The notes under the pieces: model-generated
Told to the model about the DNA's origin: nothing
Databases searched by the model: none
Seen by the model: only the letters and a program-made list of their open reading frames with translations
Made by a program: the position numbers and the translations under genes
Shown: in pieces, positions 1-64,000 of the stretch
Position numbering within the stretch: position 1 is the stretch's first letter
Layout of the letters: each line of letters starts with the position of its first letter
Sequence record: NZ_CP086424.1
Length of the DNA stretch: 64,000 bases
Direction: 5' to 3' (one strand)
DNA from: a plasmid

Positions 1-41
1 TTGGGGGTGGTCTTGATCACCTGCGAGAAACCAAAATAGAG

Positions 42-833
42 GTGGGTATGGCAAAAGTAATCAGCTTCGCCAACCAGAAAGGCGGAGTGGGTAAGAGTAC
101 CCTCTGTATCCAGCAGGCCTTTTATCTGGCGTTACAGAAGAAAAAGAAAGTGCTGGTCTTGGATATGGATGGTCAGGGGAACACGTCCTCTCGACTGGCC
201 CCCAGACGAGAGCTTGAGGATGGTGACTACGAGCCCATCCTCACAGGAACCAAAACCGCAGAGCTGTTCGCTTACGAGCTGGACGGCATTGAGGTCATGC
301 ACTGCCCTTGCGGTGCAGACCTCATTCATACGCCGAAAAACGACCCGGATCTGTTTGAGATGGAGGCTGTGCCTCTTGACCAGGCCATGAATCCGGCTCG
401 CCATTTGGCTGAGCTGTTTGAGAACTACGACTACGTGCTGATTGATTGTCCGCCTAGCCTCGGCAGAAAGCTGGTGGCAGCGTTGGTGATGTCTACCCAT
501 GTGGCATGTCCAGTAAAGCTCTCTGGCTTCGCTGTGGACGGCGTAGAAGGTCTCCTGAACACGATTATTGGTGTGCGCGAGGCGTACAACCAAGATTTGG
601 AGATCCTGGGCATCGTGATCAACGACATGGACCGCTCTGTCAATCACGACAAAGCCCTCAAGTCGCTGGAGAACACAGTTCCGGATCTGTTGTTTGAGAA
701 CAAAATTATGCACCGGCCTCCGCTCGATACGGCGACGACTGATGGCATCCCTGTCTGGGAGCTTCGCTATGGACATGTCGCGGCCAAAGAAGTTGAGGCG
801 GTGTTGGAAGAACTATTAGAGAAGGTGGGCTAA
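42..833 (+). CDS. parA: ParA/Soj-family partition ATPase
   Basis: Deviant Walker A KGGVGKST near the N-terminus. Length 263 aa. Immediately followed by parB. Confidence 0.9.
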   Translation: MGMAKVISFANQKGGVGKSTLCIQQAFYLALQKKKKVLVLDMDGQGNTSSRLAPRRELEDGDYEPILTGTKTAELFAYELDGIEVMHCPCGADLIHTPKNDPDLFEMEAVPLDQAMNPARHLAELFENYDYVLIDCPPSLGRKLVAALVMSTHVACPVKLSGFAVDGVEGLLNTIIGVREAYNQDLEILGIVINDMDRSVNHDKALKSLENTVPDLLFENKIMHRPPLDTATTDGIPVWELRYGHVAAKEVEAVLEELLEKVG

Positions 834-836
834 GCG

Positions 837-2018
837 ATGGCATTGAACAATTTAAAAGGCCTGTCCGAACTTGCTAAAGCCGCCAAAGGCAAGAAAGGCA
901 AAGAGGTTCTTACCGTACCTGTTGACGACGTTGTATCCAAGGTCCAGGTTCGTAAGCGCTTCCGTAACATTGAAGAGCTGGCGGCAACCTTGCTGACCGA
1001 AGGGCAGCAGTCTCCGATCATCGTGTTCCCGAAGAACGAAGAAGGCAAGTTCGTCATCCAAAAAGGGGAGCGGCGTTGGAGAGCGTGTAAACACGCTGGT
1101 ATCGAGACCATTGACTTGGTGGTGAATGATAAGGTCCAGAACAACTTGGACGAGACTGCTGGTGAGCTGATCGAAAACATCCAGCGGGATGACTTGACTC
1201 CGGTAGAGATTGCCGAGGCGTTAAACCTGTTTATTGAAGAAGGTTGGAAGCAAAAGGATATTGCTGATCGGCTCGGTAAGAATATCACTTTCGTATCTAC
1301 GCATCTGTCGTTGCTCAAGCTACCTGACTGTGTGCGTGAGTTATACGATAATGAAGTATGTTCTGATACAGAGACCTTGAATAACCTTCGTCTCTTGTTC
1401 GATCTGAATGAAGAAAGATGTCGCGCCGTCTGCGCGGTGGCTATGTCTGACGGGATTACTCGTAAACAAAGCCGTGAGCTGCTGAATGATGCCAAACGTA
1501 TCAAAGACGAAATGGAAAAAGGCCCACTGACTGGCTCCCACCAGAATGATGAGCTTGGCGCTGGCAACACCGACGAGCAATCCCTCAACTCGGGTGGGGA
1601 TGGTACGTCGGAACAAACCGGGAATGACGACCTGAACCTTGCCCAGGAGGAACTGGAAGGGGGTAAAAATTCCAATGGTCAGGACGATGATGACGAAGAC
1701 CCTTTGCGTGATGAAGAGGGTGAGCACAAAGATCCTGTCAAGCAGCCAGATAACAGCGGCAAGGACAAAGATGAAGAAGGCGGTGATGCTCTTCCTCCTC
1801 TGCCGAAGGACAAGGAATGGAAGAACGTCCGGGCTGACAGTTTGATTTTTGCTGTCAACGTTAACCTGGATGGCGAGACCAAACGTGGAGTCATCATGAC
1901 CGACCGTGTTGCTCTGGTTCCGTCTACTGTCTGGGTTAAAACGCTCGATGGCGAAGGCAAGGAAAAGCATGTTCATGTGCCTGTGTCAGACATTGAACTC
2001 CTGAGTGTCGAAGGCTAA
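837..2018 (+). CDS. parB: ParB-family partition protein with an acidic, low-complexity C-terminal half
   Basis: ParB/Srx-like N-terminal domain, with an HTH-like middle segment. Position after parA, with a 4-bp gap. Confidence 0.85.
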   Translation: MALNNLKGLSELAKAAKGKKGKEVLTVPVDDVVSKVQVRKRFRNIEELAATLLTEGQQSPIIVFPKNEEGKFVIQKGERRWRACKHAGIETIDLVVNDKVQNNLDETAGELIENIQRDDLTPVEIAEALNLFIEEGWKQKDIADRLGKNITFVSTHLSLLKLPDCVRELYDNEVCSDTETLNNLRLLFDLNEERCRAVCAVAMSDGITRKQSRELLNDAKRIKDEMEKGPLTGSHQNDELGAGNTDEQSLNSGGDGTSEQTGNDDLNLAQEELEGGKNSNGQDDDDEDPLRDEEGEHKDPVKQPDNSGKDKDEEGGDALPPLPKDKEWKNVRADSLIFAVNVNLDGETKRGVIMTDRVALVPSTVWVKTLDGEGKEKHVHVPVSDIELLSVEG

Positions 2019-2060
2019 TAAAGGAGGCCCAGCCAGAGAGGTTGGGCCTGTCAAGAACAG

Positions 2061-2339
2061 GTGAATATGAAGATCTCACAGGACATGAAAAGAAAATTTG
2101 CTTTGGTGAATGCCCTGTCTAAAACGGAGAAGCCAAGTCTCCAAGACCTTCACAAGGCAACAAATATTCCTGAATCAACGATCAAGAGACAGTTGTCTGC
2201 CCTGCGTGATGAGTTCGGAATGAATATCTTGTTCGTCAGGGAGTCTACCGGCGAACGAGGTGCCACCGGCTACTACATGCTGACAGACTGGGGGATCTTA
2301 GACAGGTCTTCGTTCTTGAACCGGTACGGAAAACTGTAA
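2061..2339 (+). CDS. Small HTH-like protein, third gene of the par operon (IncC 053-like)
   Basis: 92-aa ORF with an RBS-like AGGAGG upstream. Followed by a bidirectional terminator. Confidence 0.5.
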   Translation: MNMKISQDMKRKFALVNALSKTEKPSLQDLHKATNIPESTIKRQLSALRDEFGMNILFVRESTGERGATGYYMLTDWGILDRSSFLNRYGKL

Positions 2340-2364
2340 GGTGCCATAGAGCAGCGCATTGAAT

Positions 2365-2394
2365 GCAAAACCCGCCAATCGGCGGGTTTTTTTA
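2365..2394. terminator. Bidirectional rho-independent terminator
   Basis: AAAACCCGCCAATCGGCGGGTTTTTTT hairpin plus T-run, between convergent genes. Confidence 0.7.
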
Positions 2395-3027
2395 TGCTGC
2401 CACGGTAGCGGCGGTTGCTGGAGGTTTTTCGGCGTAGTAGGCGATGTTCTTGGTTCGTCTGCTAAGGGTGTCTATGCCGACGATACTCAGCGTTTTGGGA
2501 GTGGTATTGCGGGACTCGAAATAATGGAATAGCTGGATCATGCAGCACTTCACCATCAACGGATCGATGTCTTCCAGGTAGATTGAGGCTTCTCTCAATG
2601 CTTCGGGACCGTGGTTCTCGATCAGGTTTTCCATCCAGTGAATGGCGTTGATGCCAGAACCACAGCAGGGCTCATAAAAGTCTGCCGAAGACTGTGAGCC
2701 AACAATGAGTGACATCAAGCGGCCAATCTCTGGAGGAGTGGGGAAGTAATTGGTGCCCTTCTTGTGGAAGCCAGACATGCTTAGGACGTAACCCAAAACA
2801 TCGCTGGTGGGGTCGCGCTTAATGGCGGCAGACAGGACGTGAGAGAGCTCGAAGGCGACCGGCTGAAGTTCTTCCGGGATCTCCTCCTTGGCTGGGTATA
2901 GGCCAGTCTGCAAGTATGCCCACTGGTCAATAAAGGCCTCAACAAACCGAGATGTGCCCATTCTGTATCGGGACTGCTCGATGAGAGATAAAGCCTTGGA
3001 TGTAAGTTGCTGTGTTTCTGGTGACAT
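2392..3027 (-). CDS. N6-adenine methyltransferase-like SAM-binding fragment; HsdM-type motifs X and I present, catalytic NPPF/DPPY motif absent
   Basis: Motif X GTNYFPTPPEIGRLM and motif I FYEPCCGSGINAI. ORF ends before any (N/D)PP(F/Y). Start chosen at the ATG with a GGAG Shine-Dalgarno at 3027 rather than 3060. Confidence 0.5.
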   Translation of the reverse strand: MSPETQQLTSKALSLIEQSRYRMGTSRFVEAFIDQWAYLQTGLYPAKEEIPEELQPVAFELSHVLSAAIKRDPTSDVLGYVLSMSGFHKKGTNYFPTPPEIGRLMSLIVGSQSSADFYEPCCGSGINAIHWMENLIENHGPEALREASIYLEDIDPLMVKCCMIQLFHYFESRNTTPKTLSIVGIDTLSRRTKNIAYYAEKPPATAATVAA

Positions 3028-3398
3028 AAGCGCTCCAGTTTGTTCTGACGAAACATTCAAGAGGTAGAAACGAAGAACCCCGCCGAAGCGAGGTTCTTTG
3101 CTTTCCTGCCTGATCGCCTTAATGCCGAAGCAAAGACGTCTTGATAAAGTCGGGGCAACCGGACATTTCCCGGTCGATGAAGTCCTGACGTTTCGCCAGC
3201 GGCCATTTCATGAACGCCGCGAGCGGGATGCGCTTATTCGTGTTAGTATTGCCTTGCAGCATAACAAAGCTCCTTAATTGCTTGATTGTGTTGTAAGGGC
3301 TGCAACGAAGGTCGAAGAGCGATGCGGCCCTTATTTATGATTATTACAGCATCATAAAATAATATCAAGAGACAATAAAACGATACCAAGAAACAAAA

Positions 3399-3414
3399 CT
3401 TTCACATGTGAAAG
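3399..3414. repeat. Perfect 16-bp palindrome CTTTCACATGTGAAAG, copy 1 of 4
   Basis: Identical copies at 20818, 46361 and 61757. Confidence 0.9.
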
Positions 3415-3474
3415 TCTCCCCGCTGTCCACCTCGCACACTCCAAACGCCCAAACGCCCAAATAACTTGTCTATC

Positions 3475-3499
3475 TGCCCAAAATGGGCGCGTAAGCGTC
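3475..3499 (+). promoter_or_regulatory. AcaCD/SetCD-like activator box, copy 1 of 7
   Basis: TGCCCAAAATGGGCGCGTAAGCGTC matches the 7-copy consensus. It lies 105 bp upstream of the 3580 operon. Confidence 0.55.
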
Positions 3500-3579
3500 C
3501 GATAGAAAGTAATTGTTAGTGAGATATTGACTACACGGAATATGGCTATATCATAGAATCATAAAATGATGCTGTAAAA

Positions 3580-3966
3580 GTGATATGTATGCCAAAGCAA
3601 GCAAATCATCTCCGTTTGAAGAAACCTTGCGCCAACTGTCCATTCCGGAAGGAGGGCGCTATCGAGCTGGCCCCTGGGCGATTAGAAGGCATCATCAACG
3701 ACATCGTTGAAAACGACATGACGACGTTTCATTGCCACAAGACCGTGCACTCAAAGTCAGGTGGTGAATGGGATGAAGAGGGTAACTATGCACCTTCGGG
3801 ACAAGAGTCGATGTGTGCCGGTGCTGCGGCTTACTTGATGAAAATAGGCAGGCCGACAGTGGCTATGCGAATTGCCTTTGCGTTTGGTGATGCAAAGGTG
3901 TCCGACTGGGACGAAGCTCAAGAGCTGGTTGTCGAGCCTTTGGTACAAGGGGACCGAAATGAGTAA
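3580..3966 (+). CDS. Small Cys/His-rich hypothetical protein (CANCPF…HCH)
   Basis: ORF of 128 aa. GTG at 3580 or ATG at 3589. First gene after the activator box. Confidence 0.5.
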   Translation: MICMPKQANHLRLKKPCANCPFRKEGAIELAPGRLEGIINDIVENDMTTFHCHKTVHSKSGGEWDEEGNYAPSGQESMCAGAAAYLMKIGRPTVAMRIAFAFGDAKVSDWDEAQELVVEPLVQGDRNE

Positions 3967-4240
3967 GCGATATGCGGTAGTGCCGCATCCGAAACTGAAA
4001 CGAGAGTACAAAGGTCGGCTGGTCAGAACTACTCGGGTACTAAAAAACGGCTGGGGGTTGATCCCTCTAGGGGCTGTGGCAACGGTCACGCATCAGTCTC
4101 CCAAGGGATCAGAACTGACCTTTGAACCATGCGACTGCTGCGGCCTGAAAGCCATTATCAGTCATGTAAGCATGGACTCCATTGAATTTATCGAACCGAT
4201 TACTGAGGAAGAAGATGGACGAGAACAAGCTCAACATTGA
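3959..4240 (+). CDS. Small hypothetical protein with a CDCCG motif
   Basis: The ATG overlaps the stop of the upstream gene by 8 nt (translational coupling). 93 aa. Confidence 0.45.
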   Translation: MSKRYAVVPHPKLKREYKGRLVRTTRVLKNGWGLIPLGAVATVTHQSPKGSELTFEPCDCCGLKAIISHVSMDSIEFIEPITEEEDGREQAQH

Positions 4241-4889
4241 AACGGTCGATGGGCACAACGAGCTGGTAGTCAGCTTTTTGTCCAGAATGGTAAGCCTGAG
4301 TGACGAGGAAAAGCAGACAGTATTGTCCTGCCTTCCGGACACCGGCAAACAAACAATCACCCAGCTCTATGAGGCGCTGCGTTCTCAAGGGCACCAGGAT
4401 CTTGCAGAGAAAGTCGAACCATACCTCCAGCAGGGGGTGTTTGGGCCGATCTTCGATAACGCCAAGTCCAAGGTGTTCGTTCGGGACGAAGCGCCTTTTT
4501 TCCTCATGGATGAAAATCCTTTGAACTGGGATGACGCTAAAGCATTCAATCGCCTACGTATGAGTACGACCTGTGTTCTTGGCCGTGGCGGCTGGACTAT
4601 CGGTGAGCGCTTTGATGACCGCTTTGATACCGAGGTGGGCGGAACACAGCTTATCGTCACTCAGTCACTCAACGAAAAAGGTGAGATTGAAGGAGGACTT
4701 CCTACCTCGATGTCGCTGAATGACTTTGCTGAGTTCCCTAAACAGCCAAGGCCTCCTCAAATAGTCGATTACCAGGAAGACAAGCGATACACGCTTGAGG
4801 AAGCGGAAGCTATCCCTGAGCTCGCACCAGTGGTTCAGCGTCTGAAAGAGCGCATCGAAGAGTATGAGGAGAGAAGAGCCCATGATTGA
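4215..4889 (+). CDS. Hypothetical protein with an acidic C-terminus
   Basis: ATG at 4215 preceded by GAGGAAG. 224 aa. Confidence 0.55.
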   Translation: MDENKLNIETVDGHNELVVSFLSRMVSLSDEEKQTVLSCLPDTGKQTITQLYEALRSQGHQDLAEKVEPYLQQGVFGPIFDNAKSKVFVRDEAPFFLMDENPLNWDDAKAFNRLRMSTTCVLGRGGWTIGERFDDRFDTEVGGTQLIVTQSLNEKGEIEGGLPTSMSLNDFAEFPKQPRPPQIVDYQEDKRYTLEEAEAIPELAPVVQRLKERIEEYEERRAHD

Positions 4890-5388
4890 CCTGACATGCC
4901 GCCTTTGTGCTGGTTCCGGTGTTTATGACTTTTCCCCTTCCAAAGAAACCTGCGGTATGTGCCAAGGGCATGGGAAATTTGTTGACGCCAAAGCAATGCT
5001 GGTGGCTGCCATCGAGCTGGCAAAGAAGCAACGCGAGCCTGTCATTGAAGTGGTAATGGGGTTGGTGCTCCAGGGTGTGGATGTTAGAGGGAAGGAGCCT
5101 GGAGAGCGGTTCAAGGCTGCTCAGGCCTTTAACGCCCCAGGGCACAACCTATTACGATACGGGTGGGATGCTTGGGAGCTCTATGCCCTCCATGAGGGTG
5201 TAAGTCCAGAACTTGCATCGCTTGGCCGAAGTGTGATGCGCGAGTGGCATAGCCATTCATGGGGCCGGTTCAGTGGAGAGGTAGGCTTTAACGCCGCCGA
5301 GATCATGATCAAACAGGCCAAAGACAACCCAGAAAAAGCAGAAGAGCGCTGGGCGTTCCTGCTTAGTGAAGAATGGATGGTGGAGTAA
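4882..5388 (+). CDS. Small protein with an N-terminal DnaJ-type zinc-finger (two CxxCxGxG repeats)
   Basis: CRLCAGSG and CGMCQGHG near the N-terminus. The ATG overlaps the upstream stop. Confidence 0.55.
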   Translation: MIDLTCRLCAGSGVYDFSPSKETCGMCQGHGKFVDAKAMLVAAIELAKKQREPVIEVVMGLVLQGVDVRGKEPGERFKAAQAFNAPGHNLLRYGWDAWELYALHEGVSPELASLGRSVMREWHSHSWGRFSGEVGFNAAEIMIKQAKDNPEKAEERWAFLLSEEWMVE

Positions 5389-5705
5389 TTGTCGTGACAG
5401 AACAAACCAATAAGAAATTGATGCTGGATGAGTCTCCAGATATGCCCCTGCAATTCAAGTGGAGAAAGTTTGGTGGTGCGATTTTTACTGCCACGCAAAC
5501 AATGGAGCACGTCAAGGAAGGACGTAAGCTCGGGCCGACTCCAGCAGGGATGCTACCTCAAGAAGTGTGGCTGAACCGCCTGATCGCTATGGAAGAAACC
5601 CTGCCACGAGGGAAGTTTTTTGACAGATTCCGCCGCCGCGACAAAAACGAGCAGTATGACTTGGCCGCCGATCATCTCCGTCTTGTCGGAAAGAAAAAGC
5701 GATAG
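5373..5705 (+). CDS. Hypothetical protein with a basic C-terminus
   Basis: ORF of 110 aa overlapping the upstream gene end. An alternative GTG start lies at 5394. Confidence 0.4.
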   Translation: MDGGVIVVTEQTNKKLMLDESPDMPLQFKWRKFGGAIFTATQTMEHVKEGRKLGPTPAGMLPQEVWLNRLIAMEETLPRGKFFDRFRRRDKNEQYDLAADHLRLVGKKKR

Positions 5706-5713
5706 GGGGATAG

Positions 5714-6214
5714 ATGAAAGCCCAGGCATACCCACCATCAGTCATTCGTAAAGGCGCTGTGTTGTACGCAGCCCTTTATTACATCTCTGATGATGATAAA
5801 GCAAAGGTCGAGGTTACAGAGTGGATAGTTCGCTCTATTCAGAAACGACGCAACTCAACCAGCGATCAACGCTATGTCAATCTTGCCCAAAAGTTAGATG
5901 GGATTACGTGGGGGAAAAGGTCACGGAAGAATGGGGACTTTGGTTGGTTGCCATCTATACCGAGCTGGTGCTTGAAGCAGTTCCGGGAAGGTGGCGAATT
6001 GCCTTTTGGCGTTTATACGACGCGACTGGCCGCTCTCAAGTTTGCGAAAGTCAGCTTGCAGGAAGAGGTCCAATATTGCGAGGCCGAGCTGAAAAAGGCT
6101 CAGACAGAAGAGGATACTCAGGAACTCCAAGAGGAGCTGGCGGAGAACCAGAGACTTCTGAAAGCTGCTGGAGCAATGGTGAAGCGCGAGCAAAACAAGA
6201 AGAAAAGAGGTTGA
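5714..6214 (+). CDS. Hypothetical protein with a coiled-coil C-terminus
   Basis: ORF of 166 aa. Tightly packed in the operon. Confidence 0.5.
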   Translation: MKAQAYPPSVIRKGAVLYAALYYISDDDKAKVEVTEWIVRSIQKRRNSTSDQRYVNLAQKLDGITWGKRSRKNGDFGWLPSIPSWCLKQFREGGELPFGVYTTRLAALKFAKVSLQEEVQYCEAELKKAQTEEDTQELQEELAENQRLLKAAGAMVKREQNKKKRG

Positions 6215-6217
6215 CCA

Positions 6218-7645
6218 ATGTTACCGATCGTCTCCCCCTCCGTAGTAACCAAACAACTTGCGTTCAATCGAGTAGGCGATAAACGCAAGGTTAGGGTTTC
6301 GTCCAACTTTTTGGATGTTATGGGGTTCAAGCCAGGTATGGGCATCGCCGTTGAGCCAGGGGAGGGGATGGGCGGTTTTTCGGTGATCCCAGCGACCGAT
6401 GAACTACAGACACACCAGGTTTATCAGCGCCGGTATCAACCAAAGAGTCGCTCCAACAACCCGCTGGAAACCGTTATTGAGTTTTCTGGACAAGGGCTCA
6501 TAGATAAGTGCTTCCCTCGCTATACAGAGCGTTTCCACGTCGAAATGCGAAAAGGTCGAGTAGTCTTCACTCCCGTCGCAAACAGAGCCTTTGCCATTGC
6601 TGATCGGTTCAGAAAAACCAGCCCTTTCCGTGCCTTTGTGGCATTGACTGGCGGGGTAGACATTCATGTTATGGAATCGCTTGGCTGGAAGGCTGAGATT
6701 GTTTTGGAACATCGTCCAGTTGAAGCCAGAGACAGAGCATCCGGGCGGAACCTGAGTGAAGTACATGCGCTCAATACGCTGGTGAACAGCTCCCCGCGTA
6801 TCCTGCTGAATGAAGACATTCATCACCTGGAGCTGGATCGCCTTGGAGCCTTGCTGGCGGAGTGCCCACCAATTGGTTTGGCCCATTACTCGTTGGGGTG
6901 TGATGACCACTCAAACGCCAAAAGTCCAAGGGACAAAGAGCGTTCTCTTGAAGATCTCTCCACCATGCTCGACATGGTTTACCCGGCACTAAAACAGATC
7001 GAGGTCGTGAACCCTGCCGTCGTGCTGGTGGAAAACGTCCCGAACTTCAAAGCATCCGGAGCCGGGGCGATGATGGGAACGACACTGCGGCGGATGGGGT
7101 ACTTCCTCACTGAGATGGTCTTGAACGGTCTGGATTTCGGCGCGTACCAGGGGCGAGAACGCTATTACATGGTGGCGTCGGTCTTCCCTGGGTTCGTTCC
7201 ACCGAAACCTGAGCAGAGAGCTGGTGGACGATTGTGGCCGGTGATCGAGAAGCACCTCGGGGATTGTGCAGACGTCACAGCGTTGAAGTCAATTCAGGCC
7301 AGAGAGTCAACTTCTCGCAGGATGCCTGCGTTCTTGACGAGAGAAAGCACCAGTTGCCCGACCATCCTCAAGTCTCAGGATCGTGGGGTAAAGGATGCAG
7401 TGTACATCCAAGACGGTGGCCGCATTTACAAGCCATCGGTCGATCTGGTTCAGGAGTTGATGTCGATACCTGATAGCTTTGATATTTCGTGGATGGCAAA
7501 AGAACAAGCGACAGAAACACTTGGGCAGAGTGTGGATTACAGATTGCATTCAGCGGTCATGGCCGCAGTTCGGGATCACCTGAATGTGAATTGCGGTCGC
7601 CATACCGTGGTGCAGCACGGTATCAGAAGTAAGGAAGGTAAATAA
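6218..7645 (+). CDS. C5-cytosine methyltransferase-like paralog with degenerate motifs I and IV
   Basis: ENV motif (NPAVVLVENVPNF) and QxRxR (QGRERYY) are present. Motif IV reads LGCDD (Gly-Cys) instead of Pro-Cys. Motif I reads ALTGGVD. The N-terminal domain of about 100 aa resembles that of the dcm gene at 62725. Confidence 0.6.
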   Translation: MLPIVSPSVVTKQLAFNRVGDKRKVRVSSNFLDVMGFKPGMGIAVEPGEGMGGFSVIPATDELQTHQVYQRRYQPKSRSNNPLETVIEFSGQGLIDKCFPRYTERFHVEMRKGRVVFTPVANRAFAIADRFRKTSPFRAFVALTGGVDIHVMESLGWKAEIVLEHRPVEARDRASGRNLSEVHALNTLVNSSPRILLNEDIHHLELDRLGALLAECPPIGLAHYSLGCDDHSNAKSPRDKERSLEDLSTMLDMVYPALKQIEVVNPAVVLVENVPNFKASGAGAMMGTTLRRMGYFLTEMVLNGLDFGAYQGRERYYMVASVFPGFVPPKPEQRAGGRLWPVIEKHLGDCADVTALKSIQARESTSRRMPAFLTRESTSCPTILKSQDRGVKDAVYIQDGGRIYKPSVDLVQELMSIPDSFDISWMAKEQATETLGQSVDYRLHSAVMAAVRDHLNVNCGRHTVVQHGIRSKEGK

Positions 7646-8301
7646 TGGCAGTCATTTACTACGGCGAGGGAACCCATGACGCCGGTTTCGTCGGGTTCCG
7701 TGTCGCACGAACAGTTGGGGTGGCGGATGATTACCGGCAGGAATACTTCTCCTTGAGAGAGTATTCCTACGCAACAGCTCACCGGCTGGCCTACAGCTTG
7801 GACCGAAAGTGGGAAGCTGAGGCAGAAGAGGTGAAGCGTCAGAATAAGACTTGTAAGCGGCGACGCAACTCCGGGCCAAATATCATTGCTGAGGGGCTGA
7901 GGGCTTATATCAGTATCGAGAACCGGAGCCGGATGGGGGTGAAGAGAACCTACTTCGCACCTTGTTTTCTCGTCACAAAGCCAGGCTACGGCAATGGGGA
8001 TATTGTTTTCAGGATTTCCACTCATGGCTACGCAGAAGCCTACGAAAAGGCGGTGGAAAAATATTGTGAGATCCATGATTTGACGGATGAGCAGTATGTT
8101 GAGTTGCTTGACCGTATGCCGAGTACAGAGGTGTTCACTGGATACCTGCTGAATGCTCTTTTAATACGCGGTCATCGCGCCACAAAAGCTGAAATACTGA
8201 GTAAGCTGGGGGCTGCGAAGAATGAAGATGACATCACCAATAGCAAAGGGAAAAGCGGCCACAACAGAGTGCGTTGCCCAGAGTATCGGTGGGCGCAATA
8301 A
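7645..8301 (+). CDS. Hypothetical protein
   Basis: ORF of 218 aa. The ATG overlaps the upstream stop. Confidence 0.5.
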   Translation: MAVIYYGEGTHDAGFVGFRVARTVGVADDYRQEYFSLREYSYATAHRLAYSLDRKWEAEAEEVKRQNKTCKRRRNSGPNIIAEGLRAYISIENRSRMGVKRTYFAPCFLVTKPGYGNGDIVFRISTHGYAEAYEKAVEKYCEIHDLTDEQYVELLDRMPSTEVFTGYLLNALLIRGHRATKAEILSKLGAAKNEDDITNSKGKSGHNRVRCPEYRWAQ

Positions 8302-8356
8302 CAGCGCCAGATGTTCAAACCATGTTTTATAGCAACACCTCTTTGGGGGCGGAATT

Positions 8357-8974
8357 ATGTTTTTTGATAACAAAGTAGAATCTCACTCGCTCGTAATGGG
8401 AGCCAGCGGGAAGGGCAAATCGGTCTTGTCCGAACAAGTGCGGAAAAACGCGAGGCTGCGCGGTGATCTGCTGGTGGATACTGAGATGTACCGTGAAGGT
8501 CGAGGGTTGAAACCATACGAGCATGAGTACGCTCGTCGCTTAGTTCTGGGGCTAAGTGGACCGTTGCCGCGTGAACTGCGTGGGAAGCCGGTGACGGTTA
8601 TCTCTGATGTGTCCAGACCAAAAAAGGTAAAGCGTCAGCCAAAGCAATTTGTTAAGACCGTAAATGGCGTCACCCTTGAACGCCAATTGGTGGCAGATGC
8701 AAGAGACCAGTTGGAAATGCAAACAGGCGTCTGGCTCAAACAACCTCAGCTCATCGAGCTGATGGAAGAGTCGGGCATAGACGAAACTCTAGCCGATTTT
8801 GGTGAGGCTGAAACACAGATCCGAGAAATGCTGGCGGATGCGTTGGCGATGAAACTGGTAGGGCGCTCATGGCCCAAGTGTGGAGCCCTCTATAACGCGG
8901 CAGAAAAGTCCGACGTTAACTTTTCCTCCGAGCTTGATGCTGCGGCAAAAGAAGCTGGATACATGGTTCGCTGA
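8357..8974 (+). CDS. Small P-loop NTPase/kinase-like protein
   Basis: Walker A GASGKGKS at residues 15–22 of a 205-aa protein. Confidence 0.5.
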   Translation: MFFDNKVESHSLVMGASGKGKSVLSEQVRKNARLRGDLLVDTEMYREGRGLKPYEHEYARRLVLGLSGPLPRELRGKPVTVISDVSRPKKVKRQPKQFVKTVNGVTLERQLVADARDQLEMQTGVWLKQPQLIELMEESGIDETLADFGEAETQIREMLADALAMKLVGRSWPKCGALYNAAEKSDVNFSSELDAAAKEAGYMVR

Positions 8975-9181
8975 ATGGGATTTGGTGTGGACAAGATAGA
9001 TCGGCAAAGTTGGCTCGTTAAATTCAGGCGAGCGAAGTGTCAGGACACTTTAGACACGATGCGGGATGCGGCCATTCGCAACTATGAAGGGAATATTCGT
9101 GTTATCGCGGATATTGTATTGGCCCATGAGGCGAGAGAGACAGAAATTGAAAAAGGGATGTTTTGTCTAATAGTTAGATAG
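8975..9181 (+). CDS. Small hypothetical protein
   Basis: 68-aa ORF directly abutting the upstream stop. Confidence 0.3.
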   Translation: MGFGVDKIDRQSWLVKFRRAKCQDTLDTMRDAAIRNYEGNIRVIADIVLAHEARETEIEKGMFCLIVR

Positions 9182-9206
9182 TCTGATGAGCTATCAGGTG
9201 GTGATT

Positions 9207-9485
9207 ATGAAAAAGAGAATACTTCATCTGCCCGTAAAAAAGATTTACTTCGATCAGATCAAATCTGGAGAAAAACCAGATGAATATCGCCTCGTCACAG
9301 ACTACTGGATAAAAAGACTAGAGGGGCGCGAGTATGATGAAGTCCATGTTAAGTGTGGCTACCCAAAGGCTGGAGATATGTCCAGGATAGAGATTCGTCC
9401 TTGGCGTGGCTTCTCAAGGAACGTCATAACGCACCCGCACTTTGGAGATTATCCGGTTGAAGTATTCGCCATCCATGTGAATTGA
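9207..9485 (+). CDS. ASCH-domain (PUA-like) protein
   Basis: LHLPVKKIYFDQIKSGEKPDEYRL pattern typical of ASCH domains. ATG at 9207 with an AGGTGG Shine-Dalgarno. Confidence 0.55.
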   Translation: MKKRILHLPVKKIYFDQIKSGEKPDEYRLVTDYWIKRLEGREYDEVHVKCGYPKAGDMSRIEIRPWRGFSRNVITHPHFGDYPVEVFAIHVN

Positions 9486-9548
9486 TTTTGGTATTCTGAT
9501 TTAAAACTATTGTAGCTCAGGTATCAAAAGAACTTGGGTAATTAAAGA

Positions 9549-9575
9549 TAAGGGGCCGACGGCCCCTTAATTGTT
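9549..9575. terminator. Bidirectional terminator
   Basis: AAGGGGCCGACGGCCCCTT hairpin between convergent operons. Confidence 0.65.
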
Positions 9576-10064
9576 TTAGTTTGTGAATATTGAACAATCG
9601 AGGTGGGATAGCGCTTGTTCGTAGCTACCTTTGTTGTTCGTCTTACGCAGTGCCACCAGCTCAACAATCAATTGGCTTAAAGCCAGTGATTGAGGCTCCC
9701 AGACGCGCTTGCATTTGTCAGCCATGTTGGCATTTACGTCTGTAATGACGTAGAGGAAATCAGGGACGTCTTTCAAGGTCCCCAGGCCTTTTGCCATATC
9801 AACAGCCTCAGGGTTTTGATAGCTTCGAGTGGCGCTCAGGTCATCGTGGGAAATATAGCTGGCAGATGTCTCAGCGAAACCTAACACCATGCCTTTTCCT
9901 GCGCTTTTTGCAATGGCCGAGCCGATAGCTAGAGTTGGCATGATGGCCTGACCTATTTGGCGGGTAGATGCAGTTGCCAAGCCTGAGGCGATGTTCTTCC
10001 CGGCATCTTCGGCAGTGGCAGAGCTGGTTGTGAGCATCGCAGTTAAAATGATTTTTCCAAACAT
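9576..10064 (-). CDS. Secreted hypothetical protein (signal peptide)
   Basis: MFGKIILTAMLTTSSATA signal peptide. It lies downstream of topB in the same minus-strand operon. Confidence 0.5.
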   Translation of the reverse strand: MFGKIILTAMLTTSSATAEDAGKNIASGLATASTRQIGQAIMPTLAIGSAIAKSAGKGMVLGFAETSASYISHDDLSATRSYQNPEAVDMAKGLGTLKDVPDFLYVITDVNANMADKCKRVWEPQSLALSQLIVELVALRKTNNKGSYEQALSHLDCSIFTN

Positions 10065-10078
10065 ACTTAATTCCTCTA

Positions 10079-12271
10079 TCAATCCATAAAGTCCGACTTT
10101 TTGAAGGGCATAGTGCCTTTGCAATCGGGATACGCTGTGCAGCCCCAGAACTTAGAGGCTCGTTTCTTGCCAGGGGCTTTTCCTTTCCTGAGACGCATCG
10201 GGCTACCGCAATCTGGGCAGTCTGGACAATCCTCCGCCGCGATACGTTTCTCGGGTTTCCCTCGGTTGTCTGGGAACGTCTTCTTGCAAGCCTCGTTCTG
10301 GCAGCCCCAGAAAAAACCGTTCTTCCCTTTGATCCGGTGCATCTCTCCACCGCAGTTGAAGCATTCGTGTGAAGGAGGCTTCGCGCCCTCGAAGGCTTTA
10401 GCCATCGCGCCACCTTCTTTGGTCAGAACCGGTGCGGCCACTTTGAGCTGCTCAACCATTTGGCAGATCCAGGTGGAAATCTGCTTCATGAAGACAGACA
10501 TGTTCCCGGAGCCGGAGGCAACTTTCTCAAGCTCCTGCTCCCAAGCCGCAGTCATGCCGGGTGATTTGATGGCTGGTGGAAGCACTGCTATAAGCGCATG
10601 AGCCTTATCAGTTGCAAGCAGTACCTTTTTCTGACGCTTGAAGTAGCCTTTATCAACAGCGCCCTGGATGATGCTTGCGCGTGTTGCTGGAGTGCCTAAA
10701 CCGGCTGTGTCTTTGAGGATTTGTTTGAACTTCTCCTCAGTCACGAACCGGGCAATGTTCTCCATCGCGGCAAGCAATGTGGCTTCGGTGAAGTGCGGTG
10801 CTGGCCGCGTCATTTTGTTTGCCAGCTCGGCCCCATTCAGCAAGGCAGGTTCGCCCTGGCTAACCCTGGGGAGCTTCTCTTGTTCAACCGGCGCGTCGGT
10901 GTCTTCCCCCTCGTCCTTGGGACTGCTTTCACTATCAGAAGCAAACAAAACCTTCCAGCCTTGTTTGGTAGGTGTCTTACCAGCGGACGCAAAGAGGTGA
11001 CGCCCACACTGCACCTCGATGGAGGTTTTGGTGAACTCGAACTCGCTGTAGAACTGCGCGATGTAGAAACGACGGATGGCGTCGTAAAGATTGAACTCGA
11101 TCTCAGACATGGCACTGATGTCTGTTCTGGCCGGTGTTGGAATGATCGCGTGGTGCGCGGTCACTTTGGCGTCATTGAATACCCTGGCCTTGCGATGAGG
11201 ATCTGCGCCAGCCACCAGCCCAGAGACGTTCTGATCGGACAAAATGAGCGCCTGGAGAATGTCCGGAATGTCTTCCTTTTGGCTCTCGGGTAGATAACGA
11301 CTGTCAGTACGAGGGTAGGTGGTCGCTTTGTGCGTCTCGTACAGAGCTTGAGCTGCATCCAGTACCTGCTGAGCTGTGTATCCCCATCGTTTGCTCGCGT
11401 ATTGTTGCAGCGACGTTAGATCGAAGGGGAGGGGGGCTGACTCTTTACCTGGTTTGGTTTCTGCTTTGCTGATAACAGCATTGGCACCATTGACCTGGGA
11501 GGCTACCTGCTCGGCATAGGCCTTATTGACGCACCGGCCTTGCTCGTCACTGCACTCTTCTGGTGGTATCCATTGGGCGGCAAACTGTCCATTCTGTACG
11601 GACACGTTCACACCCAGAGTCCAGTATGGTGAGGGGGTGAAACCGACGATCTCTCGGTCCCGTTGACAAACAAGAGCGACGGTTGGGGTGATAACCCTGC
11701 CAACGTGAAGAGTGTGGTTGAAGCCGACATCTCGGGCCAGCACTGTGTAGAGGCGGCTCACGTTCATGCCTACCAACCAGTCAGCGCGTTGCCGTGCCAA
11801 TGCGGCGTAGTAGAGTGAGACCGTATCCTTGCCATCCTTTACGTTGTTCAGCGCTTTCTTGATGCTTGACTCATCGAGAGCCGTCAAACAAACTCGGCGA
11901 ATAGGGCCAGAGTAGCGGAATCGATCCAGAAGCGAACGGGCGATAGCCTCACCTTCTCGGTCGTAGTCCGTTGAGATGTAGATGGTGCTCGCCTTTTTGA
12001 CCAGTCCCTCAACAATTTTGTACTGTTTGAACGCACTCTTGCGAACGTTGTACCGCCATGACTCTGGTGCAATAGGGAGGGTCTCCAGTGACCATGACTT
12101 GTAGCGTTCGTCATAATCGTCTGGCATATACAATTCCAGCAGGTGGCCGAACGCCCACGTAATAACGCGGTTTCCTCCATCATGGAGAAATCCATCACCT
12201 CGTTGGGAGGCCTTCATTACGCCAGCCAAATCTTTTGCCTGAGAAGGCTTCTCGCAGATATAAAGGTCCAT
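10079..12271 (-). CDS. topB: DNA topoisomerase III with C-terminal zinc-ribbon repeats
   Basis: 730 aa. Toprim and topoisomerase IA domains. Several CxxC…CxxC ribbons at the C-terminus. Confidence 0.85.
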   Translation of the reverse strand: MDLYICEKPSQAKDLAGVMKASQRGDGFLHDGGNRVITWAFGHLLELYMPDDYDERYKSWSLETLPIAPESWRYNVRKSAFKQYKIVEGLVKKASTIYISTDYDREGEAIARSLLDRFRYSGPIRRVCLTALDESSIKKALNNVKDGKDTVSLYYAALARQRADWLVGMNVSRLYTVLARDVGFNHTLHVGRVITPTVALVCQRDREIVGFTPSPYWTLGVNVSVQNGQFAAQWIPPEECSDEQGRCVNKAYAEQVASQVNGANAVISKAETKPGKESAPLPFDLTSLQQYASKRWGYTAQQVLDAAQALYETHKATTYPRTDSRYLPESQKEDIPDILQALILSDQNVSGLVAGADPHRKARVFNDAKVTAHHAIIPTPARTDISAMSEIEFNLYDAIRRFYIAQFYSEFEFTKTSIEVQCGRHLFASAGKTPTKQGWKVLFASDSESSPKDEGEDTDAPVEQEKLPRVSQGEPALLNGAELANKMTRPAPHFTEATLLAAMENIARFVTEEKFKQILKDTAGLGTPATRASIIQGAVDKGYFKRQKKVLLATDKAHALIAVLPPAIKSPGMTAAWEQELEKVASGSGNMSVFMKQISTWICQMVEQLKVAAPVLTKEGGAMAKAFEGAKPPSHECFNCGGEMHRIKGKNGFFWGCQNEACKKTFPDNRGKPEKRIAAEDCPDCPDCGSPMRLRKGKAPGKKRASKFWGCTAYPDCKGTMPFKKSDFMD

Positions 12272-12504
12272 TAAGCAGCTCCTCTCATCTTTGATTCCAG
12301 ATTCGCCAGCTCAGTCCAGCTTTGAGCCAGACCTTTGACTTCGGGGTAGTCTCTGGAGAGGTTTTCGAGGACTCCAGAAATGACATAGGCCGCTTCGCTG
12401 GAATTACCCCTCGAACCGGCCTCCTGGAGCATGATTAATAAAGCGTCGAAGAGCTCAGCCTTACGGCCTAGCTCTGTCTGGTTTCTTATTTCAGAGCTTT
12501 GCAT
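12271..12504 (-). CDS. Small hypothetical protein
   Basis: 77-aa ORF whose stop overlaps the topB ATG (ATGA). Confidence 0.4.
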   Translation of the reverse strand: MQSSEIRNQTELGRKAELFDALLIMLQEAGSRGNSSEAAYVISGVLENLSRDYPEVKGLAQSWTELANLESKMRGAA

Positions 12505-13103
12505 GGGTTCACCACTGAATAGGGACGCACGGACTCGCGCACAATGCGGCGATCTGCGTCAGTTACAGCCTGACTGGTGCAAAAGTGCGTCCAGGCATTC
12601 AGATAATCTTTATAGGTGTGGGTAGGTGGTATGCAGCCGGTTACAACGTCCTTGGGGATGTTTGTGGTTCCCTCGGCTTCCACAAAGCGCCAATCGTGCT
12701 CGTCCATACCTTTGCCACCATCGCAATAGCGTTCCCAGCGTGACAACTCGTACAGCGAGTAGCCTTTGCCTTTATTCATGGACTTGAAGGTATTGATGGC
12801 TTCGTTGACATCCCCGTGCTGTTTGATCCCTGCTGGAGTTTTATCTGAACCAGCGGAGTCATCTTTGACCTTGTTCATCGTTGCGCTGACATTACCGTCG
12901 CCCAGCACATGGATATAACCAGGTTGACGTAATGCAGCACCACCGCGCCCCATGTTGTCCCATGCCATCGACAGTTCCCGGCTAACTCGGGCAGGTTTGT
13001 CATTTTCGGCAGGGGCAGTCTGGGGCTGAGGCTTTTGCTCGGGGGCGTTAGAGGCACACCCGGCCAGAATTGCCACTCCCAGAATTGCTATCAGTTGTCT
13101 CAT
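12486..13103 (-). CDS. Lipoprotein, hypothetical
   Basis: MRQLIAILGVAILAGC lipobox. Start at 13103 with a GAGGA Shine-Dalgarno. It is divergent from traI. Confidence 0.55.
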   Translation of the reverse strand: MRQLIAILGVAILAGCASNAPEQKPQPQTAPAENDKPARVSRELSMAWDNMGRGGAALRQPGYIHVLGDGNVSATMNKVKDDSAGSDKTPAGIKQHGDVNEAINTFKSMNKGKGYSLYELSRWERYCDGGKGMDEHDWRFVEAEGTTNIPKDVVTGCIPPTHTYKDYLNAWTHFCTSQAVTDADRRIVRESVRPYSVVNPCKALK

Positions 13104-13177
13104 CGTGTCGTTCCTCATAAAAAATTGTCGATGAGCCCATTCTAAAAGGGGGGGGATGGAAAGCTGGTTTCTCAAAC

Positions 13178-13200
13178 TGCCCAAATTGGACAGATAGGCG
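13178..13200 (+). promoter_or_regulatory. AcaCD/SetCD-like activator box, copy 2 (PtraI)
   Basis: TGCCCAAATTGGACAGATAGGCG, 93 bp upstream of the traI ATG. Confidence 0.55.
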
Positions 13201-13270
13201 TGTGTGCGATCTAAAGGTGTTTTGAGAGCATGTAGCGACGAGAAATACGATAGGAATATGGTCAACCTAC

Positions 13271-16243
13271 ATGCTGAAAGCCCTTAACAAGTTATTTGGT
13301 GGGCGAAGTGGAGTGATCGAGACCGCGCCGAGCGTCAGAGTGTTGCCGCTTAAAGACGTGGAAGATGAAGAAATCCCTCGATACCCACCTTTTGCCAAGG
13401 GCCTGCCAGTGGCCCCACTAGACAAGATACTGGCAACCCAAGCTGAACTGATTGAGAAAGTGCGGAACTCTCTCGGTTTCACTGTGGACGACTTCAACCG
13501 GCTTGTTTTGCCGGTGATCCAGCGGTATGCCGCGTTTGTTCACCTGTTGCCAGCTTCCGAATCACACCACCACCGTGGCGCTGGTGGTCTGTTCCGACAT
13601 GGGCTTGAAGTGGCCTTCTGGGCAGCTCAGGCATCTGAGTCAGTTATCTTTTCCATCGAGGGGACGCCTCGTGAACGCCGTGACAATGAGCCGCGTTGGA
13701 GACTGGCGAGCTGTTTCTCCGGGCTGCTGCATGATGTGGGTAAACCGCTCTCGGATGTGTCCATTACGGACAAAGACGGGTCAATCACATGGAACCCGTA
13801 TTCGGAGTCACTTCATGACTGGGCACACCGTCACGAAATCGACCGTTACTTTATCCGGTGGCGCGACAAGCGACACAAAAGACATGAGCAATTCTCGCTG
13901 CTGGCGGTGGATCGAATTATTCCGGCTGAGACTCGGGAGTTTCTGTCCAAGTCTGGCCCGTCCATCATGGAAGCGATGCTGGAAGCTATCTCAGGAACCA
14001 GCGTCAATCAGCCTGTGACCAAGCTGATGCTTCGCGCTGACCAAGAGAGCGTCTCACGGGACCTTCGCCAGAGTCGTCTCGATGTGGACGAGTTCTCCTA
14101 TGGTGTGCCTGTCGAGCGGTACGTGTTCGATGCCATCCGCCGCCTGGTTAAAACCGGAAAATGGAAGGTCAATGAGCCAGGCGCGAAAGTCTGGCACCTC
14201 AACCAAGGTGTATTCATTGCCTGGAAACAGCTTGGGGACCTTTATGACTTGATCAGCCACGACAAGATCCCCGGTATTCCACGAGACCCTGACACACTGG
14301 CCGACATTCTCATCGAACGTGGTTTTGCTGTACCAAACACGGTGCAGGAGAAGGGTGAACGTGCGTACTACCGCTACTGGGAAGTTTTGCCTGAGATGCT
14401 CCAGGAGGCGGCGGGATCGGTGAAGATCTTGATGCTCCGACTCGAATCAAACGACCTGGTGTTTACGACTGAGCCTCCTGCGGCTGTTGCTGCGGAAGTT
14501 GTTGGTGATGTTGAGGACGCTGAGATTGAGTTCGTTGATCCTGAGGAAGTCGATGACGACCAAGAGGAAGATGTGTCAGCTCTGAACGATGACATGTTGG
14601 CCGCAGAGCAGGAAGCAGAGAAAGCTCTAGCTGGTCTTGGCTTTGGTGATGCGATGGAGATGCTGAAAAGCACCTCAGATGCTGTCGAGGAGAAACCAGA
14701 GCAAAAAGATGCTGGATCAACGGAATCATCTAAGCCTGACGCTGGCAAGAAGGGTAAGCCGCAGAGCAAACCGGGCAAAGCAAAACCGAAGAGTGATACA
14801 GAGAAACAACCCCACAAACCAGAGGCAAAAGAGGATTTGTCCCCTCAGGACATTGCCAAAAACGCACCACCTTTGGCAAACGACAATCCGTTACAAGCAC
14901 TCAAGGATGTTGGGGGTGGACTGGGGGACATCGACTTTCCGTTTGACGCATTCAGCGCATCGGCAGAGACAGCCAGCACTGACGCAACAAACTCAGAAAT
15001 CCCAGATGTGGCAATGCCCGGAAAGCAAGAGAAGCAGCCAAAACAGGACTTCGTTCCACAAGAACAAAACTCCCTGCAGGGCGATGACTTTCCAATGTTC
15101 GGTAGTTCTGATGAACCGCCATCATGGGCGATTGAGCCGCTCCCTATGCTGACTGACGCACCAGAACAAACAACACCAGCGCCAGCAATGCCACCTACGG
15201 ACAAACCTAATCTGCATGAGAAAGACGCAAAGACCTTACTCGTTGAGATGTTAGCCGGGTACGGAGAAGCATCGGCGTTGCTTGAACAAGCGATCATGCC
15301 TGTTTTGGAAGGTAAAACGACGCTGGGCGAAGTCCTATGCCTGATGAAGGGTCAAGCCGTCATTTTGTACCCGGATGGCGCTCGGTCGCTGGGTGCGCCG
15401 TCAGAGGTTCTCTCGAAGCTGTCCCACGCCAACGCGATTGTTCCAGACCCGATTATGCCAGGTCGCAAAGTTCGTGATTTCAGCGGAGTGAAGGCAATTG
15501 TACTGGCGGAGCAGCTTTCAGATGCAGTCGTAGCGGCCATTAAGGATGCCGAGGCGTCAATGGGGGGATACCAGGATGCCTTTGAGCTCGTCTCTCCCCC
15601 TGGCTTGGATGCAAGCAAGAATAAGTCTGCACCGAAACAACAAAGCCGAAAAAAGGCGCAGCAGCAGAAGCCTGAGGTTAACGCCGGTAAACCCTCGCCT
15701 GAACAAAAGGCGAAAGGTAAGGACTCCCAGCCACAGCAGAAGGAGAAGAAGGTCGATGTTACTTCTCCGGTTGAAGAGCCGCAGCGCCAGCCGGTCCAAG
15801 AAAAACAGAACGTGGCTCGCCTTCCTAAGCGGGAGGTTCAACCAGTGGCTCCTGAGCCCAAAGTTGAGCGTGAGAAGGAATTGGGACACGTCGAGGTGCG
15901 AGAAAGGGAAGAGCCAGAGGTTAGGGAGTTTGAGCCGCCTAAGGCGAAAACAAACCCGAAAGACATCAACGCGGAAGATTTCTTGCCGTCTGGTGTTACG
16001 CCTCAGAAAGCACTCCAGATGCTCAAGGACATGATCCAAAAACGCTCGGGCAGATGGCTCGTGACACCTGTCCTGGAAGAGGATGGCTGCTTAGTAACCA
16101 GTGACAAAGCCTTCGACATGATTGCCGGTGAAAACATCGGCATCAGCAAACACATCCTCTGCGGGATGCTGAGCCGGGCACAGAGACGGCCTTTGCTCAA
16201 GAAACGTCAGGGAAAACTGTATTTAGAGGTAAATGAAACATGA
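13271..16243 (+). CDS. traI: MobH-family relaxase (HD-domain) with a long low-complexity C-terminal region
   Basis: HHHRGAGGLFRHGLEV HD motif. 990 aa. Followed by traD. Confidence 0.85.
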   Translation: MLKALNKLFGGRSGVIETAPSVRVLPLKDVEDEEIPRYPPFAKGLPVAPLDKILATQAELIEKVRNSLGFTVDDFNRLVLPVIQRYAAFVHLLPASESHHHRGAGGLFRHGLEVAFWAAQASESVIFSIEGTPRERRDNEPRWRLASCFSGLLHDVGKPLSDVSITDKDGSITWNPYSESLHDWAHRHEIDRYFIRWRDKRHKRHEQFSLLAVDRIIPAETREFLSKSGPSIMEAMLEAISGTSVNQPVTKLMLRADQESVSRDLRQSRLDVDEFSYGVPVERYVFDAIRRLVKTGKWKVNEPGAKVWHLNQGVFIAWKQLGDLYDLISHDKIPGIPRDPDTLADILIERGFAVPNTVQEKGERAYYRYWEVLPEMLQEAAGSVKILMLRLESNDLVFTTEPPAAVAAEVVGDVEDAEIEFVDPEEVDDDQEEDVSALNDDMLAAEQEAEKALAGLGFGDAMEMLKSTSDAVEEKPEQKDAGSTESSKPDAGKKGKPQSKPGKAKPKSDTEKQPHKPEAKEDLSPQDIAKNAPPLANDNPLQALKDVGGGLGDIDFPFDAFSASAETASTDATNSEIPDVAMPGKQEKQPKQDFVPQEQNSLQGDDFPMFGSSDEPPSWAIEPLPMLTDAPEQTTPAPAMPPTDKPNLHEKDAKTLLVEMLAGYGEASALLEQAIMPVLEGKTTLGEVLCLMKGQAVILYPDGARSLGAPSEVLSKLSHANAIVPDPIMPGRKVRDFSGVKAIVLAEQLSDAVVAAIKDAEASMGGYQDAFELVSPPGLDASKNKSAPKQQSRKKAQQQKPEVNAGKPSPEQKAKGKDSQPQQKEKKVDVTSPVEEPQRQPVQEKQNVARLPKREVQPVAPEPKVEREKELGHVEVREREEPEVREFEPPKAKTNPKDINAEDFLPSGVTPQKALQMLKDMIQKRSGRWLVTPVLEEDGCLVTSDKAFDMIAGENIGISKHILCGMLSRAQRRPLLKKRQGKLYLEVNET

Positions 16244-18105
16244 CAATGAGTTATGACCCGCTCGCCTACGAGATGCCGTGGCGGCCCAACTATGAAAAAA
16301 ATGCTGTAGCAGGCTGGCTTGCCGCCTCCGGCGCGGCTTTGGCCGTAGAGCAAGTCAGCACGATGCCTCCGGAGCCCTTCTATTGGATGACGGGGATCTG
16401 TGGCGTGATGGCGATGGCTCGTTTGCCAAAGGCTATCAAACTTCACCTGCTCCAAAAGCATTTGAAGGGGCGTGATCTGGAGTTTATTTCTATTGCGGAG
16501 CTCCAAAAGTACATCAAGGACACGCCGGACGATATGTGGCTTGGTAGTGGGTTCCTGTGGGAAAACCGCCATGCCCAGCGCGTGTTTGAGATCCTGAAAC
16601 GCGACTGGACTTCCATCGTAGGGAGAGAGTCCACGGTCAAAAAGGTTGTCCGGAAGATACAGGGTAAGAAAAAGGAGCTGCCAATCGGCCAGCCCTGGAT
16701 TCACGGGGTAGAACCCAAAGAAGAGAAGCTGATGCAGCCACTCAAGCACACTGAGGGGCATTCGCTGATCGTTGGGACCACCGGCTCGGGCAAGACCCGT
16801 ATGTTCGACATCCTGATTTCACAGGCCATTCTGCGTGGGGAAGCCGTGATCATCATAGACCCGAAAGGGGATAAGGAGATGCGGGACAATGCACGACGTG
16901 CCTGTGAAGCTATGGGGCAGCCGGAAAGATTCGTCTCATTTCATCCAGCATTCCCGGAAGAGTCGGTGCGTATCGACCCTCTGCGTAACTTCACCCGCGT
17001 GACTGAAATTGCAAGTCGTTTGGCAGCGTTGATCCCGTCCGAAGCAGGGGCCGACCCGTTCAAATCATTTGGATGGCAGGCACTGAACAACATCGCTCAG
17101 GGCTTGGTCATCACTCATGATCGTCCCAACCTGACAAAGCTCCGCCGATTCCTTGAAGGTGGCGCTGCTGGCTTGGTCATCAAGGCCGTTCAGGCTTACT
17201 CAGAGCGAGTTATGCCCGACTGGGAGGCAGAAGCAGCGGCTTATTTGGAGAAAGTCAAAAACGGTTCGCGTGAGAAGATCGCTTTCGCGTTGATGAAGTT
17301 CTACTACGACATCATCCAACCTGAGCACCCAAACTCTGATCTGGAAGGCTTGCTGTCGATGTTCCAGCACGACCAAACCCACTTCTCCAAGATGGTGGCG
17401 AACCTCCTGCCGATCATGAATATGCTGACGTCCGGGGAGCTAGGCCCTCTGCTGTCTCCAGACTCATCTGATCTGAGCGACGAACGCCAGATCACTGATT
17501 CCGCAAAAATCATCAACAACGCTCAAGTTGCTTATCTGGGGCTCGACTCCCTGACCGACAACATGGTTGGTAGTGCTATGGGGTCCATCTTCCTGTCAGA
17601 CCTGACAGCGGTTGCCGGTGACAGATACAACTACGGCGTCAACAACAGACCCGTAAATATCTTTGTTGATGAGGCTGCTGAGGTGATCAACGACCCGTTC
17701 ATCCAGCTCCTGAACAAAGGTCGCGGTGCGAAACTTCGTCTTTTCGTTGCAACTCAGACTTTTGCTGACTTCGCAGCTCGACTGGGTAGCAAAGACAAAG
17801 CGCTCCAAGTGTTGGGGAACATCAACAACACGTTTGCTCTGCGTATCGTCGATGGTGAAACACAGGAGTATATCGCAGATAACTTGCCGAAGACCCGGCT
17901 CAAGTACGTCATGCGGACTCAAGGCCAGAACTCGGATGGCAAGGAGCCCATTATGCACGGAGGCAACCAAGGCGAGCGTTTGATGGAGGAGGAAGCTGAT
18001 CTGTTCCCAGCCCAGTTATTGGGAATGCTTCCGAACCTGGAATACATAGCCAAAATTTCAGGCGGAACAATCGTAAAAGGCCGTCTGCCCATATTGACCC
18101 AGTAA
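16240..18105 (+). CDS. traD: Type IV coupling protein
   Basis: Walker A GTTGSGKT. Walker B IFVDEA. N-terminal TM helices. Confidence 0.85.
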   Translation: MTMSYDPLAYEMPWRPNYEKNAVAGWLAASGAALAVEQVSTMPPEPFYWMTGICGVMAMARLPKAIKLHLLQKHLKGRDLEFISIAELQKYIKDTPDDMWLGSGFLWENRHAQRVFEILKRDWTSIVGRESTVKKVVRKIQGKKKELPIGQPWIHGVEPKEEKLMQPLKHTEGHSLIVGTTGSGKTRMFDILISQAILRGEAVIIIDPKGDKEMRDNARRACEAMGQPERFVSFHPAFPEESVRIDPLRNFTRVTEIASRLAALIPSEAGADPFKSFGWQALNNIAQGLVITHDRPNLTKLRRFLEGGAAGLVIKAVQAYSERVMPDWEAEAAAYLEKVKNGSREKIAFALMKFYYDIIQPEHPNSDLEGLLSMFQHDQTHFSKMVANLLPIMNMLTSGELGPLLSPDSSDLSDERQITDSAKIINNAQVAYLGLDSLTDNMVGSAMGSIFLSDLTAVAGDRYNYGVNNRPVNIFVDEAAEVINDPFIQLLNKGRGAKLRLFVATQTFADFAARLGSKDKALQVLGNINNTFALRIVDGETQEYIADNLPKTRLKYVMRTQGQNSDGKEPIMHGGNQGERLMEEEADLFPAQLLGMLPNLEYIAKISGGTIVKGRLPILTQ

Positions 18106-18115
18106 GAGCAGAGCT

Positions 18116-18700
18116 ATGTGTGACAAGAAGTATAGAAATTACGAGGTAGCCATCATGGTCGATGTGAACCCTTTCGACAGGGTTATGAATGAATTGAAAA
18201 GTCGTGGCCGCAAGAACGCTCACATCCTGAGCATCCTCCAATTCGACTGGCCTGCATCGGAGGCCATCATCGAGAAGCTGAGCTGCTACATCACAGACGG
18301 GATTAAGGCTAATCAGGAGCCTGTGATTTACCCGATCATTGAAGAAGCTCTGCATCGCTACAGCCAGCTCGTGTTTCATGAGCAGAGAGAGAAATATGAA
18401 GACCCGGCCAGAATTGGGGCATTTCTGGAAACCCTGATCACCGAAACCTGCCGGGCGTTGGAAGTGCAAATTGTCGATAGTGGCGGTGATTCATGGTCTG
18501 TCGATTCAGGAGAGTCGTTCTCACTGTGGCTTTCTTCCCATCCAGGAGAACTATCCATTAACCCGCAGCCCCATGAGGATGAGACCTCTTTGCGTGGCTT
18601 GCTGTATGAGCTCATCACCTGTGAGAGCGTGAAAACTGTTTTAAGGAGAACCGACTATGAAGAAGCCGTGGTTGCTGGTCGCATGGCTGCTGGTTATTGA
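18116..18700 (+). CDS. Hypothetical acidic protein (s043-like position)
   Basis: ORF of 194 aa. The probable start is ATG 18155, which has a GAGG Shine-Dalgarno. Confidence 0.45.
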   Translation: MCDKKYRNYEVAIMVDVNPFDRVMNELKSRGRKNAHILSILQFDWPASEAIIEKLSCYITDGIKANQEPVIYPIIEEALHRYSQLVFHEQREKYEDPARIGAFLETLITETCRALEVQIVDSGGDSWSVDSGESFSLWLSSHPGELSINPQPHEDETSLRGLLYELITCESVKTVLRRTDYEEAVVAGRMAAGY

Positions 18701-19286
18701 GTTGCTGGCAATATTGCTGCTGATCCCTGGCGACTGGACAGACAGAGCCATCAAAAGGGAATCCGAGCTGGTGGAACAGAGTCTTGGTGTCGAAGCAAGA
18801 GACTGGATACAGAACAAAGCATCTACCTGGTTCAGGTCGAGCGTTATTGATTCAGGATTCTATGAGGGGATGTACCAAACGCTGATCCCATCAGAAGAGG
18901 AGCGCCAGAAGTCCAAGGGGATGCAGGACATGGGCAAGGGCTGGTTTGTGTGGGTCAAAGGCCGCATGGAAGCCTTTGTCAACGTCATTTACCAGTTCTA
19001 CACAAGGTTGGCACTGTTAGCCGCGTGGGCTCCCTATATGCTGATCCTGTTCGTACCTGCGGTATATGACGGGATGATGACATGGCGAATTAAGCGGACC
19101 AACTTCGATTATGCGAGTCCGGTTCTCCATCGTTACAGCGTTCGCGGAACGATGTACCTGATGGCCGGATTGTTCATCGCGTTCTTCATCCCCATAGCGC
19201 TCGATCCGGTTGTCATCCCGATGACAATGATGACGTGCTGTGTCCTGGTTGGCCTGACGTTCGGCAACCTCCAGAAACGGGTATAG
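18657..19286 (+). CDS. Polytopic inner-membrane protein, TraJ-like position
   Basis: 3–4 predicted TM helices. Location between traD and traL, as for traJ in SXT and IncC. Confidence 0.45.
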   Translation: MKKPWLLVAWLLVIELLAILLLIPGDWTDRAIKRESELVEQSLGVEARDWIQNKASTWFRSSVIDSGFYEGMYQTLIPSEEERQKSKGMQDMGKGWFVWVKGRMEAFVNVIYQFYTRLALLAAWAPYMLILFVPAVYDGMMTWRIKRTNFDYASPVLHRYSVRGTMYLMAGLFIAFFIPIALDPVVIPMTMMTCCVLVGLTFGNLQKRV

Positions 19287-19295
19287 GGAGGGAGG

Positions 19296-19742
19296 ATGAG
19301 CTACTCCGTTATAAATCAAGATGGGGTGCATCTGTGCGACATCCCATTGAACGTCTACCAGGTGATACGTCGCCAATCCTTGTCTGCGTTGTGGCTTTAC
19401 TGGGCGCAGAGCTTGAATTTGGTGAAGGTGCTCATTGCTTGCGTCGGAAAGATGATCTTTGTGATGCCGGTAATGTGGTTCTGGGTGCTGGTGGTGTGCC
19501 GCTTGGTTGAACCAGAACGTATCTCAGACGTGTCAGGACTTATCTCTCCGGACGTGATCGGGTGGGCCGCTGGTGCGGCCATCACCCTCATTATCTTTTC
19601 CGTATTTACACGCCCAGCGTTGTACGGATACCACAACTTTTTCAAGCAGCATATTTGCTCAAGAGTAAAGCAAGTAACGCCGGAACTCAGAACAGTCACT
19701 GGGCCACTGTTCTTTTACCGAAACGAAATTGGAACGATATAG
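19296..19742 (+). CDS. Membrane protein, hypothetical
   Basis: Hydrophobic segments. 148 aa. Confidence 0.45.
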   Translation: MSYSVINQDGVHLCDIPLNVYQVIRRQSLSALWLYWAQSLNLVKVLIACVGKMIFVMPVMWFWVLVVCRLVEPERISDVSGLISPDVIGWAAGAAITLIIFSVFTRPALYGYHNFFKQHICSRVKQVTPELRTVTGPLFFYRNEIGTI

Positions 19743-19751
19743 AGAGGAACC

Positions 19752-20129
19752 ATGAAAGTAACTAATAGACTCCAACTGCTGGCACTGGGGCTGTGTATAG
19801 CCGGTACTGCCATCGCGGCTCCTGATGTGCTCAATGACGACGCAAAGCTCAAGAACCTTGAGAAGGTGTGTCCCGACTGTCAGATGGTGGCAAAAGATGT
19901 ACTCAATCTGCGGGTTGAAAACTGCCAGCTCAAAGACACTTCCAGTGCAATGATGATTGGCACCATGCAAAATGACCCTATGTTTTCGTTTATGCTGGCT
20001 GTACACACAGCGGCAGGCTCGGAGGCATACAAAACGGTAGTTGGTGCCGCTGGCAACCATGTTGACTGTGAAAACCCGTTGAACTGGATCAAGCTGACCC
20101 AGCAAGCGATTAAAGGTGGCAAAGTCTAA
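19752..20129 (+). CDS. Secreted Cys-rich small protein
   Basis: Signal peptide MKVTNRLQLLALGLCIAGTAIA. Six Cys residues. Confidence 0.5.
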   Translation: MKVTNRLQLLALGLCIAGTAIAAPDVLNDDAKLKNLEKVCPDCQMVAKDVLNLRVENCQLKDTSSAMMIGTMQNDPMFSFMLAVHTAAGSEAYKTVVGAAGNHVDCENPLNWIKLTQQAIKGGKV

Positions 20130-20791
20130 TGCGTAAGAGAGATTTCTTTTTTGGAGAGGTGTATGAGGGGAGTGGAGGAGCCACTCTACGACTGAGTGAT
20201 ATGGAACCATTGGCAAGAAAAGTGTCGGCAGAGTTCTTCACTGCACAACTGAACCGTATACTGAAAGAGCATGACGGTCAGTTGACGCTCAGCGATGGAA
20301 CGTCGTACCCCAGCTTTTGGAGCTTCATCGACAAGGTTGATCCAGAGCAGGTTGGTTTCGTGGAGATCTACGCTCGGCAGGATGTTAACGATAATGTTGA
20401 AGCGACACTGGCGTGTGACATCGTTTTGGTAAATGGTGTGATCACCGTTAAACCTCACTGGTGTGCTTACAAAGACATCAGGGCTGACGAAGTGATTTCC
20501 ACCTTACTGGTGCCTTTGCATTTGAAGGCTCTCCAGGGTAAGGCTTACATTCGCTGGGATGATGGTGAAACCGAACCTCTGTTACAAAACGACGACTATC
20601 AGGCTGAACTTGAAAATGTGTTTAGTGTTTCCAAGTACCCATCAGCCATGAGCTGGGGCGATACAGCAGACCAGAAGGTTAAGCAGTACAAGATGGACCT
20701 TGAGTGCGCCACAGATGTTGGTCGTCGAGGTGTCTCATCAGAGCAAGCATGGGATGCTTATCGAGAACTCCGTTACAATAGAACAGTGTGA
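20129..20791 (+). CDS. Hypothetical protein
   Basis: ORF of 220 aa. The ATG overlaps the upstream stop. Confidence 0.5.
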   Translation: MRKRDFFFGEVYEGSGGATLRLSDMEPLARKVSAEFFTAQLNRILKEHDGQLTLSDGTSYPSFWSFIDKVDPEQVGFVEIYARQDVNDNVEATLACDIVLVNGVITVKPHWCAYKDIRADEVISTLLVPLHLKALQGKAYIRWDDGETEPLLQNDDYQAELENVFSVSKYPSAMSWGDTADQKVKQYKMDLECATDVGRRGVSSEQAWDAYRELRYNRTV

Positions 20792-20794
20792 AAC

Positions 20795-20815
20795 AAGCGG
20801 CCATCGGCCGCTTTG
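20795..20815 (+). terminator. Rho-independent terminator
   Basis: GCGGCCATCGGCCGC hairpin plus TTTG. Confidence 0.55.
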
Positions 20816-20817
20816 AA

Positions 20818-20833
20818 CTTTCACATGTGAAAG
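20818..20833. repeat. 16-bp palindrome CTTTCACATGTGAAAG, copy 2
   Basis: Identical to the other three copies. It lies 64 bp upstream of activator box 3. Confidence 0.9.
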
Positions 20834-20881
20834 TTTTTCGCCTCCCGCTCTTATCATCTCCTCGAATAAACCTCCATAAAG

Positions 20882-20906
20882 TGCCCAAAATGGGCCGTAA
20901 CAGCAC
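20882..20906 (+). promoter_or_regulatory. AcaCD/SetCD-like activator box, copy 3 (PtraL operon)
   Basis: TGCCCAAAATGGGCCGTAACAGCAC. Confidence 0.55.
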
Positions 20907-21114
20907 TGTTCCTAGATTGATCAATTAAGAGACGATTACTCCGTGATGACGACAAGTTATTTGGAGGGTCTATGTCCGCACAAGCTCACGTCAGAGAAAG
21001 CGAAAGCTCATCTGGTTCATTCATCTCCTGGCAGTTCCTTGTCTGGCAGGTGATGTTCGTTATAGGTGTTGTTGCAGGGATGAACCTGGAACACGCATTC
21101 AATTTTCTAGGTTA

Positions 21115-21492
21115 ATGGGAGGAAGTGTGAACCTTAATAAACAATTTTTCTGGTTTTTGATGAACGCGGTGCTGATGTGCATCTTCATCGTTCCAGTGGC
21201 CGTCGCGTTTTGGCTGTCTGCTTTTGCGGCAGGTTTTGACTGGAGTCAGTGGGTTAAGTTGGCTGCTGATACGGCCAACAGAGCTGCAAGTGACCCGGCC
21301 AAGGCTCTGGGCACGGTTCAGACCTACTGGGGCATTCTCAGCTTCTTCCTGCTGGCGGCGTACAGTCTGATGTTCAAGTTTAAAGCCAATGCTAACAAGG
21401 AAGTGAAAACTCTGGAGGTGGCCCGACCAGCCAATGAAGTTAGCGTTGCGGCTTCGGAAAAACATTCGGAAGCGGTTCCTCAAAATCAATAA
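21115..21492 (+). CDS. Small membrane protein upstream of traL
   Basis: Two hydrophobic helices. Followed by a strong terminator. Confidence 0.45.
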   Translation: MGGSVNLNKQFFWFLMNAVLMCIFIVPVAVAFWLSAFAAGFDWSQWVKLAADTANRAASDPAKALGTVQTYWGILSFFLLAAYSLMFKFKANANKEVKTLEVARPANEVSVAASEKHSEAVPQNQ

Positions 21493-21510
21493 CCGATCCA
21501 GTAAACGCAA

Positions 21511-21540
21511 AAAAGGCGGCTTAGGCCGCCTTTTTTTATT
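21511..21540 (+). terminator. Rho-independent terminator
   Basis: AAAAAGGCGGCTTAGGCCGCCTTTTTTTATTT. Confidence 0.7.
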
Positions 21541-21636
21541 TGTCGCTGGAAGTGCCCGAAAAGGGCGCGAAGCCGTGGCAGAAAATCAGTGACCCTGAAT
21601 GAGAATACAGGCCACTAGGAAAAGAAGAGGGTTGCT

Positions 21637-21918
21637 ATGAAGCCTGTAAAGATACCGCGCCGGGTCGATGAGCCCCCGCATCTGCTGTTGTGGAGCGCAG
21701 ATGAGTTGGCCCCGATGCTTTTGGGGCTAACGATAGGGGTCATCATCGGTAAGGCTCTGATCTGCTTTCTGGGGGGGTTACTTGTAACCAACCTTTATCG
21801 CCGATTCAGGGATAACCATCCGGATGGATACCTGCTCCACATGATCTACTGGGCCGGGTTCATCATGACCAAGGCCAAATCTCTCAAGAACCCGTTTGTC
21901 CGGAGGTATTTGCCTTGA
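21637..21918 (+). CDS. traL: Pilus assembly protein TraL
   Basis: 93 aa with one TM segment. First gene of the traLEKBVA block. Confidence 0.75.
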   Translation: MKPVKIPRRVDEPPHLLLWSADELAPMLLGLTIGVIIGKALICFLGGLLVTNLYRRFRDNHPDGYLLHMIYWAGFIMTKAKSLKNPFVRRYLP

Positions 21919-22541
21919 ACCTGAAAAAGTATCTCAAGACCTGGGAAGGGACCCAAACAGAAAATAAGTGGGGGCGAATCTTCCAGGGTGGTCTTATTGC
22001 TATCGTTTTCCTGCTGGTGGTCCAAGTATTCAGCAAGGAAACCATCGTCACTATCCAGCCTTTCACGCTCACGGAAGAAGCCTGGGTGACGAAAAGTAAC
22101 GCCTCTCAGTCCTATAAAGAGGCTTGGGGTTTCGCTTTTGCTCAGCTCCTTGGCAATGTGACGCCAGGAACCGTTGACTTTGTGAAAGAACGGATCACCC
22201 CGCTTCTCTCCCCGAGCATCTATCAGGACGTGATTGATGCCATCGAAATTCAAGCTCAACAGATCAAGAACGACCGCGTAACCATGCGGTTTGAGCCGCG
22301 TTTTGTTGAGTACGAGCCCAAGAGCGACAAGGTGTTTGTCTACGGATATTCCTACGTCAAAGGGGCTTCTTCTAACGAAGAGCGTAGCGAACGCTCCTAC
22401 GAGTTCGCCATCAAGATTTCAAACTACGCGCCCGTGCTGGACTACATCGACACCTATGTAGGAAAGCCACGCACCAAAACTGTTTTGGAGCAACTCCAGC
22501 GCAAAGAAGAAAACCGGAGAAAGCATGAAGAACAACGCTAA
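21915..22541 (+). CDS. traE: Pilus assembly protein TraE
   Basis: 208 aa with an N-terminal TM helix. Its start overlaps the traL stop. Confidence 0.75.
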   Translation: MNLKKYLKTWEGTQTENKWGRIFQGGLIAIVFLLVVQVFSKETIVTIQPFTLTEEAWVTKSNASQSYKEAWGFAFAQLLGNVTPGTVDFVKERITPLLSPSIYQDVIDAIEIQAQQIKNDRVTMRFEPRFVEYEPKSDKVFVYGYSYVKGASSNEERSERSYEFAIKISNYAPVLDYIDTYVGKPRTKTVLEQLQRKEENRRKHEEQR

Positions 22542-23442
22542 ACTTTCGCTCCTGGCGCTGTCCTTGGCGCTTGGAACTTCAATGGCCTATGCCTCGGATG
22601 ACATTCCTGTTGTCCCGGCCAGTGTTATGAAAAAGGATGTTCCTGCCCCTGTGACGTCAGGACAAAGCTCCCATGAGGTTGTGGGCAGCATGAATGAAAA
22701 CCCCTTACTGACGATGAAGCCGGGGGTTAACCAGATCATCCCGATAGCCGTTGGTCATCCGAACCGAATCGTCACGCCTTTCAGCAATCCTGAGATCGTT
22801 TCAACATCTCTGACCGGGGCGACGGATAACGGCCAGTGTGGTGAGGTCTGCATCAAAGAGAATGTGGTCTATGTCGCCACGGATAAGCAGTATCCGGTGA
22901 CTATGTTCATTACTGAAAAAGGCTCGGAAGCCCAAGCTCTCAGCCTGACGATGGTTCCCCGTCGTATTCCGCCCAGAGAAGTCTTTCTCAAGCTCGATGG
23001 TGGTGTAGGTATCACTGGTGCTTTTGCCAATACCAAGGCTGAGACCTGGGAACAGAGCCAGCCTTATGTCGAAACCATCCGGTCGGTATTCCGCAAGATT
23101 GCTCTTGGTGAAGTCCCTCAAGGTTACACGTTGAACCGCATCCCTGCTGGTGCTGCGGTGCCGAGCTGCGCTCATCCTGGGGTAAAGGTGGATTTCAGCA
23201 AGGGGCAATACATGATGGGCCACCACCTTAACGTGTTCATCGGTGTCGCCCTGAACGTCTCTGATCAGCCTATTGAGTTCAAAGAGGCGTTGTGTGGGAG
23301 CTGGGATGTGGCTGCGGTGACTACGTGGCCGCTTAACGTGCTTGAGCCCGGCCAGAAGACGGAGATCTATGTGGCGAAGAAGCAGAAGCGTGGTCTCGCA
23401 CCAACGTCTAAGCGTCCATCGCTGCTGGGAGGTGCCCAATGA
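22525..23442 (+). CDS. traK: Secretin-like TraK
   Basis: Signal peptide, 305 aa, position in the block. Confidence 0.75.
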   Translation: MKNNAKLSLLALSLALGTSMAYASDDIPVVPASVMKKDVPAPVTSGQSSHEVVGSMNENPLLTMKPGVNQIIPIAVGHPNRIVTPFSNPEIVSTSLTGATDNGQCGEVCIKENVVYVATDKQYPVTMFITEKGSEAQALSLTMVPRRIPPREVFLKLDGGVGITGAFANTKAETWEQSQPYVETIRSVFRKIALGEVPQGYTLNRIPAGAAVPSCAHPGVKVDFSKGQYMMGHHLNVFIGVALNVSDQPIEFKEALCGSWDVAAVTTWPLNVLEPGQKTEIYVAKKQKRGLAPTSKRPSLLGGAQ

Positions 23443-24755
23443 TTAAGCGATTTTGGACACAGTTAGACCCCAACAAGAAGCGTTGGGTGTCTATCGCTGG
23501 CGGCGTCTTCGTTCTTTTTGCGGTCGTGACAATGTTCTCTGGTGAACCCAAGAAAGAAGAGAAGCGCGGTCGCCAAGAAACCATCAAGCACGTTCTCACA
23601 GACAAAAACACCCGTGAGATCGGGATAGATTCGTTGTCTGCCGATGTGAAGATGGTGTCTCGTGAAAACTCCGACCTGAAAAAGGAGCTGGAACGAGTCA
23701 AGAAAGAGCTGGAGGAAACCAAAACCACTGCCGGGAAATCCAGTGATGTTGGCCGTGAGATGACCCGCCTTCGTCAAGATTTGGACCGCCTGACCCAGAA
23801 GAACATGGAATTGGCTAAGAAAGTCGAAACCGGCGCTGCTGGTGGAAAAACATCCTCTTCATCAGAGGATGCCAGAGCCGATGTTAATGGTGCATCTGGT
23901 GGTGATGGTCAGTTCATGGAGAAAAAGCTCGACTACAAAGATCCTGCATCCTTTTTTCGGGACGCACCGCTTCCTGACTCGAAGGGTGGGGCTCCTGCAA
24001 CTGGCAAGGGAGACGGTCGTGATGCAACTAAACCAGGCATCCAAATAGTGAGCTACTCGCAGAAAGCGCCAGAAGTTGAAGAGAAGGACAACAAGGATGA
24101 TGAGTCTATCTACCTACCTTCTGGCTCCATCCTGACAGGGGTGCTCATCAACGGTATGGACGCACCAACATCTCAAGGTGCTCGTCGAGATCCGTTCCCT
24201 TCGACCCTCAGGATTCAGAAAGAGGCTATTTTGCCTAACCGCTTCCGTGCGGATGTTCGTGAGTGCTTCCTGATTGTTTCAGGCTATGGAGATCTCAGTT
24301 CAGAGCGAGCGTACCTGCGTGGCGAGACCTTCTCGTGCGTTCGGGATGATGGGGGTGTCATAGAAGCGAAGCTGGATTCCTATGCAGTGGGTGAAGACGG
24401 TAAGGCCGGTGTCCGTGGTCGCGTCGTATCGAAGCAGGGGCAAATCATCGCCAAGAGCTTGATGGCAGGCTTCCTTGGTGGCGTTTCCGAAGCCTTTGAC
24501 GTCAATCCTGTGCCGGTCGTTAGCACTAACCCTGGCTCAAATACCCAGTACCAGTCTGTGTTCTCCGACCAGATGTTGCAGGGAGCAGCAGTGAAGGGGG
24601 CCAGTAAGGCGCTAGATCGCATCGCTCAGTTCTATATCGACATGGCCGAAGGCATCTTCCCTGTTATCGAGGTCGATGCTGGCCGTCAGGTAGACATCAT
24701 CGTGACCAAAGGAACCAAGCTACAAATTCGTTCCACCGGGGGAACCAAGAAATGA
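23439..24755 (+). CDS. traB: TraB (VirB10-like)
   Basis: N-terminal TM helix, coiled-coil and Pro-rich linker, conserved C-terminal domain. 438 aa. Confidence 0.75.
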   Translation: MIKRFWTQLDPNKKRWVSIAGGVFVLFAVVTMFSGEPKKEEKRGRQETIKHVLTDKNTREIGIDSLSADVKMVSRENSDLKKELERVKKELEETKTTAGKSSDVGREMTRLRQDLDRLTQKNMELAKKVETGAAGGKTSSSSEDARADVNGASGGDGQFMEKKLDYKDPASFFRDAPLPDSKGGAPATGKGDGRDATKPGIQIVSYSQKAPEVEEKDNKDDESIYLPSGSILTGVLINGMDAPTSQGARRDPFPSTLRIQKEAILPNRFRADVRECFLIVSGYGDLSSERAYLRGETFSCVRDDGGVIEAKLDSYAVGEDGKAGVRGRVVSKQGQIIAKSLMAGFLGGVSEAFDVNPVPVVSTNPGSNTQYQSVFSDQMLQGAAVKGASKALDRIAQFYIDMAEGIFPVIEVDAGRQVDIIVTKGTKLQIRSTGGTKK

Positions 24756-25330
24756 AAAATTTGAACATTTTGACCAGAAAGGGCAGTTCCAGAGGCGAGG
24801 CTCAAAAGGAACAGGCAGTAAGATCCGCAAAGATGTTGGGGGTGGGTGCAGCGCTACTTATTTTGTCGGGCTGTTCGACGTTCAACATCGGCAAGGATGA
24901 GTATAGCTGTCCGGGAATGCCGAATGGTGTTCAGTGTATGTCAGCGCGAGACGTTTACGCCGCAACCAATGACGGAAATGTCCCGCGTCCAATGAAACCA
25001 GAGGAAGTCGAGGCCAAAGCGGAAGCGGATGGCGAAGGTTCCTCAAACGTTTCAGCGAACTCATCTAGCTCCGGAGACCCGGTGATTGACAACTATGTCG
25101 CACCGCGTCTTCCGGATCGCCCGATTCCAATTCGTACACCAGCACAGGTTATGCGGATTTGGGTAGCTCCCTGGGAGGACACCAATGGTGATCTCATCGT
25201 GACAGGGTATGTCTATACCGAAATCGAACCGCGCAGGTGGGTGATTGGGGATGGCACACCGCAAAGTGAGCCAGTTTTGAGACCGCTGCAAACGGTACAA
25301 CACGAACCGAAGTCTGAAACAACCAAATAG
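24752..25330 (+). CDS. traV: Lipoprotein TraV
   Basis: LLILSGCST lipobox. The likely true start is the internal ATG near 24827. Confidence 0.7.
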   Translation: MKNLNILTRKGSSRGEAQKEQAVRSAKMLGVGAALLILSGCSTFNIGKDEYSCPGMPNGVQCMSARDVYAATNDGNVPRPMKPEEVEAKAEADGEGSSNVSANSSSSGDPVIDNYVAPRLPDRPIPIRTPAQVMRIWVAPWEDTNGDLIVTGYVYTEIEPRRWVIGDGTPQSEPVLRPLQTVQHEPKSETTK

Positions 25331-25333
25331 GAG

Positions 25334-25726
25334 ATGTTCTTGATGAACGCAAATCAGTTGGCGAATGCCTCAAGTAAAAACAACGCACTCTTCCTCTTCC
25401 TGGGGTTGATGGTGGTAGCCTTCCTGCTCGTGCCGGATCAGGCCCACGCTGGTACTGGTGGTACAGCGTTTGACGACGTATGGGTAACTCTCAAGGATTG
25501 GACCCAAGGTACTTTGGGTCGAATCGTTGCGGGTGCGATGATCCTGGTCGGTGTTGTTGGTGGTATCGCTCGCCAGAGCCTCATGGCTTTCGCTATGGGT
25601 ATCGGTGGCGGTATGGGCCTGTACAACTCCCCGACCGTAGTGGAATCCATCATGTCTGCTACTCTGGAACATGCAGAGAAGGTCATCCCGGCTGTTGTGC
25701 AACTCAGCAATGGCCTGGGGGTGTAA
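25334..25726 (+). CDS. traA: Pilin precursor TraA
   Basis: Long leader followed by two hydrophobic segments. The likely start is 25343. Confidence 0.7.
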   Translation: MFLMNANQLANASSKNNALFLFLGLMVVAFLLVPDQAHAGTGGTAFDDVWVTLKDWTQGTLGRIVAGAMILVGVVGGIARQSLMAFAMGIGGGMGLYNSPTVVESIMSATLEHAEKVIPAVVQLSNGLGV

Positions 25727-25757
25727 AAGACACCTTGCCGTTAATCAACGGGTGATA

Positions 25758-25790
25758 GGGGCAGCCTAAAAGCTGCCCTTATTTTTTGGC
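25758..25790 (+). terminator. Rho-independent terminator after traA
   Basis: GGGCAGCCTAAAAGCTGCCC plus TTATTTTTT. Confidence 0.7.
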
Positions 25791-25819
25791 AAAAAGTCCA
25801 GTCATAACAAATTCCAACT

Positions 25820-25824
25820 ATTTC
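25820..25824. repeat. 5-bp target-site duplication ATTTC (left)
   Basis: Directly abuts the ISEcp1 left inverted repeat. An identical pentamer lies at 30304–30308. Confidence 0.6.
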
Positions 25825-28742
<2,918 letters not shown>

Positions 28743-28835
28743 CTGACGATGAGGCCCAGGATATTGGGCCTCCTTTCTTTCTCTTTTTTTCCTGTTGTCA
28801 TCTACACTTAACAAAAATACAGCAAGGAAAATCCC

Positions 28836-29369
28836 ATGCGCATTTTGCCCGTCGTTGCTGCAGTTACGGCTGCATTCCTGGTTGTCGCGTGTAGCTCCCC
28901 GACACCGCCGAAAGGCGTTACCGTGGTAAATAACTTTGATGCCAAACGCTATCTGGGAACCTGGTATGAAATTGCGCGCTTCGACCATCGTTTCGAGCGC
29001 GGATTGGATAAAGTGACCGCAACATACAGCTTGCGCGACGACGGCGGCATCAACGTTATTAACAAGGGCTATAACCCTGACAGGGAGATGTGGCAGAAAA
29101 CGGAAGGGAAAGCCTATTTCACCGGCGACCCAAGCAGAGCCGCGCTTAAGGTTTCTTTTTTCGGCCCCTTCTATGGCGGGTATAACGTAATTGCACTCGA
29201 CCGGGAATATCGTCACGCGCTGGTTTGTGGTCCGGATCGCGACTACCTGTGGATCCTTTCACGGACCCCTACTATTTCAGATGAAATGAAACAGCAAATG
29301 TTAGCCATCGCGACCCGGGAAGGGTTTGAAGTGAATAAACTGATTTGGGTGAAACAGCCTGGCGCTTAG
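28836..29369 (+). CDS. blc: Outer-membrane lipocalin Blc
   Basis: 177 aa. Lipobox VVACSSP. Lipocalin GTWYEIA motif. Confidence 0.85.
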
Positions 29370-29683
29370 TGAGTGCTCAGCTTCAGACCAATAATGCCAG
29401 CAACGATCAGCCCAAGGCTCAGCAAACGTGCCGGGCTGGCAGACTCACCCAGCAGCAAAATCCCTGTAATGGCCGCCCCAACAGCGCCAATACCGGTCCA
29501 GACCGCATAAGCGGTTCCTACAGGCAACGTGCGCATTGCCCAAGAGAGCATGGCGATACTGACGATCATCGCCGCAATAGTGATAATGCTTGGCGTAAGA
29601 CGCGTAAAACCGTGGGTGTATTTCAGGCCAATCGCCCAGACAACTTCGAGCAAACCTGCAATTAATAAAACGATCCAGGACAT
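29366..29683 (-). CDS. sugE: SMR-family quaternary-ammonium efflux protein SugE
   Basis: 105 aa with four TM helices. The true start is the internal ATG, not the longer six-frame ORF. Confidence 0.85.
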
Positions 29684-30303
29684 ATCAGGCTCCAGAACAA
29701 TGGGGCCGTCCCCGGTGAAAGAAGCGTTTGCAGGTCGTCCTGCAAAGCTAATGTGTGAAATGGCATTTTTGCCCGGAAGAAAATGAATTTCAACCTTTTT
29801 ATTCACCGCCTGCTAAAAGCAAGAATTAAGCATAATTAGCGGCGTAGTTCCCGCATTTGGCACTCATCGGAGTTCTCTATGATGAAGGGCTTTCTGAAAC
29901 CAGAAAGTCGATTGCCCCTCTTCTGAATGCGAAACGTTTATGCTTAAAATTTTAGTGATTGACCGGTGCCACTTTACCCGCACAGGGATAGAGGCCTTGC
30001 TTAATCATTCTGGCAGGTTCAGCTCCTCATTTCTGGTATCAGGAATCAATAATCTCCTGTTAGCAAAAGAGCATATTTTGCAATGGAAACCGCATCTGGT
30101 GATCGCGGATTTATACAGTTTTATTAGCGAGACGCACTCCAGTCCGCCAATTAAACCTTTTTTTATGAGTTGTGGCGTCATCCCACTAATTTTACTGCAA
30201 TCAGCAGACAGACAGCATGCACCCATCGTGCCCTCTCAATCCGTAGCCCATTCGGTCTTGACCAAGCACACCACGCTGAACACACTCTCCCACACAATTC
30301 AGG

Positions 30304-30308
30304 ATTTC
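30304..30308. repeat. 5-bp target-site duplication ATTTC (right)
   Basis: Matches 25820–25824. Confidence 0.6.
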
Positions 30309-30314
30309 CTTATT

Positions 30315-30340
30315 TGCTCAAAAAGGGCACTTCCACAGCC
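30315..30340 (+). promoter_or_regulatory. AcaCD/SetCD-like activator box, copy 4 (promoter of the 1828-aa gene)
   Basis: TGCTCAAAAAGGGCACTTCCACAGCC, 96 bp upstream of the ATG at 30411. It lies immediately outside the ISEcp1 unit. Confidence 0.5.
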
Positions 30341-30410
30341 CATGTTTATGCACTCCCTCCCGTAACCTCCAGCATTGGGTTCTTGTAACTCAAAACGAAT
30401 GGAGAATGCG

Positions 30411-33400
30411 ATGATCAATTTCAAGCCTAAAATTCCGGCGATGCTTGGGGCTCTGGCGGTTCTTACCGCTGGTGCTGCTCATGCAGAGCTGCTGGAATAC
30501 ACCTTTAAGGCTCCAGATGGTACGCAACGGTCTCTGACTCCGAATGCCAACTATGCCAACCCAACGGGCAATATCTCGTTTGCCTTGAGTGCCGGTATCG
30601 ACCGAAAGGTAAAGATTTCGGTGCTTCGGTCGGATGGAACAGTGGTTTCGACAGCGACCAGCCACCTTCTTGGGGCTACTGATCGCATCACAGTGGGTGG
30701 AAAATCCTACTATGGTGCGGAACTTCAACTACCAGCTCCAGTTGGTGGGGCATACACTATCAGGGCGGAAATTCTTGCCTCTGATGGTTCTACAGTACAG
30801 ACGGATGAATACCCTCTTACTGTCGATGTGACGCCGCCAACCTACTCTTCGCTTGCCCCGGTTTATAGTAACTATGGGCAGGTTACTAGCGGTGATGTTT
30901 GGAAACTGGGTCTAGGTGGCTCTGAGGATAATGCCTTTTTGCTGTCAGGAATCTCTGATGAGTCACCCATCAAAGGCGTCAAAGCAAAGCTGTATCGTCA
31001 AGACGGTTCACTCTACAAAGATGTATCCGTGAACTACGATGACGCTAACGGACAAGCTAGACAGTCTTTCCAATCTGGCTTTTTCCCAGCCTCTGACTTG
31101 GATGAAGTGTTTACACTTCAGTTTGAGATAAGCGATAGCGCTGGAAATAGCTATCTTTCACCTCGTCAAAAAGTGATGTTTGATAGCATAACCAATGCTC
31201 CGTCTGCACCTTTTGGTGTTTATGACCCTTCAAGTACAAACAACTTAGGCCCTGGATTAACCGGATTTGTTGCTTACACTGAGGGCATGACAGTTAAAAC
31301 TAACCCAATCAAGTTAGCTTGGCGTGTTCCGCGTGATAACTGGCATGAGTATAGAGAAGGTGGGATAAATATGACCAATGCCTTGGGAGAGATGTCCAAG
31401 GTAGGAGAAGATGCCAGCTATGTTTATCTCGTCACAACCGCACCTTATGGCAATACCGACGGCAATTATTGGCGTTGGGTGAACTTCGGCCAGTGGGGGG
31501 GAGGCGGTATTGCTTATAACCTCACACTCTCTCCATCAGCGCCTAAAAGTCCCAGACTTTTGGGTGTGGACTACAATTACAGTGATATAGGATGGTCTAG
31601 TTTTTACCGCTACTGGGTGAACAATTCTGTTCTTCCTGTCACTGTTAGTAGTATCCGTGTCAAAGTTGAACCAAGGCCTTACGTTCAAACTGCCGTTCAC
31701 AGGGGAAGCTGTGAAATTCCTGTTGGTCAAGATAGCTGCGTGATTGCAAATAGCTTCACAATGGCTAAAGGCACAACAGGGTACGTCCACGATAATGCGA
31801 CAGTTTTCAATCCGGATAAATCTCTTCGCTCGAATCCTCTTTGGGCAGAGGTTAACTGGAACGATCAGCACTACCCTCAGCTAAGTCAGCAGTTCGATCA
31901 AAATAGCAAGGTATTTACCTTATTCGTTAACCAGCCAGGACGAGGCGCTTACTTTGATAGGCTGCGTCTGCGAAGTGCATGGATTGAAGATAGCAAAGGC
32001 AACAAGCTGTCTCCAACTGGTGGGTTAATAGCCAACAACTGGGAGAACTACACTTACCAGTGGGATCTTAAAACTCTCCCTGAGGGGCAATACAGTCTTG
32101 TTGCCGCAGCAGAGGAGATGCACGGGCCTTTAACGCGACAACCAATGTTCCAGATAACGTCTGATAGAACGCCACCAACCATGACACTCAGTGTGGCAGA
32201 TGGAGCAGCTATCCAGACTCTAGATGATGTTGTTATTACCTTGGCTGATGCTATCGACCCTTCACCTAAATTGACCTCTATTGCCCTTGTAGGGGGGCCT
32301 GCCAATGACAAGGTGCAGTTGTCTTGGCGTGAGGAGTCGAAAGGTCGATTCCGCCTTGAGTACCCGGTAATGTTCCCTTCTTTGAAGGAAGGGGAATCTT
32401 ACACGCTGACTGTTTCCGGTGAGGATGCACAAGGCAATGCGGTTCAAAAGGCTGTTGGCTTCGAGTACAAACCTCGTCAGGTAATGCTGGCGGATGGGAT
32501 GGATGGCAAGGTCATGGTCCCCGCTGTCACTCATGAATTTGTTCATGCAGATGGCAAACGGATCATCGAAACCAAGCCGCTGACGCTCAGTGATGGTGCT
32601 GTCGTGACAGGTTCATACGACGTGTTTGCGACCCTACGTTCTGATGCGAAAGTACCGCTGGTGGTTAATGGGGTGCGTATCGAGCCAGGCCAGACAATGG
32701 GGATCATGAGCCAACATGATTTCGGTGCGTCAGGTGGTCGTTTGAGCATTCCGGTTAAACCTGCTGTTCCTGATGTGGTCGGCTCTTCCAGCCTTCTTGT
32801 CATGACCTCCGCGCCGAACTCACCCATCTTGGTTGTGGACATCAATACCTGGAAAGGGACGGCTAAGCTCTCTGCTGAATCATGGACAATTCGCCAGGTC
32901 ATTGACCCAGTGAAAATCTATGCCCTGCCAGAGTCGGGTGTGCCTTGCCGGTTCACCACGAAAGAGGATGTGGCTATGGCCGCAGACCCAATTCGTGACC
33001 CGGTGTGTTTGCTCCAGTGGGACAGAACTCCAGATGAGGCTGAACAAACTACGCAGGACAACAACGGGATGAAAGTTGCTGGGCTGGTGGGGCAGGCTGT
33101 GAGCATTGGTGAACAACCTGTCGAATACAGCCTGTACCTGTTCAGTGGTGACGGTTCCAAGGTAAAAGTTGGGTCTGGCTCTCAGAACCTGACGGTAACT
33201 ACTGCCTATGGCTCTGTTGGCTACACCCCGATTGATGACATTGCTCAGGTGAATCGCGTCATTGAAGATTTTGATGTGAACTTCAAGCAGAGCAAGGGGC
33301 CAGACTGTTCTATAACCCTCAGCGCAGACCGTGCGAAAAAAGAGGCCGCGAACAAGGCTGTTGGTAGTGCAAGCCGTGCCTGTCTGTTCGAGTGGCAGCA

Positions 33401-35897
33401 GATCCCCGATGGATTGGTCCAAGACCCGTTATCGGAATCACCTTCGCTCTCTGGTTCATTGGCCTCCAACGGCGTTCATCCACTGGGGTGGCGGGTAAGT
33501 ATTTTCACCCGTAACGGCACTAGGGTGACGTTGAACGACGAGACTTTCAATGTCGAAGCGGTTGACCCACCAGCTCCGACCGTTGAACTAGCCTCCGACT
33601 ACAACTTCAAAGACAACATCTACTTGGTGCCGATGACAGGTAACTACCTGGGTGATGCCATTATCAACTCTGAACGAGCTGATCTGGATATTGCCATATC
33701 GCGCAACTCGGATGTTCTTGAGTCTGAGACCTTCACTCCGGGATGGGGTGCCACCAATAAGGTGTATCGCCGCATCAATACCGATGAGCGAGCGTTGTGG
33801 GAGGAGACCACCTACAAGGTGAACGCGGCCTACAACAAGGTGCCTGATGTGAAGACTGAGGTTGTCTACCGGGCTATCTCTGCACCTTCTGACAGTATCC
33901 GTCCTATCGTTGAAGTTAAAGGTGATACCGCGATTGACACCCAGGCATTGCCGGTTAGGGTTCTCATCCGTGATCAGTACAAACCTGATGGTGACTATGA
34001 CGCTAACACGATGGGGGTGTGGAAAGTACGCCTGATCCAGCAAAAGGCCTACAACGAGACGGTTGCGCTCACTGATTATGCGGAAGCATCGAACGGTGAA
34101 GCTCAGTTCTCAGTAGACCTGTCTGGTGTGGATACTTCCTCCGTCCGTATCGCTGCTGAGGCTGTTCTGGAAAGCCCTGTTGAGGGTTACAACCGCACAG
34201 AGTTGTCTATCAGACCTGCCTTCTTGACAGTGCTTCGCGGTGGTGCCATCGGTGCTGGCGTGGAGGCTCGCAAGTTGTCTGGTGAAGCTCCGTTCACTGC
34301 TGTGTTCAAGCTATCTTTGGACGACCGTCAGGATCTCCGGGCTACCGGCCAGGTTGTGTGGGAAACCAGTAAGGACGACGGTAAAACCTGGGAGCAGTTC
34401 ATCCCAGAAGATCGATACAAGTATCAGCTTGTGAAGACCTTCGACAAGGGGGAGTACCAGGTTCGGGCCAAGGTGGTGAACGTCAACTCAGGTGCGGAAA
34501 AGTACACCGAAGCGGTCAGTGTTGTCGCTTACGACAAACCTGATATTGCTGTTATCGGCCCGACCACGTTGTTTGTCGGAAGTGAAGGCAAGTACACAGC
34601 GAACCTGACGTTGAACGATGAGCCAATCTCCGGTGGCAATGCCATTGTTGAGTGGTCTACTGACGGTGGCAAAACCTACGCGCAGACAGGGGATAGCATC
34701 ACGCTTTCGAGCGATGAAGAAACCCGATACCGCCTGTGGGCTCGTGTGCGCTCTGCCACGGCACCGGCTGATGACGGCTATGCCTATGAAGTTGCGAAAA
34801 CGGCGGTTGACTTCCGAGCAGTGAAGGCACCTCGTCCTTACGTGACAGGGCCGCGAGTTATTGAGACCGGTAAGAAGTATGTGTTCAAAGCCGAAACCAG
34901 CCTGCCTTACCGTGGGATGGACGTGAAGCTGAACGGGTTCTTCACGCTGCCTGATGGCTCGATTGTGCAGGGTGATACTGCTGAGTACGAACCCTCTGAC
35001 ACTGACCTCAATCAGGCTACTGTAGAAACGAAGTACACCACCTGGATCGAAGGATACCGAGATCAGGGTGCAGAGGCTTCGCATAGCCTACGCTCCCGCG
35101 TTTGGCAGTATGTATGGCCGAGCTTCGGAATGCAGGTTAGGAAGAACGCAGACGTGGCTCCTGCGACGATCACCGCGTCAGTGCGGCCAATTGCCTTCAA
35201 CGGCAAGCTGGAAGAGCCGACCTACGAGTGGGAGTTGCCGGAAGGCGCTGTGATTCAGGATCAGCGGCAGGATATTGTCCGGTCCTTTGTGATCAATGAG
35301 CCGGGTGATTACAACATCAAGGTCACTGTCCGTGATGCTCGCGGCCATGAGACCGTGATCGAGCAACCGCTCAAGATCGGCCAGGCAGCGCCCTATGCCA
35401 TTGACCTGCAATACTCTGGCTCGAACAAATACGAGCGTGAGCCTCTGGATGTGCTGTTGCGACCGTACATTTCTGGCGGCCACCCACGCGACCGTATTTC
35501 GACTCGTGTTTATTCGGTAGATGGTACACCGTTGGAAAGCAGTGGTTACTACGGCAGAGCAACTCTGGGCGCTGGTGAGCACAGCATCAAGCTGAAAATA
35601 ACCTCAGAAATGGGGCATGAAGCTGAGGGCGAGGTGAACATCAATGTTGCAGAGAACAAGTTGCCTGCATGTAGCCTGAGCTCACGAGAGACCGTTGGGT
35701 CGTGGATCGTCTATGCGAACTGCGAAGATACCGATGGCCGCATGAAGTCCTACGAATGGACCATTGCCGGTGAGTTGCAGAGCATCAGCTCTGATCGAGT
35801 GACTATCAGCAAGGGCACCTATGAAACGATGCCGACCATCTCTCTGGTTGGGGTCGATGACTCTGGGGGCAAATCCGAAGCTGTTACCATGAACTAA
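30411..35897 (+). CDS. Very large (1828 aa) secreted protein with BNR/Asp-box motifs
   Basis: Signal peptide MINFKPKIPAMLGALAVLTAGAAHA. SxDxGxTW-type motifs (SKDDGKTW, STDGGKTY). GGAG Shine-Dalgarno 6 nt upstream. Confidence 0.7.
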   Translation: MINFKPKIPAMLGALAVLTAGAAHAELLEYTFKAPDGTQRSLTPNANYANPTGNISFALSAGIDRKVKISVLRSDGTVVSTATSHLLGATDRITVGGKSYYGAELQLPAPVGGAYTIRAEILASDGSTVQTDEYPLTVDVTPPTYSSLAPVYSNYGQVTSGDVWKLGLGGSEDNAFLLSGISDESPIKGVKAKLYRQDGSLYKDVSVNYDDANGQARQSFQSGFFPASDLDEVFTLQFEISDSAGNSYLSPRQKVMFDSITNAPSAPFGVYDPSSTNNLGPGLTGFVAYTEGMTVKTNPIKLAWRVPRDNWHEYREGGINMTNALGEMSKVGEDASYVYLVTTAPYGNTDGNYWRWVNFGQWGGGGIAYNLTLSPSAPKSPRLLGVDYNYSDIGWSSFYRYWVNNSVLPVTVSSIRVKVEPRPYVQTAVHRGSCEIPVGQDSCVIANSFTMAKGTTGYVHDNATVFNPDKSLRSNPLWAEVNWNDQHYPQLSQQFDQNSKVFTLFVNQPGRGAYFDRLRLRSAWIEDSKGNKLSPTGGLIANNWENYTYQWDLKTLPEGQYSLVAAAEEMHGPLTRQPMFQITSDRTPPTMTLSVADGAAIQTLDDVVITLADAIDPSPKLTSIALVGGPANDKVQLSWREESKGRFRLEYPVMFPSLKEGESYTLTVSGEDAQGNAVQKAVGFEYKPRQVMLADGMDGKVMVPAVTHEFVHADGKRIIETKPLTLSDGAVVTGSYDVFATLRSDAKVPLVVNGVRIEPGQTMGIMSQHDFGASGGRLSIPVKPAVPDVVGSSSLLVMTSAPNSPILVVDINTWKGTAKLSAESWTIRQVIDPVKIYALPESGVPCRFTTKEDVAMAADPIRDPVCLLQWDRTPDEAEQTTQDNNGMKVAGLVGQAVSIGEQPVEYSLYLFSGDGSKVKVGSGSQNLTVTTAYGSVGYTPIDDIAQVNRVIEDFDVNFKQSKGPDCSITLSADRAKKEAANKAVGSASRACLFEWQQIPDGLVQDPLSESPSLSGSLASNGVHPLGWRVSIFTRNGTRVTLNDETFNVEAVDPPAPTVELASDYNFKDNIYLVPMTGNYLGDAIINSERADLDIAISRNSDVLESETFTPGWGATNKVYRRINTDERALWEETTYKVNAAYNKVPDVKTEVVYRAISAPSDSIRPIVEVKGDTAIDTQALPVRVLIRDQYKPDGDYDANTMGVWKVRLIQQKAYNETVALTDYAEASNGEAQFSVDLSGVDTSSVRIAAEAVLESPVEGYNRTELSIRPAFLTVLRGGAIGAGVEARKLSGEAPFTAVFKLSLDDRQDLRATGQVVWETSKDDGKTWEQFIPEDRYKYQLVKTFDKGEYQVRAKVVNVNSGAEKYTEAVSVVAYDKPDIAVIGPTTLFVGSEGKYTANLTLNDEPISGGNAIVEWSTDGGKTYAQTGDSITLSSDEETRYRLWARVRSATAPADDGYAYEVAKTAVDFRAVKAPRPYVTGPRVIETGKKYVFKAETSLPYRGMDVKLNGFFTLPDGSIVQGDTAEYEPSDTDLNQATVETKYTTWIEGYRDQGAEASHSLRSRVWQYVWPSFGMQVRKNADVAPATITASVRPIAFNGKLEEPTYEWELPEGAVIQDQRQDIVRSFVINEPGDYNIKVTVRDARGHETVIEQPLKIGQAAPYAIDLQYSGSNKYEREPLDVLLRPYISGGHPRDRISTRVYSVDGTPLESSGYYGRATLGAGEHSIKLKITSEMGHEAEGEVNINVAENKLPACSLSSRETVGSWIVYANCEDTDGRMKSYEWTIAGELQSISSDRVTISKGTYETMPTISLVGVDDSGGKSEAVTMN

Positions 35898-35913
35898 GGT
35901 TCATTCCTCTCAA

Positions 35914-35942
35914 AGCCCGGTTCAGACCGGGCTTTTTTTTGT
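35914..35942 (+). terminator. Rho-independent terminator
   Basis: AGCCCGGTTCAGACCGGGCT plus TTTTTTTT. Confidence 0.7.
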
Positions 35943-35955
35943 ATCGCGCTGGAAT

Positions 35956-35980
35956 TGTCCAAATTGGGCTATTACAGAGG
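35956..35980 (+). promoter_or_regulatory. AcaCD/SetCD-like activator box, copy 5 (PdsbC–traC operon)
   Basis: TGTCCAAATTGGGCTATTACAGAGG, 90 bp upstream of dsbC. Confidence 0.55.
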
Positions 35981-36045
35981 CGAGTCTATTTCCATCCCCC
36001 GGATACACTGCCCAGCATCCAGTAATCCAATCTTAGGGGATAGAC

Positions 36046-36753
36046 ATGCGGACAAAATTACTTGGGGCGCTGATGGTGTTCGGGATTATTACCGGCACGG
36101 CTCATGCGTCATCGAAATTGGAAATCACCGATCCCAGAGCGGCGAAGATAGAGGACATTGTAGAGCTACCCATCAAAGGGGTTCGAGCCGTCCAAAGTGA
36201 TGGGCAGATCATGTTCCTCTCTGAAAACGGACGATTTGTTATTTCAGGACAAATCTACGACCTGTGGAGCAAGAAGCCCCTCAACACGATGTCCCAAATG
36301 AGGGATGTAGCGGAGCGTATCCACTTCAAGAGCATGGGCATGGATGTGGACACGCTGAACACTGTGTCGATGGGGCGTGGTGACAAAGAGGTGGTGGTCT
36401 TTGTTGATCCTAGGTGCGCGGTTTGCCATCAGCTCATGGGTGATGCCAAATCGCTGGTGGATGATTACACCTTTAAATTTATCGTGATTCCAGCTCTGGG
36501 TGCTGAGTCCAACCGCCTGGCAAAAAACTTGTACTGCGCGAAAGACAAAACCCACGCGCTTGATGCGCTGATGAACAACACCCTGGGTTCCCTTCCTTCA
36601 AAAGAAACCTGCGACCCCGGCCAATACGACCAAACGCTGCTGACAGCTCATTTCATTGGGATTGAGGGCGTTCCGTTCGTTGTTGCTCCGGATGGTCGTG
36701 TCAGCAAAGGACGTCCGAAGAACCTGAAATCATGGTTGGAGAGTGCTGAATGA
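36046..36753 (+). CDS. dsbC: Periplasmic thiol:disulfide interchange protein DsbC-like
   Basis: Signal peptide. CxxC active site (RCAVCHQ). 235 aa. Confidence 0.8.
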   Translation: MRTKLLGALMVFGIITGTAHASSKLEITDPRAAKIEDIVELPIKGVRAVQSDGQIMFLSENGRFVISGQIYDLWSKKPLNTMSQMRDVAERIHFKSMGMDVDTLNTVSMGRGDKEVVVFVDPRCAVCHQLMGDAKSLVDDYTFKFIVIPALGAESNRLAKNLYCAKDKTHALDALMNNTLGSLPSKETCDPGQYDQTLLTAHFIGIEGVPFVVAPDGRVSKGRPKNLKSWLESAE

Positions 36754-39197
36754 TCGTAACCATCAAAAAGAAACTCGAAGAAACGTTGATCCCGGAGCAC
36801 TTGCGAGCTGCCGGGATTATTCCTGTCCTGGCCTATGACGAAGACGATCATGTCTTCCTTATGGATGATCACAGTGCAGGCTTTGGTTTCATGTGTGAGC
36901 CCCTGTGTGGTGCCGATGAAAAAGTTCAGGAGCGAATGAACGGTTTCCTGAATCAGGAGTTCCCGTCGAAGACTACGCTCCAGTTTGTCCTGTTCCGCTC
37001 CCCGGACATCAATCAGGAGATGTACCGGATGATGGGTTTGCGTGATGGCTTCCGTCACGAGCTGCTGACATCTGTTATCAAGGAACGGATTAACTTCCTC
37101 CAGCACCACACGACAGATCGCATATTTGCCAAGACCAACAAAGGTATCTACGACAATGGCTTGATCCAAGACCTCAAGCTGTTCGTTACGTGCAAAGTCC
37201 CCATCAAGAACAATAACCCGACTGAAAGCGAACTCCAGCAGCTCGCACAGCTTCGCACGAAGGTCGAATCATCGCTTCAAACCGTTGGTCTGCGTCCTCG
37301 CACAATGACGGCGGTGAACTACATCCGGATCATGAGCACCATCCTGAATTGGGGGCCAGATGCTTCATGGCGACATGACTCTGTGGATTGGGAGATGGAT
37401 AAGCCCATCTGCGAGCAAATCTTCGATTACGGCACCGACGTGGAAGTCAGCAAGAATGGCATCAGGCTGGGTGACTACCACGCGAAAGTCATGTCAGCGA
37501 AAAAGCTGCCTGACGTTTTCTACTTTGGTGATGCGTTGACCTATGCCGGGGATCTCAGCGGCGGCAATTCCAGCATCAAAGAAAACTACATGGTCGTGAC
37601 CAATGTTTTTTTCCCTGAGGCAGAAAGCACGAAAAACACTCTGGAGCGCAAACGCCAGTTCACTGTAAACCAAGCCTACGGGCCGATGCTCAAATTCGTG
37701 CCGGTGCTGGCGGACAAGAAGGAGAGCTTCGACACTCTCTATGAGTCCATGAAAGAGGGGGCTAAGCCAGTCAAGATCACCTACTCGGTGGTTTTATTTG
37801 CTCCAACCAAAGAACGTGTTGAAGCGGCGGCGATGGCCGCACGAAACATCTGGCGTGAATCTCGGTTCGAGCTGATGGAGGACAAGTTCGTTGCTCTGCC
37901 GATGTTCCTCAACTGCCTGCCATTCTGTACCGACCGGGATGCAGTGCGAGACCTATTCCGCTACAAGACCATGACAACCGAGCAGGCTGCTGTGGTCCTG
38001 CCGGTGTTTGGGGAATGGAAGGGGACCGGGACCTATCATGCAGCGCTGATTTCCCGCAACGGCCAGCTCATGAGTCTGTCTCTTCACGACAGTAATACCA
38101 ACAAGAACCTGGTGATCGCAGCCGAATCCGGCTCGGGTAAATCGTTCCTTACCAACGAACTGATTTTTTCCTACTTGTCCGAGGGGGCTCAGGTCTGGGT
38201 TATTGATGCCGGTAAGTCCTACCAGAAGTTGTCGGAAATGCTCAATGGCGACTTCGTTCACTTTGAAGAAGGAACGCACGTCTGCCTCAACCCGTTTGAG
38301 CTCATACAGAACTACGAGGACGAAGAAGACGCGATAGTCAGCCTCGTTTGTGCGATGGCTTCGGCTAAGGGCTTGCTGGATGAATGGCAAATCTCTGCGT
38401 TGAAACAGGTCCTTTCTCGCCTGTGGGAAGAGAAAGGTAAAGAGATGAAGGTTGACGACATCGCTGAGCGCTGCCTGGAAGAAGAAAATGACCAGCGCCT
38501 CAAGGATATTGGTCAGCAGCTCTACGCCTTTACGTCGCAGGGCAGCTACGGGAAATACTTCTCTCGCAAGAACAACGTCAGCTTCCAGAACCAGTTCACT
38601 GTACTGGAGCTCGATGAACTGCAAGGGCGTAAGCACTTGCGTCAGGTTGTACTACTCCAGCTTATTTACCAGATCCAGCAAGAAGTATTCCTGGGTGAAC
38701 GTAACCGCAAGAAAGTCGTCATCGTGGATGAGGCCTGGGACCTGCTCAAAGAGGGCGAGGTCTCGGTCTTCATGGAACATGCCTACCGCAAATTCCGTAA
38801 GTACGGTGGCTCCGTTGTCATTGCAACGCAGTCCATCAACGACCTCTATGAGAACGCAGTGGGCCGCGCCATCGCGGAGAACTCGGCCAGCATGTACTTG
38901 CTCGGCCAAACCGAAGAAACCGTGGAATCTGTTAAACGTAGCGGTCGTCTGACCCTTTCAGAGGGCGGGTTCCACACCCTCAAAACGGTACACACCATCC
39001 AAGGCGTGTACTCAGAAATCTTTATCAAATCGAAGAGCGGTATGGGCGTCGGTCGCTTGATAGTGGGCGACTTCCAGAAGCTACTTTATTCGACCGATCC
39101 GGTGGACGTTAACGCCATCGACCAGTTTGTGAAACAAGGCATGAGCATACCTGAGGCAATCAAGGCCGTAATGCGAAGCCGTCGGCAGGCTGCATAA
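36750..39197 (+). CDS. traC: T4SS ATPase TraC (VirB4-like)
   Basis: 815 aa. Walker A AESGSGKS. Walker B VVIVDEAW. Confidence 0.85.
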   Translation: MIVTIKKKLEETLIPEHLRAAGIIPVLAYDEDDHVFLMDDHSAGFGFMCEPLCGADEKVQERMNGFLNQEFPSKTTLQFVLFRSPDINQEMYRMMGLRDGFRHELLTSVIKERINFLQHHTTDRIFAKTNKGIYDNGLIQDLKLFVTCKVPIKNNNPTESELQQLAQLRTKVESSLQTVGLRPRTMTAVNYIRIMSTILNWGPDASWRHDSVDWEMDKPICEQIFDYGTDVEVSKNGIRLGDYHAKVMSAKKLPDVFYFGDALTYAGDLSGGNSSIKENYMVVTNVFFPEAESTKNTLERKRQFTVNQAYGPMLKFVPVLADKKESFDTLYESMKEGAKPVKITYSVVLFAPTKERVEAAAMAARNIWRESRFELMEDKFVALPMFLNCLPFCTDRDAVRDLFRYKTMTTEQAAVVLPVFGEWKGTGTYHAALISRNGQLMSLSLHDSNTNKNLVIAAESGSGKSFLTNELIFSYLSEGAQVWVIDAGKSYQKLSEMLNGDFVHFEEGTHVCLNPFELIQNYEDEEDAIVSLVCAMASAKGLLDEWQISALKQVLSRLWEEKGKEMKVDDIAERCLEEENDQRLKDIGQQLYAFTSQGSYGKYFSRKNNVSFQNQFTVLELDELQGRKHLRQVVLLQLIYQIQQEVFLGERNRKKVVIVDEAWDLLKEGEVSVFMEHAYRKFRKYGGSVVIATQSINDLYENAVGRAIAENSASMYLLGQTEETVESVKRSGRLTLSEGGFHTLKTVHTIQGVYSEIFIKSKSGMGVGRLIVGDFQKLLYSTDPVDVNAIDQFVKQGMSIPEAIKAVMRSRRQAA

Positions 39198-39211
39198 CCA
39201 GGGAGACAGTA

Positions 39212-39529
39212 ATGGACATTAAATCAATCGCAATCGCCGCCATTCTCGGTGCCGCTGGTGGCTTCGGCGGTAGCTACTACGTGATGAGCGAACAAACGGC
39301 AAGCATCCATCAGCGTTTGAATCAAACCCCGCCAGTGGTCGTGGTTGACTTCGCTAAAGTGGCGTCGGCGTATCCCGCTGGTGCCTCTCAGGAGGAAGTT
39401 GAAAGGCTGATGGTCAAGACCAATGACGCAATTTTGAAGTTGAAAGACGCAGGTTATTTGGTCCTTGACGCAAGTGCTGTCGTCGGGGCTCCAAGTGACG
39501 TGTACCTCCCTGATGAGGTGCTGAAATGA
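39212..39529 (+). CDS. Small membrane-anchored T4SS accessory protein
   Basis: N-terminal TM helix, 105 aa, between traC and trhF. Confidence 0.45.
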   Translation: MDIKSIAIAAILGAAGGFGGSYYVMSEQTASIHQRLNQTPPVVVVDFAKVASAYPAGASQEEVERLMVKTNDAILKLKDAGYLVLDASAVVGAPSDVYLPDEVLK

Positions 39530-40056
39530 ATTTTCCACTCAAGAAGTATTTCGTCAAAAAGGAATCCTGGAAGCGCTTCGGGGTTAAGGCAGGTGTGACA
39601 CTAGTGGTTCTTTGGGCTGCTGGTGCGGCCTTTGCCAGCCGCTACCGTATTGGCATTGATCCACAACAGGAGAAGTGCCTGCCGGGTTACACCTTCTTCC
39701 TCATTGATCTGAACGACCAAACTCTGGAGAGGGGAGCGGTTTACGCCTTCCAAGCCAAGAACATGCAGCCTTTCTACAAGGACGGGACTCGCATGGTCAA
39801 AATCCTCACCGGTATGCCGGGGGATAAAGTCGAGATCAACGATAAGTGGAAGATCACCGTCAATGGTGATGTCGTCGGAGAGGGGCTCCAGCTCGCAGGG
39901 AAACTACATCTGCCAGAGAGCCACTTTTACGGCAAGACCACGCTGAAAGAGAACAACTACTGGTTTATGGGCAAAAGCCCATTCAGCTTCGACTCACGTT
40001 ACTGGGGGACTGTGAAAAATGATCAGATCATTGGCCGCGCATATCCCCTGTTCTAA
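39526..40056 (+). CDS. trhF: S26-family signal-peptidase-like TrhF/TraF
   Basis: 176 aa with a TM anchor. Signal-peptidase-like core. Confidence 0.65.
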   Translation: MNFPLKKYFVKKESWKRFGVKAGVTLVVLWAAGAAFASRYRIGIDPQQEKCLPGYTFFLIDLNDQTLERGAVYAFQAKNMQPFYKDGTRMVKILTGMPGDKVEINDKWKITVNGDVVGEGLQLAGKLHLPESHFYGKTTLKENNYWFMGKSPFSFDSRYWGTVKNDQIIGRAYPLF

Positions 40057-41284
40057 GAGCGTTCTGGTGGCGTTGATGTTCTCTGTGGCTGGCGGGGCAT
40101 ACGCTCAAGAGTCTCCGCTCACAGAGCAGGATAAGGCGCTTATTGAGCAAGGAAAGCAAATTGCCCAAAAGGCCCAGAAGATGGAAATGCCATCTCTGTT
40201 GCAAAACCAACACATGGACGAGGCTCAGGCCGAAGCCAAGGCATTTTTCAAGCAGCTCCAAACTACTAACCCAACGCTCAAGGAGATGCACCGGAAACAG
40301 GCTGAAAAGGGTATCTACTCTGACCATCGGATACTGGTTTTCGCCTCGTTGTCTCTTGGCGAACAGGGGTTAGATGACGTCCTAACGGCGGTGTCAGGCC
40401 AGCCTGATTCTGTAATTGTGTTCCGTGGCATCCCGGAAGGAATGAACTTGGGGCAGGGAGTTAAAGCTATTCAGGCGCTCGCGGCCAAAAAAGACCCAGT
40501 GCCGAACATCATCATCAACCCTACGTTGTTCAAAACGTACAACATCACAGCCGTTCCCACGATTGTGATGCTGGAGGATGAGCCGCTGCCTGGCGAACAA
40601 CCAAACGTCGTCGCCCAGGTCTCCGGGTTGTCCGACCCGGTATGGTTGGCTCGGGAAGTGGATAACGGAGAAAAAGGCGATCTCGGCGTTAAGGGGCCGG
40701 TGGAGAAAATCAGTGAGCCAGACCTTATTGATGTTGCCAAGAAACGCCTTGCCAATATCGACTGGGAAGAGAAGAAGAAACAGGCTATAGAGCGCTTCTG
40801 GACCAAGCAGAATTTCAATGAGCTGCCAAGAGCGCCAAAATCTCGAACACGAGAAATTGACCCTAGCGTCATGATCACCAGTGACATCAGCACTCCGGAT
40901 GGCACTGTGTTCGCTCACGCGGGTGACGTGATCAACCCATTGTGCGATCCGAAGGAAGTTTGCAAGCCTGGAACGCGGCCATTTACCCAAGCGGTCGTAG
41001 TTTTCGACCCGCTGGACAAAAAGCAAATGGAACTACTCGCCAAGAAGCTGCCTGAAATCAAGCTGGAGCCTGGCGTACAACGGATCACCTATATCGCCAC
41101 AGAGTTCGACAAAGACAAAGGCTGGGATTCCTACAAGAGTGTCACCGACAACTTTGACGCGCCGGTATATCTGCTGACGCCAGATCTGATTACCCGGTTC
41201 GAGCTGGAGCACACACCGAGCGTCATTACTGCCAGAGGCAAGAAGTTTGTTGTCCGCGAACTTGCTGAGGAGGGCGGTGAATGA
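40019..41284 (+). CDS. traW: TraW (TrbC–TraW fusion type)
   Basis: Signal peptide. 421 aa, about twice the F TraW, consistent with the H-type TrbC–TraW fusion. Confidence 0.7.
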   Translation: MIRSLAAHIPCSKSVLVALMFSVAGGAYAQESPLTEQDKALIEQGKQIAQKAQKMEMPSLLQNQHMDEAQAEAKAFFKQLQTTNPTLKEMHRKQAEKGIYSDHRILVFASLSLGEQGLDDVLTAVSGQPDSVIVFRGIPEGMNLGQGVKAIQALAAKKDPVPNIIINPTLFKTYNITAVPTIVMLEDEPLPGEQPNVVAQVSGLSDPVWLAREVDNGEKGDLGVKGPVEKISEPDLIDVAKKRLANIDWEEKKKQAIERFWTKQNFNELPRAPKSRTREIDPSVMITSDISTPDGTVFAHAGDVINPLCDPKEVCKPGTRPFTQAVVVFDPLDKKQMELLAKKLPEIKLEPGVQRITYIATEFDKDKGWDSYKSVTDNFDAPVYLLTPDLITRFELEHTPSVITARGKKFVVRELAEEGGE

Positions 41285-41952
41285 TTTTTGCCCCGGCTTT
41301 CCAACCAATTAAAGACGTCGGCACAGGTTCGTTTGTCGCTGCTGAGGTACTGGCTCGTTGGTACGACGAAGGCCGGGTTCTTACACCATCCTCTCTGTCA
41401 TCTCCTCCTTATTGGGGACTGGTGGATATGGAGATGGCACGGTTCATTCAGGACAACCTTCATTATTGCTTGGATCTGTACCCGGCTCTCTTTCTGAATG
41501 TCTCCGAACAAACTTTGCAATCAGACGTCATCTTCAAGGCGTGGTGTAGGGTTGTCCGCGACATTGCTAAAAATCACTCATCACGGCTTGTCATCGAGAT
41601 TACAGAGGGCATTCAGGACGCCTCTCTCGCATCGAGATGGGAGGCTCTGACCGAAATAGGGGTTGAGCTGGCGCTGGATGACTATGGAGACAAAAACTCT
41701 TCTCTGGATCGCCTGAGCCGTTATGACTGGCACTATTGCAAGTTTGACGCGAGAAGACTGCGGTCGCTTGAAGACTACCCGGCCATCCTCCACTGCCGCC
41801 GAAAAGGCATACAGCTCATTGCTGAGCAGGTGGAGAGCTTCCCATTGGGGGAGAGCGCCAAATTACTTGGACTGTCATGGCAACAAGGTTTCTATCACGG
41901 GAAGCCTGCTGTCATGGAGAAAAATTTGAATTACGTAAAGGCCTTACCATGA
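41281..41952 (+). CDS. Stand-alone EAL-domain protein (putative c-di-GMP phosphodiesterase) inside the tra operon
   Basis: EVLARW (EAL), LNVS, EITEG, DDYGDK, KFD, AEQVE and QQGFYHGKP motifs in canonical order. Its ATGA start overlaps the traW stop, and its stop overlaps the traU start. Confidence 0.65.
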   Translation: MIFAPAFQPIKDVGTGSFVAAEVLARWYDEGRVLTPSSLSSPPYWGLVDMEMARFIQDNLHYCLDLYPALFLNVSEQTLQSDVIFKAWCRVVRDIAKNHSSRLVIEITEGIQDASLASRWEALTEIGVELALDDYGDKNSSLDRLSRYDWHYCKFDARRLRSLEDYPAILHCRRKGIQLIAEQVESFPLGESAKLLGLSWQQGFYHGKPAVMEKNLNYVKALP

Positions 41953-42956
41953 TGCAAAAAATTCTACGGATCATGGCCGTTAGCGCGGTCTTTTGGGTTG
42001 GTTCGGTATCGGCTGACCCTGGGTGCCAGAATGCGGAAGTGATCGGCGGAAAACTGATTACTGACATCTGCTGGAGCTGTATTTTCCCTATCAAAGTAGC
42101 AGGGGTTCCTATAAGTGGTGGAGGCGGATCATTCCCGAGTGAAGCCGTAAGCAACCCTCTGTGTATGTGCGAGGATAATCTAGGGGTCCCTCGGCCTGGA
42201 GTCACCACTTCTATGTGGGAGCCAGCACGGCTCGTTGAATTTCAGAGAGTGCCTGGCTGCTCATCAGTCTTGAATGGTGTCAGGTTCCCGTTTGATAGGA
42301 CTAACCAAGGGCATCATGGCATGGGAGACATGGATGGTGGTGATGGTTCTTTTATGCACTATCACTACTATGCGTTTCCTCTGTTGGTGATGCTCGATTT
42401 ATTTATTAAGCAGACCTGTAATGCTGATGGGTATATGGATCTCGACATCATGTACATGTCGGAGCTCGACCCGACCTGGAACAATGATGAGCTCGCTTTT
42501 TTTACCAATCCAGAGGCGGCGGCAGTAGCAAACCCAATTGCGGCGGCTGCGTGTACTGCTGATGCTGTCTCATCAACCGCTGGAAAACCTTTAAAACAGC
42601 TTTTCTGGTGTGCTGGTTCATGGGGCACCCTGTATCCATTTAGTGGCAACCAGAATGGTGGAAAAGGTGTTATCCGCGATAGCAGTCTTCTTAGCACAAG
42701 GGTTCTGGCTGCTTTGCATCGCCGGGGGTTAGCGTGGAAGACAATGGGTTCTGAGGCTATGTGTAGAGGCGTTATTAGCCCAACACTACCCAAAACGCAG
42801 TACAAATTCACGCTATTGCATCCGGTTCCAGAGACAAACTCATCTCACGTAATTGGCGAATCCACTCTTACGTGGGGTCTGGCGCGAACTATACCGGCAA
42901 TTGGGCAAGACCCTATTTACACCATCTGGCGATGGAATGATTGCTGTAACAATTGA
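41949..42956 (+). CDS. traU: TraU
   Basis: Signal peptide MMQKILRIMAVSAVFWVGSVSA. Cys-rich periplasmic protein of about 335 aa. Confidence 0.75.
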   Translation: MMQKILRIMAVSAVFWVGSVSADPGCQNAEVIGGKLITDICWSCIFPIKVAGVPISGGGGSFPSEAVSNPLCMCEDNLGVPRPGVTTSMWEPARLVEFQRVPGCSSVLNGVRFPFDRTNQGHHGMGDMDGGDGSFMHYHYYAFPLLVMLDLFIKQTCNADGYMDLDIMYMSELDPTWNNDELAFFTNPEAAAVANPIAAAACTADAVSSTAGKPLKQLFWCAGSWGTLYPFSGNQNGGKGVIRDSSLLSTRVLAALHRRGLAWKTMGSEAMCRGVISPTLPKTQYKFTLLHPVPETNSSHVIGESTLTWGLARTIPAIGQDPIYTIWRWNDCCNN

Positions 42957-42993
42957 GCAGACCCTAACGAATTTGCACGGGCATTTTAGATTA

Positions 42994-43019
42994 TGCCCCA
43001 AAAGGGCCACTACACGTAC
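42994..43019 (+). promoter_or_regulatory. AcaCD/SetCD-like activator box, copy 6 (PtraN)
   Basis: TGCCCCAAAAGGGCCACTACACGTAC. Confidence 0.5.
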
Positions 43020-43059
43020 AGGTGGCCCTTGTCTTCTCAGATAGCATGGGAAGGTTGAA

Positions 43060-45867
43060 ATGGAGAACACAATGCGAAGTCATAATTACTTTATGAAAGC
43101 TGTGGCCTCGCTGTTGACAGTAACCATGTCTGCGCTGCCGATACATTCCTACGCTAACGGTAGCCAAGACCAGGACATCACAGCGGTGGGTAAAGAGGCC
43201 CAGGCTTTCGGACAAAACCTCTCAAACTCATTCAAGTCGAGCTCGGGGACTGTGCAAGATGGCACAATCTCTATGCCGACGTTGAAAGACGGTCAATTCC
43301 AAATGAACGGGGGGAGTCAGATTAATGTCAATGATCTATTCCCCGGAACGAGCGGGACCAACAATAAACCTGATAGTTATTACTTCCCTGATGCCAATAA
43401 ACCTGATGTGGGCGGTCTGCAAGGCATTTACGACTCTGGCGATGACATGGACAGCGTGGGGAATAATGCAAAAGGGTCGCTGTGGAGTGATGCCAATAGT
43501 GCTAATCCATCAATCTCTGGTGCGGCATACAAGGTTCTTCTCGATGCCTCTAATCGATCACGCCCTGATTTCAGTAATGACCCGGTACTAAATCTAAGCA
43601 AAAAGACCTATGAGGATATGGACCTCATCGCAGGTGGCTTTGGGGATTGTTCTGCCGAAACAACCATCAATCAGAATACTATCAACGCCCACATTCCAGA
43701 GTATGAACGGTGTCAGCGTGTTGTAGATCAAAGCGCGGACTGTGAGGTTGTCCATGACTACGACGCCTCTGTGGTGAAGCACTATGATGGTCCATATAAC
43801 CTCAAATCTTGTGGAGAAGGCTGTACTGAGTTGTGGATTGGTCGAGTGGGGGACAACTACTGGAGTGGTAACTGCAAGATTTATGAGGAGTACACGCGGG
43901 TCCAAGTCAGCAATCCAGATGCCATAGTGTCTGCAACGCTTGAATACGCCAAGTGGGATGACTACATGCAAGTGTGGGTCGGTAAGTCCGGCCAAGAGAC
44001 TAAAGTGTGGTCTGGCCCAGATGGCAACTTCCCTCCAGAAACAGCCGGTAGATGTGAGCTCTCCACGAGTTGGGAGCGAAACCCTAATGTTGATGTCACT
44101 CCCTATTTTAAGAACGTGAAAGATGGTGATGTTGTTACGTTTAAGATCCGCGTTTCAGTAAGTGGCGAAGGTGAGGGTTTTGGCCGCATAAAACTCCGCT
44201 ATGACCCATCGAAAGCCATTACCAAGGATGAGTGGGCTCCACAGAGCTGCATGGATTCAGCCAAAGGGGTGGTAGATGGTTTTGCGGAAGGCGAGATCAC
44301 ATGTATAGATGACCCGACTGATGCTACTGGCTGCACAGTCATCAATGGGATCAAAGTTTGCGAATCTCAACTCAAGCCGTCACCTTTGCCTGGTATTCCA
44401 AAACTATGCAAAAAGGTTCGAGTTAAAGCTGACTATGACTTCTATAAGGGGCAAATGGACTGCTGGACAGACCCTCAAGGTGAAACGCACTGTCCGGTAA
44501 ACACGGGCGGGAATCTCGATAGCTGTCAGAAATATGAAGAAAACCCTCAGTGCGGCTTCATCAGTTCCAAATGTGTTGATGGTGCTCAGGGAAGTTCTGG
44601 TACGTGCTACGTCCACGAGGATACTTATGACTGTGGTACAGATGTTTCTGTTCCGACCTTGGAAAAGGAAACTGAGTACCAGTGCGGTGGGCCTATACGC
44701 TGCATGGGAGATGACTGCCTTGATTTGACCAAAACACAAAGCACTGATTTTGCTCGCGCTACTGCGTTGCTCAATGCAGCCCAATTCATGACGCAGGATA
44801 TGAGCTGCACAGGCCAAGATGGGGATGACAATCCTACCGGGGATGAAAACGTTATTTGCTCTGCTTTTGCAGGGGAAGCTGGCGAATGCAAGATAGCTGT
44901 TGGGGGAGTTTCTGATTGCTGTGAAAAGCCAACCAATATATCTCTTGCCGATTATCTGAACCTAATAATGGCCGTTCCAAAGCTCGATGGCGCAGTGATG
45001 GGGCTGACTGATGGTAATGCGCTTAAAGGTGCTTATCAGGTACTTAGGGAACCTGCCCTTCAAGGGTGGACAGAAGTCACAAAACCGTTCACAAGTTATA
45101 TAGAGAACGTTTCAGGTGCTGTTGATTCGTTCTTCCAGCCTGTAGAGCAGTTTGTTGATCAACTCATTGACCAGCTCAAAGAGCAAGTCAAAGAAGTGAT
45201 GATGGATGTCATGAAATCAGCAGGCCAAGATGCAGCAACAGAGCAGGCGGCTGCCGCAGCATCTGAACAAGCTGCCGAAGCAATGATGGAGACTGCGACA
45301 ACATGGCTTAGCACTGCCATGACGATATATACCGTCTATGTCGTTGCGATGGTGATGATCCAGATGATTTATAAGTGCGAGGAAGAAGAGTTCACTATGA
45401 ACGCAAAAAGAGCGCTCAAGAATTGCACCTATGTAGGCTCTTATTGTAAATCTAAGGTGTTGGGCGCTTGTATTGAAAAAAGAGAAGCGTATTGCTGCTT
45501 CAATTCTCCGCTCTCTCGTATTATACAAGAACAGGTTCGCCCTCAATTGGGGCAGAACTTTGGAGACCCCAAAAATCCTCAGTGTGAAGGGATTCCACTA
45601 GATAAAATTGCCGAAATTGATTGGAGCAAAATTAATTTGGATGAGTGGCTTGGGATATTACAGCAGAACGGTAAATTCCCTGATCCGGCCTCAATAAATC
45701 TCGACTCGCTGACTGGAGCAGGGAATGACTTCAATATTGACGGGACGCGGAAGAATGCTCAGGAAAGGGCGTTGGAGCGGTTGGAAGGGATTGATATTGA
45801 CGCGAAGCGAAAAGAGGCGACAAACAGCATAGACCCTCAAACAGGCGCGCCAACTGGTGGTGGATAA
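43060..45867 (+). CDS. traN: Outer-membrane mating-pair stabilisation protein TraN
   Basis: 935 aa. Signal peptide. Very many Cys residues. C-terminal conserved CxxC cluster. Confidence 0.8.
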   Translation: MENTMRSHNYFMKAVASLLTVTMSALPIHSYANGSQDQDITAVGKEAQAFGQNLSNSFKSSSGTVQDGTISMPTLKDGQFQMNGGSQINVNDLFPGTSGTNNKPDSYYFPDANKPDVGGLQGIYDSGDDMDSVGNNAKGSLWSDANSANPSISGAAYKVLLDASNRSRPDFSNDPVLNLSKKTYEDMDLIAGGFGDCSAETTINQNTINAHIPEYERCQRVVDQSADCEVVHDYDASVVKHYDGPYNLKSCGEGCTELWIGRVGDNYWSGNCKIYEEYTRVQVSNPDAIVSATLEYAKWDDYMQVWVGKSGQETKVWSGPDGNFPPETAGRCELSTSWERNPNVDVTPYFKNVKDGDVVTFKIRVSVSGEGEGFGRIKLRYDPSKAITKDEWAPQSCMDSAKGVVDGFAEGEITCIDDPTDATGCTVINGIKVCESQLKPSPLPGIPKLCKKVRVKADYDFYKGQMDCWTDPQGETHCPVNTGGNLDSCQKYEENPQCGFISSKCVDGAQGSSGTCYVHEDTYDCGTDVSVPTLEKETEYQCGGPIRCMGDDCLDLTKTQSTDFARATALLNAAQFMTQDMSCTGQDGDDNPTGDENVICSAFAGEAGECKIAVGGVSDCCEKPTNISLADYLNLIMAVPKLDGAVMGLTDGNALKGAYQVLREPALQGWTEVTKPFTSYIENVSGAVDSFFQPVEQFVDQLIDQLKEQVKEVMMDVMKSAGQDAATEQAAAAASEQAAEAMMETATTWLSTAMTIYTVYVVAMVMIQMIYKCEEEEFTMNAKRALKNCTYVGSYCKSKVLGACIEKREAYCCFNSPLSRIIQEQVRPQLGQNFGDPKNPQCEGIPLDKIAEIDWSKINLDEWLGILQQNGKFPDPASINLDSLTGAGNDFNIDGTRKNAQERALERLEGIDIDAKRKEATNSIDPQTGAPTGGG

Positions 45868-45895
45868 AAAAAGGGGCCTTTCGGCCCCTTTCTCA
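45868..45895. terminator. Bidirectional terminator
   Basis: AAAAAAGGGGCCTTTCGGCCCCTTT. Confidence 0.7.
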
Positions 45896-45905
45896 TGTAG
45901 ATTGA

Positions 45906-46766
45906 TTACGCTTCTGGGTAAACAAATAACTCTGCTTTTCCCTGATCAAGAAGGTAAGGGAAAGCAACTTTTTCGCCATTATCCAGCTCAACCGATTTTG
46001 GAGCAAGGTAGAGGTAGGCCCAAGCTGGTAGCTGTTTGCTAATAGCTGCGTAGATCGCTTGCTGAGGAGCATGGCTTGCTGCCCCATTACCGACATTCAC
46101 AAAGTTGTATGCGGTCTCATGGCCTGATGTGAAGGCATACGCTGTACCTTGAACGCCAGAGACAAAATTAGGAGCTGACCCTAGGCGAGGCTCCACGATT
46201 TTCACCTTAACGGAACACATGTCAGCTACCTTACTTTGTCCGTTCACCCACGTCGGGCAACCCCATTCATTCTTGTAGAACTGATAGGTTAGGCGACCGT
46301 CTTTGTCATACAGAAGCGTGAAATTGGCACCCAAATCAGTCAGCGCTGACTCAATGGAAACTTTCACATGTGAAAGAAATTTGGCCTGAGCGTCTGCCGG
46401 TGAAACTGCTTCGTTAGCAGGCATCCAAGCGATCAAGCTATTGCGAGCGCCATGCTGTTTGGGGCCGATAGCCCAGTTCGCAAGGTTGACCAAGCCACCT
46501 TGCCAGTCGGTCATTCCGAGCTGAGGGGACATGTAGCCAGACAGCACGTAGGCTGCCCCAAACGTTTTGGTGTCGGTCAGACGCTCCAGCTTGTCACGCG
46601 GAACAGAAGCGTCTTGGATGCCTGTTACCAGGCCACCGGCCTCCGCGATGTTGTAAGCGCGACTGTGATTGGTTTTGTACGCTGTGGGTTCGTAACTGCT
46701 GGTGGATGCACAGCCAGATAGAGCTGCTACAGCCAGAGCCACGGTGGTGATTAAAGCCTTTTTCAT
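45906..46766 (-). CDS. Lipoprotein, hypothetical
   Basis: MKKALITTVALAVAALSGCAS lipobox. 286 aa. Confidence 0.6.
   Translation of the reverse strand: MKKALITTVALAVAALSGCASTSSYEPTAYKTNHSRAYNIAEAGGLVTGIQDASVPRDKLERLTDTKTFGAAYVLSGYMSPQLGMTDWQGGLVNLANWAIGPKQHGARNSLIAWMPANEAVSPADAQAKFLSHVKVSIESALTDLGANFTLLYDKDGRLTYQFYKNEWGCPTWVNGQSKVADMCSVKVKIVEPRLGSAPNFVSGVQGTAYAFTSGHETAYNFVNVGNGAASHAPQQAIYAAISKQLPAWAYLYLAPKSVELDNGEKVAFPYLLDQGKAELFVYPEA
46361..46376. repeat. 16-bp palindrome CTTTCACATGTGAAAG, copy 3 (inside the lipoprotein CDS)
   Basis: Identical to the other copies. Confidence 0.9.
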
Positions 46767-46888
46767 GTTGTTCTCCGTTCTTACCTGAGTTGAATCTGAT
46801 TTACTTCGATAATATCACAGCATCAAAAAATGCAACCATAAAAGACAAAAAAAAGCCCCTCGGGCGAGGGGCAAAGGTTTGGGCTGGG

Positions 46889-47530
46889 TTATGCTGCTTT
46901 TGTTTTCTCGGCTTCGTCTGCGATTTCCTTGTCGCCGGTTGCAGATTCCGGAGCGGCTTCGGCCACTTCACCTTCTTTGCCTTTGCTGTGGGCGGAAATG
47001 CGAGCCCGTTTCTCGATGCCGATGATTCGACCGGCCAGCTTGATGAGGCGTTGCTGCCATTGGTAAGTGGCGTCGGTGCGCTGCTTGCTGGTCAGTACGG
47101 TGTTCAGCCAGAGAGTGTCAACGATCCCCATCAGGGTATCCAGTTTGCGGATCAGGTGTGCAAACTGAGCAACCTGAGGAGAGTTGATCTCGATGGTGTA
47201 TTCATTCGGGTTGGTGTAGCCGGGCATCATGTCGATGCCGTTGTCTTCCATCAGCTTGTTGAGCTGGGCGGTAGCTTTGTCCAGGTCTTCGGAGACCTTG
47301 GAAATGTGTTCCAGGATGACGGTTTCAACCTGGTCGATTTCGTCCTGCTCACCGATGATGCGAAGGATCACGTCGATGGAGAACAGGGAGTTGGAAACTC
47401 GCTCAAAGCTGCGTTCCATGACGCGCTGAGCTTGGAGGCTGTTTACTTTCAGAACTTGCTTGAAAACAGGGCGAGAGTAGTGGTTGCTGCGGTCGTTGTT
47501 TGTGTCCAGTGCTACTTGTGCTTCTGCCAT
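46889..47530 (-). CDS. Hypothetical protein divergent from the island operon
   Basis: Start at 47530 (MAEAQVALDT…) with an AGGAG Shine-Dalgarno. 213 aa. Ala/Glu-rich C-terminal tail. Confidence 0.55.
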   Translation of the reverse strand: MAEAQVALDTNNDRSNHYSRPVFKQVLKVNSLQAQRVMERSFERVSNSLFSIDVILRIIGEQDEIDQVETVILEHISKVSEDLDKATAQLNKLMEDNGIDMMPGYTNPNEYTIEINSPQVAQFAHLIRKLDTLMGIVDTLWLNTVLTSKQRTDATYQWQQRLIKLAGRIIGIEKRARISAHSKGKEGEVAEAAPESATGDKEIADEAEKTKAA

Positions 47531-47612
47531 TAGAGATACTCCTAAATTTGAGGTACAGATAAACGCACTGGAAAGGATAAATGCGGTCAATCTGTAACCT
47601 GACCTCTCGAAG

Positions 47613-47636
47613 TGCCCAAAATGGACAGTTACAGCG
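47613..47636 (+). promoter_or_regulatory. AcaCD/SetCD-like activator box, copy 7
   Basis: TGCCCAAAATGGACAGTTACAGCG, oriented toward the + strand island. Confidence 0.55.
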
Positions 47637-47695
47637 TTTTCTGTTTAGCAAAGGTGAGCTATATTTGAATCATCTTAGTCGCTCTGCGGCTATAG

Positions 47696-47728
47696 GTGAG
47701 ATAGCTGGTCTCCGAAAACAAACAGCAT
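47696..47728 (+). promoter_or_regulatory. Conserved promoter-like core, copy A of 5
   Basis: GTGAGATAGCTGGTCTCCGAAAACAAACAGCAT, about 100 bp upstream of ATG 47825. Confidence 0.5.
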
Positions 47729-47824
47729 CTAGTCTTATGCCGTATGGCATTACTTAACCCCAAGCCGGGGGCTTCTCCCGGTTTTCGGGTGTTGCCCCTG
47801 TTTTTTTTACATAGGAGCAACACC

Positions 47825-48145
47825 ATGCACATCATCACTTTCATTGTAGTTCTGCTTGCATCTCTGGGCGCACTGTACGTAGGCGCGAAGGCATTTGCTT
47901 TTTCCTTCATCGTTCTCGCTAAAGTGTTCCAGCGTATCGGTTTGTTCCTTTGGAACAAATTCGCAGTTCCTGCAATGCGGTCTGTACAGGCCGTCATCAA
48001 AGAACGTGCTGCCAAGGCTGAACAAGCCAAAGCAGTCGTTGAACCTGAGGTAACTCAAGTTCAAGAAGTCGCTAAACAAGAACCTGACTGGGATTATCTC
48101 GAAATCCCGACTTACCTTCGTAAGGGCAAGGAACTTGTTTGGTAA
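47825..48145 (+). CDS. Small membrane protein
   Basis: MHIITFIVVLLASLGALYVGAKAFAFSFIVLA hydrophobic N-terminus. AGGAG Shine-Dalgarno. 106 aa. Confidence 0.5.
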   Translation: MHIITFIVVLLASLGALYVGAKAFAFSFIVLAKVFQRIGLFLWNKFAVPAMRSVQAVIKERAAKAEQAKAVVEPEVTQVQEVAKQEPDWDYLEIPTYLRKGKELVW

Positions 48146-48239
48146 TAACTGTCGCTGAGTAATCTTCGACACTTTCAAACCCATCGGGGCAACCATACCC
48201 CGACGGGGATGTTGCCCCTTTTTGCTTAGGAGCAACATC

Positions 48240-48332
48240 ATGGAAATCGCTATCATCGCTTTGTGTATCCCTGCTGGTTGGGCAATCTCTCGTCCTTTCG
48301 TGAGAATCGCTGAATCGTTCGGTTACTGCTGA
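48240..48332 (+). CDS. 30-aa hydrophobic peptide
   Basis: MEIAIIALCIPAGWAISRPFVRIAESFGYC. The leader is paralogous to that of the 47825 gene. Confidence 0.3.
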   Translation: MEIAIIALCIPAGWAISRPFVRIAESFGYC

Positions 48333-48448
48333 TAGTCAACGCAAAGGGAGGGGGCAACCCCTCTCTTTCTGGTCAAGCCTCTGTGGCTTGTCCTCAAAGT
48401 CTTCTGGTGTCAGTTGGCTTTGACGACAAGCTACAGGGGGAATGTCGA

Positions 48449-48634
48449 ATGCAACAGAATCTTCATGTTTACGACGATCACGCAGGCATCATCTATCTGG
48501 CTGATGGACGCGAGGTGAAATTTGATCCGAAACTGTATTCCAGCTCCTACCAGGCGCACAGTGAAGCAGTGAAGTGGGCCAAAGAAACCGGGGTCATTGG
48601 TCAAAACGACGATGTGGTGATGTTCGTCCATTGA
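48449..48634 (+). CDS. Small hypothetical protein
   Basis: 61 aa, GGGGG Shine-Dalgarno. Confidence 0.35.
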   Translation: MQQNLHVYDDHAGIIYLADGREVKFDPKLYSSSYQAHSEAVKWAKETGVIGQNDDVVMFVH

Positions 48635-48739
48635 GGGAGTAGCCTCCAGGAGAGGCTACTCTCCTCGCTCCTTAAAAGTCTTCTTACTCATGGTGAATAC
48701 CATCAGTAAGCAGATTTTGTTCTCTTCGGAGAGCGAAAA

Positions 48740-48772
48740 GTGCGATAGCTGGTCGCCAAAAACAAACAGCAA
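48740..48772 (+). promoter_or_regulatory. Conserved promoter-like core, copy B
   Basis: GTGCGATAGCTGGTCGCCAAAAACAAACAGCAA. The region 48707–48830 is near-identical to 53542–53665. Confidence 0.5.
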
Positions 48773-48853
48773 ATTAACGTTAATTTACTAGCCCAACCGG
48801 GCGCATCCGCCCGGTTCGGGACGTGGTGCGCCTGTCACAATAGGAGCGCACCT

Positions 48854-49822
48854 ATGTCTCAATACTCTCAATTCTCAGTAAGCAAGGTTTTCGGTATGCC
48901 CAGCATTCCGGAGAAGGTAACGGCCATCGGCTACGCTGACGGTTCAAACCCTTTCATCCCTGCCACTGATACCAACTACGTTTTCCGCAAAGAGTTTCTG
49001 CGAGAGGTCTTGGCCTATCTCAAAGAGCCTGGCGGTGACGCATTGTTCGTAACCGGCCCTACCGGGTCTGGCAAAACCTCAGGTATCACCGAGATCGCTG
49101 GTCGTCTCAACTGGCCTGTTCAGCAAATCACTGCCCACGGGCGGATGGAGCTGACAGATCTGATTGGACATCACGCTCTGGTCGCGGAAAAGCCTGGTCA
49201 ACCACCTGTCATGAAGTTCATGTATGGACCTCTGGCAGTCGCTATGCGTGAAGGTCATCTGCTCCTCATCAACGAGGTGGATTTGGCCGACCCTGCCGAG
49301 CTGGCTGGTCTCAACGATGTCCTTGAAGGGCGTCCCCTTGTGATCGCTCAGAATGGCGGGGAAATCATCAAGCCGCACCCGATGTTTCGTGTGGTCGTTA
49401 CTGGTAACTCTACGGGGTCCGGTGATGCTTCTGGTTTGTACCAGGGGGTGATGATGCAGAACCTCGCAGCTATGGATCGCTATCGTTTCACCAAAGTAGG
49501 GTATGCGGATGAGGAAGCTGAACTCAGCATTCTTGGCCGTGCTACTCCGAAACTTCCGGAAAATGTGCGGAAGGGAATGGTTCGGATTGCTAATCAGGTC
49601 CGCAAACTGTTTCTTGGCGAAAACGGTGAAGATGGTCAGATCAGCGTCACCATGTCCACTCGGACGTTGGTGCGTTGGGCGAAACTGTCTCTAGCGTTCC
49701 GTGGTGCCCCAAATGCTCTTGAATACGCCTTGGATCAAGCTCTGCTTATCCGTGCGGCCAAAGAGGAGCGTGAAGCCATCCTGCGTGTTGCGAAGGATGT
49801 GTTCGGGGACCAATGGCGCTAA
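48854..49822 (+). CDS. CobS/MoxR-like AAA+ ATPase
   Basis: Walker A GPTGSGKTS. Walker B LLLINEVD. 322 aa. Confidence 0.65.
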   Translation: MSQYSQFSVSKVFGMPSIPEKVTAIGYADGSNPFIPATDTNYVFRKEFLREVLAYLKEPGGDALFVTGPTGSGKTSGITEIAGRLNWPVQQITAHGRMELTDLIGHHALVAEKPGQPPVMKFMYGPLAVAMREGHLLLINEVDLADPAELAGLNDVLEGRPLVIAQNGGEIIKPHPMFRVVVTGNSTGSGDASGLYQGVMMQNLAAMDRYRFTKVGYADEEAELSILGRATPKLPENVRKGMVRIANQVRKLFLGENGEDGQISVTMSTRTLVRWAKLSLAFRGAPNALEYALDQALLIRAAKEEREAILRVAKDVFGDQWR

Positions 49823-49832
49823 GAGGTGACGC

Positions 49833-50741
49833 ATGAAGAAAAATGACTGTTTGTGCCGTCGTTACACTGCTAAAGAGTGGGGCAATGACGAAACCACAAT
49901 AGAAGTCTTCATTGGCTACAAGTTGCTCCGGGAGCCCAGCTCCTCGGAGCCAGGCCAATTCACGATGGTCGAGCTACGCCGAACCGTCACTGATGGGAAA
50001 GCTGAAAATTGGTCTGAGACAAAGCTCGAAGGACCTTTTGAAGCTAACGGCCCAGACACGATCCCAATGTCCTACAAGGACAAAGAAAGCCAGTATGTGT
50101 CACAGTTTCTCAGCCAGGGGTACACCTTTCTGGATGAGGTGCTGGTAAACGCAGAGACACAGACGGTGCTGGAAGGGGGGAATGTTTCAGCCGGACAAAC
50201 AGCCAGCTTGGGATCTCTCAACTGGCTGTTATCTCCGCCCTCTGAGTTACCTCCAGGTGACATAAACCTCTTCAAAGGTTTTGTTGCTGGGGTTTTTGCC
50301 AAAGGAGCCGGTTTAATCGGCTTTGAGGTTGCTCGGAGCGAAGGCTCAAATGACTTGCTACCCAGTGTGCTGATGCGTACTGACAGCGGTTATGAGCTTG
50401 GGGTTAGCACTGGACTAGGCGAAAACACTATCCATCCAGCTACGCTGGAAGGCGCTGGTGAACTCCGCCCGGAACATGGTCACAAACCCCTGCTGATGTT
50501 GGTTTACCTGCAACAGCGTTTCGCGGATGACTTTTCAAACGTAGAGAAGCCGCTGGTGGCATTCTGTGATGAACAGGGTGATACCTTCGACTACGAGCGT
50601 TTTGATTCACTAAAACCCCTCATTGAACGGTTTGGTTTCAGCTACGACGAAGTAAGAGCAGATGCAGAAAGGCTTGGCCTTGTATCTGAGCTGATTCGCC
50701 TGGCAGAGATCGACGCCGAACAAGAGGATCACTTTTTTTAA
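49833..50741 (+). CDS. Hypothetical protein ending in an acidic–aromatic tip (EQEDHFF)
   Basis: 302 aa, ATG 10 nt after the upstream stop. Confidence 0.5.
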   Translation: MKKNDCLCRRYTAKEWGNDETTIEVFIGYKLLREPSSSEPGQFTMVELRRTVTDGKAENWSETKLEGPFEANGPDTIPMSYKDKESQYVSQFLSQGYTFLDEVLVNAETQTVLEGGNVSAGQTASLGSLNWLLSPPSELPPGDINLFKGFVAGVFAKGAGLIGFEVARSEGSNDLLPSVLMRTDSGYELGVSTGLGENTIHPATLEGAGELRPEHGHKPLLMLVYLQQRFADDFSNVEKPLVAFCDEQGDTFDYERFDSLKPLIERFGFSYDEVRADAERLGLVSELIRLAEIDAEQEDHFF

Positions 50742-50804
50742 CCCTTACGGGGGCTTGCTCCCCGAAAGGGGCGTTGGCCCTCTCCAAATAACTTGGAGGT
50801 CATG

Positions 50805-51332
50805 ATGTCTAAAGGCGTCAACAAAGTAATTCTGGTCGGTAATCTCGGTTCTGACCCGGAAATTCGCTACATGCCAAGCGGCACTGCCGTTGCCAACTTC
50901 AACGTTGCAACAACGGATACGTGGCGCGATAAGCAGTCTGGCGAGCAAAGAGAGCATACTGAGTGGCACCGTATTGTGCTTAAAGGTCGTTTGGCGGAAG
51001 TCGCTGGTGAGTACCTGAAAAAGGGCTCCCAAGTCTATCTCGAAGGGAGCAACCGCACCCGGAAGTGGACTGACAGCCAACAAATCGAGCGCTACACCAC
51101 CGAAGTACACTGCGTTGAAATGCAGATGCTTGGTGGTCGTGGAAATGCACCTCAGGACAACTCTCAACGTGCAGCGCCCCAAAAAGGGCAACGTACAGGA
51201 GCCGGTACGCAATCTGCTCCTGTGCAGCAATCAGCACCGCAAGGTGGTATGGGCGGAGGCTATGGTCCCGCTCCTGATGGCTGGGATGATGACATCCCGT
51301 TCATGCGGCTGCACCACTTGGCTGGCGGGTAA
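50805..51332 (+). CDS. ssb: Single-stranded DNA-binding protein with a C-terminal extension
   Basis: OB-fold N-terminus ([22 protein letters not shown]). Gly/Gln-rich linker. DDDIPF followed by MRLHHLAGG before the stop. Confidence 0.8.
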
Positions 51333-51426
51333 CACCGCCAACTCTTACTAAACCCCACGGGGGCACTCATGCCCCGAGGGGGTCATGGTGTCCTCAAACC
51401 GTTCATTCGTGAATTGGAGAAACACC
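51333..51426 (+). repeat. Exemplar of the intergenic GC-hairpin element family (at least 17 copies)
   Basis: CTAAACCCCACGGGGGCACTCATGCCCCGAGGGGGTCATGGTGTCC. Related elements at 47752–47822, 48177–48239, 48334–48380, 48636–48700, 50742–50800, 52414–52478, 53490–53547, 54967–55050, 56848–56908, 58049–58138, 58640–58712, 59598–59662, 59888–59948, 61061–61117, 61310–61377, 62268–62344 and 62648–62724. Confidence 0.7.
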
Positions 51427-52416
51427 ATGTCTGATAACAAATCTCTTGTAACCCGTATCGCAAGCCGGTTTGGCGTGGACACCCGAAAGTTCTATGAAAC
51501 TTTGAAGGCGACCGCATTCAAGCAGCGAGATGGAAGTGCCCCGACCGATGAGCAGATGATGACGCTCCTGATCGTGGCTGAACAGTACGGTTTGAACCCT
51601 TTCACTCGGGAAATCTATGCGTTTCCTGACAAGCAAAATGGGATCATTCCGGTAGTAGGTGTTGATGGTTGGAGCCGCATCATCAACGAGCATCCCCAGT
51701 ATGATGGCGTCGAGTTCGTGTATTCGGACAAGATGGTCAGAATGCAGGGGGCGAAAGTTGACTGCCCTGAGTGGATTGAATGCGTGATTTACCGTAAGGA
51801 CAGATCTCGCCCTATCCGCATCAAGGAGTTCATTGATGAGGTGTACCGTGAACCGTTTCAGGGTCAAGGTCGCAATGGTGCTTACACTGTTGATGGCCCC
51901 TGGCAAACGCACACCAAGCGTCAACTCCGGCACAAGTCGCTGATCCAGTGTTCTCGTGTCGCATTTGGTTTCTCTGGTATTTATGACCAGGATGAAGCTG
52001 AACGCATCCGTGAAATGGAGCAGGCATCGGCCATTAACCCGGCTATTGCCAATCTCCCTTCACCATCTCAAGTTCAAAGCCAAGAGCCTTTGGCTATTGA
52101 GCACAAAGAGCTTGACCCGATCCTAACCAAACTCGCAAATCGCGCCATTGCTGAAAACGCATGGTCTGCGGCGCATGAGTATGTGAAGGGACGGTATGAA
52201 GGTTCGGAACTGCAATATGCGACTCAATTCCTTCGTGACAAGGAGATGGATCAAATGGAGCCTCCGAAACCTGACTACCAGGAAGCGCACGAGCAAGAGT
52301 CCGCCGCTGGTGGTTCTGCAAATGCTGAACCTGGTGCCGAAGAAATGCCGCCTTTGAGTGACGAGGACATGATCCCTGTTACAGAAGAGGAGGGCGCGGA
52401 AGGCAGTTACTACTAA
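51427..52416 (+). CDS. bet: RecT/Redβ-family single-strand annealing protein
   Basis: 329 aa. Position between ssb and exo. RecT-like core. Acidic C-terminal tail ending …EGSYY. Confidence 0.7.
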   Translation: MSDNKSLVTRIASRFGVDTRKFYETLKATAFKQRDGSAPTDEQMMTLLIVAEQYGLNPFTREIYAFPDKQNGIIPVVGVDGWSRIINEHPQYDGVEFVYSDKMVRMQGAKVDCPEWIECVIYRKDRSRPIRIKEFIDEVYREPFQGQGRNGAYTVDGPWQTHTKRQLRHKSLIQCSRVAFGFSGIYDQDEAERIREMEQASAINPAIANLPSPSQVQSQEPLAIEHKELDPILTKLANRAIAENAWSAAHEYVKGRYEGSELQYATQFLRDKEMDQMEPPKPDYQEAHEQESAAGGSANAEPGAEEMPPLSDEDMIPVTEEEGAEGSYY

Positions 52417-52478
52417 CCCCAACGGGGGGGACTCCCCCGCTGGGGGAGATCTCCCTCCTAACCATTGGAGAGAGGTCC

Positions 52479-64000: not shown

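Follow-up and report, generated by a model that had tools for sequence, protein, structure and literature searches.

The transfer and accessory operons in a 64-kb stretch of plasmid DNA (64,000 nucleotides, referred to here as the window) are preceded by a recurrent palindrome-containing box, which raises the question of whether these operons form a single regulon, and under which activator. The window is identical in sequence to bases 32001-96000 of NZ_CP086432.1, a conjugative plasmid (IncC, MOBH, MPF_F), and represents its IncC backbone. Outside the window, at 152.3-153.4 kb of the plasmid record, acaD and acaC are flanked by acr1 and the H-NS-like acr2, and their products carry the FlhD (31.6 bits) and FlhC (31.8 bits) domains of Pfam, against a cut-off of 27 bits in each case. 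The boxes are almost certainly operator sites of AcaCD, the FlhDC-like heteromeric master activator of the IncA and IncC conjugative plasmids, and no evidence contradicts this assignment.

All of the seven boxes that an earlier note had located on the + strand are present, with the sequences TGCCCAAAATGGGC (at 3475 and 20882), TGCCCAAATTGGAC (13178), TGCTCAAAAAGGGC (30315), TGTCCAAATTGGGC (35956), TGCCCCAAAAGGGC (42994), and TGCCCAAAATGGAC (47613). Conservation is strong only in the left, palindromic half, while the right half follows a loose pattern, (A/C)NTTNCAGNG, whose register is fixed. The palindromic half of the consensus proposed previously is thus retained, whereas its N1-2 gap is unneeded and its GTAACAGCG is matched by few copies. 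Each 28-bp site consists of a 14-bp palindromic core, TGYCCNAAWWGGRC, which may also be written CCNNNNNNGG, with a loose TTNCAG tail after it.

The degenerate core TGNCCNAAWWGGRC, with at most one mismatch, occurs 12 times in the window, against 2.5 +/- 1.6 in shuffled sequences, and none of 100 shuffles reaches 12. The sole input to a 28-nt weight matrix was a set of eight AcaCD sites published for SGI1 and MGIVmi1 (PMC4207636 Table 1, where AATGTGCCCAAAAAGGGCCAATACAGCG and GGACTGCCCAAATTGGACAGTTTGGGAG are examples), and the matrix is therefore independent of the window. This matrix recovers 13 matches of at least 15 bits, in comparison with a mean of 0.08 in random Markov sequences. Six of the seven boxes are among these matches, with + strand scores of 17.6-33.1 bits. 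The box of the vcrx036-044 accessory operon (3471-3498, core TG at 3475, ATG at 3589) scores 8.1 bits on the + strand and is recovered by its - strand reading, which faces vcrx035 (3466-3493, 16.4 bits); despite the low score in this small matrix, a MAST p-value of 5e-10 was reported for the + reading by Carraro et al. (PMC4207636).

The comparison with the published ChIP-exo motif, suggested in the earlier note, returned the same box. The binding of AcaCD was mapped by ChIP-exo, and the start sites by 5'-RACE, on plasmid pVCR94 by Carraro et al. 2014 (PLoS Genet, PMC4207636), whose Table S3 gives peaks for vcrx036, traI, vcrx068, vcrx076, dsbC, traN, and vcrx087, a start site for most of these genes, and their AcaCD-dependent expression. 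These seven peaks map onto the seven boxes at constant offsets, and the inclusion of all seven operons in one regulon is upheld. Overall, 10 of the 17 ChIP-exo peaks fall within the window, seven of which had been noticed, and the 13 matrix matches all sit at these ten intergenic places; the boxes of traL (21549-21576), traV (24767-24794), and vcrx098 (57258-57285) had been missed, as had the divergent promoters of vcrx035, vcrx059, and acaB. Later work that combined ChIP-exo and Cappable-seq with lacZ fusions confirmed the full set of 18 plasmid promoters (Durand et al. 2021, NAR, PMC8373056). The finding of the seven boxes is right, but already published, and hence not new. The binding, start sites, and AcaCD dependence come from experiments on the near-identical pVCR94 backbone (PMC4207636). 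The evidence from the present plasmid comprises the identity of the sites, their statistics and geometry, their conservation in a relative that is ~70% identical, and an intact site beside ISEcp1, and its sites probably behave as they do in pVCR94.

The assignment to AcaCD had been left beside an alternative, SetCD, the activator of the SXT/R391 integrative conjugative elements, a distant homologue of AcaCD and a class II activator of the orthologous operons of traI, traL, traV, dsbC, and s063/s089, as well as that of traF (PMC4344509). According to Poulin-Laprade et al. 2015 (PMC4344509), however, the SetCD motif "drastically differs" from the sites of AcaCD and FlhD2C2, while the boxes are found on an IncC replicon that encodes acaC and acaD, and match the published AcaCD sites, so that a role as SetCD sites is highly improbable.

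Under the assignment to AcaCD, the geometry of the promoters is also informative. The distances from the core TG to the annotated ATG are, in order, 114, 93, 90, 96, 90, 78, and 212 bp, and the last of these, for the 47613 box, is far outside the 78-105 bp given by the earlier note. Its "about -90" is correct as a distance to the ATG, but not in relation to the start sites, where the boxes lie at around -63 to -36. The start sites are found 63-65 nt past the start of the motif, and an A2/T6 -10-like hexamer (TAAGAT, TAACCT, TACACT, TAGCAT, TAGAAT, or TATATT, for example) is located at +52 to +57 in most promoters. No such hexamer was found in this position at vcrx035, the sole site without a mapped start site in that comparison. 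AcaCD would occupy the usual -35 position, with the -10-like hexamer at a fixed distance downstream, and, given this arrangement, would recruit RNA polymerase as a class II activator.

The box had been read in a single orientation, which is accurate for the copies listed, although, the core being palindromic, the sites at 3475, 13178, 35956, and 47613 score on the - strand as well. For three sites, Table S3 gives - strand motifs with downstream genes (vcrx035, vcrx059, and vcrx086/acaB), with a - strand start site mapped for vcrx059 and vcrx086, and none for vcrx035 (PMC4207636). The 3475 site corresponds to the pVCR94 motifs at 20382-20410 (+) and 20377-20405 (-), and the start site at 20445-47 would fall at approximately 3534 in the window. 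At 13178, the traI/mobH-traD box (13174-13201, +; ATG at 13271; 23.0 bits) overlaps that of the divergent vcrx059 operon, which runs leftwards from 13103 (13169-13196, -; 25.3 bits); Table S3 gives pVCR94 start sites in both directions, and the core is kept in pAQU2 at an equal distance from mobH.

The box at 20882 (20878-20905, +; 22.0 bits; pVCR94 motif 42725-42753, start site 42789-91; orthologous box in pAQU2) had been interpreted as a distant traL promoter, but serves vcrx068, a small open reading frame at 20972. The traL-traA operon has its own box (21549-21576, +; core TGCCCGAAAAGGGC at 21553; 16.2 bits in the - reading), 84 bp before the ATG at 21637, equivalent to the pVCR94 motif 43396-43424 with a start site at 43460-62. 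An internal promoter box of traV (24767-24794, +; 26.6 bits) lies within the annotated traV coding sequence, which starts at 24752; this is the strongest ChIP-exo peak (pVCR94 motif 46614-46642, start site 46677-79), and is kept in pAQU2, as are the dsbC-traC...traU box (35952-35979; 23.0 bits on + and 21.4 bits on -; ATG at 36046; pVCR94 motif 53360-53388, start site 53424-26) and the traN box (42990-43017, +; 17.6 bits; ATG at 43072; pVCR94 motif 60398-60426, start site 60461-63). The vcrx098 operon box (57258-57285, +; 21.2 bits; ATG at 57509) is equivalent to the pVCR94 motif 75267-75295, and the expression of vcrx098 rises from 3 to 8357 on AcaCD induction, with its start site not mapped in 2014 (PMC4207636).

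The vcrx076 box (30311-30338, +; 23.0 bits; pVCR94 motif 47674-47702, start site 47738-40) precedes the gene of an 1828-aa Ig-like protein with Big_3 and DUF4165 domains in Pfam (ATG at 30411), and adjoins an ISEcp1-blaCMY-blc-sugE transposition unit of 4479 bp (25825-30303, +), with its left inverted repeat, CCTAGATTCTACGT, at 25825. The unit is flanked by a 5-bp duplication, ATTTC, at 25820-25824 and 30304-30308, and its end is separated from the 28-nt box by 7 bp and from the core TG by 11 bp, so the gene did keep its activator site despite the insertion, as had been proposed. A synthetic empty site with one copy of ATTTC is matched at 100% in one piece, with 532 plasmids covering at least 80% in one place. 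Between indels, the offset from pVCR94 to the window holds constant (16911, ~21842-21847, 17363, 17408, 17410, and 18009), with a step of 4484 bp across ISEcp1, that is, the unit plus the duplication, and another of 45 bp across the 1828-aa gene. This second step presumably reflects the 15-codon difference between orf1832 and orf1847 of the two IncC types, with pVCR94 being what we take to be type 2, and the present plasmid, type 1.

Two sites lie directly 3' of the terminator-like hairpins of the preceding operon: read on the - strand, those at 21571 and 35974 lead into GC-rich hairpins with T runs after them. This would fit palindromes without a part in regulation that arose by chance or as structural sequences, for instance terminator hairpins or REP-like repeats. 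The 13 matches found where 0.08 are expected, and the fixed geometry relative to the mapped start sites, are nevertheless contrary to this reading. So is pAQU2, which is ~70% identical to the window (in one 701-bp stretch of the region): its flanking sequences have diverged, yet a similarly spaced box still precedes each of mobH, the vcrx068-like gene, traL, traV, the Ig-like gene, dsbC, traN, and acaB/vcrx087. Published ChIP-exo shows direct binding (PMC4207636), and, together with the reporter data, refutes this reading, to which practically no probability attaches.

The two operons that had been considered unexpected targets of AcaCD are both published members of its regulon. For the operon at 3580-9485, the Dcm label is sustained, given that Pfam recognises the methylase and nothing else in this operon, whereas the kinase-like and ASCH labels are without Pfam support. 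The "small-gene island" at 47.8 kb forms the beginning of the host-defence-evasion operon, vcrx087-vcrx093 (PMC7498323), which has its box in common with acaB. This bidirectional site (47604-47636) is read on the + strand towards vcrx087 (47609-47636, 33.1 bits) and on the - strand towards acaB (47604-47631, 23.6 bits), with pVCR94 start sites at 65081-83 (+) and 64976-78 (-). The product of acaB (vcrx086; 46889-47530, -) matches residues 1-213 of PDB 6N8B, "transcription regulator AcaB" (E = 1e-135).

In single-copy lacZ fusions, the promoters of vcrx035, vcrx036, and vcrx087 are constitutively active, and that of vcrx087 has near-canonical -35 and -10 elements (PMC8373056), so AcaCD binding may add little to expression there. 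The binding at 3475 and 47613 (+) could then be real but dispensable, with constitutive promoters dominating, in which case the 47613 palindrome would have acaB, on the other strand, as its functional target. The window has TATATT at the expected -10 position, and acaB is strongly AcaCD-dependent (17 vs 1093; PMC4207636 Table S3). On AcaCD induction, however, RNA-seq of pVCR94 shows increases from 0 to 320 for vcrx036 and from 5 to 3445 for vcrx087 (PMC4207636), and the vcrx087 box has the highest site score in the window, which leaves dispensable binding unlikely, albeit well short of negligible.

If all ten sites are functional AcaCD operators, they would activate the relaxase/coupling-protein operon and those for the pilus and mating pore (traL-A, traV, dsbC-traU, and traN), together with the gene of the large Ig-like surface protein, a pair of accessory operons, and the host-defence-evasion operon (anti-restriction and ssb/bet/exo). 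The divergently read acaB would also be switched on, and AcaB would re-activate acaDC; AcaB has been reported to activate acaDC transcription, forming with AcaCD a positive feedback loop (PMC8373056).

A separate observation is a structured mRNA leader of ~130-155 nt, with five copies in the window and a widespread occurrence elsewhere, which is absent from Rfam. The first copy (47669-47824, +; 64 bits with model R1) extends from the AcaCD-dependent start site to the vcrx087 ATG, and accounts for the 212-bp distance between box and ATG; it is ~93% identical to pAQU2, between flanks of ~50-60%, and has a fold energy of -58.3 kcal/mol (z = -4.8). The other copies, also on the + strand, end at the ATGs of vcrx089, an AAA_5/CbbQ_C ATPase in Pfam (48713-48853, 75.8 bits), a DUF3150 gene in Pfam (53548-53688, 76.3 bits), vcrx098, 3' of its AcaCD box (57380-57508, 72.2 bits), and a 114-aa gene at 61923 (61794-61922, 74.1 bits).

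These leaders probably correspond to the rptI repeats of Roy et al. 2020 (PMC7498323), matched here by the published description. Both are intergenic and in the same region, the longest rptI has 155 bp and the vcrx087 leader 156 nt, and a 32-bp stretch is reported to be identical in SGI1, while the conserved core of the leader, GTGCGATAGCTGGTCGCCAAAAACAAACAGCA, also has 32 nt. That paper presents the rptI repeats as DNA substrates of Bet/Exo annealing, and states that SXT/R391 lacks them (PMC7498323). Occlusion of the ribosome-binding site has been noted for single genes, as a sequestering structure ahead of vcrx089 (Roy et al. 2020, PMC7498323), and, in SXT, as an attenuator of translation ahead of bet (Garriss et al. 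2013, as cited in PMC4542580). The leader differs from these descriptions in being a covarying multi-hairpin RNA family found across the Gamma- and Betaproteobacteria, and the observation may be new.

Among the known systems, pVCR94 shares the motif, the ten intergenic positions, the downstream genes, the distance to the start sites, and the three divergent pairs (vcrx035/036, vcrx059/traI, and acaB/vcrx087), while in the present plasmid the vcrx076 box has the ISEcp1-blaCMY unit 7 bp upstream, the vcrx076 region differs in length by 45 bp, and the distance between vcrx087 and vcrx098 is ~600 bp shorter. The AcaCD boxes of SGI1 and MGIVmi1 sufficed for a matrix that recovers the sites of the window, and SgaCD, the FlhDC of SGI1, also binds the AcaCD boxes of the plasmid (PMC8373056), although the boxes of SGI1 and MGIVmi1 reside on genomic islands, mobilisable elements that hijack the plasmid, and SgaCD is encoded by SGI1 rather than by the plasmid. 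The SetCD of the SXT/R391 elements is likewise an FlhDC-like heteromer and a class II activator, which binds just upstream of or overlapping the -35 element of orthologous operons, with its strongest site also divergent, before the ssb/bet/exo operon (s063/s089), but its motif is drastically unlike, and its identity to AcaCD is 34% in the C subunit and 23% in the D subunit (PMC4344509). FlhD4C2, the activator at class II flagellar promoters in E. coli and Salmonella, comes from the same family of proteins, with FlhD and FlhC Pfam domains, and has a sigma-70-dependent activation from a site close upstream of the core promoter, while its operator sequence and regulon are different, as published (PMC4344509).

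The window is base-for-base identical to positions 32001-96000 of NZ_CP086432.1, a 156.5-kb IncC plasmid (MOBH, MPF_F) of Klebsiella pneumoniae, and more than 1000 plasmid records, overwhelmingly typed as conjugative, match its first 20 kb (612 at an identity of at least 99%). The gene order runs from parAB through an accessory operon that encodes a Dcm methylase, traI (mobH) and traD, and traL-E-K-B-V-A, to an ISEcp1-blaCMY-16-blc-sugE insertion, a gene for a 1828-aa Ig-like protein, dsbC-traC...traU, traN, and a long block on the + strand with ssb, bet, and exo among its genes. The ORFs with the FlhD domain (acaD, 152268-152876) and the FlhC domain (acaC, 152873-153424) lie outside the window in NZ_CP086432.1, with acr1 (HTH) upstream and the H-NS-like acr2 downstream, so that both subunits of AcaCD, the FlhDC-like master activator of these plasmids, are encoded on the same replicon as the boxes, as expected of AcaCD-dependent promoters.

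All seven boxes that the earlier note had placed at 3475, 13178, 20882, 30315, 35956, 42994, and 47613 are present at these positions. The consensus proposed for them holds for the well-conserved 14-bp core (TGYCCNAAWWGGRC), while the right half is just a loose TTNCAG in fixed register. The boxes are not due to chance, given that the degenerate core occurs 12 times in the window with at most one mismatch, against 2.5 +/- 1.6 times in shuffles, and that a 28-nt matrix, derived from eight AcaCD sites published for SGI1 and MGIVmi1 with no sequence from the window, finds 13 matches at or above 15 bits, where random sequence yields 0.08 on average. With this independent matrix, six of the seven boxes score 17.6-33.1 bits on the + strand, and the box at 3475, which reaches only 8.1 bits in this orientation, is recovered by its - strand reading (16.4 bits); the operators thus match the AcaCD motif derived from ChIP-exo. 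The - strand readings of the boxes fall at 3466, 13169, 35947, and 47604. The matrix also recovers two boxes that had been missed, before traV (24767-24794, +) and before vcrx098 (57258-57285, +; vcrx numbers are genes of the IncC plasmid pVCR94), and a third, before traL, through its - strand reading (16.2 bits), the + strand core TGCCCGAAAAGGGC of this box being read directly at 21553. In the remainder of the plasmid, more sites of at least 14 bits lie where the published list predicts them and are read, by their position, as those of vcrx114, vcrx128, traF, and vcrx152, while no site reaching 14 bits was found there for vcrx012 or vcrx140.

The AcaCD regulon of pVCR94 was determined by ChIP-exo, RNA-seq, and genome-wide 5'-RACE, with 17 peaks in Table S3 (Carraro et al. 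2014, PMC4207636), and ChIP-exo, Cappable-seq, and lacZ fusions later confirmed 18 of 18 plasmid promoters, the AcaCD sites of the plasmid also being bound by SgaCD of SGI1 (Durand et al. 2021, PMC8373056). Ten of the 17 peaks fall on sites of the window (vcrx035/036, vcrx059/traI, vcrx068, traL, traV, vcrx076, dsbC, traN, vcrx086/087, and vcrx098). Both in vivo binding and AcaCD-dependent transcription have therefore been published for the orthologous sites of pVCR94 (PMC4207636, PMC8373056). The earlier attribution to AcaCD or SetCD, the SXT/R391 counterpart, survives in its first half, the box being the same as that of the published AcaCD sites, but not in its second, as the authors of the SetCD study state that the motif of SetCD “drastically differs” from that of AcaCD (PMC4344509). 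The boxes are AcaCD operators, then, as had been observed and, with some corrections, interpreted, although this is already known, and they teach nothing new about a regulon that has been mapped since 2014. They do define the genes that an IncC multidrug-resistance plasmid turns on for transfer, and the genomic islands, such as SGI1 and MGIVmi1, that can hijack it, and their correct reading from the raw sequence is useful for annotation.

The coordinates of pVCR94 were transferred to the window through the offsets of the motifs, which are constant between indels: 16911 bp at vcrx036, about 21842-21847 bp from traI to traV, 17363 bp at vcrx076, 17408 bp at dsbC and traN, 17410 bp at vcrx087, and 18009 bp at vcrx098. 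The step of 4484 bp is accounted for exactly by the ISEcp1 unit together with its duplication of 5 bp, and the step of 45 bp, located across the 1828-aa gene, would match the 15-codon difference between orf1832 and orf1847 of the IncC types.

Mapped onto this near-identical backbone, the published start sites of pVCR94 fall 63-65 nt past the start of the 28-nt motif, which implies that the site spans about -63 to -36, with the center of the palindrome near -52. The position of about -90 given previously is correct as a distance to the ATG, but not relative to the start site. Most promoters of the window have an A2/T6 -10-like hexamer at +52 to +57 from the start of the motif (TAAGAT, TAACCT, TACACT, TAGCAT, TAGAAT, TATCCT, and TATATT, for example), and no recognizable -35 element was found in the box promoters of the window. 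The hexamer is absent at vcrx035, the only site with no mapped start site. With the operator in place of the -35 element and a fixed spacing to the -10 element, the sites of the window fit the class II geometry that Carraro et al. 2014 (PMC4207636) describe, using the start sites from the pVCR94 literature. In the diverged relative pAQU2, which is approximately 70% identical over one 701-bp stretch of the region, boxes are kept at similar spacing before mobH, the vcrx068-like gene, traL, traV, the Ig-like gene, dsbC, traN, and acaB/vcrx087, while the flanking DNA has diverged, a pattern of sequence conservation that supports a likely function for the boxes.

The assignment of boxes to genes requires some revision. 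The box at 20882, attributed previously to the traL block, serves vcrx068, and a separate box, 84 bp from the ATG of traL, precedes that gene. The accessory operon and the island of small genes at 47.8 kb, both considered unexpected, are published members of the regulon (PMC4207636). In the former (3589-9485), the Dcm methylase is upheld, but the “kinase-like” and “ASCH” genes have no Pfam support, and the latter is more precisely the start of the vcrx087-vcrx093 hde operon, which comprises vcrx089-090, with an anti-restriction role, and ssb/bet/exo, for the repair of breaks made by CRISPR-Cas (Roy et al. 2020, PMC7498323). In the RNA-seq of pVCR94, the induction of AcaCD raised vcrx036 from 0 to 320 and vcrx087 from 5 to 3445 (PMC4207636), while Pvcrx035, Pvcrx036, and Pvcrx087 were constitutively active in single-copy lacZ fusions (PMC8373056), and the contribution of AcaCD is thus least certain at these three promoters. 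On the vcrx035 side, the site with no mapped start site and with constitutive reporter fusions, two tandem copies of ACGCCCAAA are found at 3445-3465, immediately upstream of the 3475 box, each resembling (T)GCCCAAA, the left half-site in the AcaCD palindrome. A homopolymer of eight G (eight C on the - strand) is found within 13120-13170, between the vcrx059/traI palindrome and the -10 element of vcrx059, and the length of this tract within the divergent promoter could vary.

The palindrome at 47613 that precedes the hde operon also drives acaB (46889-47530, -) from the opposite strand; its 213-aa product matches PDB 6N8B, “transcription regulator AcaB” (E = 1e-135). AcaB activates acaDC, closing a positive feedback loop (PMC8373056), and the sharing of one palindrome between this feedback promoter and the host-defence-evasion operon is a practical addition to the annotation. 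The first hde gene, vcrx087 (47825-48145, +), encodes 106 aa with a hydrophobic N-terminus (MHIITFIVVLLASLGALYVGAKAFA), for which no match was found in Pfam or PDB; it was considered as AcaB itself, and was rejected for the lack of a PDB match and the identity of the divergent 213-aa gene. A second practical addition concerns traV, in which the annotated coding sequence starts at 24752, overlapping the end of traB, and an internal promoter has its AcaCD box (24767-24794) and its mapped start site (about 24830) downstream of this start. The location of this box inside the annotated coding sequence is probably the reason for which it was overlooked. The arrangement suggests that, on the transcript from the internal promoter, translation would have to begin further downstream than annotated; either this start is misplaced, or traV has two translation starts, depending on the transcript.

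The insertion beside vcrx076 provides a third addition of this type. The left inverted repeat of ISEcp1 begins at 25825, and a 5-bp duplication (ATTTC) is found at 25820-25824 and 30304-30308. A synthetic empty site, formed by joining 25425-25824 to 30309-30708, was matched in one piece at 100% identity, and 532 plasmids covered at least 80% of its length in one place. Together, the duplication and the empty-site match delimit the transposition unit as 25825-30303. The right end of this common ISEcp1-blaCMY insertion is separated by 7 bp from the 28-nt operator of vcrx076, and by 11 bp from its core TG, so the proposal that the 1828-aa gene kept its activator site proved correct, with the operator, the -10 element, and the leader all untouched. 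Everything upstream of about -70 in this promoter is now foreign DNA. The unit also contains a Guanidine-II (mini-ykkC) riboswitch (29702-29746, -; Rfam RF01068, 47.2 bits against a gathering score of 32) upstream of sugE, a class that is common upstream of sugE-type exporters, and which here travels with blaCMY.

Two of the boxes stand unusually far from their genes, at 212 bp (47613) and 247 bp (vcrx098) from the ATG, because the AcaCD-started transcripts concerned each carry a copy of a structured 5' leader. The window has five copies of this leader, all on the + strand and roughly 130-155 nt in length, at 47669-47824, 48713-48853, 53548-53688, 57380-57508, and 61794-61922 (cores at 47695, 48739, 53574, 57406, and 61820), and every one of these terminates at a start codon. 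Before vcrx087, the segment 47680-47775 aligns with pAQU2 at approximately 93% identity, against about 50-60% in the flanks, and the leader segment folds at -58.3 kcal/mol (z = -4.8).

The leader begins with a hairpin of highly varied sequence (H1), which 41 of the 43 unique copies possess (mean z, -2.3), followed by H2, a 4-bp stem with the invariant loop UAGCUGG, and then the invariant tail AAACAAACAGCA. The two variable pairs of H2 covary perfectly (CG/AU/UA and AU/GC/GU/CG), with all cells paired and a score reached by none of 500 shuffles; the covariation rests on these two pairs, as the search pattern fixes the remaining two. The CAGC of the tail and the GCUG of the loop could form an H-type pseudoknot, which is putative, both sides being invariant and thus beyond covariation. 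Further variable hairpins follow the tail, and a final hairpin is predicted to occlude the Shine-Dalgarno sequence just before the start codon, which lies a median of 105 nt downstream of the core. The predicted pairing probability at positions -14 to -5 is higher for the leaders (0.74) than for 53 further genes in the window (0.55; Mann-Whitney p = 5e-7, a value that overstates independence, as the copies are related).

With R1, a covariance model of the 5' module, seven strong copies were detected in the plasmid and about a dozen in pAQU2, without exception on the coding strand. Among the stretches of DNA compared with the window, those with the leader are L003 (1569-1636 and 7826-7893), L006 (49875-49942), L007 (nine strong copies and one weak), and L008-L055. 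When one genome per species was scanned with the strict 26-nt pattern TAGCTGGNCNCCNNAAACAANCAGCA, it was found in 48 stretches, several contigs having more than one copy, which come from a range of Gamma- and Betaproteobacteria, with a few further metagenome-assembled genomes; among the hosts are Vibrio, Shewanella, Photorhabdus, Edwardsiella, Providencia, Alcanivorax, Marinobacter, Pseudoalteromonas, Tepidimonas, and metagenome-assembled genomes of the Rhodocyclales. Among viral contigs, only one matched. The genes behind the leader include the AAA_5/CbbQ_C ATPase vcrx089, a DUF3150 protein, a PAPS-reductase-like protein, a PD-(D/E)XK nuclease, an RNase T-like exonuclease, and many small proteins with no assigned function. 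In Vibrio, Edwardsiella, Providencia, and other genomes, small proteins with N-termini as hydrophobic as that of vcrx087 are found behind the same leader. Rfam 15, applied to the whole window at the gathering threshold, returned only the Guanidine-II riboswitch and no leader family, and permissive scans of two leader copies gave a best E of 0.57, with all scores far below gathering. The leader is widespread in the mobile elements of Gamma- and Betaproteobacteria, and lies outside Rfam 15.

A number of identities were considered for this element. It is unlikely to be a DNA-level site or a single-strand promoter, given that its stems are short (4-10 bp) and separate, that all model matches with E < 0.01, and the weak ones as well, lie on the coding strand, that a start codon ends most copies, and that G-U pairs occur on the sense strand. 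An attenuator was rejected, as the consensus scan gave no convincing intrinsic terminator within the vcrx087 leader, so that no terminated small RNA is claimed, and an AcaB site was rejected, as the model gives no copy upstream of acr1. The leader would instead act in cis on translation, with the invariant hairpin-plus-tail module being recognized by some factor. It is possible, if somewhat short of probable, that it represents an undescribed class of cis-regulatory RNA, in which a ligand, protein, or small RNA at the invariant module gates the translation of the DNA-metabolism and anti-defence genes of conjugative elements. What may be new here is thus the transcript product of two AcaCD boxes, rather than the boxes themselves, and, if the leader proves to be a regulatory RNA, it would add a post-transcriptional layer to the AcaCD regulon and to many related mobile elements.

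Searches of the literature with the sequence string of the leader recovered only unrelated papers, and no description of a widespread covarying RNA family of this type was found. In Roy et al. 2020 (PMC7498323), intergenic “rptI” DNA repeats of this region are substrates of Bet/Exo repair, the longest measuring 155 bp, with a 32-bp part reported as identical in SGI1, and a structure that sequesters the ribosome-binding site is noted before vcrx089. A translational attenuator before bet in SXT is attributed to Garriss et al. 2013, as cited in the accessible part of PMC4542580. Two of the available rptI deletion sizes, 10310 and 9268 bp, correspond to the distances 47702-57413 and 48746-57413 plus 599 bp, the difference in length to pVCR94, while the other sizes misfit under the same labelling. 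The leader, the rptI repeats, and the published attenuator and sequestering structures are probably, in part, the same objects.

What the first reader, a model, noticed from the sequence alone, without database searches (positions are those of the whole stretch)
41281..41952. Intact stand-alone EAL domain gene translationally coupled between traW and traU
The 223-aa ORF has the EAL catalytic signature in order: EVL, the Mg-binding N in LNVS, EITEG, DDYGDK, KFD, AEQVE and QQGF. It has no sensor domain. Its start overlaps the traW stop and its stop overlaps the traU start, so it is expressed stoichiometrically with mating-pair formation proteins. A c-di-GMP phosphodiesterase inside a conjugation operon suggests local lowering of c-di-GMP in the donor during transfer, for example to counter biofilm or matrix programmes or a c-di-GMP-dependent defence. 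It could also be a catalytically repurposed structural T4SS component.
Basis: seen in the sequence. Interest (0 to 1): 0.6.

Follow-up and report, generated by a model that had tools for sequence, protein, structure and literature searches.

The report
IncC plasmid EAL gene vcrx082

Summary
Window 41281-41952 (+) is a 223-aa ORF that matches Pfam EAL (E 7e-25). Its ATG overlaps the traW stop (ATGA) and its TGA overlaps the traU start.

The window is IncC plasmid backbone. The same gene is annotated 'EAL domain-containing protein' (WP_000575345.1) in about 750 PLSDB plasmids. [quoted passage not shown] No held paper tests its function.

- The traW-EAL-traU slot is kept in IncA, Edwardsiella, Azomonas, Marinobacter, Halomonas, Vibrio and Comamonas plasmids, down to 31-40% EAL identity.
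- The canonical catalytic residues are essentially invariant and omega is 0.12-0.27.
- The protein has no signal peptide or membrane segment, unlike its neighbours.
- The slot is empty in five sampled elements, some with TraU just as similar, and by published operon maps in SXT/R391. The gene is therefore an accessory modulator, not a structural T4SS part.
- One Pseudoalteromonas/Rheinheimera plasmid lineage carries EAL and TraU as a single ORF.

Best reading: an active cytoplasmic c-di-GMP phosphodiesterase switched on together with the mating apparatus. Activity and phenotype are untested, loop 6 is non-canonical, and 'stoichiometric' expression is not supported.

The parts
35912..35935 (+). 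Intrinsic-terminator-like hairpin ending the upstream Ig-like-domain gene. It marks the 5' boundary of the dsbC operon.
   Evidence: 10-bp stem with 6 GC pairs, followed by a T run; sequence.
35956..35969 (+). AcaCD-box-like motif TGTCCAAATTGGGC upstream of dsbC, the putative activator site of the operon that contains the EAL gene.
   Evidence: I derived the motif TGYCCMAAWWGGGC from this site and the traN site. It occurs 9 times in the window against 0.37 expected. ChIP-exo peaks upstream of dsbC and traN are published (PMC4207636). Identity with the published logo could not be checked because figures are not held.
36046..36753 (+). dsbC, first gene of the operon.
   Evidence: RefSeq annotation at the same coordinates in an identical stretch of NZ_CP028170.1.
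36750..39197 (+). traC, the VirB4-type T4SS ATPase.
39212..39529 (+). Small conserved ORF (vcrx079 equivalent), 105 aa, with an N-terminal hydrophobic segment.
   Evidence: no Pfam hit.
39526..40056 (+). trhF, an S26 signal-peptidase-like protein.
   Evidence: Pfam PF10502, E 4.8e-18.
40019..41284 (+). traW, the TrbC-type F-pilus assembly protein. Its TGA stop at 41282-41284 overlaps the EAL ATG.
   Evidence: Pfam PF09673, E 1.2e-18.
41269..41273 (+). GGAGG Shine-Dalgarno sequence inside the 3' end of traW, 7 nt before the EAL ATG.
   Evidence: Sequence read.
41281..41952 (+). The finding itself: a stand-alone EAL-domain gene (vcrx082; WP_000575345.1), 223 aa, predicted cytoplasmic.
41952..42956 (+). 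traU. The RefSeq start is ATG 41952 and an in-frame ATG lies at 41949. Either start overlaps the EAL stop.
   Evidence: Pfam PF06834, E 2.2e-98.
42994..43007 (+). Second AcaCD-box-like motif TGCCCCAAAAGGGC upstream of traN. It marks the 3' boundary of the EAL-containing operon.
   Evidence: The literature states that traN has its own AcaCD-dependent promoter (PMC4542580).

Best explanation
The ORF is vcrx082, a conserved backbone gene of IncC/IncA and related 'A/C-like' MOBH/MPF-F conjugative plasmids. It encodes a soluble, cytoplasmic, sensor-less EAL-domain enzyme.

The most likely mechanism has four steps:
1. [quoted passage not shown] It is therefore made when a cell becomes transfer-competent.
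2. Inferred from sequence: it hydrolyses c-di-GMP to pGpG by the standard two-metal EAL mechanism. Every metal-binding, substrate-binding and general-base residue is present and conserved.
3. Inferred: because it has no input domain, its activity is set by its expression. Induction of the transfer regulon then automatically lowers c-di-GMP in the donor, and possibly in a new transconjugant while AcaCD is on.
4. Speculative: the lower c-di-GMP favours mating. It could relieve a c-di-GMP-dependent brake on the T4SS, or it could switch off matrix and aggregation programmes that hinder pilus contact.

The functional parallel is PdeH (YhjH), the sensor-less EAL enzyme of the flagellar regulon that is driven by FlhDC. 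AcaCD is an FlhDC-like activator. The gene is an accessory modulator, not a structural part of the secretion machine.
For: Identity and regulation:
- The sequence is 100% identical to the annotated EAL gene of IncC plasmids; 752 PLSDB records match, 745 of them at full length.
- The operon composition and AcaCD dependence are published (PMC4542580; PMC4207636; PMC5389848).
- In the window there is a terminator plus an AcaCD-like box before dsbC and another box before traN. Between them there is no such box, no + strand promoter-like site and no intergenic gap above 15 nt.

Enzyme competence:
- The Pfam, PDB and fold matches are to active EAL phosphodiesterases.
- Q8, P9, E22, L24, R26, N73, E106, E109, D133, D134, K154, D156, E182, E185, Q202 and G203 correspond one-to-one to the residues shown by mutagenesis to matter in ProE and RocR (PMC7290235; PMC11537037).
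- In a 34-sequence alignment spanning 31-100% identity, these positions are invariant apart from single-lineage changes: E106K in one Vibrio plasmid, Q8K in one sequence, non-proline residues at P9 in six sequences, and D156 replaced by E or S in about ten.

Selection:
- NG86 omega is 0.12-0.27 in five pairs with unsaturated dS.
- The gene is retained in about 807 of about 820 A/C plasmids that carry traW.

Linkage to the T4SS:
- The same slot, usually with overlapping start and stop, is filled in lineages whose TraW is only 41-58% identical.
- One lineage carries EAL and TraU as a single ORF.

Location in the cell: the maximum Kyte-Doolittle 19-residue score is 0.78 for the EAL protein, against 1.47-1.70 for the N-termini of its neighbours.
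Against: - No biochemical or genetic test was found. 'vcrx082' occurs once in the searchable literature, only as a name in an operon.
- Loop 6, which is needed for dimerisation and catalysis in RocR, is DDYGDKNSS here rather than DDFG(T/A)GYSS. Across the family it is DD(Y/F)G-x-x-x-S-(S/T). By Romling's scheme, as quoted, conserved catalytic residues with a divergent loop 6 do not guarantee activity.
- The domain is short (223 aa). The usual 'AE(E/D)TGLI' stretch after the EAL motif is replaced by PPxWGxVD.
- The gene evolves 2-6 times faster at non-synonymous sites than traW and traU.
- The slot is empty in several related T4SS operons and in SXT/R391, so conjugation by this type of machine does not need it.
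- Nothing here shows which c-di-GMP-dependent process is the relevant target.
Confidence: 0.6

Rival explanations
1. The protein is mainly a c-di-GMP sensor or 'trigger' protein rather than a bulk phosphodiesterase. It binds c-di-GMP, with slow or no turnover, and passes the signal to the T4SS by protein contact at the inner membrane, as FimX does for type IV pili or LapD for LapG.
For: - Loop 6 is non-canonical and variable.
- The protein evolves faster than its neighbours, as expected if it co-evolves with a partner.
- It is translationally linked to periplasmic and membrane Mpf proteins.
- In one lineage the EAL is fused in-frame to TraU through a hydrophobic segment, which would tether it to the membrane at the machine.
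- In that lineage E185 is A, D156 is N, and N73 is S in 2 of 9 variants.
Against: -
- Here E22, N73, E106, D133, D134, K154 and E182 are kept across almost the whole family.
- No partner has been identified.
Confidence: 0.17
2. The gene is a host-manipulation or cargo gene with no role in the mechanics of transfer. It lowers global c-di-GMP to change host lifestyle (dispersal, motility, less matrix) or to reduce plasmid cost. It sits in the tra operon only because that gives convenient AcaCD-dependent expression.
For: - Its distribution among closely related T4SS operons is patchy.
- A 33%-identical homologue in an Aeromonas plasmid lies outside any tra operon.
- c-di-GMP enzymes are common on mobile elements. 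Examples are the diguanylate cyclases of SXT/R391 ICEs and the Tn21 EAL (PMC10333796; PMC3915882).
Against: - Exact positional conservation between traW and traU, with overlapping codons, holds across plasmids as far apart as Comamonas and Vibrio.
- The fusion with TraU is hard to explain for a gene unrelated to the machine.
- Cargo genes in A/C plasmids normally sit in the known variable regions, not inside tra operons.
Confidence: 0.15
3. The protein is an anti-defence enzyme that destroys cyclic-oligonucleotide immune signals (CBASS-type or similar) in donor or recipient.
For: Only the general idea that a nuclease of cyclic dinucleotides could do this. The gene is carried on a broad-host-range plasmid.
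Against: - No PADLOC match.
- The gene is not in the leading region, where early anti-defence genes lie. It is expressed from a late, AcaCD-dependent Mpf operon.
- EAL domains are c-di-GMP specific as a rule (established knowledge).
- No defence or anti-defence neighbours.
Confidence: 0.04
4. The ORF is an inert remnant, a decaying domain carried along passively in the operon.
For: It evolves faster than its neighbours, it is shorter than typical EAL domains, and it is absent from some relatives.
Against: - Omega is 0.12-0.27.
- It is full-length in 745 of 752 records.
- The catalytic residues are invariant at 31-40% overall identity.
- The structure model is confident, with pLDDT 90.7.
Confidence: 0.03

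Closest known systems
vcrx082 of pVCR94 / RefSeq WP_000575345.1 'EAL domain-containing protein' of IncC plasmids
   Same: It is the same gene. Nucleotide identity is 100% to many IncC plasmids, with the same position between traW (vcrx081) and traU (vcrx083) and the same operon.
   Different: Nothing differs. The literature gives it only a locus name and no function.
PdeH (YhjH) of E. coli/Salmonella, the sensor-less EAL phosphodiesterase of the flagellar regulon
   Same: Both are stand-alone EAL domains without an input domain. Each is expressed as a member of the regulon of an FlhDC-type master activator, and AcaCD is described as FlhDC-like in PMC4207636. In both cases enzyme level, not a ligand, would set activity. 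This is a parallel in how it works, drawn from my own knowledge of PdeH.
   Different: No specific sequence relationship beyond the shared domain was tested here. PdeH serves a flagellar motor brake (YcgR), whereas no c-di-GMP effector is known for this T4SS. The loop 6 sequences differ.
RocR (P. aeruginosa), TBD1265 (T. denitrificans), PdeA, PA3825 and YahA/PdeL: structurally and enzymatically characterised EAL phosphodiesterases
   Same: They share the fold (Foldseek E 4e-14 to 1e-11, TM 0.66-0.79) and the complete catalytic residue set. RocR also has the EVL variant of the EAL motif.
   Different: Identity is only 19-26%. The IncC protein has no receiver or other partner domain and is about 25 residues shorter. 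Its loop 6 is DDYGDKNSS instead of DDFGTGYSS, and the AE(E/D)TGLI stretch is replaced.
Degenerate EAL-only proteins (YdiV/STM1344, STM1697, BvgR) and EAL-type receptors (FimX, LapD)
   Same: Some are stand-alone EAL folds that act through protein contacts.
   Different: Those proteins have lost most catalytic residues; BvgR lacks 12 of 13 and YdiV neither binds nor cleaves c-di-GMP. The IncC protein keeps all of them.
c-di-GMP enzymes on other mobile elements: DgcK/DgcL of SXT/R391 ICEs, the Tn21/Tn501 EAL ORF and PvrR on PAPI-1
   Same: They are c-di-GMP turnover genes carried by conjugative or transposable elements.
   Different: Those genes are cargo in variable regions or transposons. The ICE enzymes have the opposite activity, since they synthesise c-di-GMP. 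None is embedded in a mating-pair-formation operon.

Membership tests
EAL domain (Pfam PF00563) | Profile match above the curated gathering score over most of the domain. | tested here: met
   88.2 bits against a cutoff of 31.3, E 7.1e-25, residues 3-209 aligned to model positions 13-236 of 236.
EAL domain (Pfam PF00563) | TIM-barrel-like EAL fold. | tested here: met
   AlphaFold2 pLDDT 90.7 and pTM 0.87. The top 50 Foldseek PDB hits are all EAL domains, with probability 1.00.
Catalytically competent EAL c-di-GMP phosphodiesterases (class 1 in Romling's scheme) | Metal-binding, substrate-binding and general-base residues are present: Q, E-x-L-x-R, N, E-x-x-E, DD, K-x-D, E-x-x-E and Q-G. | tested here: met
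   Q8, E22, L24, R26, N73, E106, E109, D133, D134, K154, D156, E182, E185, Q202 and G203 are all present. They match the residue list and are conserved across 34 orthologues.
Catalytically competent EAL c-di-GMP phosphodiesterases (class 1 in Romling's scheme) | Canonical loop 6, DDFG(T/A)GYSS. | tested here: not met
   The sequence is DDYGDKNSS. Only D, D, an aromatic residue, G and S-S are kept. The (T/A)-G-Y positions are D-K-N here and are variable across the family. This places the protein nearer 'class 2', meaning conserved catalytic residues with a divergent loop 6.
Catalytically competent EAL c-di-GMP phosphodiesterases (class 1 in Romling's scheme) | Measured Mg2+/Mn2+-dependent hydrolysis of c-di-GMP to pGpG. 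| not testable with these tools
   This needs purified protein. No report was found in 10 literature searches.
[quoted passage not shown] | Gene order, and identity to the IncC backbone. | tested here: met
   The window is identical to NZ_CP028170.1 from about 32.5 kb to 50 kb, with the same gene coordinates. The published operon is quoted.
[quoted passage not shown] | AcaCD-dependent transcription. | not testable with these tools
   Taken from published ChIP-exo and RNA-seq work. In the window, only a motif consistent with it was found upstream of dsbC.
Structural F-type T4SS (Mpf) component | Envelope location (signal peptide or membrane segment) and universal presence in homologous T4SS operons. 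| tested here: not met
   There is no hydrophobic segment. The slot is empty in L094, L095, L096, L099 and L086, and in SXT/R391.
Anti-phage defence or anti-defence protein | Match to a known defence-system model, or a defence-island context. | tested here: not met
   PADLOC gives 0 families. The neighbours are tra genes.

The most novel reading that the evidence does not exclude
The slot EAL could be a dedicated, machine-associated phosphodiesterase of a large clade of MOBH/MPF-F conjugation systems. It would dock at the cytoplasmic face of the T4SS, and in Pseudoalteromonas plasmids it would literally be tethered to it as an EAL-TM-TraU fusion. There it would create a local c-di-GMP sink that relieves an as yet unknown c-di-GMP brake on pilus biogenesis or DNA transfer. 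This would be a conjugation counterpart of the PdeH-YcgR flagellar circuit, and it would make transfer of IncC resistance plasmids sensitive to the c-di-GMP state of the donor.
Probability: 0.15. Interest if true: 0.7.

Novelty: already known. Interest (0 to 1): 0.33.

Why it matters
IncC plasmids are major carriers of carbapenemase and cephalosporinase genes, and their transfer regulon has been studied closely. Even so, this conserved member of the mating-apparatus operon has no assigned role.

If it is an active phosphodiesterase that tunes transfer, c-di-GMP level would become a host-dependent control knob for the spread of these plasmids. That would tie biofilm state to transfer, and the field would have a simple, testable link between second-messenger signalling and an F-type T4SS.

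If a clean deletion has no phenotype, the gene is one more accessory c-di-GMP gene on a mobile element. The annotation itself adds nothing new. The value lies in the comparative evidence gathered here: deep synteny, invariant catalytic residues, patchy presence and the TraU fusion. That evidence defines what to test.

Tried and rejected
- Literature. I looked for a functional study of the gene under every name I could think of: vcrx082, EAL with IncC, pVCR94, AcaCD, TraDIS, and traW/traU with c-di-GMP. 
- Papers not held. Three papers that could bear on the question could not be read: the Hancock et al. 2020 IncC TraDIS study, the Madsen et al. 2018 survey of c-di-GMP genes on plasmids and the Tchigvintsev et al. 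2010 TBD1265 mutagenesis. I therefore could not establish whether transposon insertions in this gene affect conjugation. I also could not establish what the TBD1265 Glu-546 position does; that position falls in the replaced AE(E/D)TGLI stretch. I dropped that line rather than rely on memory.
- Family libraries. The NCBIfam scan found only partial, far-sub-threshold hits to multidomain phosphodiesterases and no equivalog. PADLOC found nothing.
- Rfam. I scanned the window for c-di-GMP riboswitches and found none. The only hit was a guanidine-II riboswitch.
- Structural-component idea. Rejected on localisation and patchy distribution.
- Pseudogene idea. Rejected on omega and conservation.
- Irrelevant hit. 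The Acidithiobacillus paper from the last search only mentions pR388 Tra.
- SXT/R391. That point rests on two published operon descriptions.
Full report
**1. The observation**

The window has an ATG-initiated ORF at 41281-41952 on the + strand that encodes 223 residues. The DNA shows gaATGAtt at 41279-41286. The ATG of this ORF (41281-41283) therefore overlaps the TGA (41282-41284) that ends the upstream 421-aa ORF.

At the 3' end the sequence is ccATGATGc. The TGA stop (41950-41952) overlaps two in-frame ATGs, at 41949 and 41952, of the downstream ORF. RefSeq records start that gene at the position equal to 41952.

Pfam assigns the three ORFs to TrbC_Ftype (TraW, E 1.2e-18), EAL (E 7.1e-25, 88 bits, residues 3-209 on model 13-236/236) and TraU (E 2.2e-98).

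**2. What the locus is**

The 672 bases are 100% identical to hundreds of IncC plasmids. In PLSDB, 752 records match and 745 of them are full length. All but one are typed conjugative, and the sampled records are typed MOBH/MPF_F. The gene is annotated 'EAL domain-containing protein', WP_000575345.1. From about 32.5 kb to 50 kb the window is base-for-base identical to the IncC plasmid NZ_CP028170.1, with the same gene coordinates.

In the IncC prototype pVCR94 the gene is vcrx082. [quoted passage not shown] It contrasts this with 'dsbC-traC-s093-trhF-traWUN' in SXT/R391 (PMC4542580). TraN is Vcrx084 (PMC5389848), which fits the numbering. ChIP-exo peaks for AcaCD lie upstream of dsbC and traN (PMC4207636).

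The window agrees with this picture:
- A terminator-like hairpin lies at 35912-35935.
- TGTCCAAATTGGGC lies at 35956, upstream of dsbC, and TGCCCCAAAAGGGC lies at 42994, upstream of traN.
- The degenerate motif I derived from these two sites occurs 9 times in the window against 0.37 expected. None lies inside 36046-42956.
- No + strand promoter-like site lies inside the operon.
- All gene junctions from dsbC to traU overlap or are at most 15 nt apart.

Co-transcription with the Mpf genes is therefore well supported.

A GGAGG at 41269-41273 sits 7 nt before the EAL ATG. The gene thus has its own ribosome-binding site as well as the ATGA overlap. Translational coupling is possible, but equal stoichiometry cannot be inferred.

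'vcrx082' appears in only one held paper, and only as a name. No held paper reports an activity or a phenotype.

**3. Is it a working enzyme?**

By sequence, the closest solved proteins are active phosphodiesterases: TBD1265 (2e-8), PdeA, RocR and PA3825. An AlphaFold2 model built on 22 orthologues is confident (pLDDT 90.7, pTM 0.87). Its 50 best PDB matches are all EAL domains.

Two papers list the residues needed for activity. One counts 13 of them: four that contact the substrate, seven at the metal site, one Glu that holds loop 6 and one Glu that positions the catalytic water (PMC11537037). The other reports alanine scanning of ProE at Q314, P315, E328, L330, R332, N387, E419, E422, D449, D450, K470, D472, E506, E509, Q526 and G527 (PMC7290235). 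By motif position these map onto Q8, P9, E22, L24, R26, N73, E106, E109, D133, D134, K154, D156, E182, E185, Q202 and G203 of the IncC protein. All are present.

In a 34-sequence alignment of the orthologous family (31-100% identity), E22, L24, R26, N73, E109, D133, D134, K154, E182, E185, Q202 and G203 are invariant. E106 is K in a single Vibrio alginolyticus plasmid and Q8 is K in one sequence. P9 is replaced in six sequences. D156 is E or S in about ten sequences. Two further slot orthologues from Marinobacter- and Halomonas-type contigs keep the same set.

There are caveats:
- Loop 6 is DDYGDKNSS rather than DDFG(T/A)GYSS. Across the family only DD-(Y/F)-G and S-(S/T) are kept. S140 lines up with RocR S302 by position in the motif, and this mapping is my inference.
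- The stretch that is usually AE(E/D)TGLI is PPxWGxVD here.
- The domain is about 25 residues shorter than usual.

I therefore rate activity as likely but unproven.

**4. Selection and distribution**

Nei-Gojobori estimates for the EAL gene give omega 0.12 (IncC type 1 vs type 2), 0.24-0.27 (IncC vs a Shewanella plasmid) and 0.14-0.17 (vs IncA). The comparable values are 0.04-0.20 for traW and 0.02-0.15 for traU where dS is not saturated. The gene is under purifying selection, but its dN is 2-6 times that of its neighbours.

Retention is near universal in A/C plasmids. About 807 PLSDB records carry an orthologue at 60% protein identity or more, against about 820 carrying TraW at 80% or more.

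The slot traW-EAL-traU is conserved well beyond IncA/IncC:

| Element | EAL identity | TraW identity | TraU identity |
|---|---|---|---|
| IncA plasmid | 73% | 94% | 87% |
| Edwardsiella anguillarum | 53% | 72% | 85% |
| Azomonas macrocytogenes | 44% | 50% | 76% |
| Vibrio alginolyticus plasmid | 40% | 58% | 69% (first 61 aa only) |
| Comamonas plasmid (betaproteobacterium) | 34% | 41% | not measured |
| Marinobacter-type contig | 37% | not measured | 76% |
| Halomonas-type contig | 31% | not measured | 72% |
| Three metagenome lineages | 34-39% | not measured | not measured |

Presence is nevertheless patchy. Four operons whose TraU is 80%, 75%, 70% and 62% identical to the IncC protein have traW directly followed by traU, or only a 55-aa ORF between them (a tblastn check found no EAL remnant in the two checked, L094 and L095). 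A Photobacterium plasmid has a 44-aa ORF there. SXT/R391 is published as traWUN. One 33%-identical homologue in an Aeromonas plasmid lies outside any tra operon.

A machine this similar works without the gene, so the protein is not a structural subunit.

**5. Location in the cell**

The EAL protein has no hydrophobic stretch. Its maximum 19-residue Kyte-Doolittle mean is 0.78. TraW, TraU, TrhF and Vcrx079 each have an N-terminal signal or anchor segment scoring 1.47-1.70. In this operon it is thus a cytoplasmic protein, as is the ATPase TraC by established knowledge, among exported ones.

**6. An unexpected relative**

A TraU search returned a 585-aa protein with both EAL and TraU domains. Its contig shows traC, a small ORF, trhF and traW, followed by one ORF that covers both domains.

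The cluster holds at least nine distinct 585-589-aa versions from independent sources. These include a Pseudoalteromonas agarivorans plasmid (AYM88978.1, seen on 30 contigs), a Rheinheimera MAG and a version listing Tara among its sources.

The versions differ by in-frame insertions or deletions in the linker, which preserve the frame. The linker contains a 19-residue hydrophobic segment with a Kyte-Doolittle mean of 1.92. This segment is the TraU signal peptide, now internal. The only in-frame start codon in the linker is a TTG without a Shine-Dalgarno sequence.

If the ORF is translated as one chain, the topology would be cytoplasmic EAL, membrane helix, periplasmic TraU. This is gene-fusion evidence that the EAL works next to the machine. 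It is a prediction from ORFs, not a demonstrated protein, and RefSeq alternatively annotates a 332-aa TraU on the same contigs. In this lineage E185 is A, D156 is N, and N73 is S in two of nine variants.

**7. Mechanism**

Shown:
- The gene's identity, its operon and its AcaCD control (from the literature).
- The EAL fold and the complete, conserved catalytic residue set.
- Purifying selection.
- The deep but patchy synteny.

Inferred:
- The protein hydrolyses c-di-GMP.
- With no input domain, its activity follows its expression.
- Induction of the transfer regulon therefore lowers c-di-GMP in transfer-competent cells.

Speculative:
- The target of that drop. It could be a brake on the T4SS or matrix and aggregation programmes.
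- Whether the effect is local.

The closest parallel in how it works is PdeH/YhjH, the sensor-less EAL enzyme of the FlhDC-driven flagellar regulon (my own knowledge). AcaCD is itself described as reminiscent of FlhDC (PMC4207636).

The rivals are a sensor or trigger protein, a host-manipulation cargo gene, an anti-defence enzyme and an inert remnant. They are weighed in the rival-explanation entries. The last two have little or no support.

**8. Novelty and score**

Its kind, a stand-alone EAL phosphodiesterase, is well known, and c-di-GMP genes on mobile elements are a known theme. I did not find three things described in the held literature: the depth of the traW-EAL-traU synteny, the invariance of the catalytic residues across it, and the EAL-TraU fusion. 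These make a reasonable, cheap experimental lead. A specialist would find it mildly interesting rather than surprising.

I set interest at 0.33. The most novel reading not excluded is a machine-docked phosphodiesterase that relieves a c-di-GMP brake on conjugation. I give it probability 0.15 and interest 0.7 if true.

Noticed in passing
L093:4001-5758 (metagenome contig); proteins P0052, P0167 (AYM88978.1, Pseudoalteromonas agarivorans plasmid), P0168, P0170, P0174-P0176, P0178, P0180: In one plasmid lineage (Pseudoalteromonas, Rheinheimera, marine metagenomes) the slot EAL and TraU form a single continuous ORF of 585-589 aa. The TraU signal peptide becomes an internal hydrophobic segment (aa 249-267, KD 1.92). 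In-frame indels in the linker keep the frame, and the only in-frame start in the linker is a TTG without a Shine-Dalgarno sequence. The predicted topology is cytoplasmic EAL, membrane helix, periplasmic TraU.
   Followed up: partly
window 40019-45867 compared with L004 (IncA) and L006 (Shewanella profunda): Synonymous divergence jumps abruptly next to the EAL gene. IncC vs IncA gives dS 0.44 in traW, 1.13 in the EAL gene and saturation in traU and traN. IncC vs Shewanella gives dS 0.17 in traW and the EAL gene but 1.66 in traU. This looks like recombination mosaicism with breakpoints on either side of the EAL gene, possibly linked to exchange of the traU-traN-sfx exclusion module.
   Followed up: partly
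L002:7001-7705 (Vibrio alginolyticus plasmid NZ_CP014052.1): This slot EAL has K in place of the metal-binding E106 (VIKITE instead of VIEITE). It is the only orthologue of the 34 in alignment A3 that lacks this core metal-site residue; in the separate EAL-TraU fusion lineage N73 is S in two of nine variants. In the same plasmid traC is interrupted by an IS5, so its transfer system may be decaying.
   Followed up: no
window 29702-29746 (-): A guanidine-II (mini-ykkC) riboswitch scores 47.2 bits against a gathering score of 32. It lies directly upstream of sugE (about 29366-29683, - strand) and next to the lipocalin (blc) gene. The window therefore carries the accessory sugE-blc segment that IncC plasmids hold between traA and the Ig-like gene.
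   Followed up: no
window 3475, 13178, 20882, 21553, 30315, 35956, 42994, 47613 (+) and 13179 (-): The 14-mer TGYCCMAAWWGGGC occurs nine times against 0.37 expected. Where I checked (30315, 35956, 42994, 47613) it lies shortly upstream of a + strand gene. It is probably the AcaCD box that marks AcaCD-dependent promoters, including one before the 5.5-kb Ig-like-domain gene at 30411-35897.
   Followed up: partly
L003:6992-7633 (Aeromonas sp. plasmid NZ_CP077202.1); protein P0036: A 213-aa member of the same EAL subfamily (about 33% identity, all catalytic residues kept) sits among small hypothetical genes, away from any tra operon, in a MOBH plasmid typed only 'mobilizable'. The subfamily is therefore not strictly tied to the traW-traU slot.
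   Followed up: no
window 1-30200 compared with NZ_CP028170.1: Upstream of about 30.2 kb the window is out of register with the otherwise identical IncC plasmid used for annotation. Same-coordinate identity drops to the random level, which indicates an insertion or deletion of accessory DNA near the sugE/blc region. I did not map it.
   Followed up: no
window 45906-46766 (-) and 46889-47530 (-): The 286-aa ORF just after traN corresponds by position, size and published description to sfx (vcrx085), the surface-exclusion lipoprotein. That paper places the transfer activator gene acaB on the other side of sfx from traN, which fits the following ORF. This is consistent with PMC11493245.
   Followed up: no
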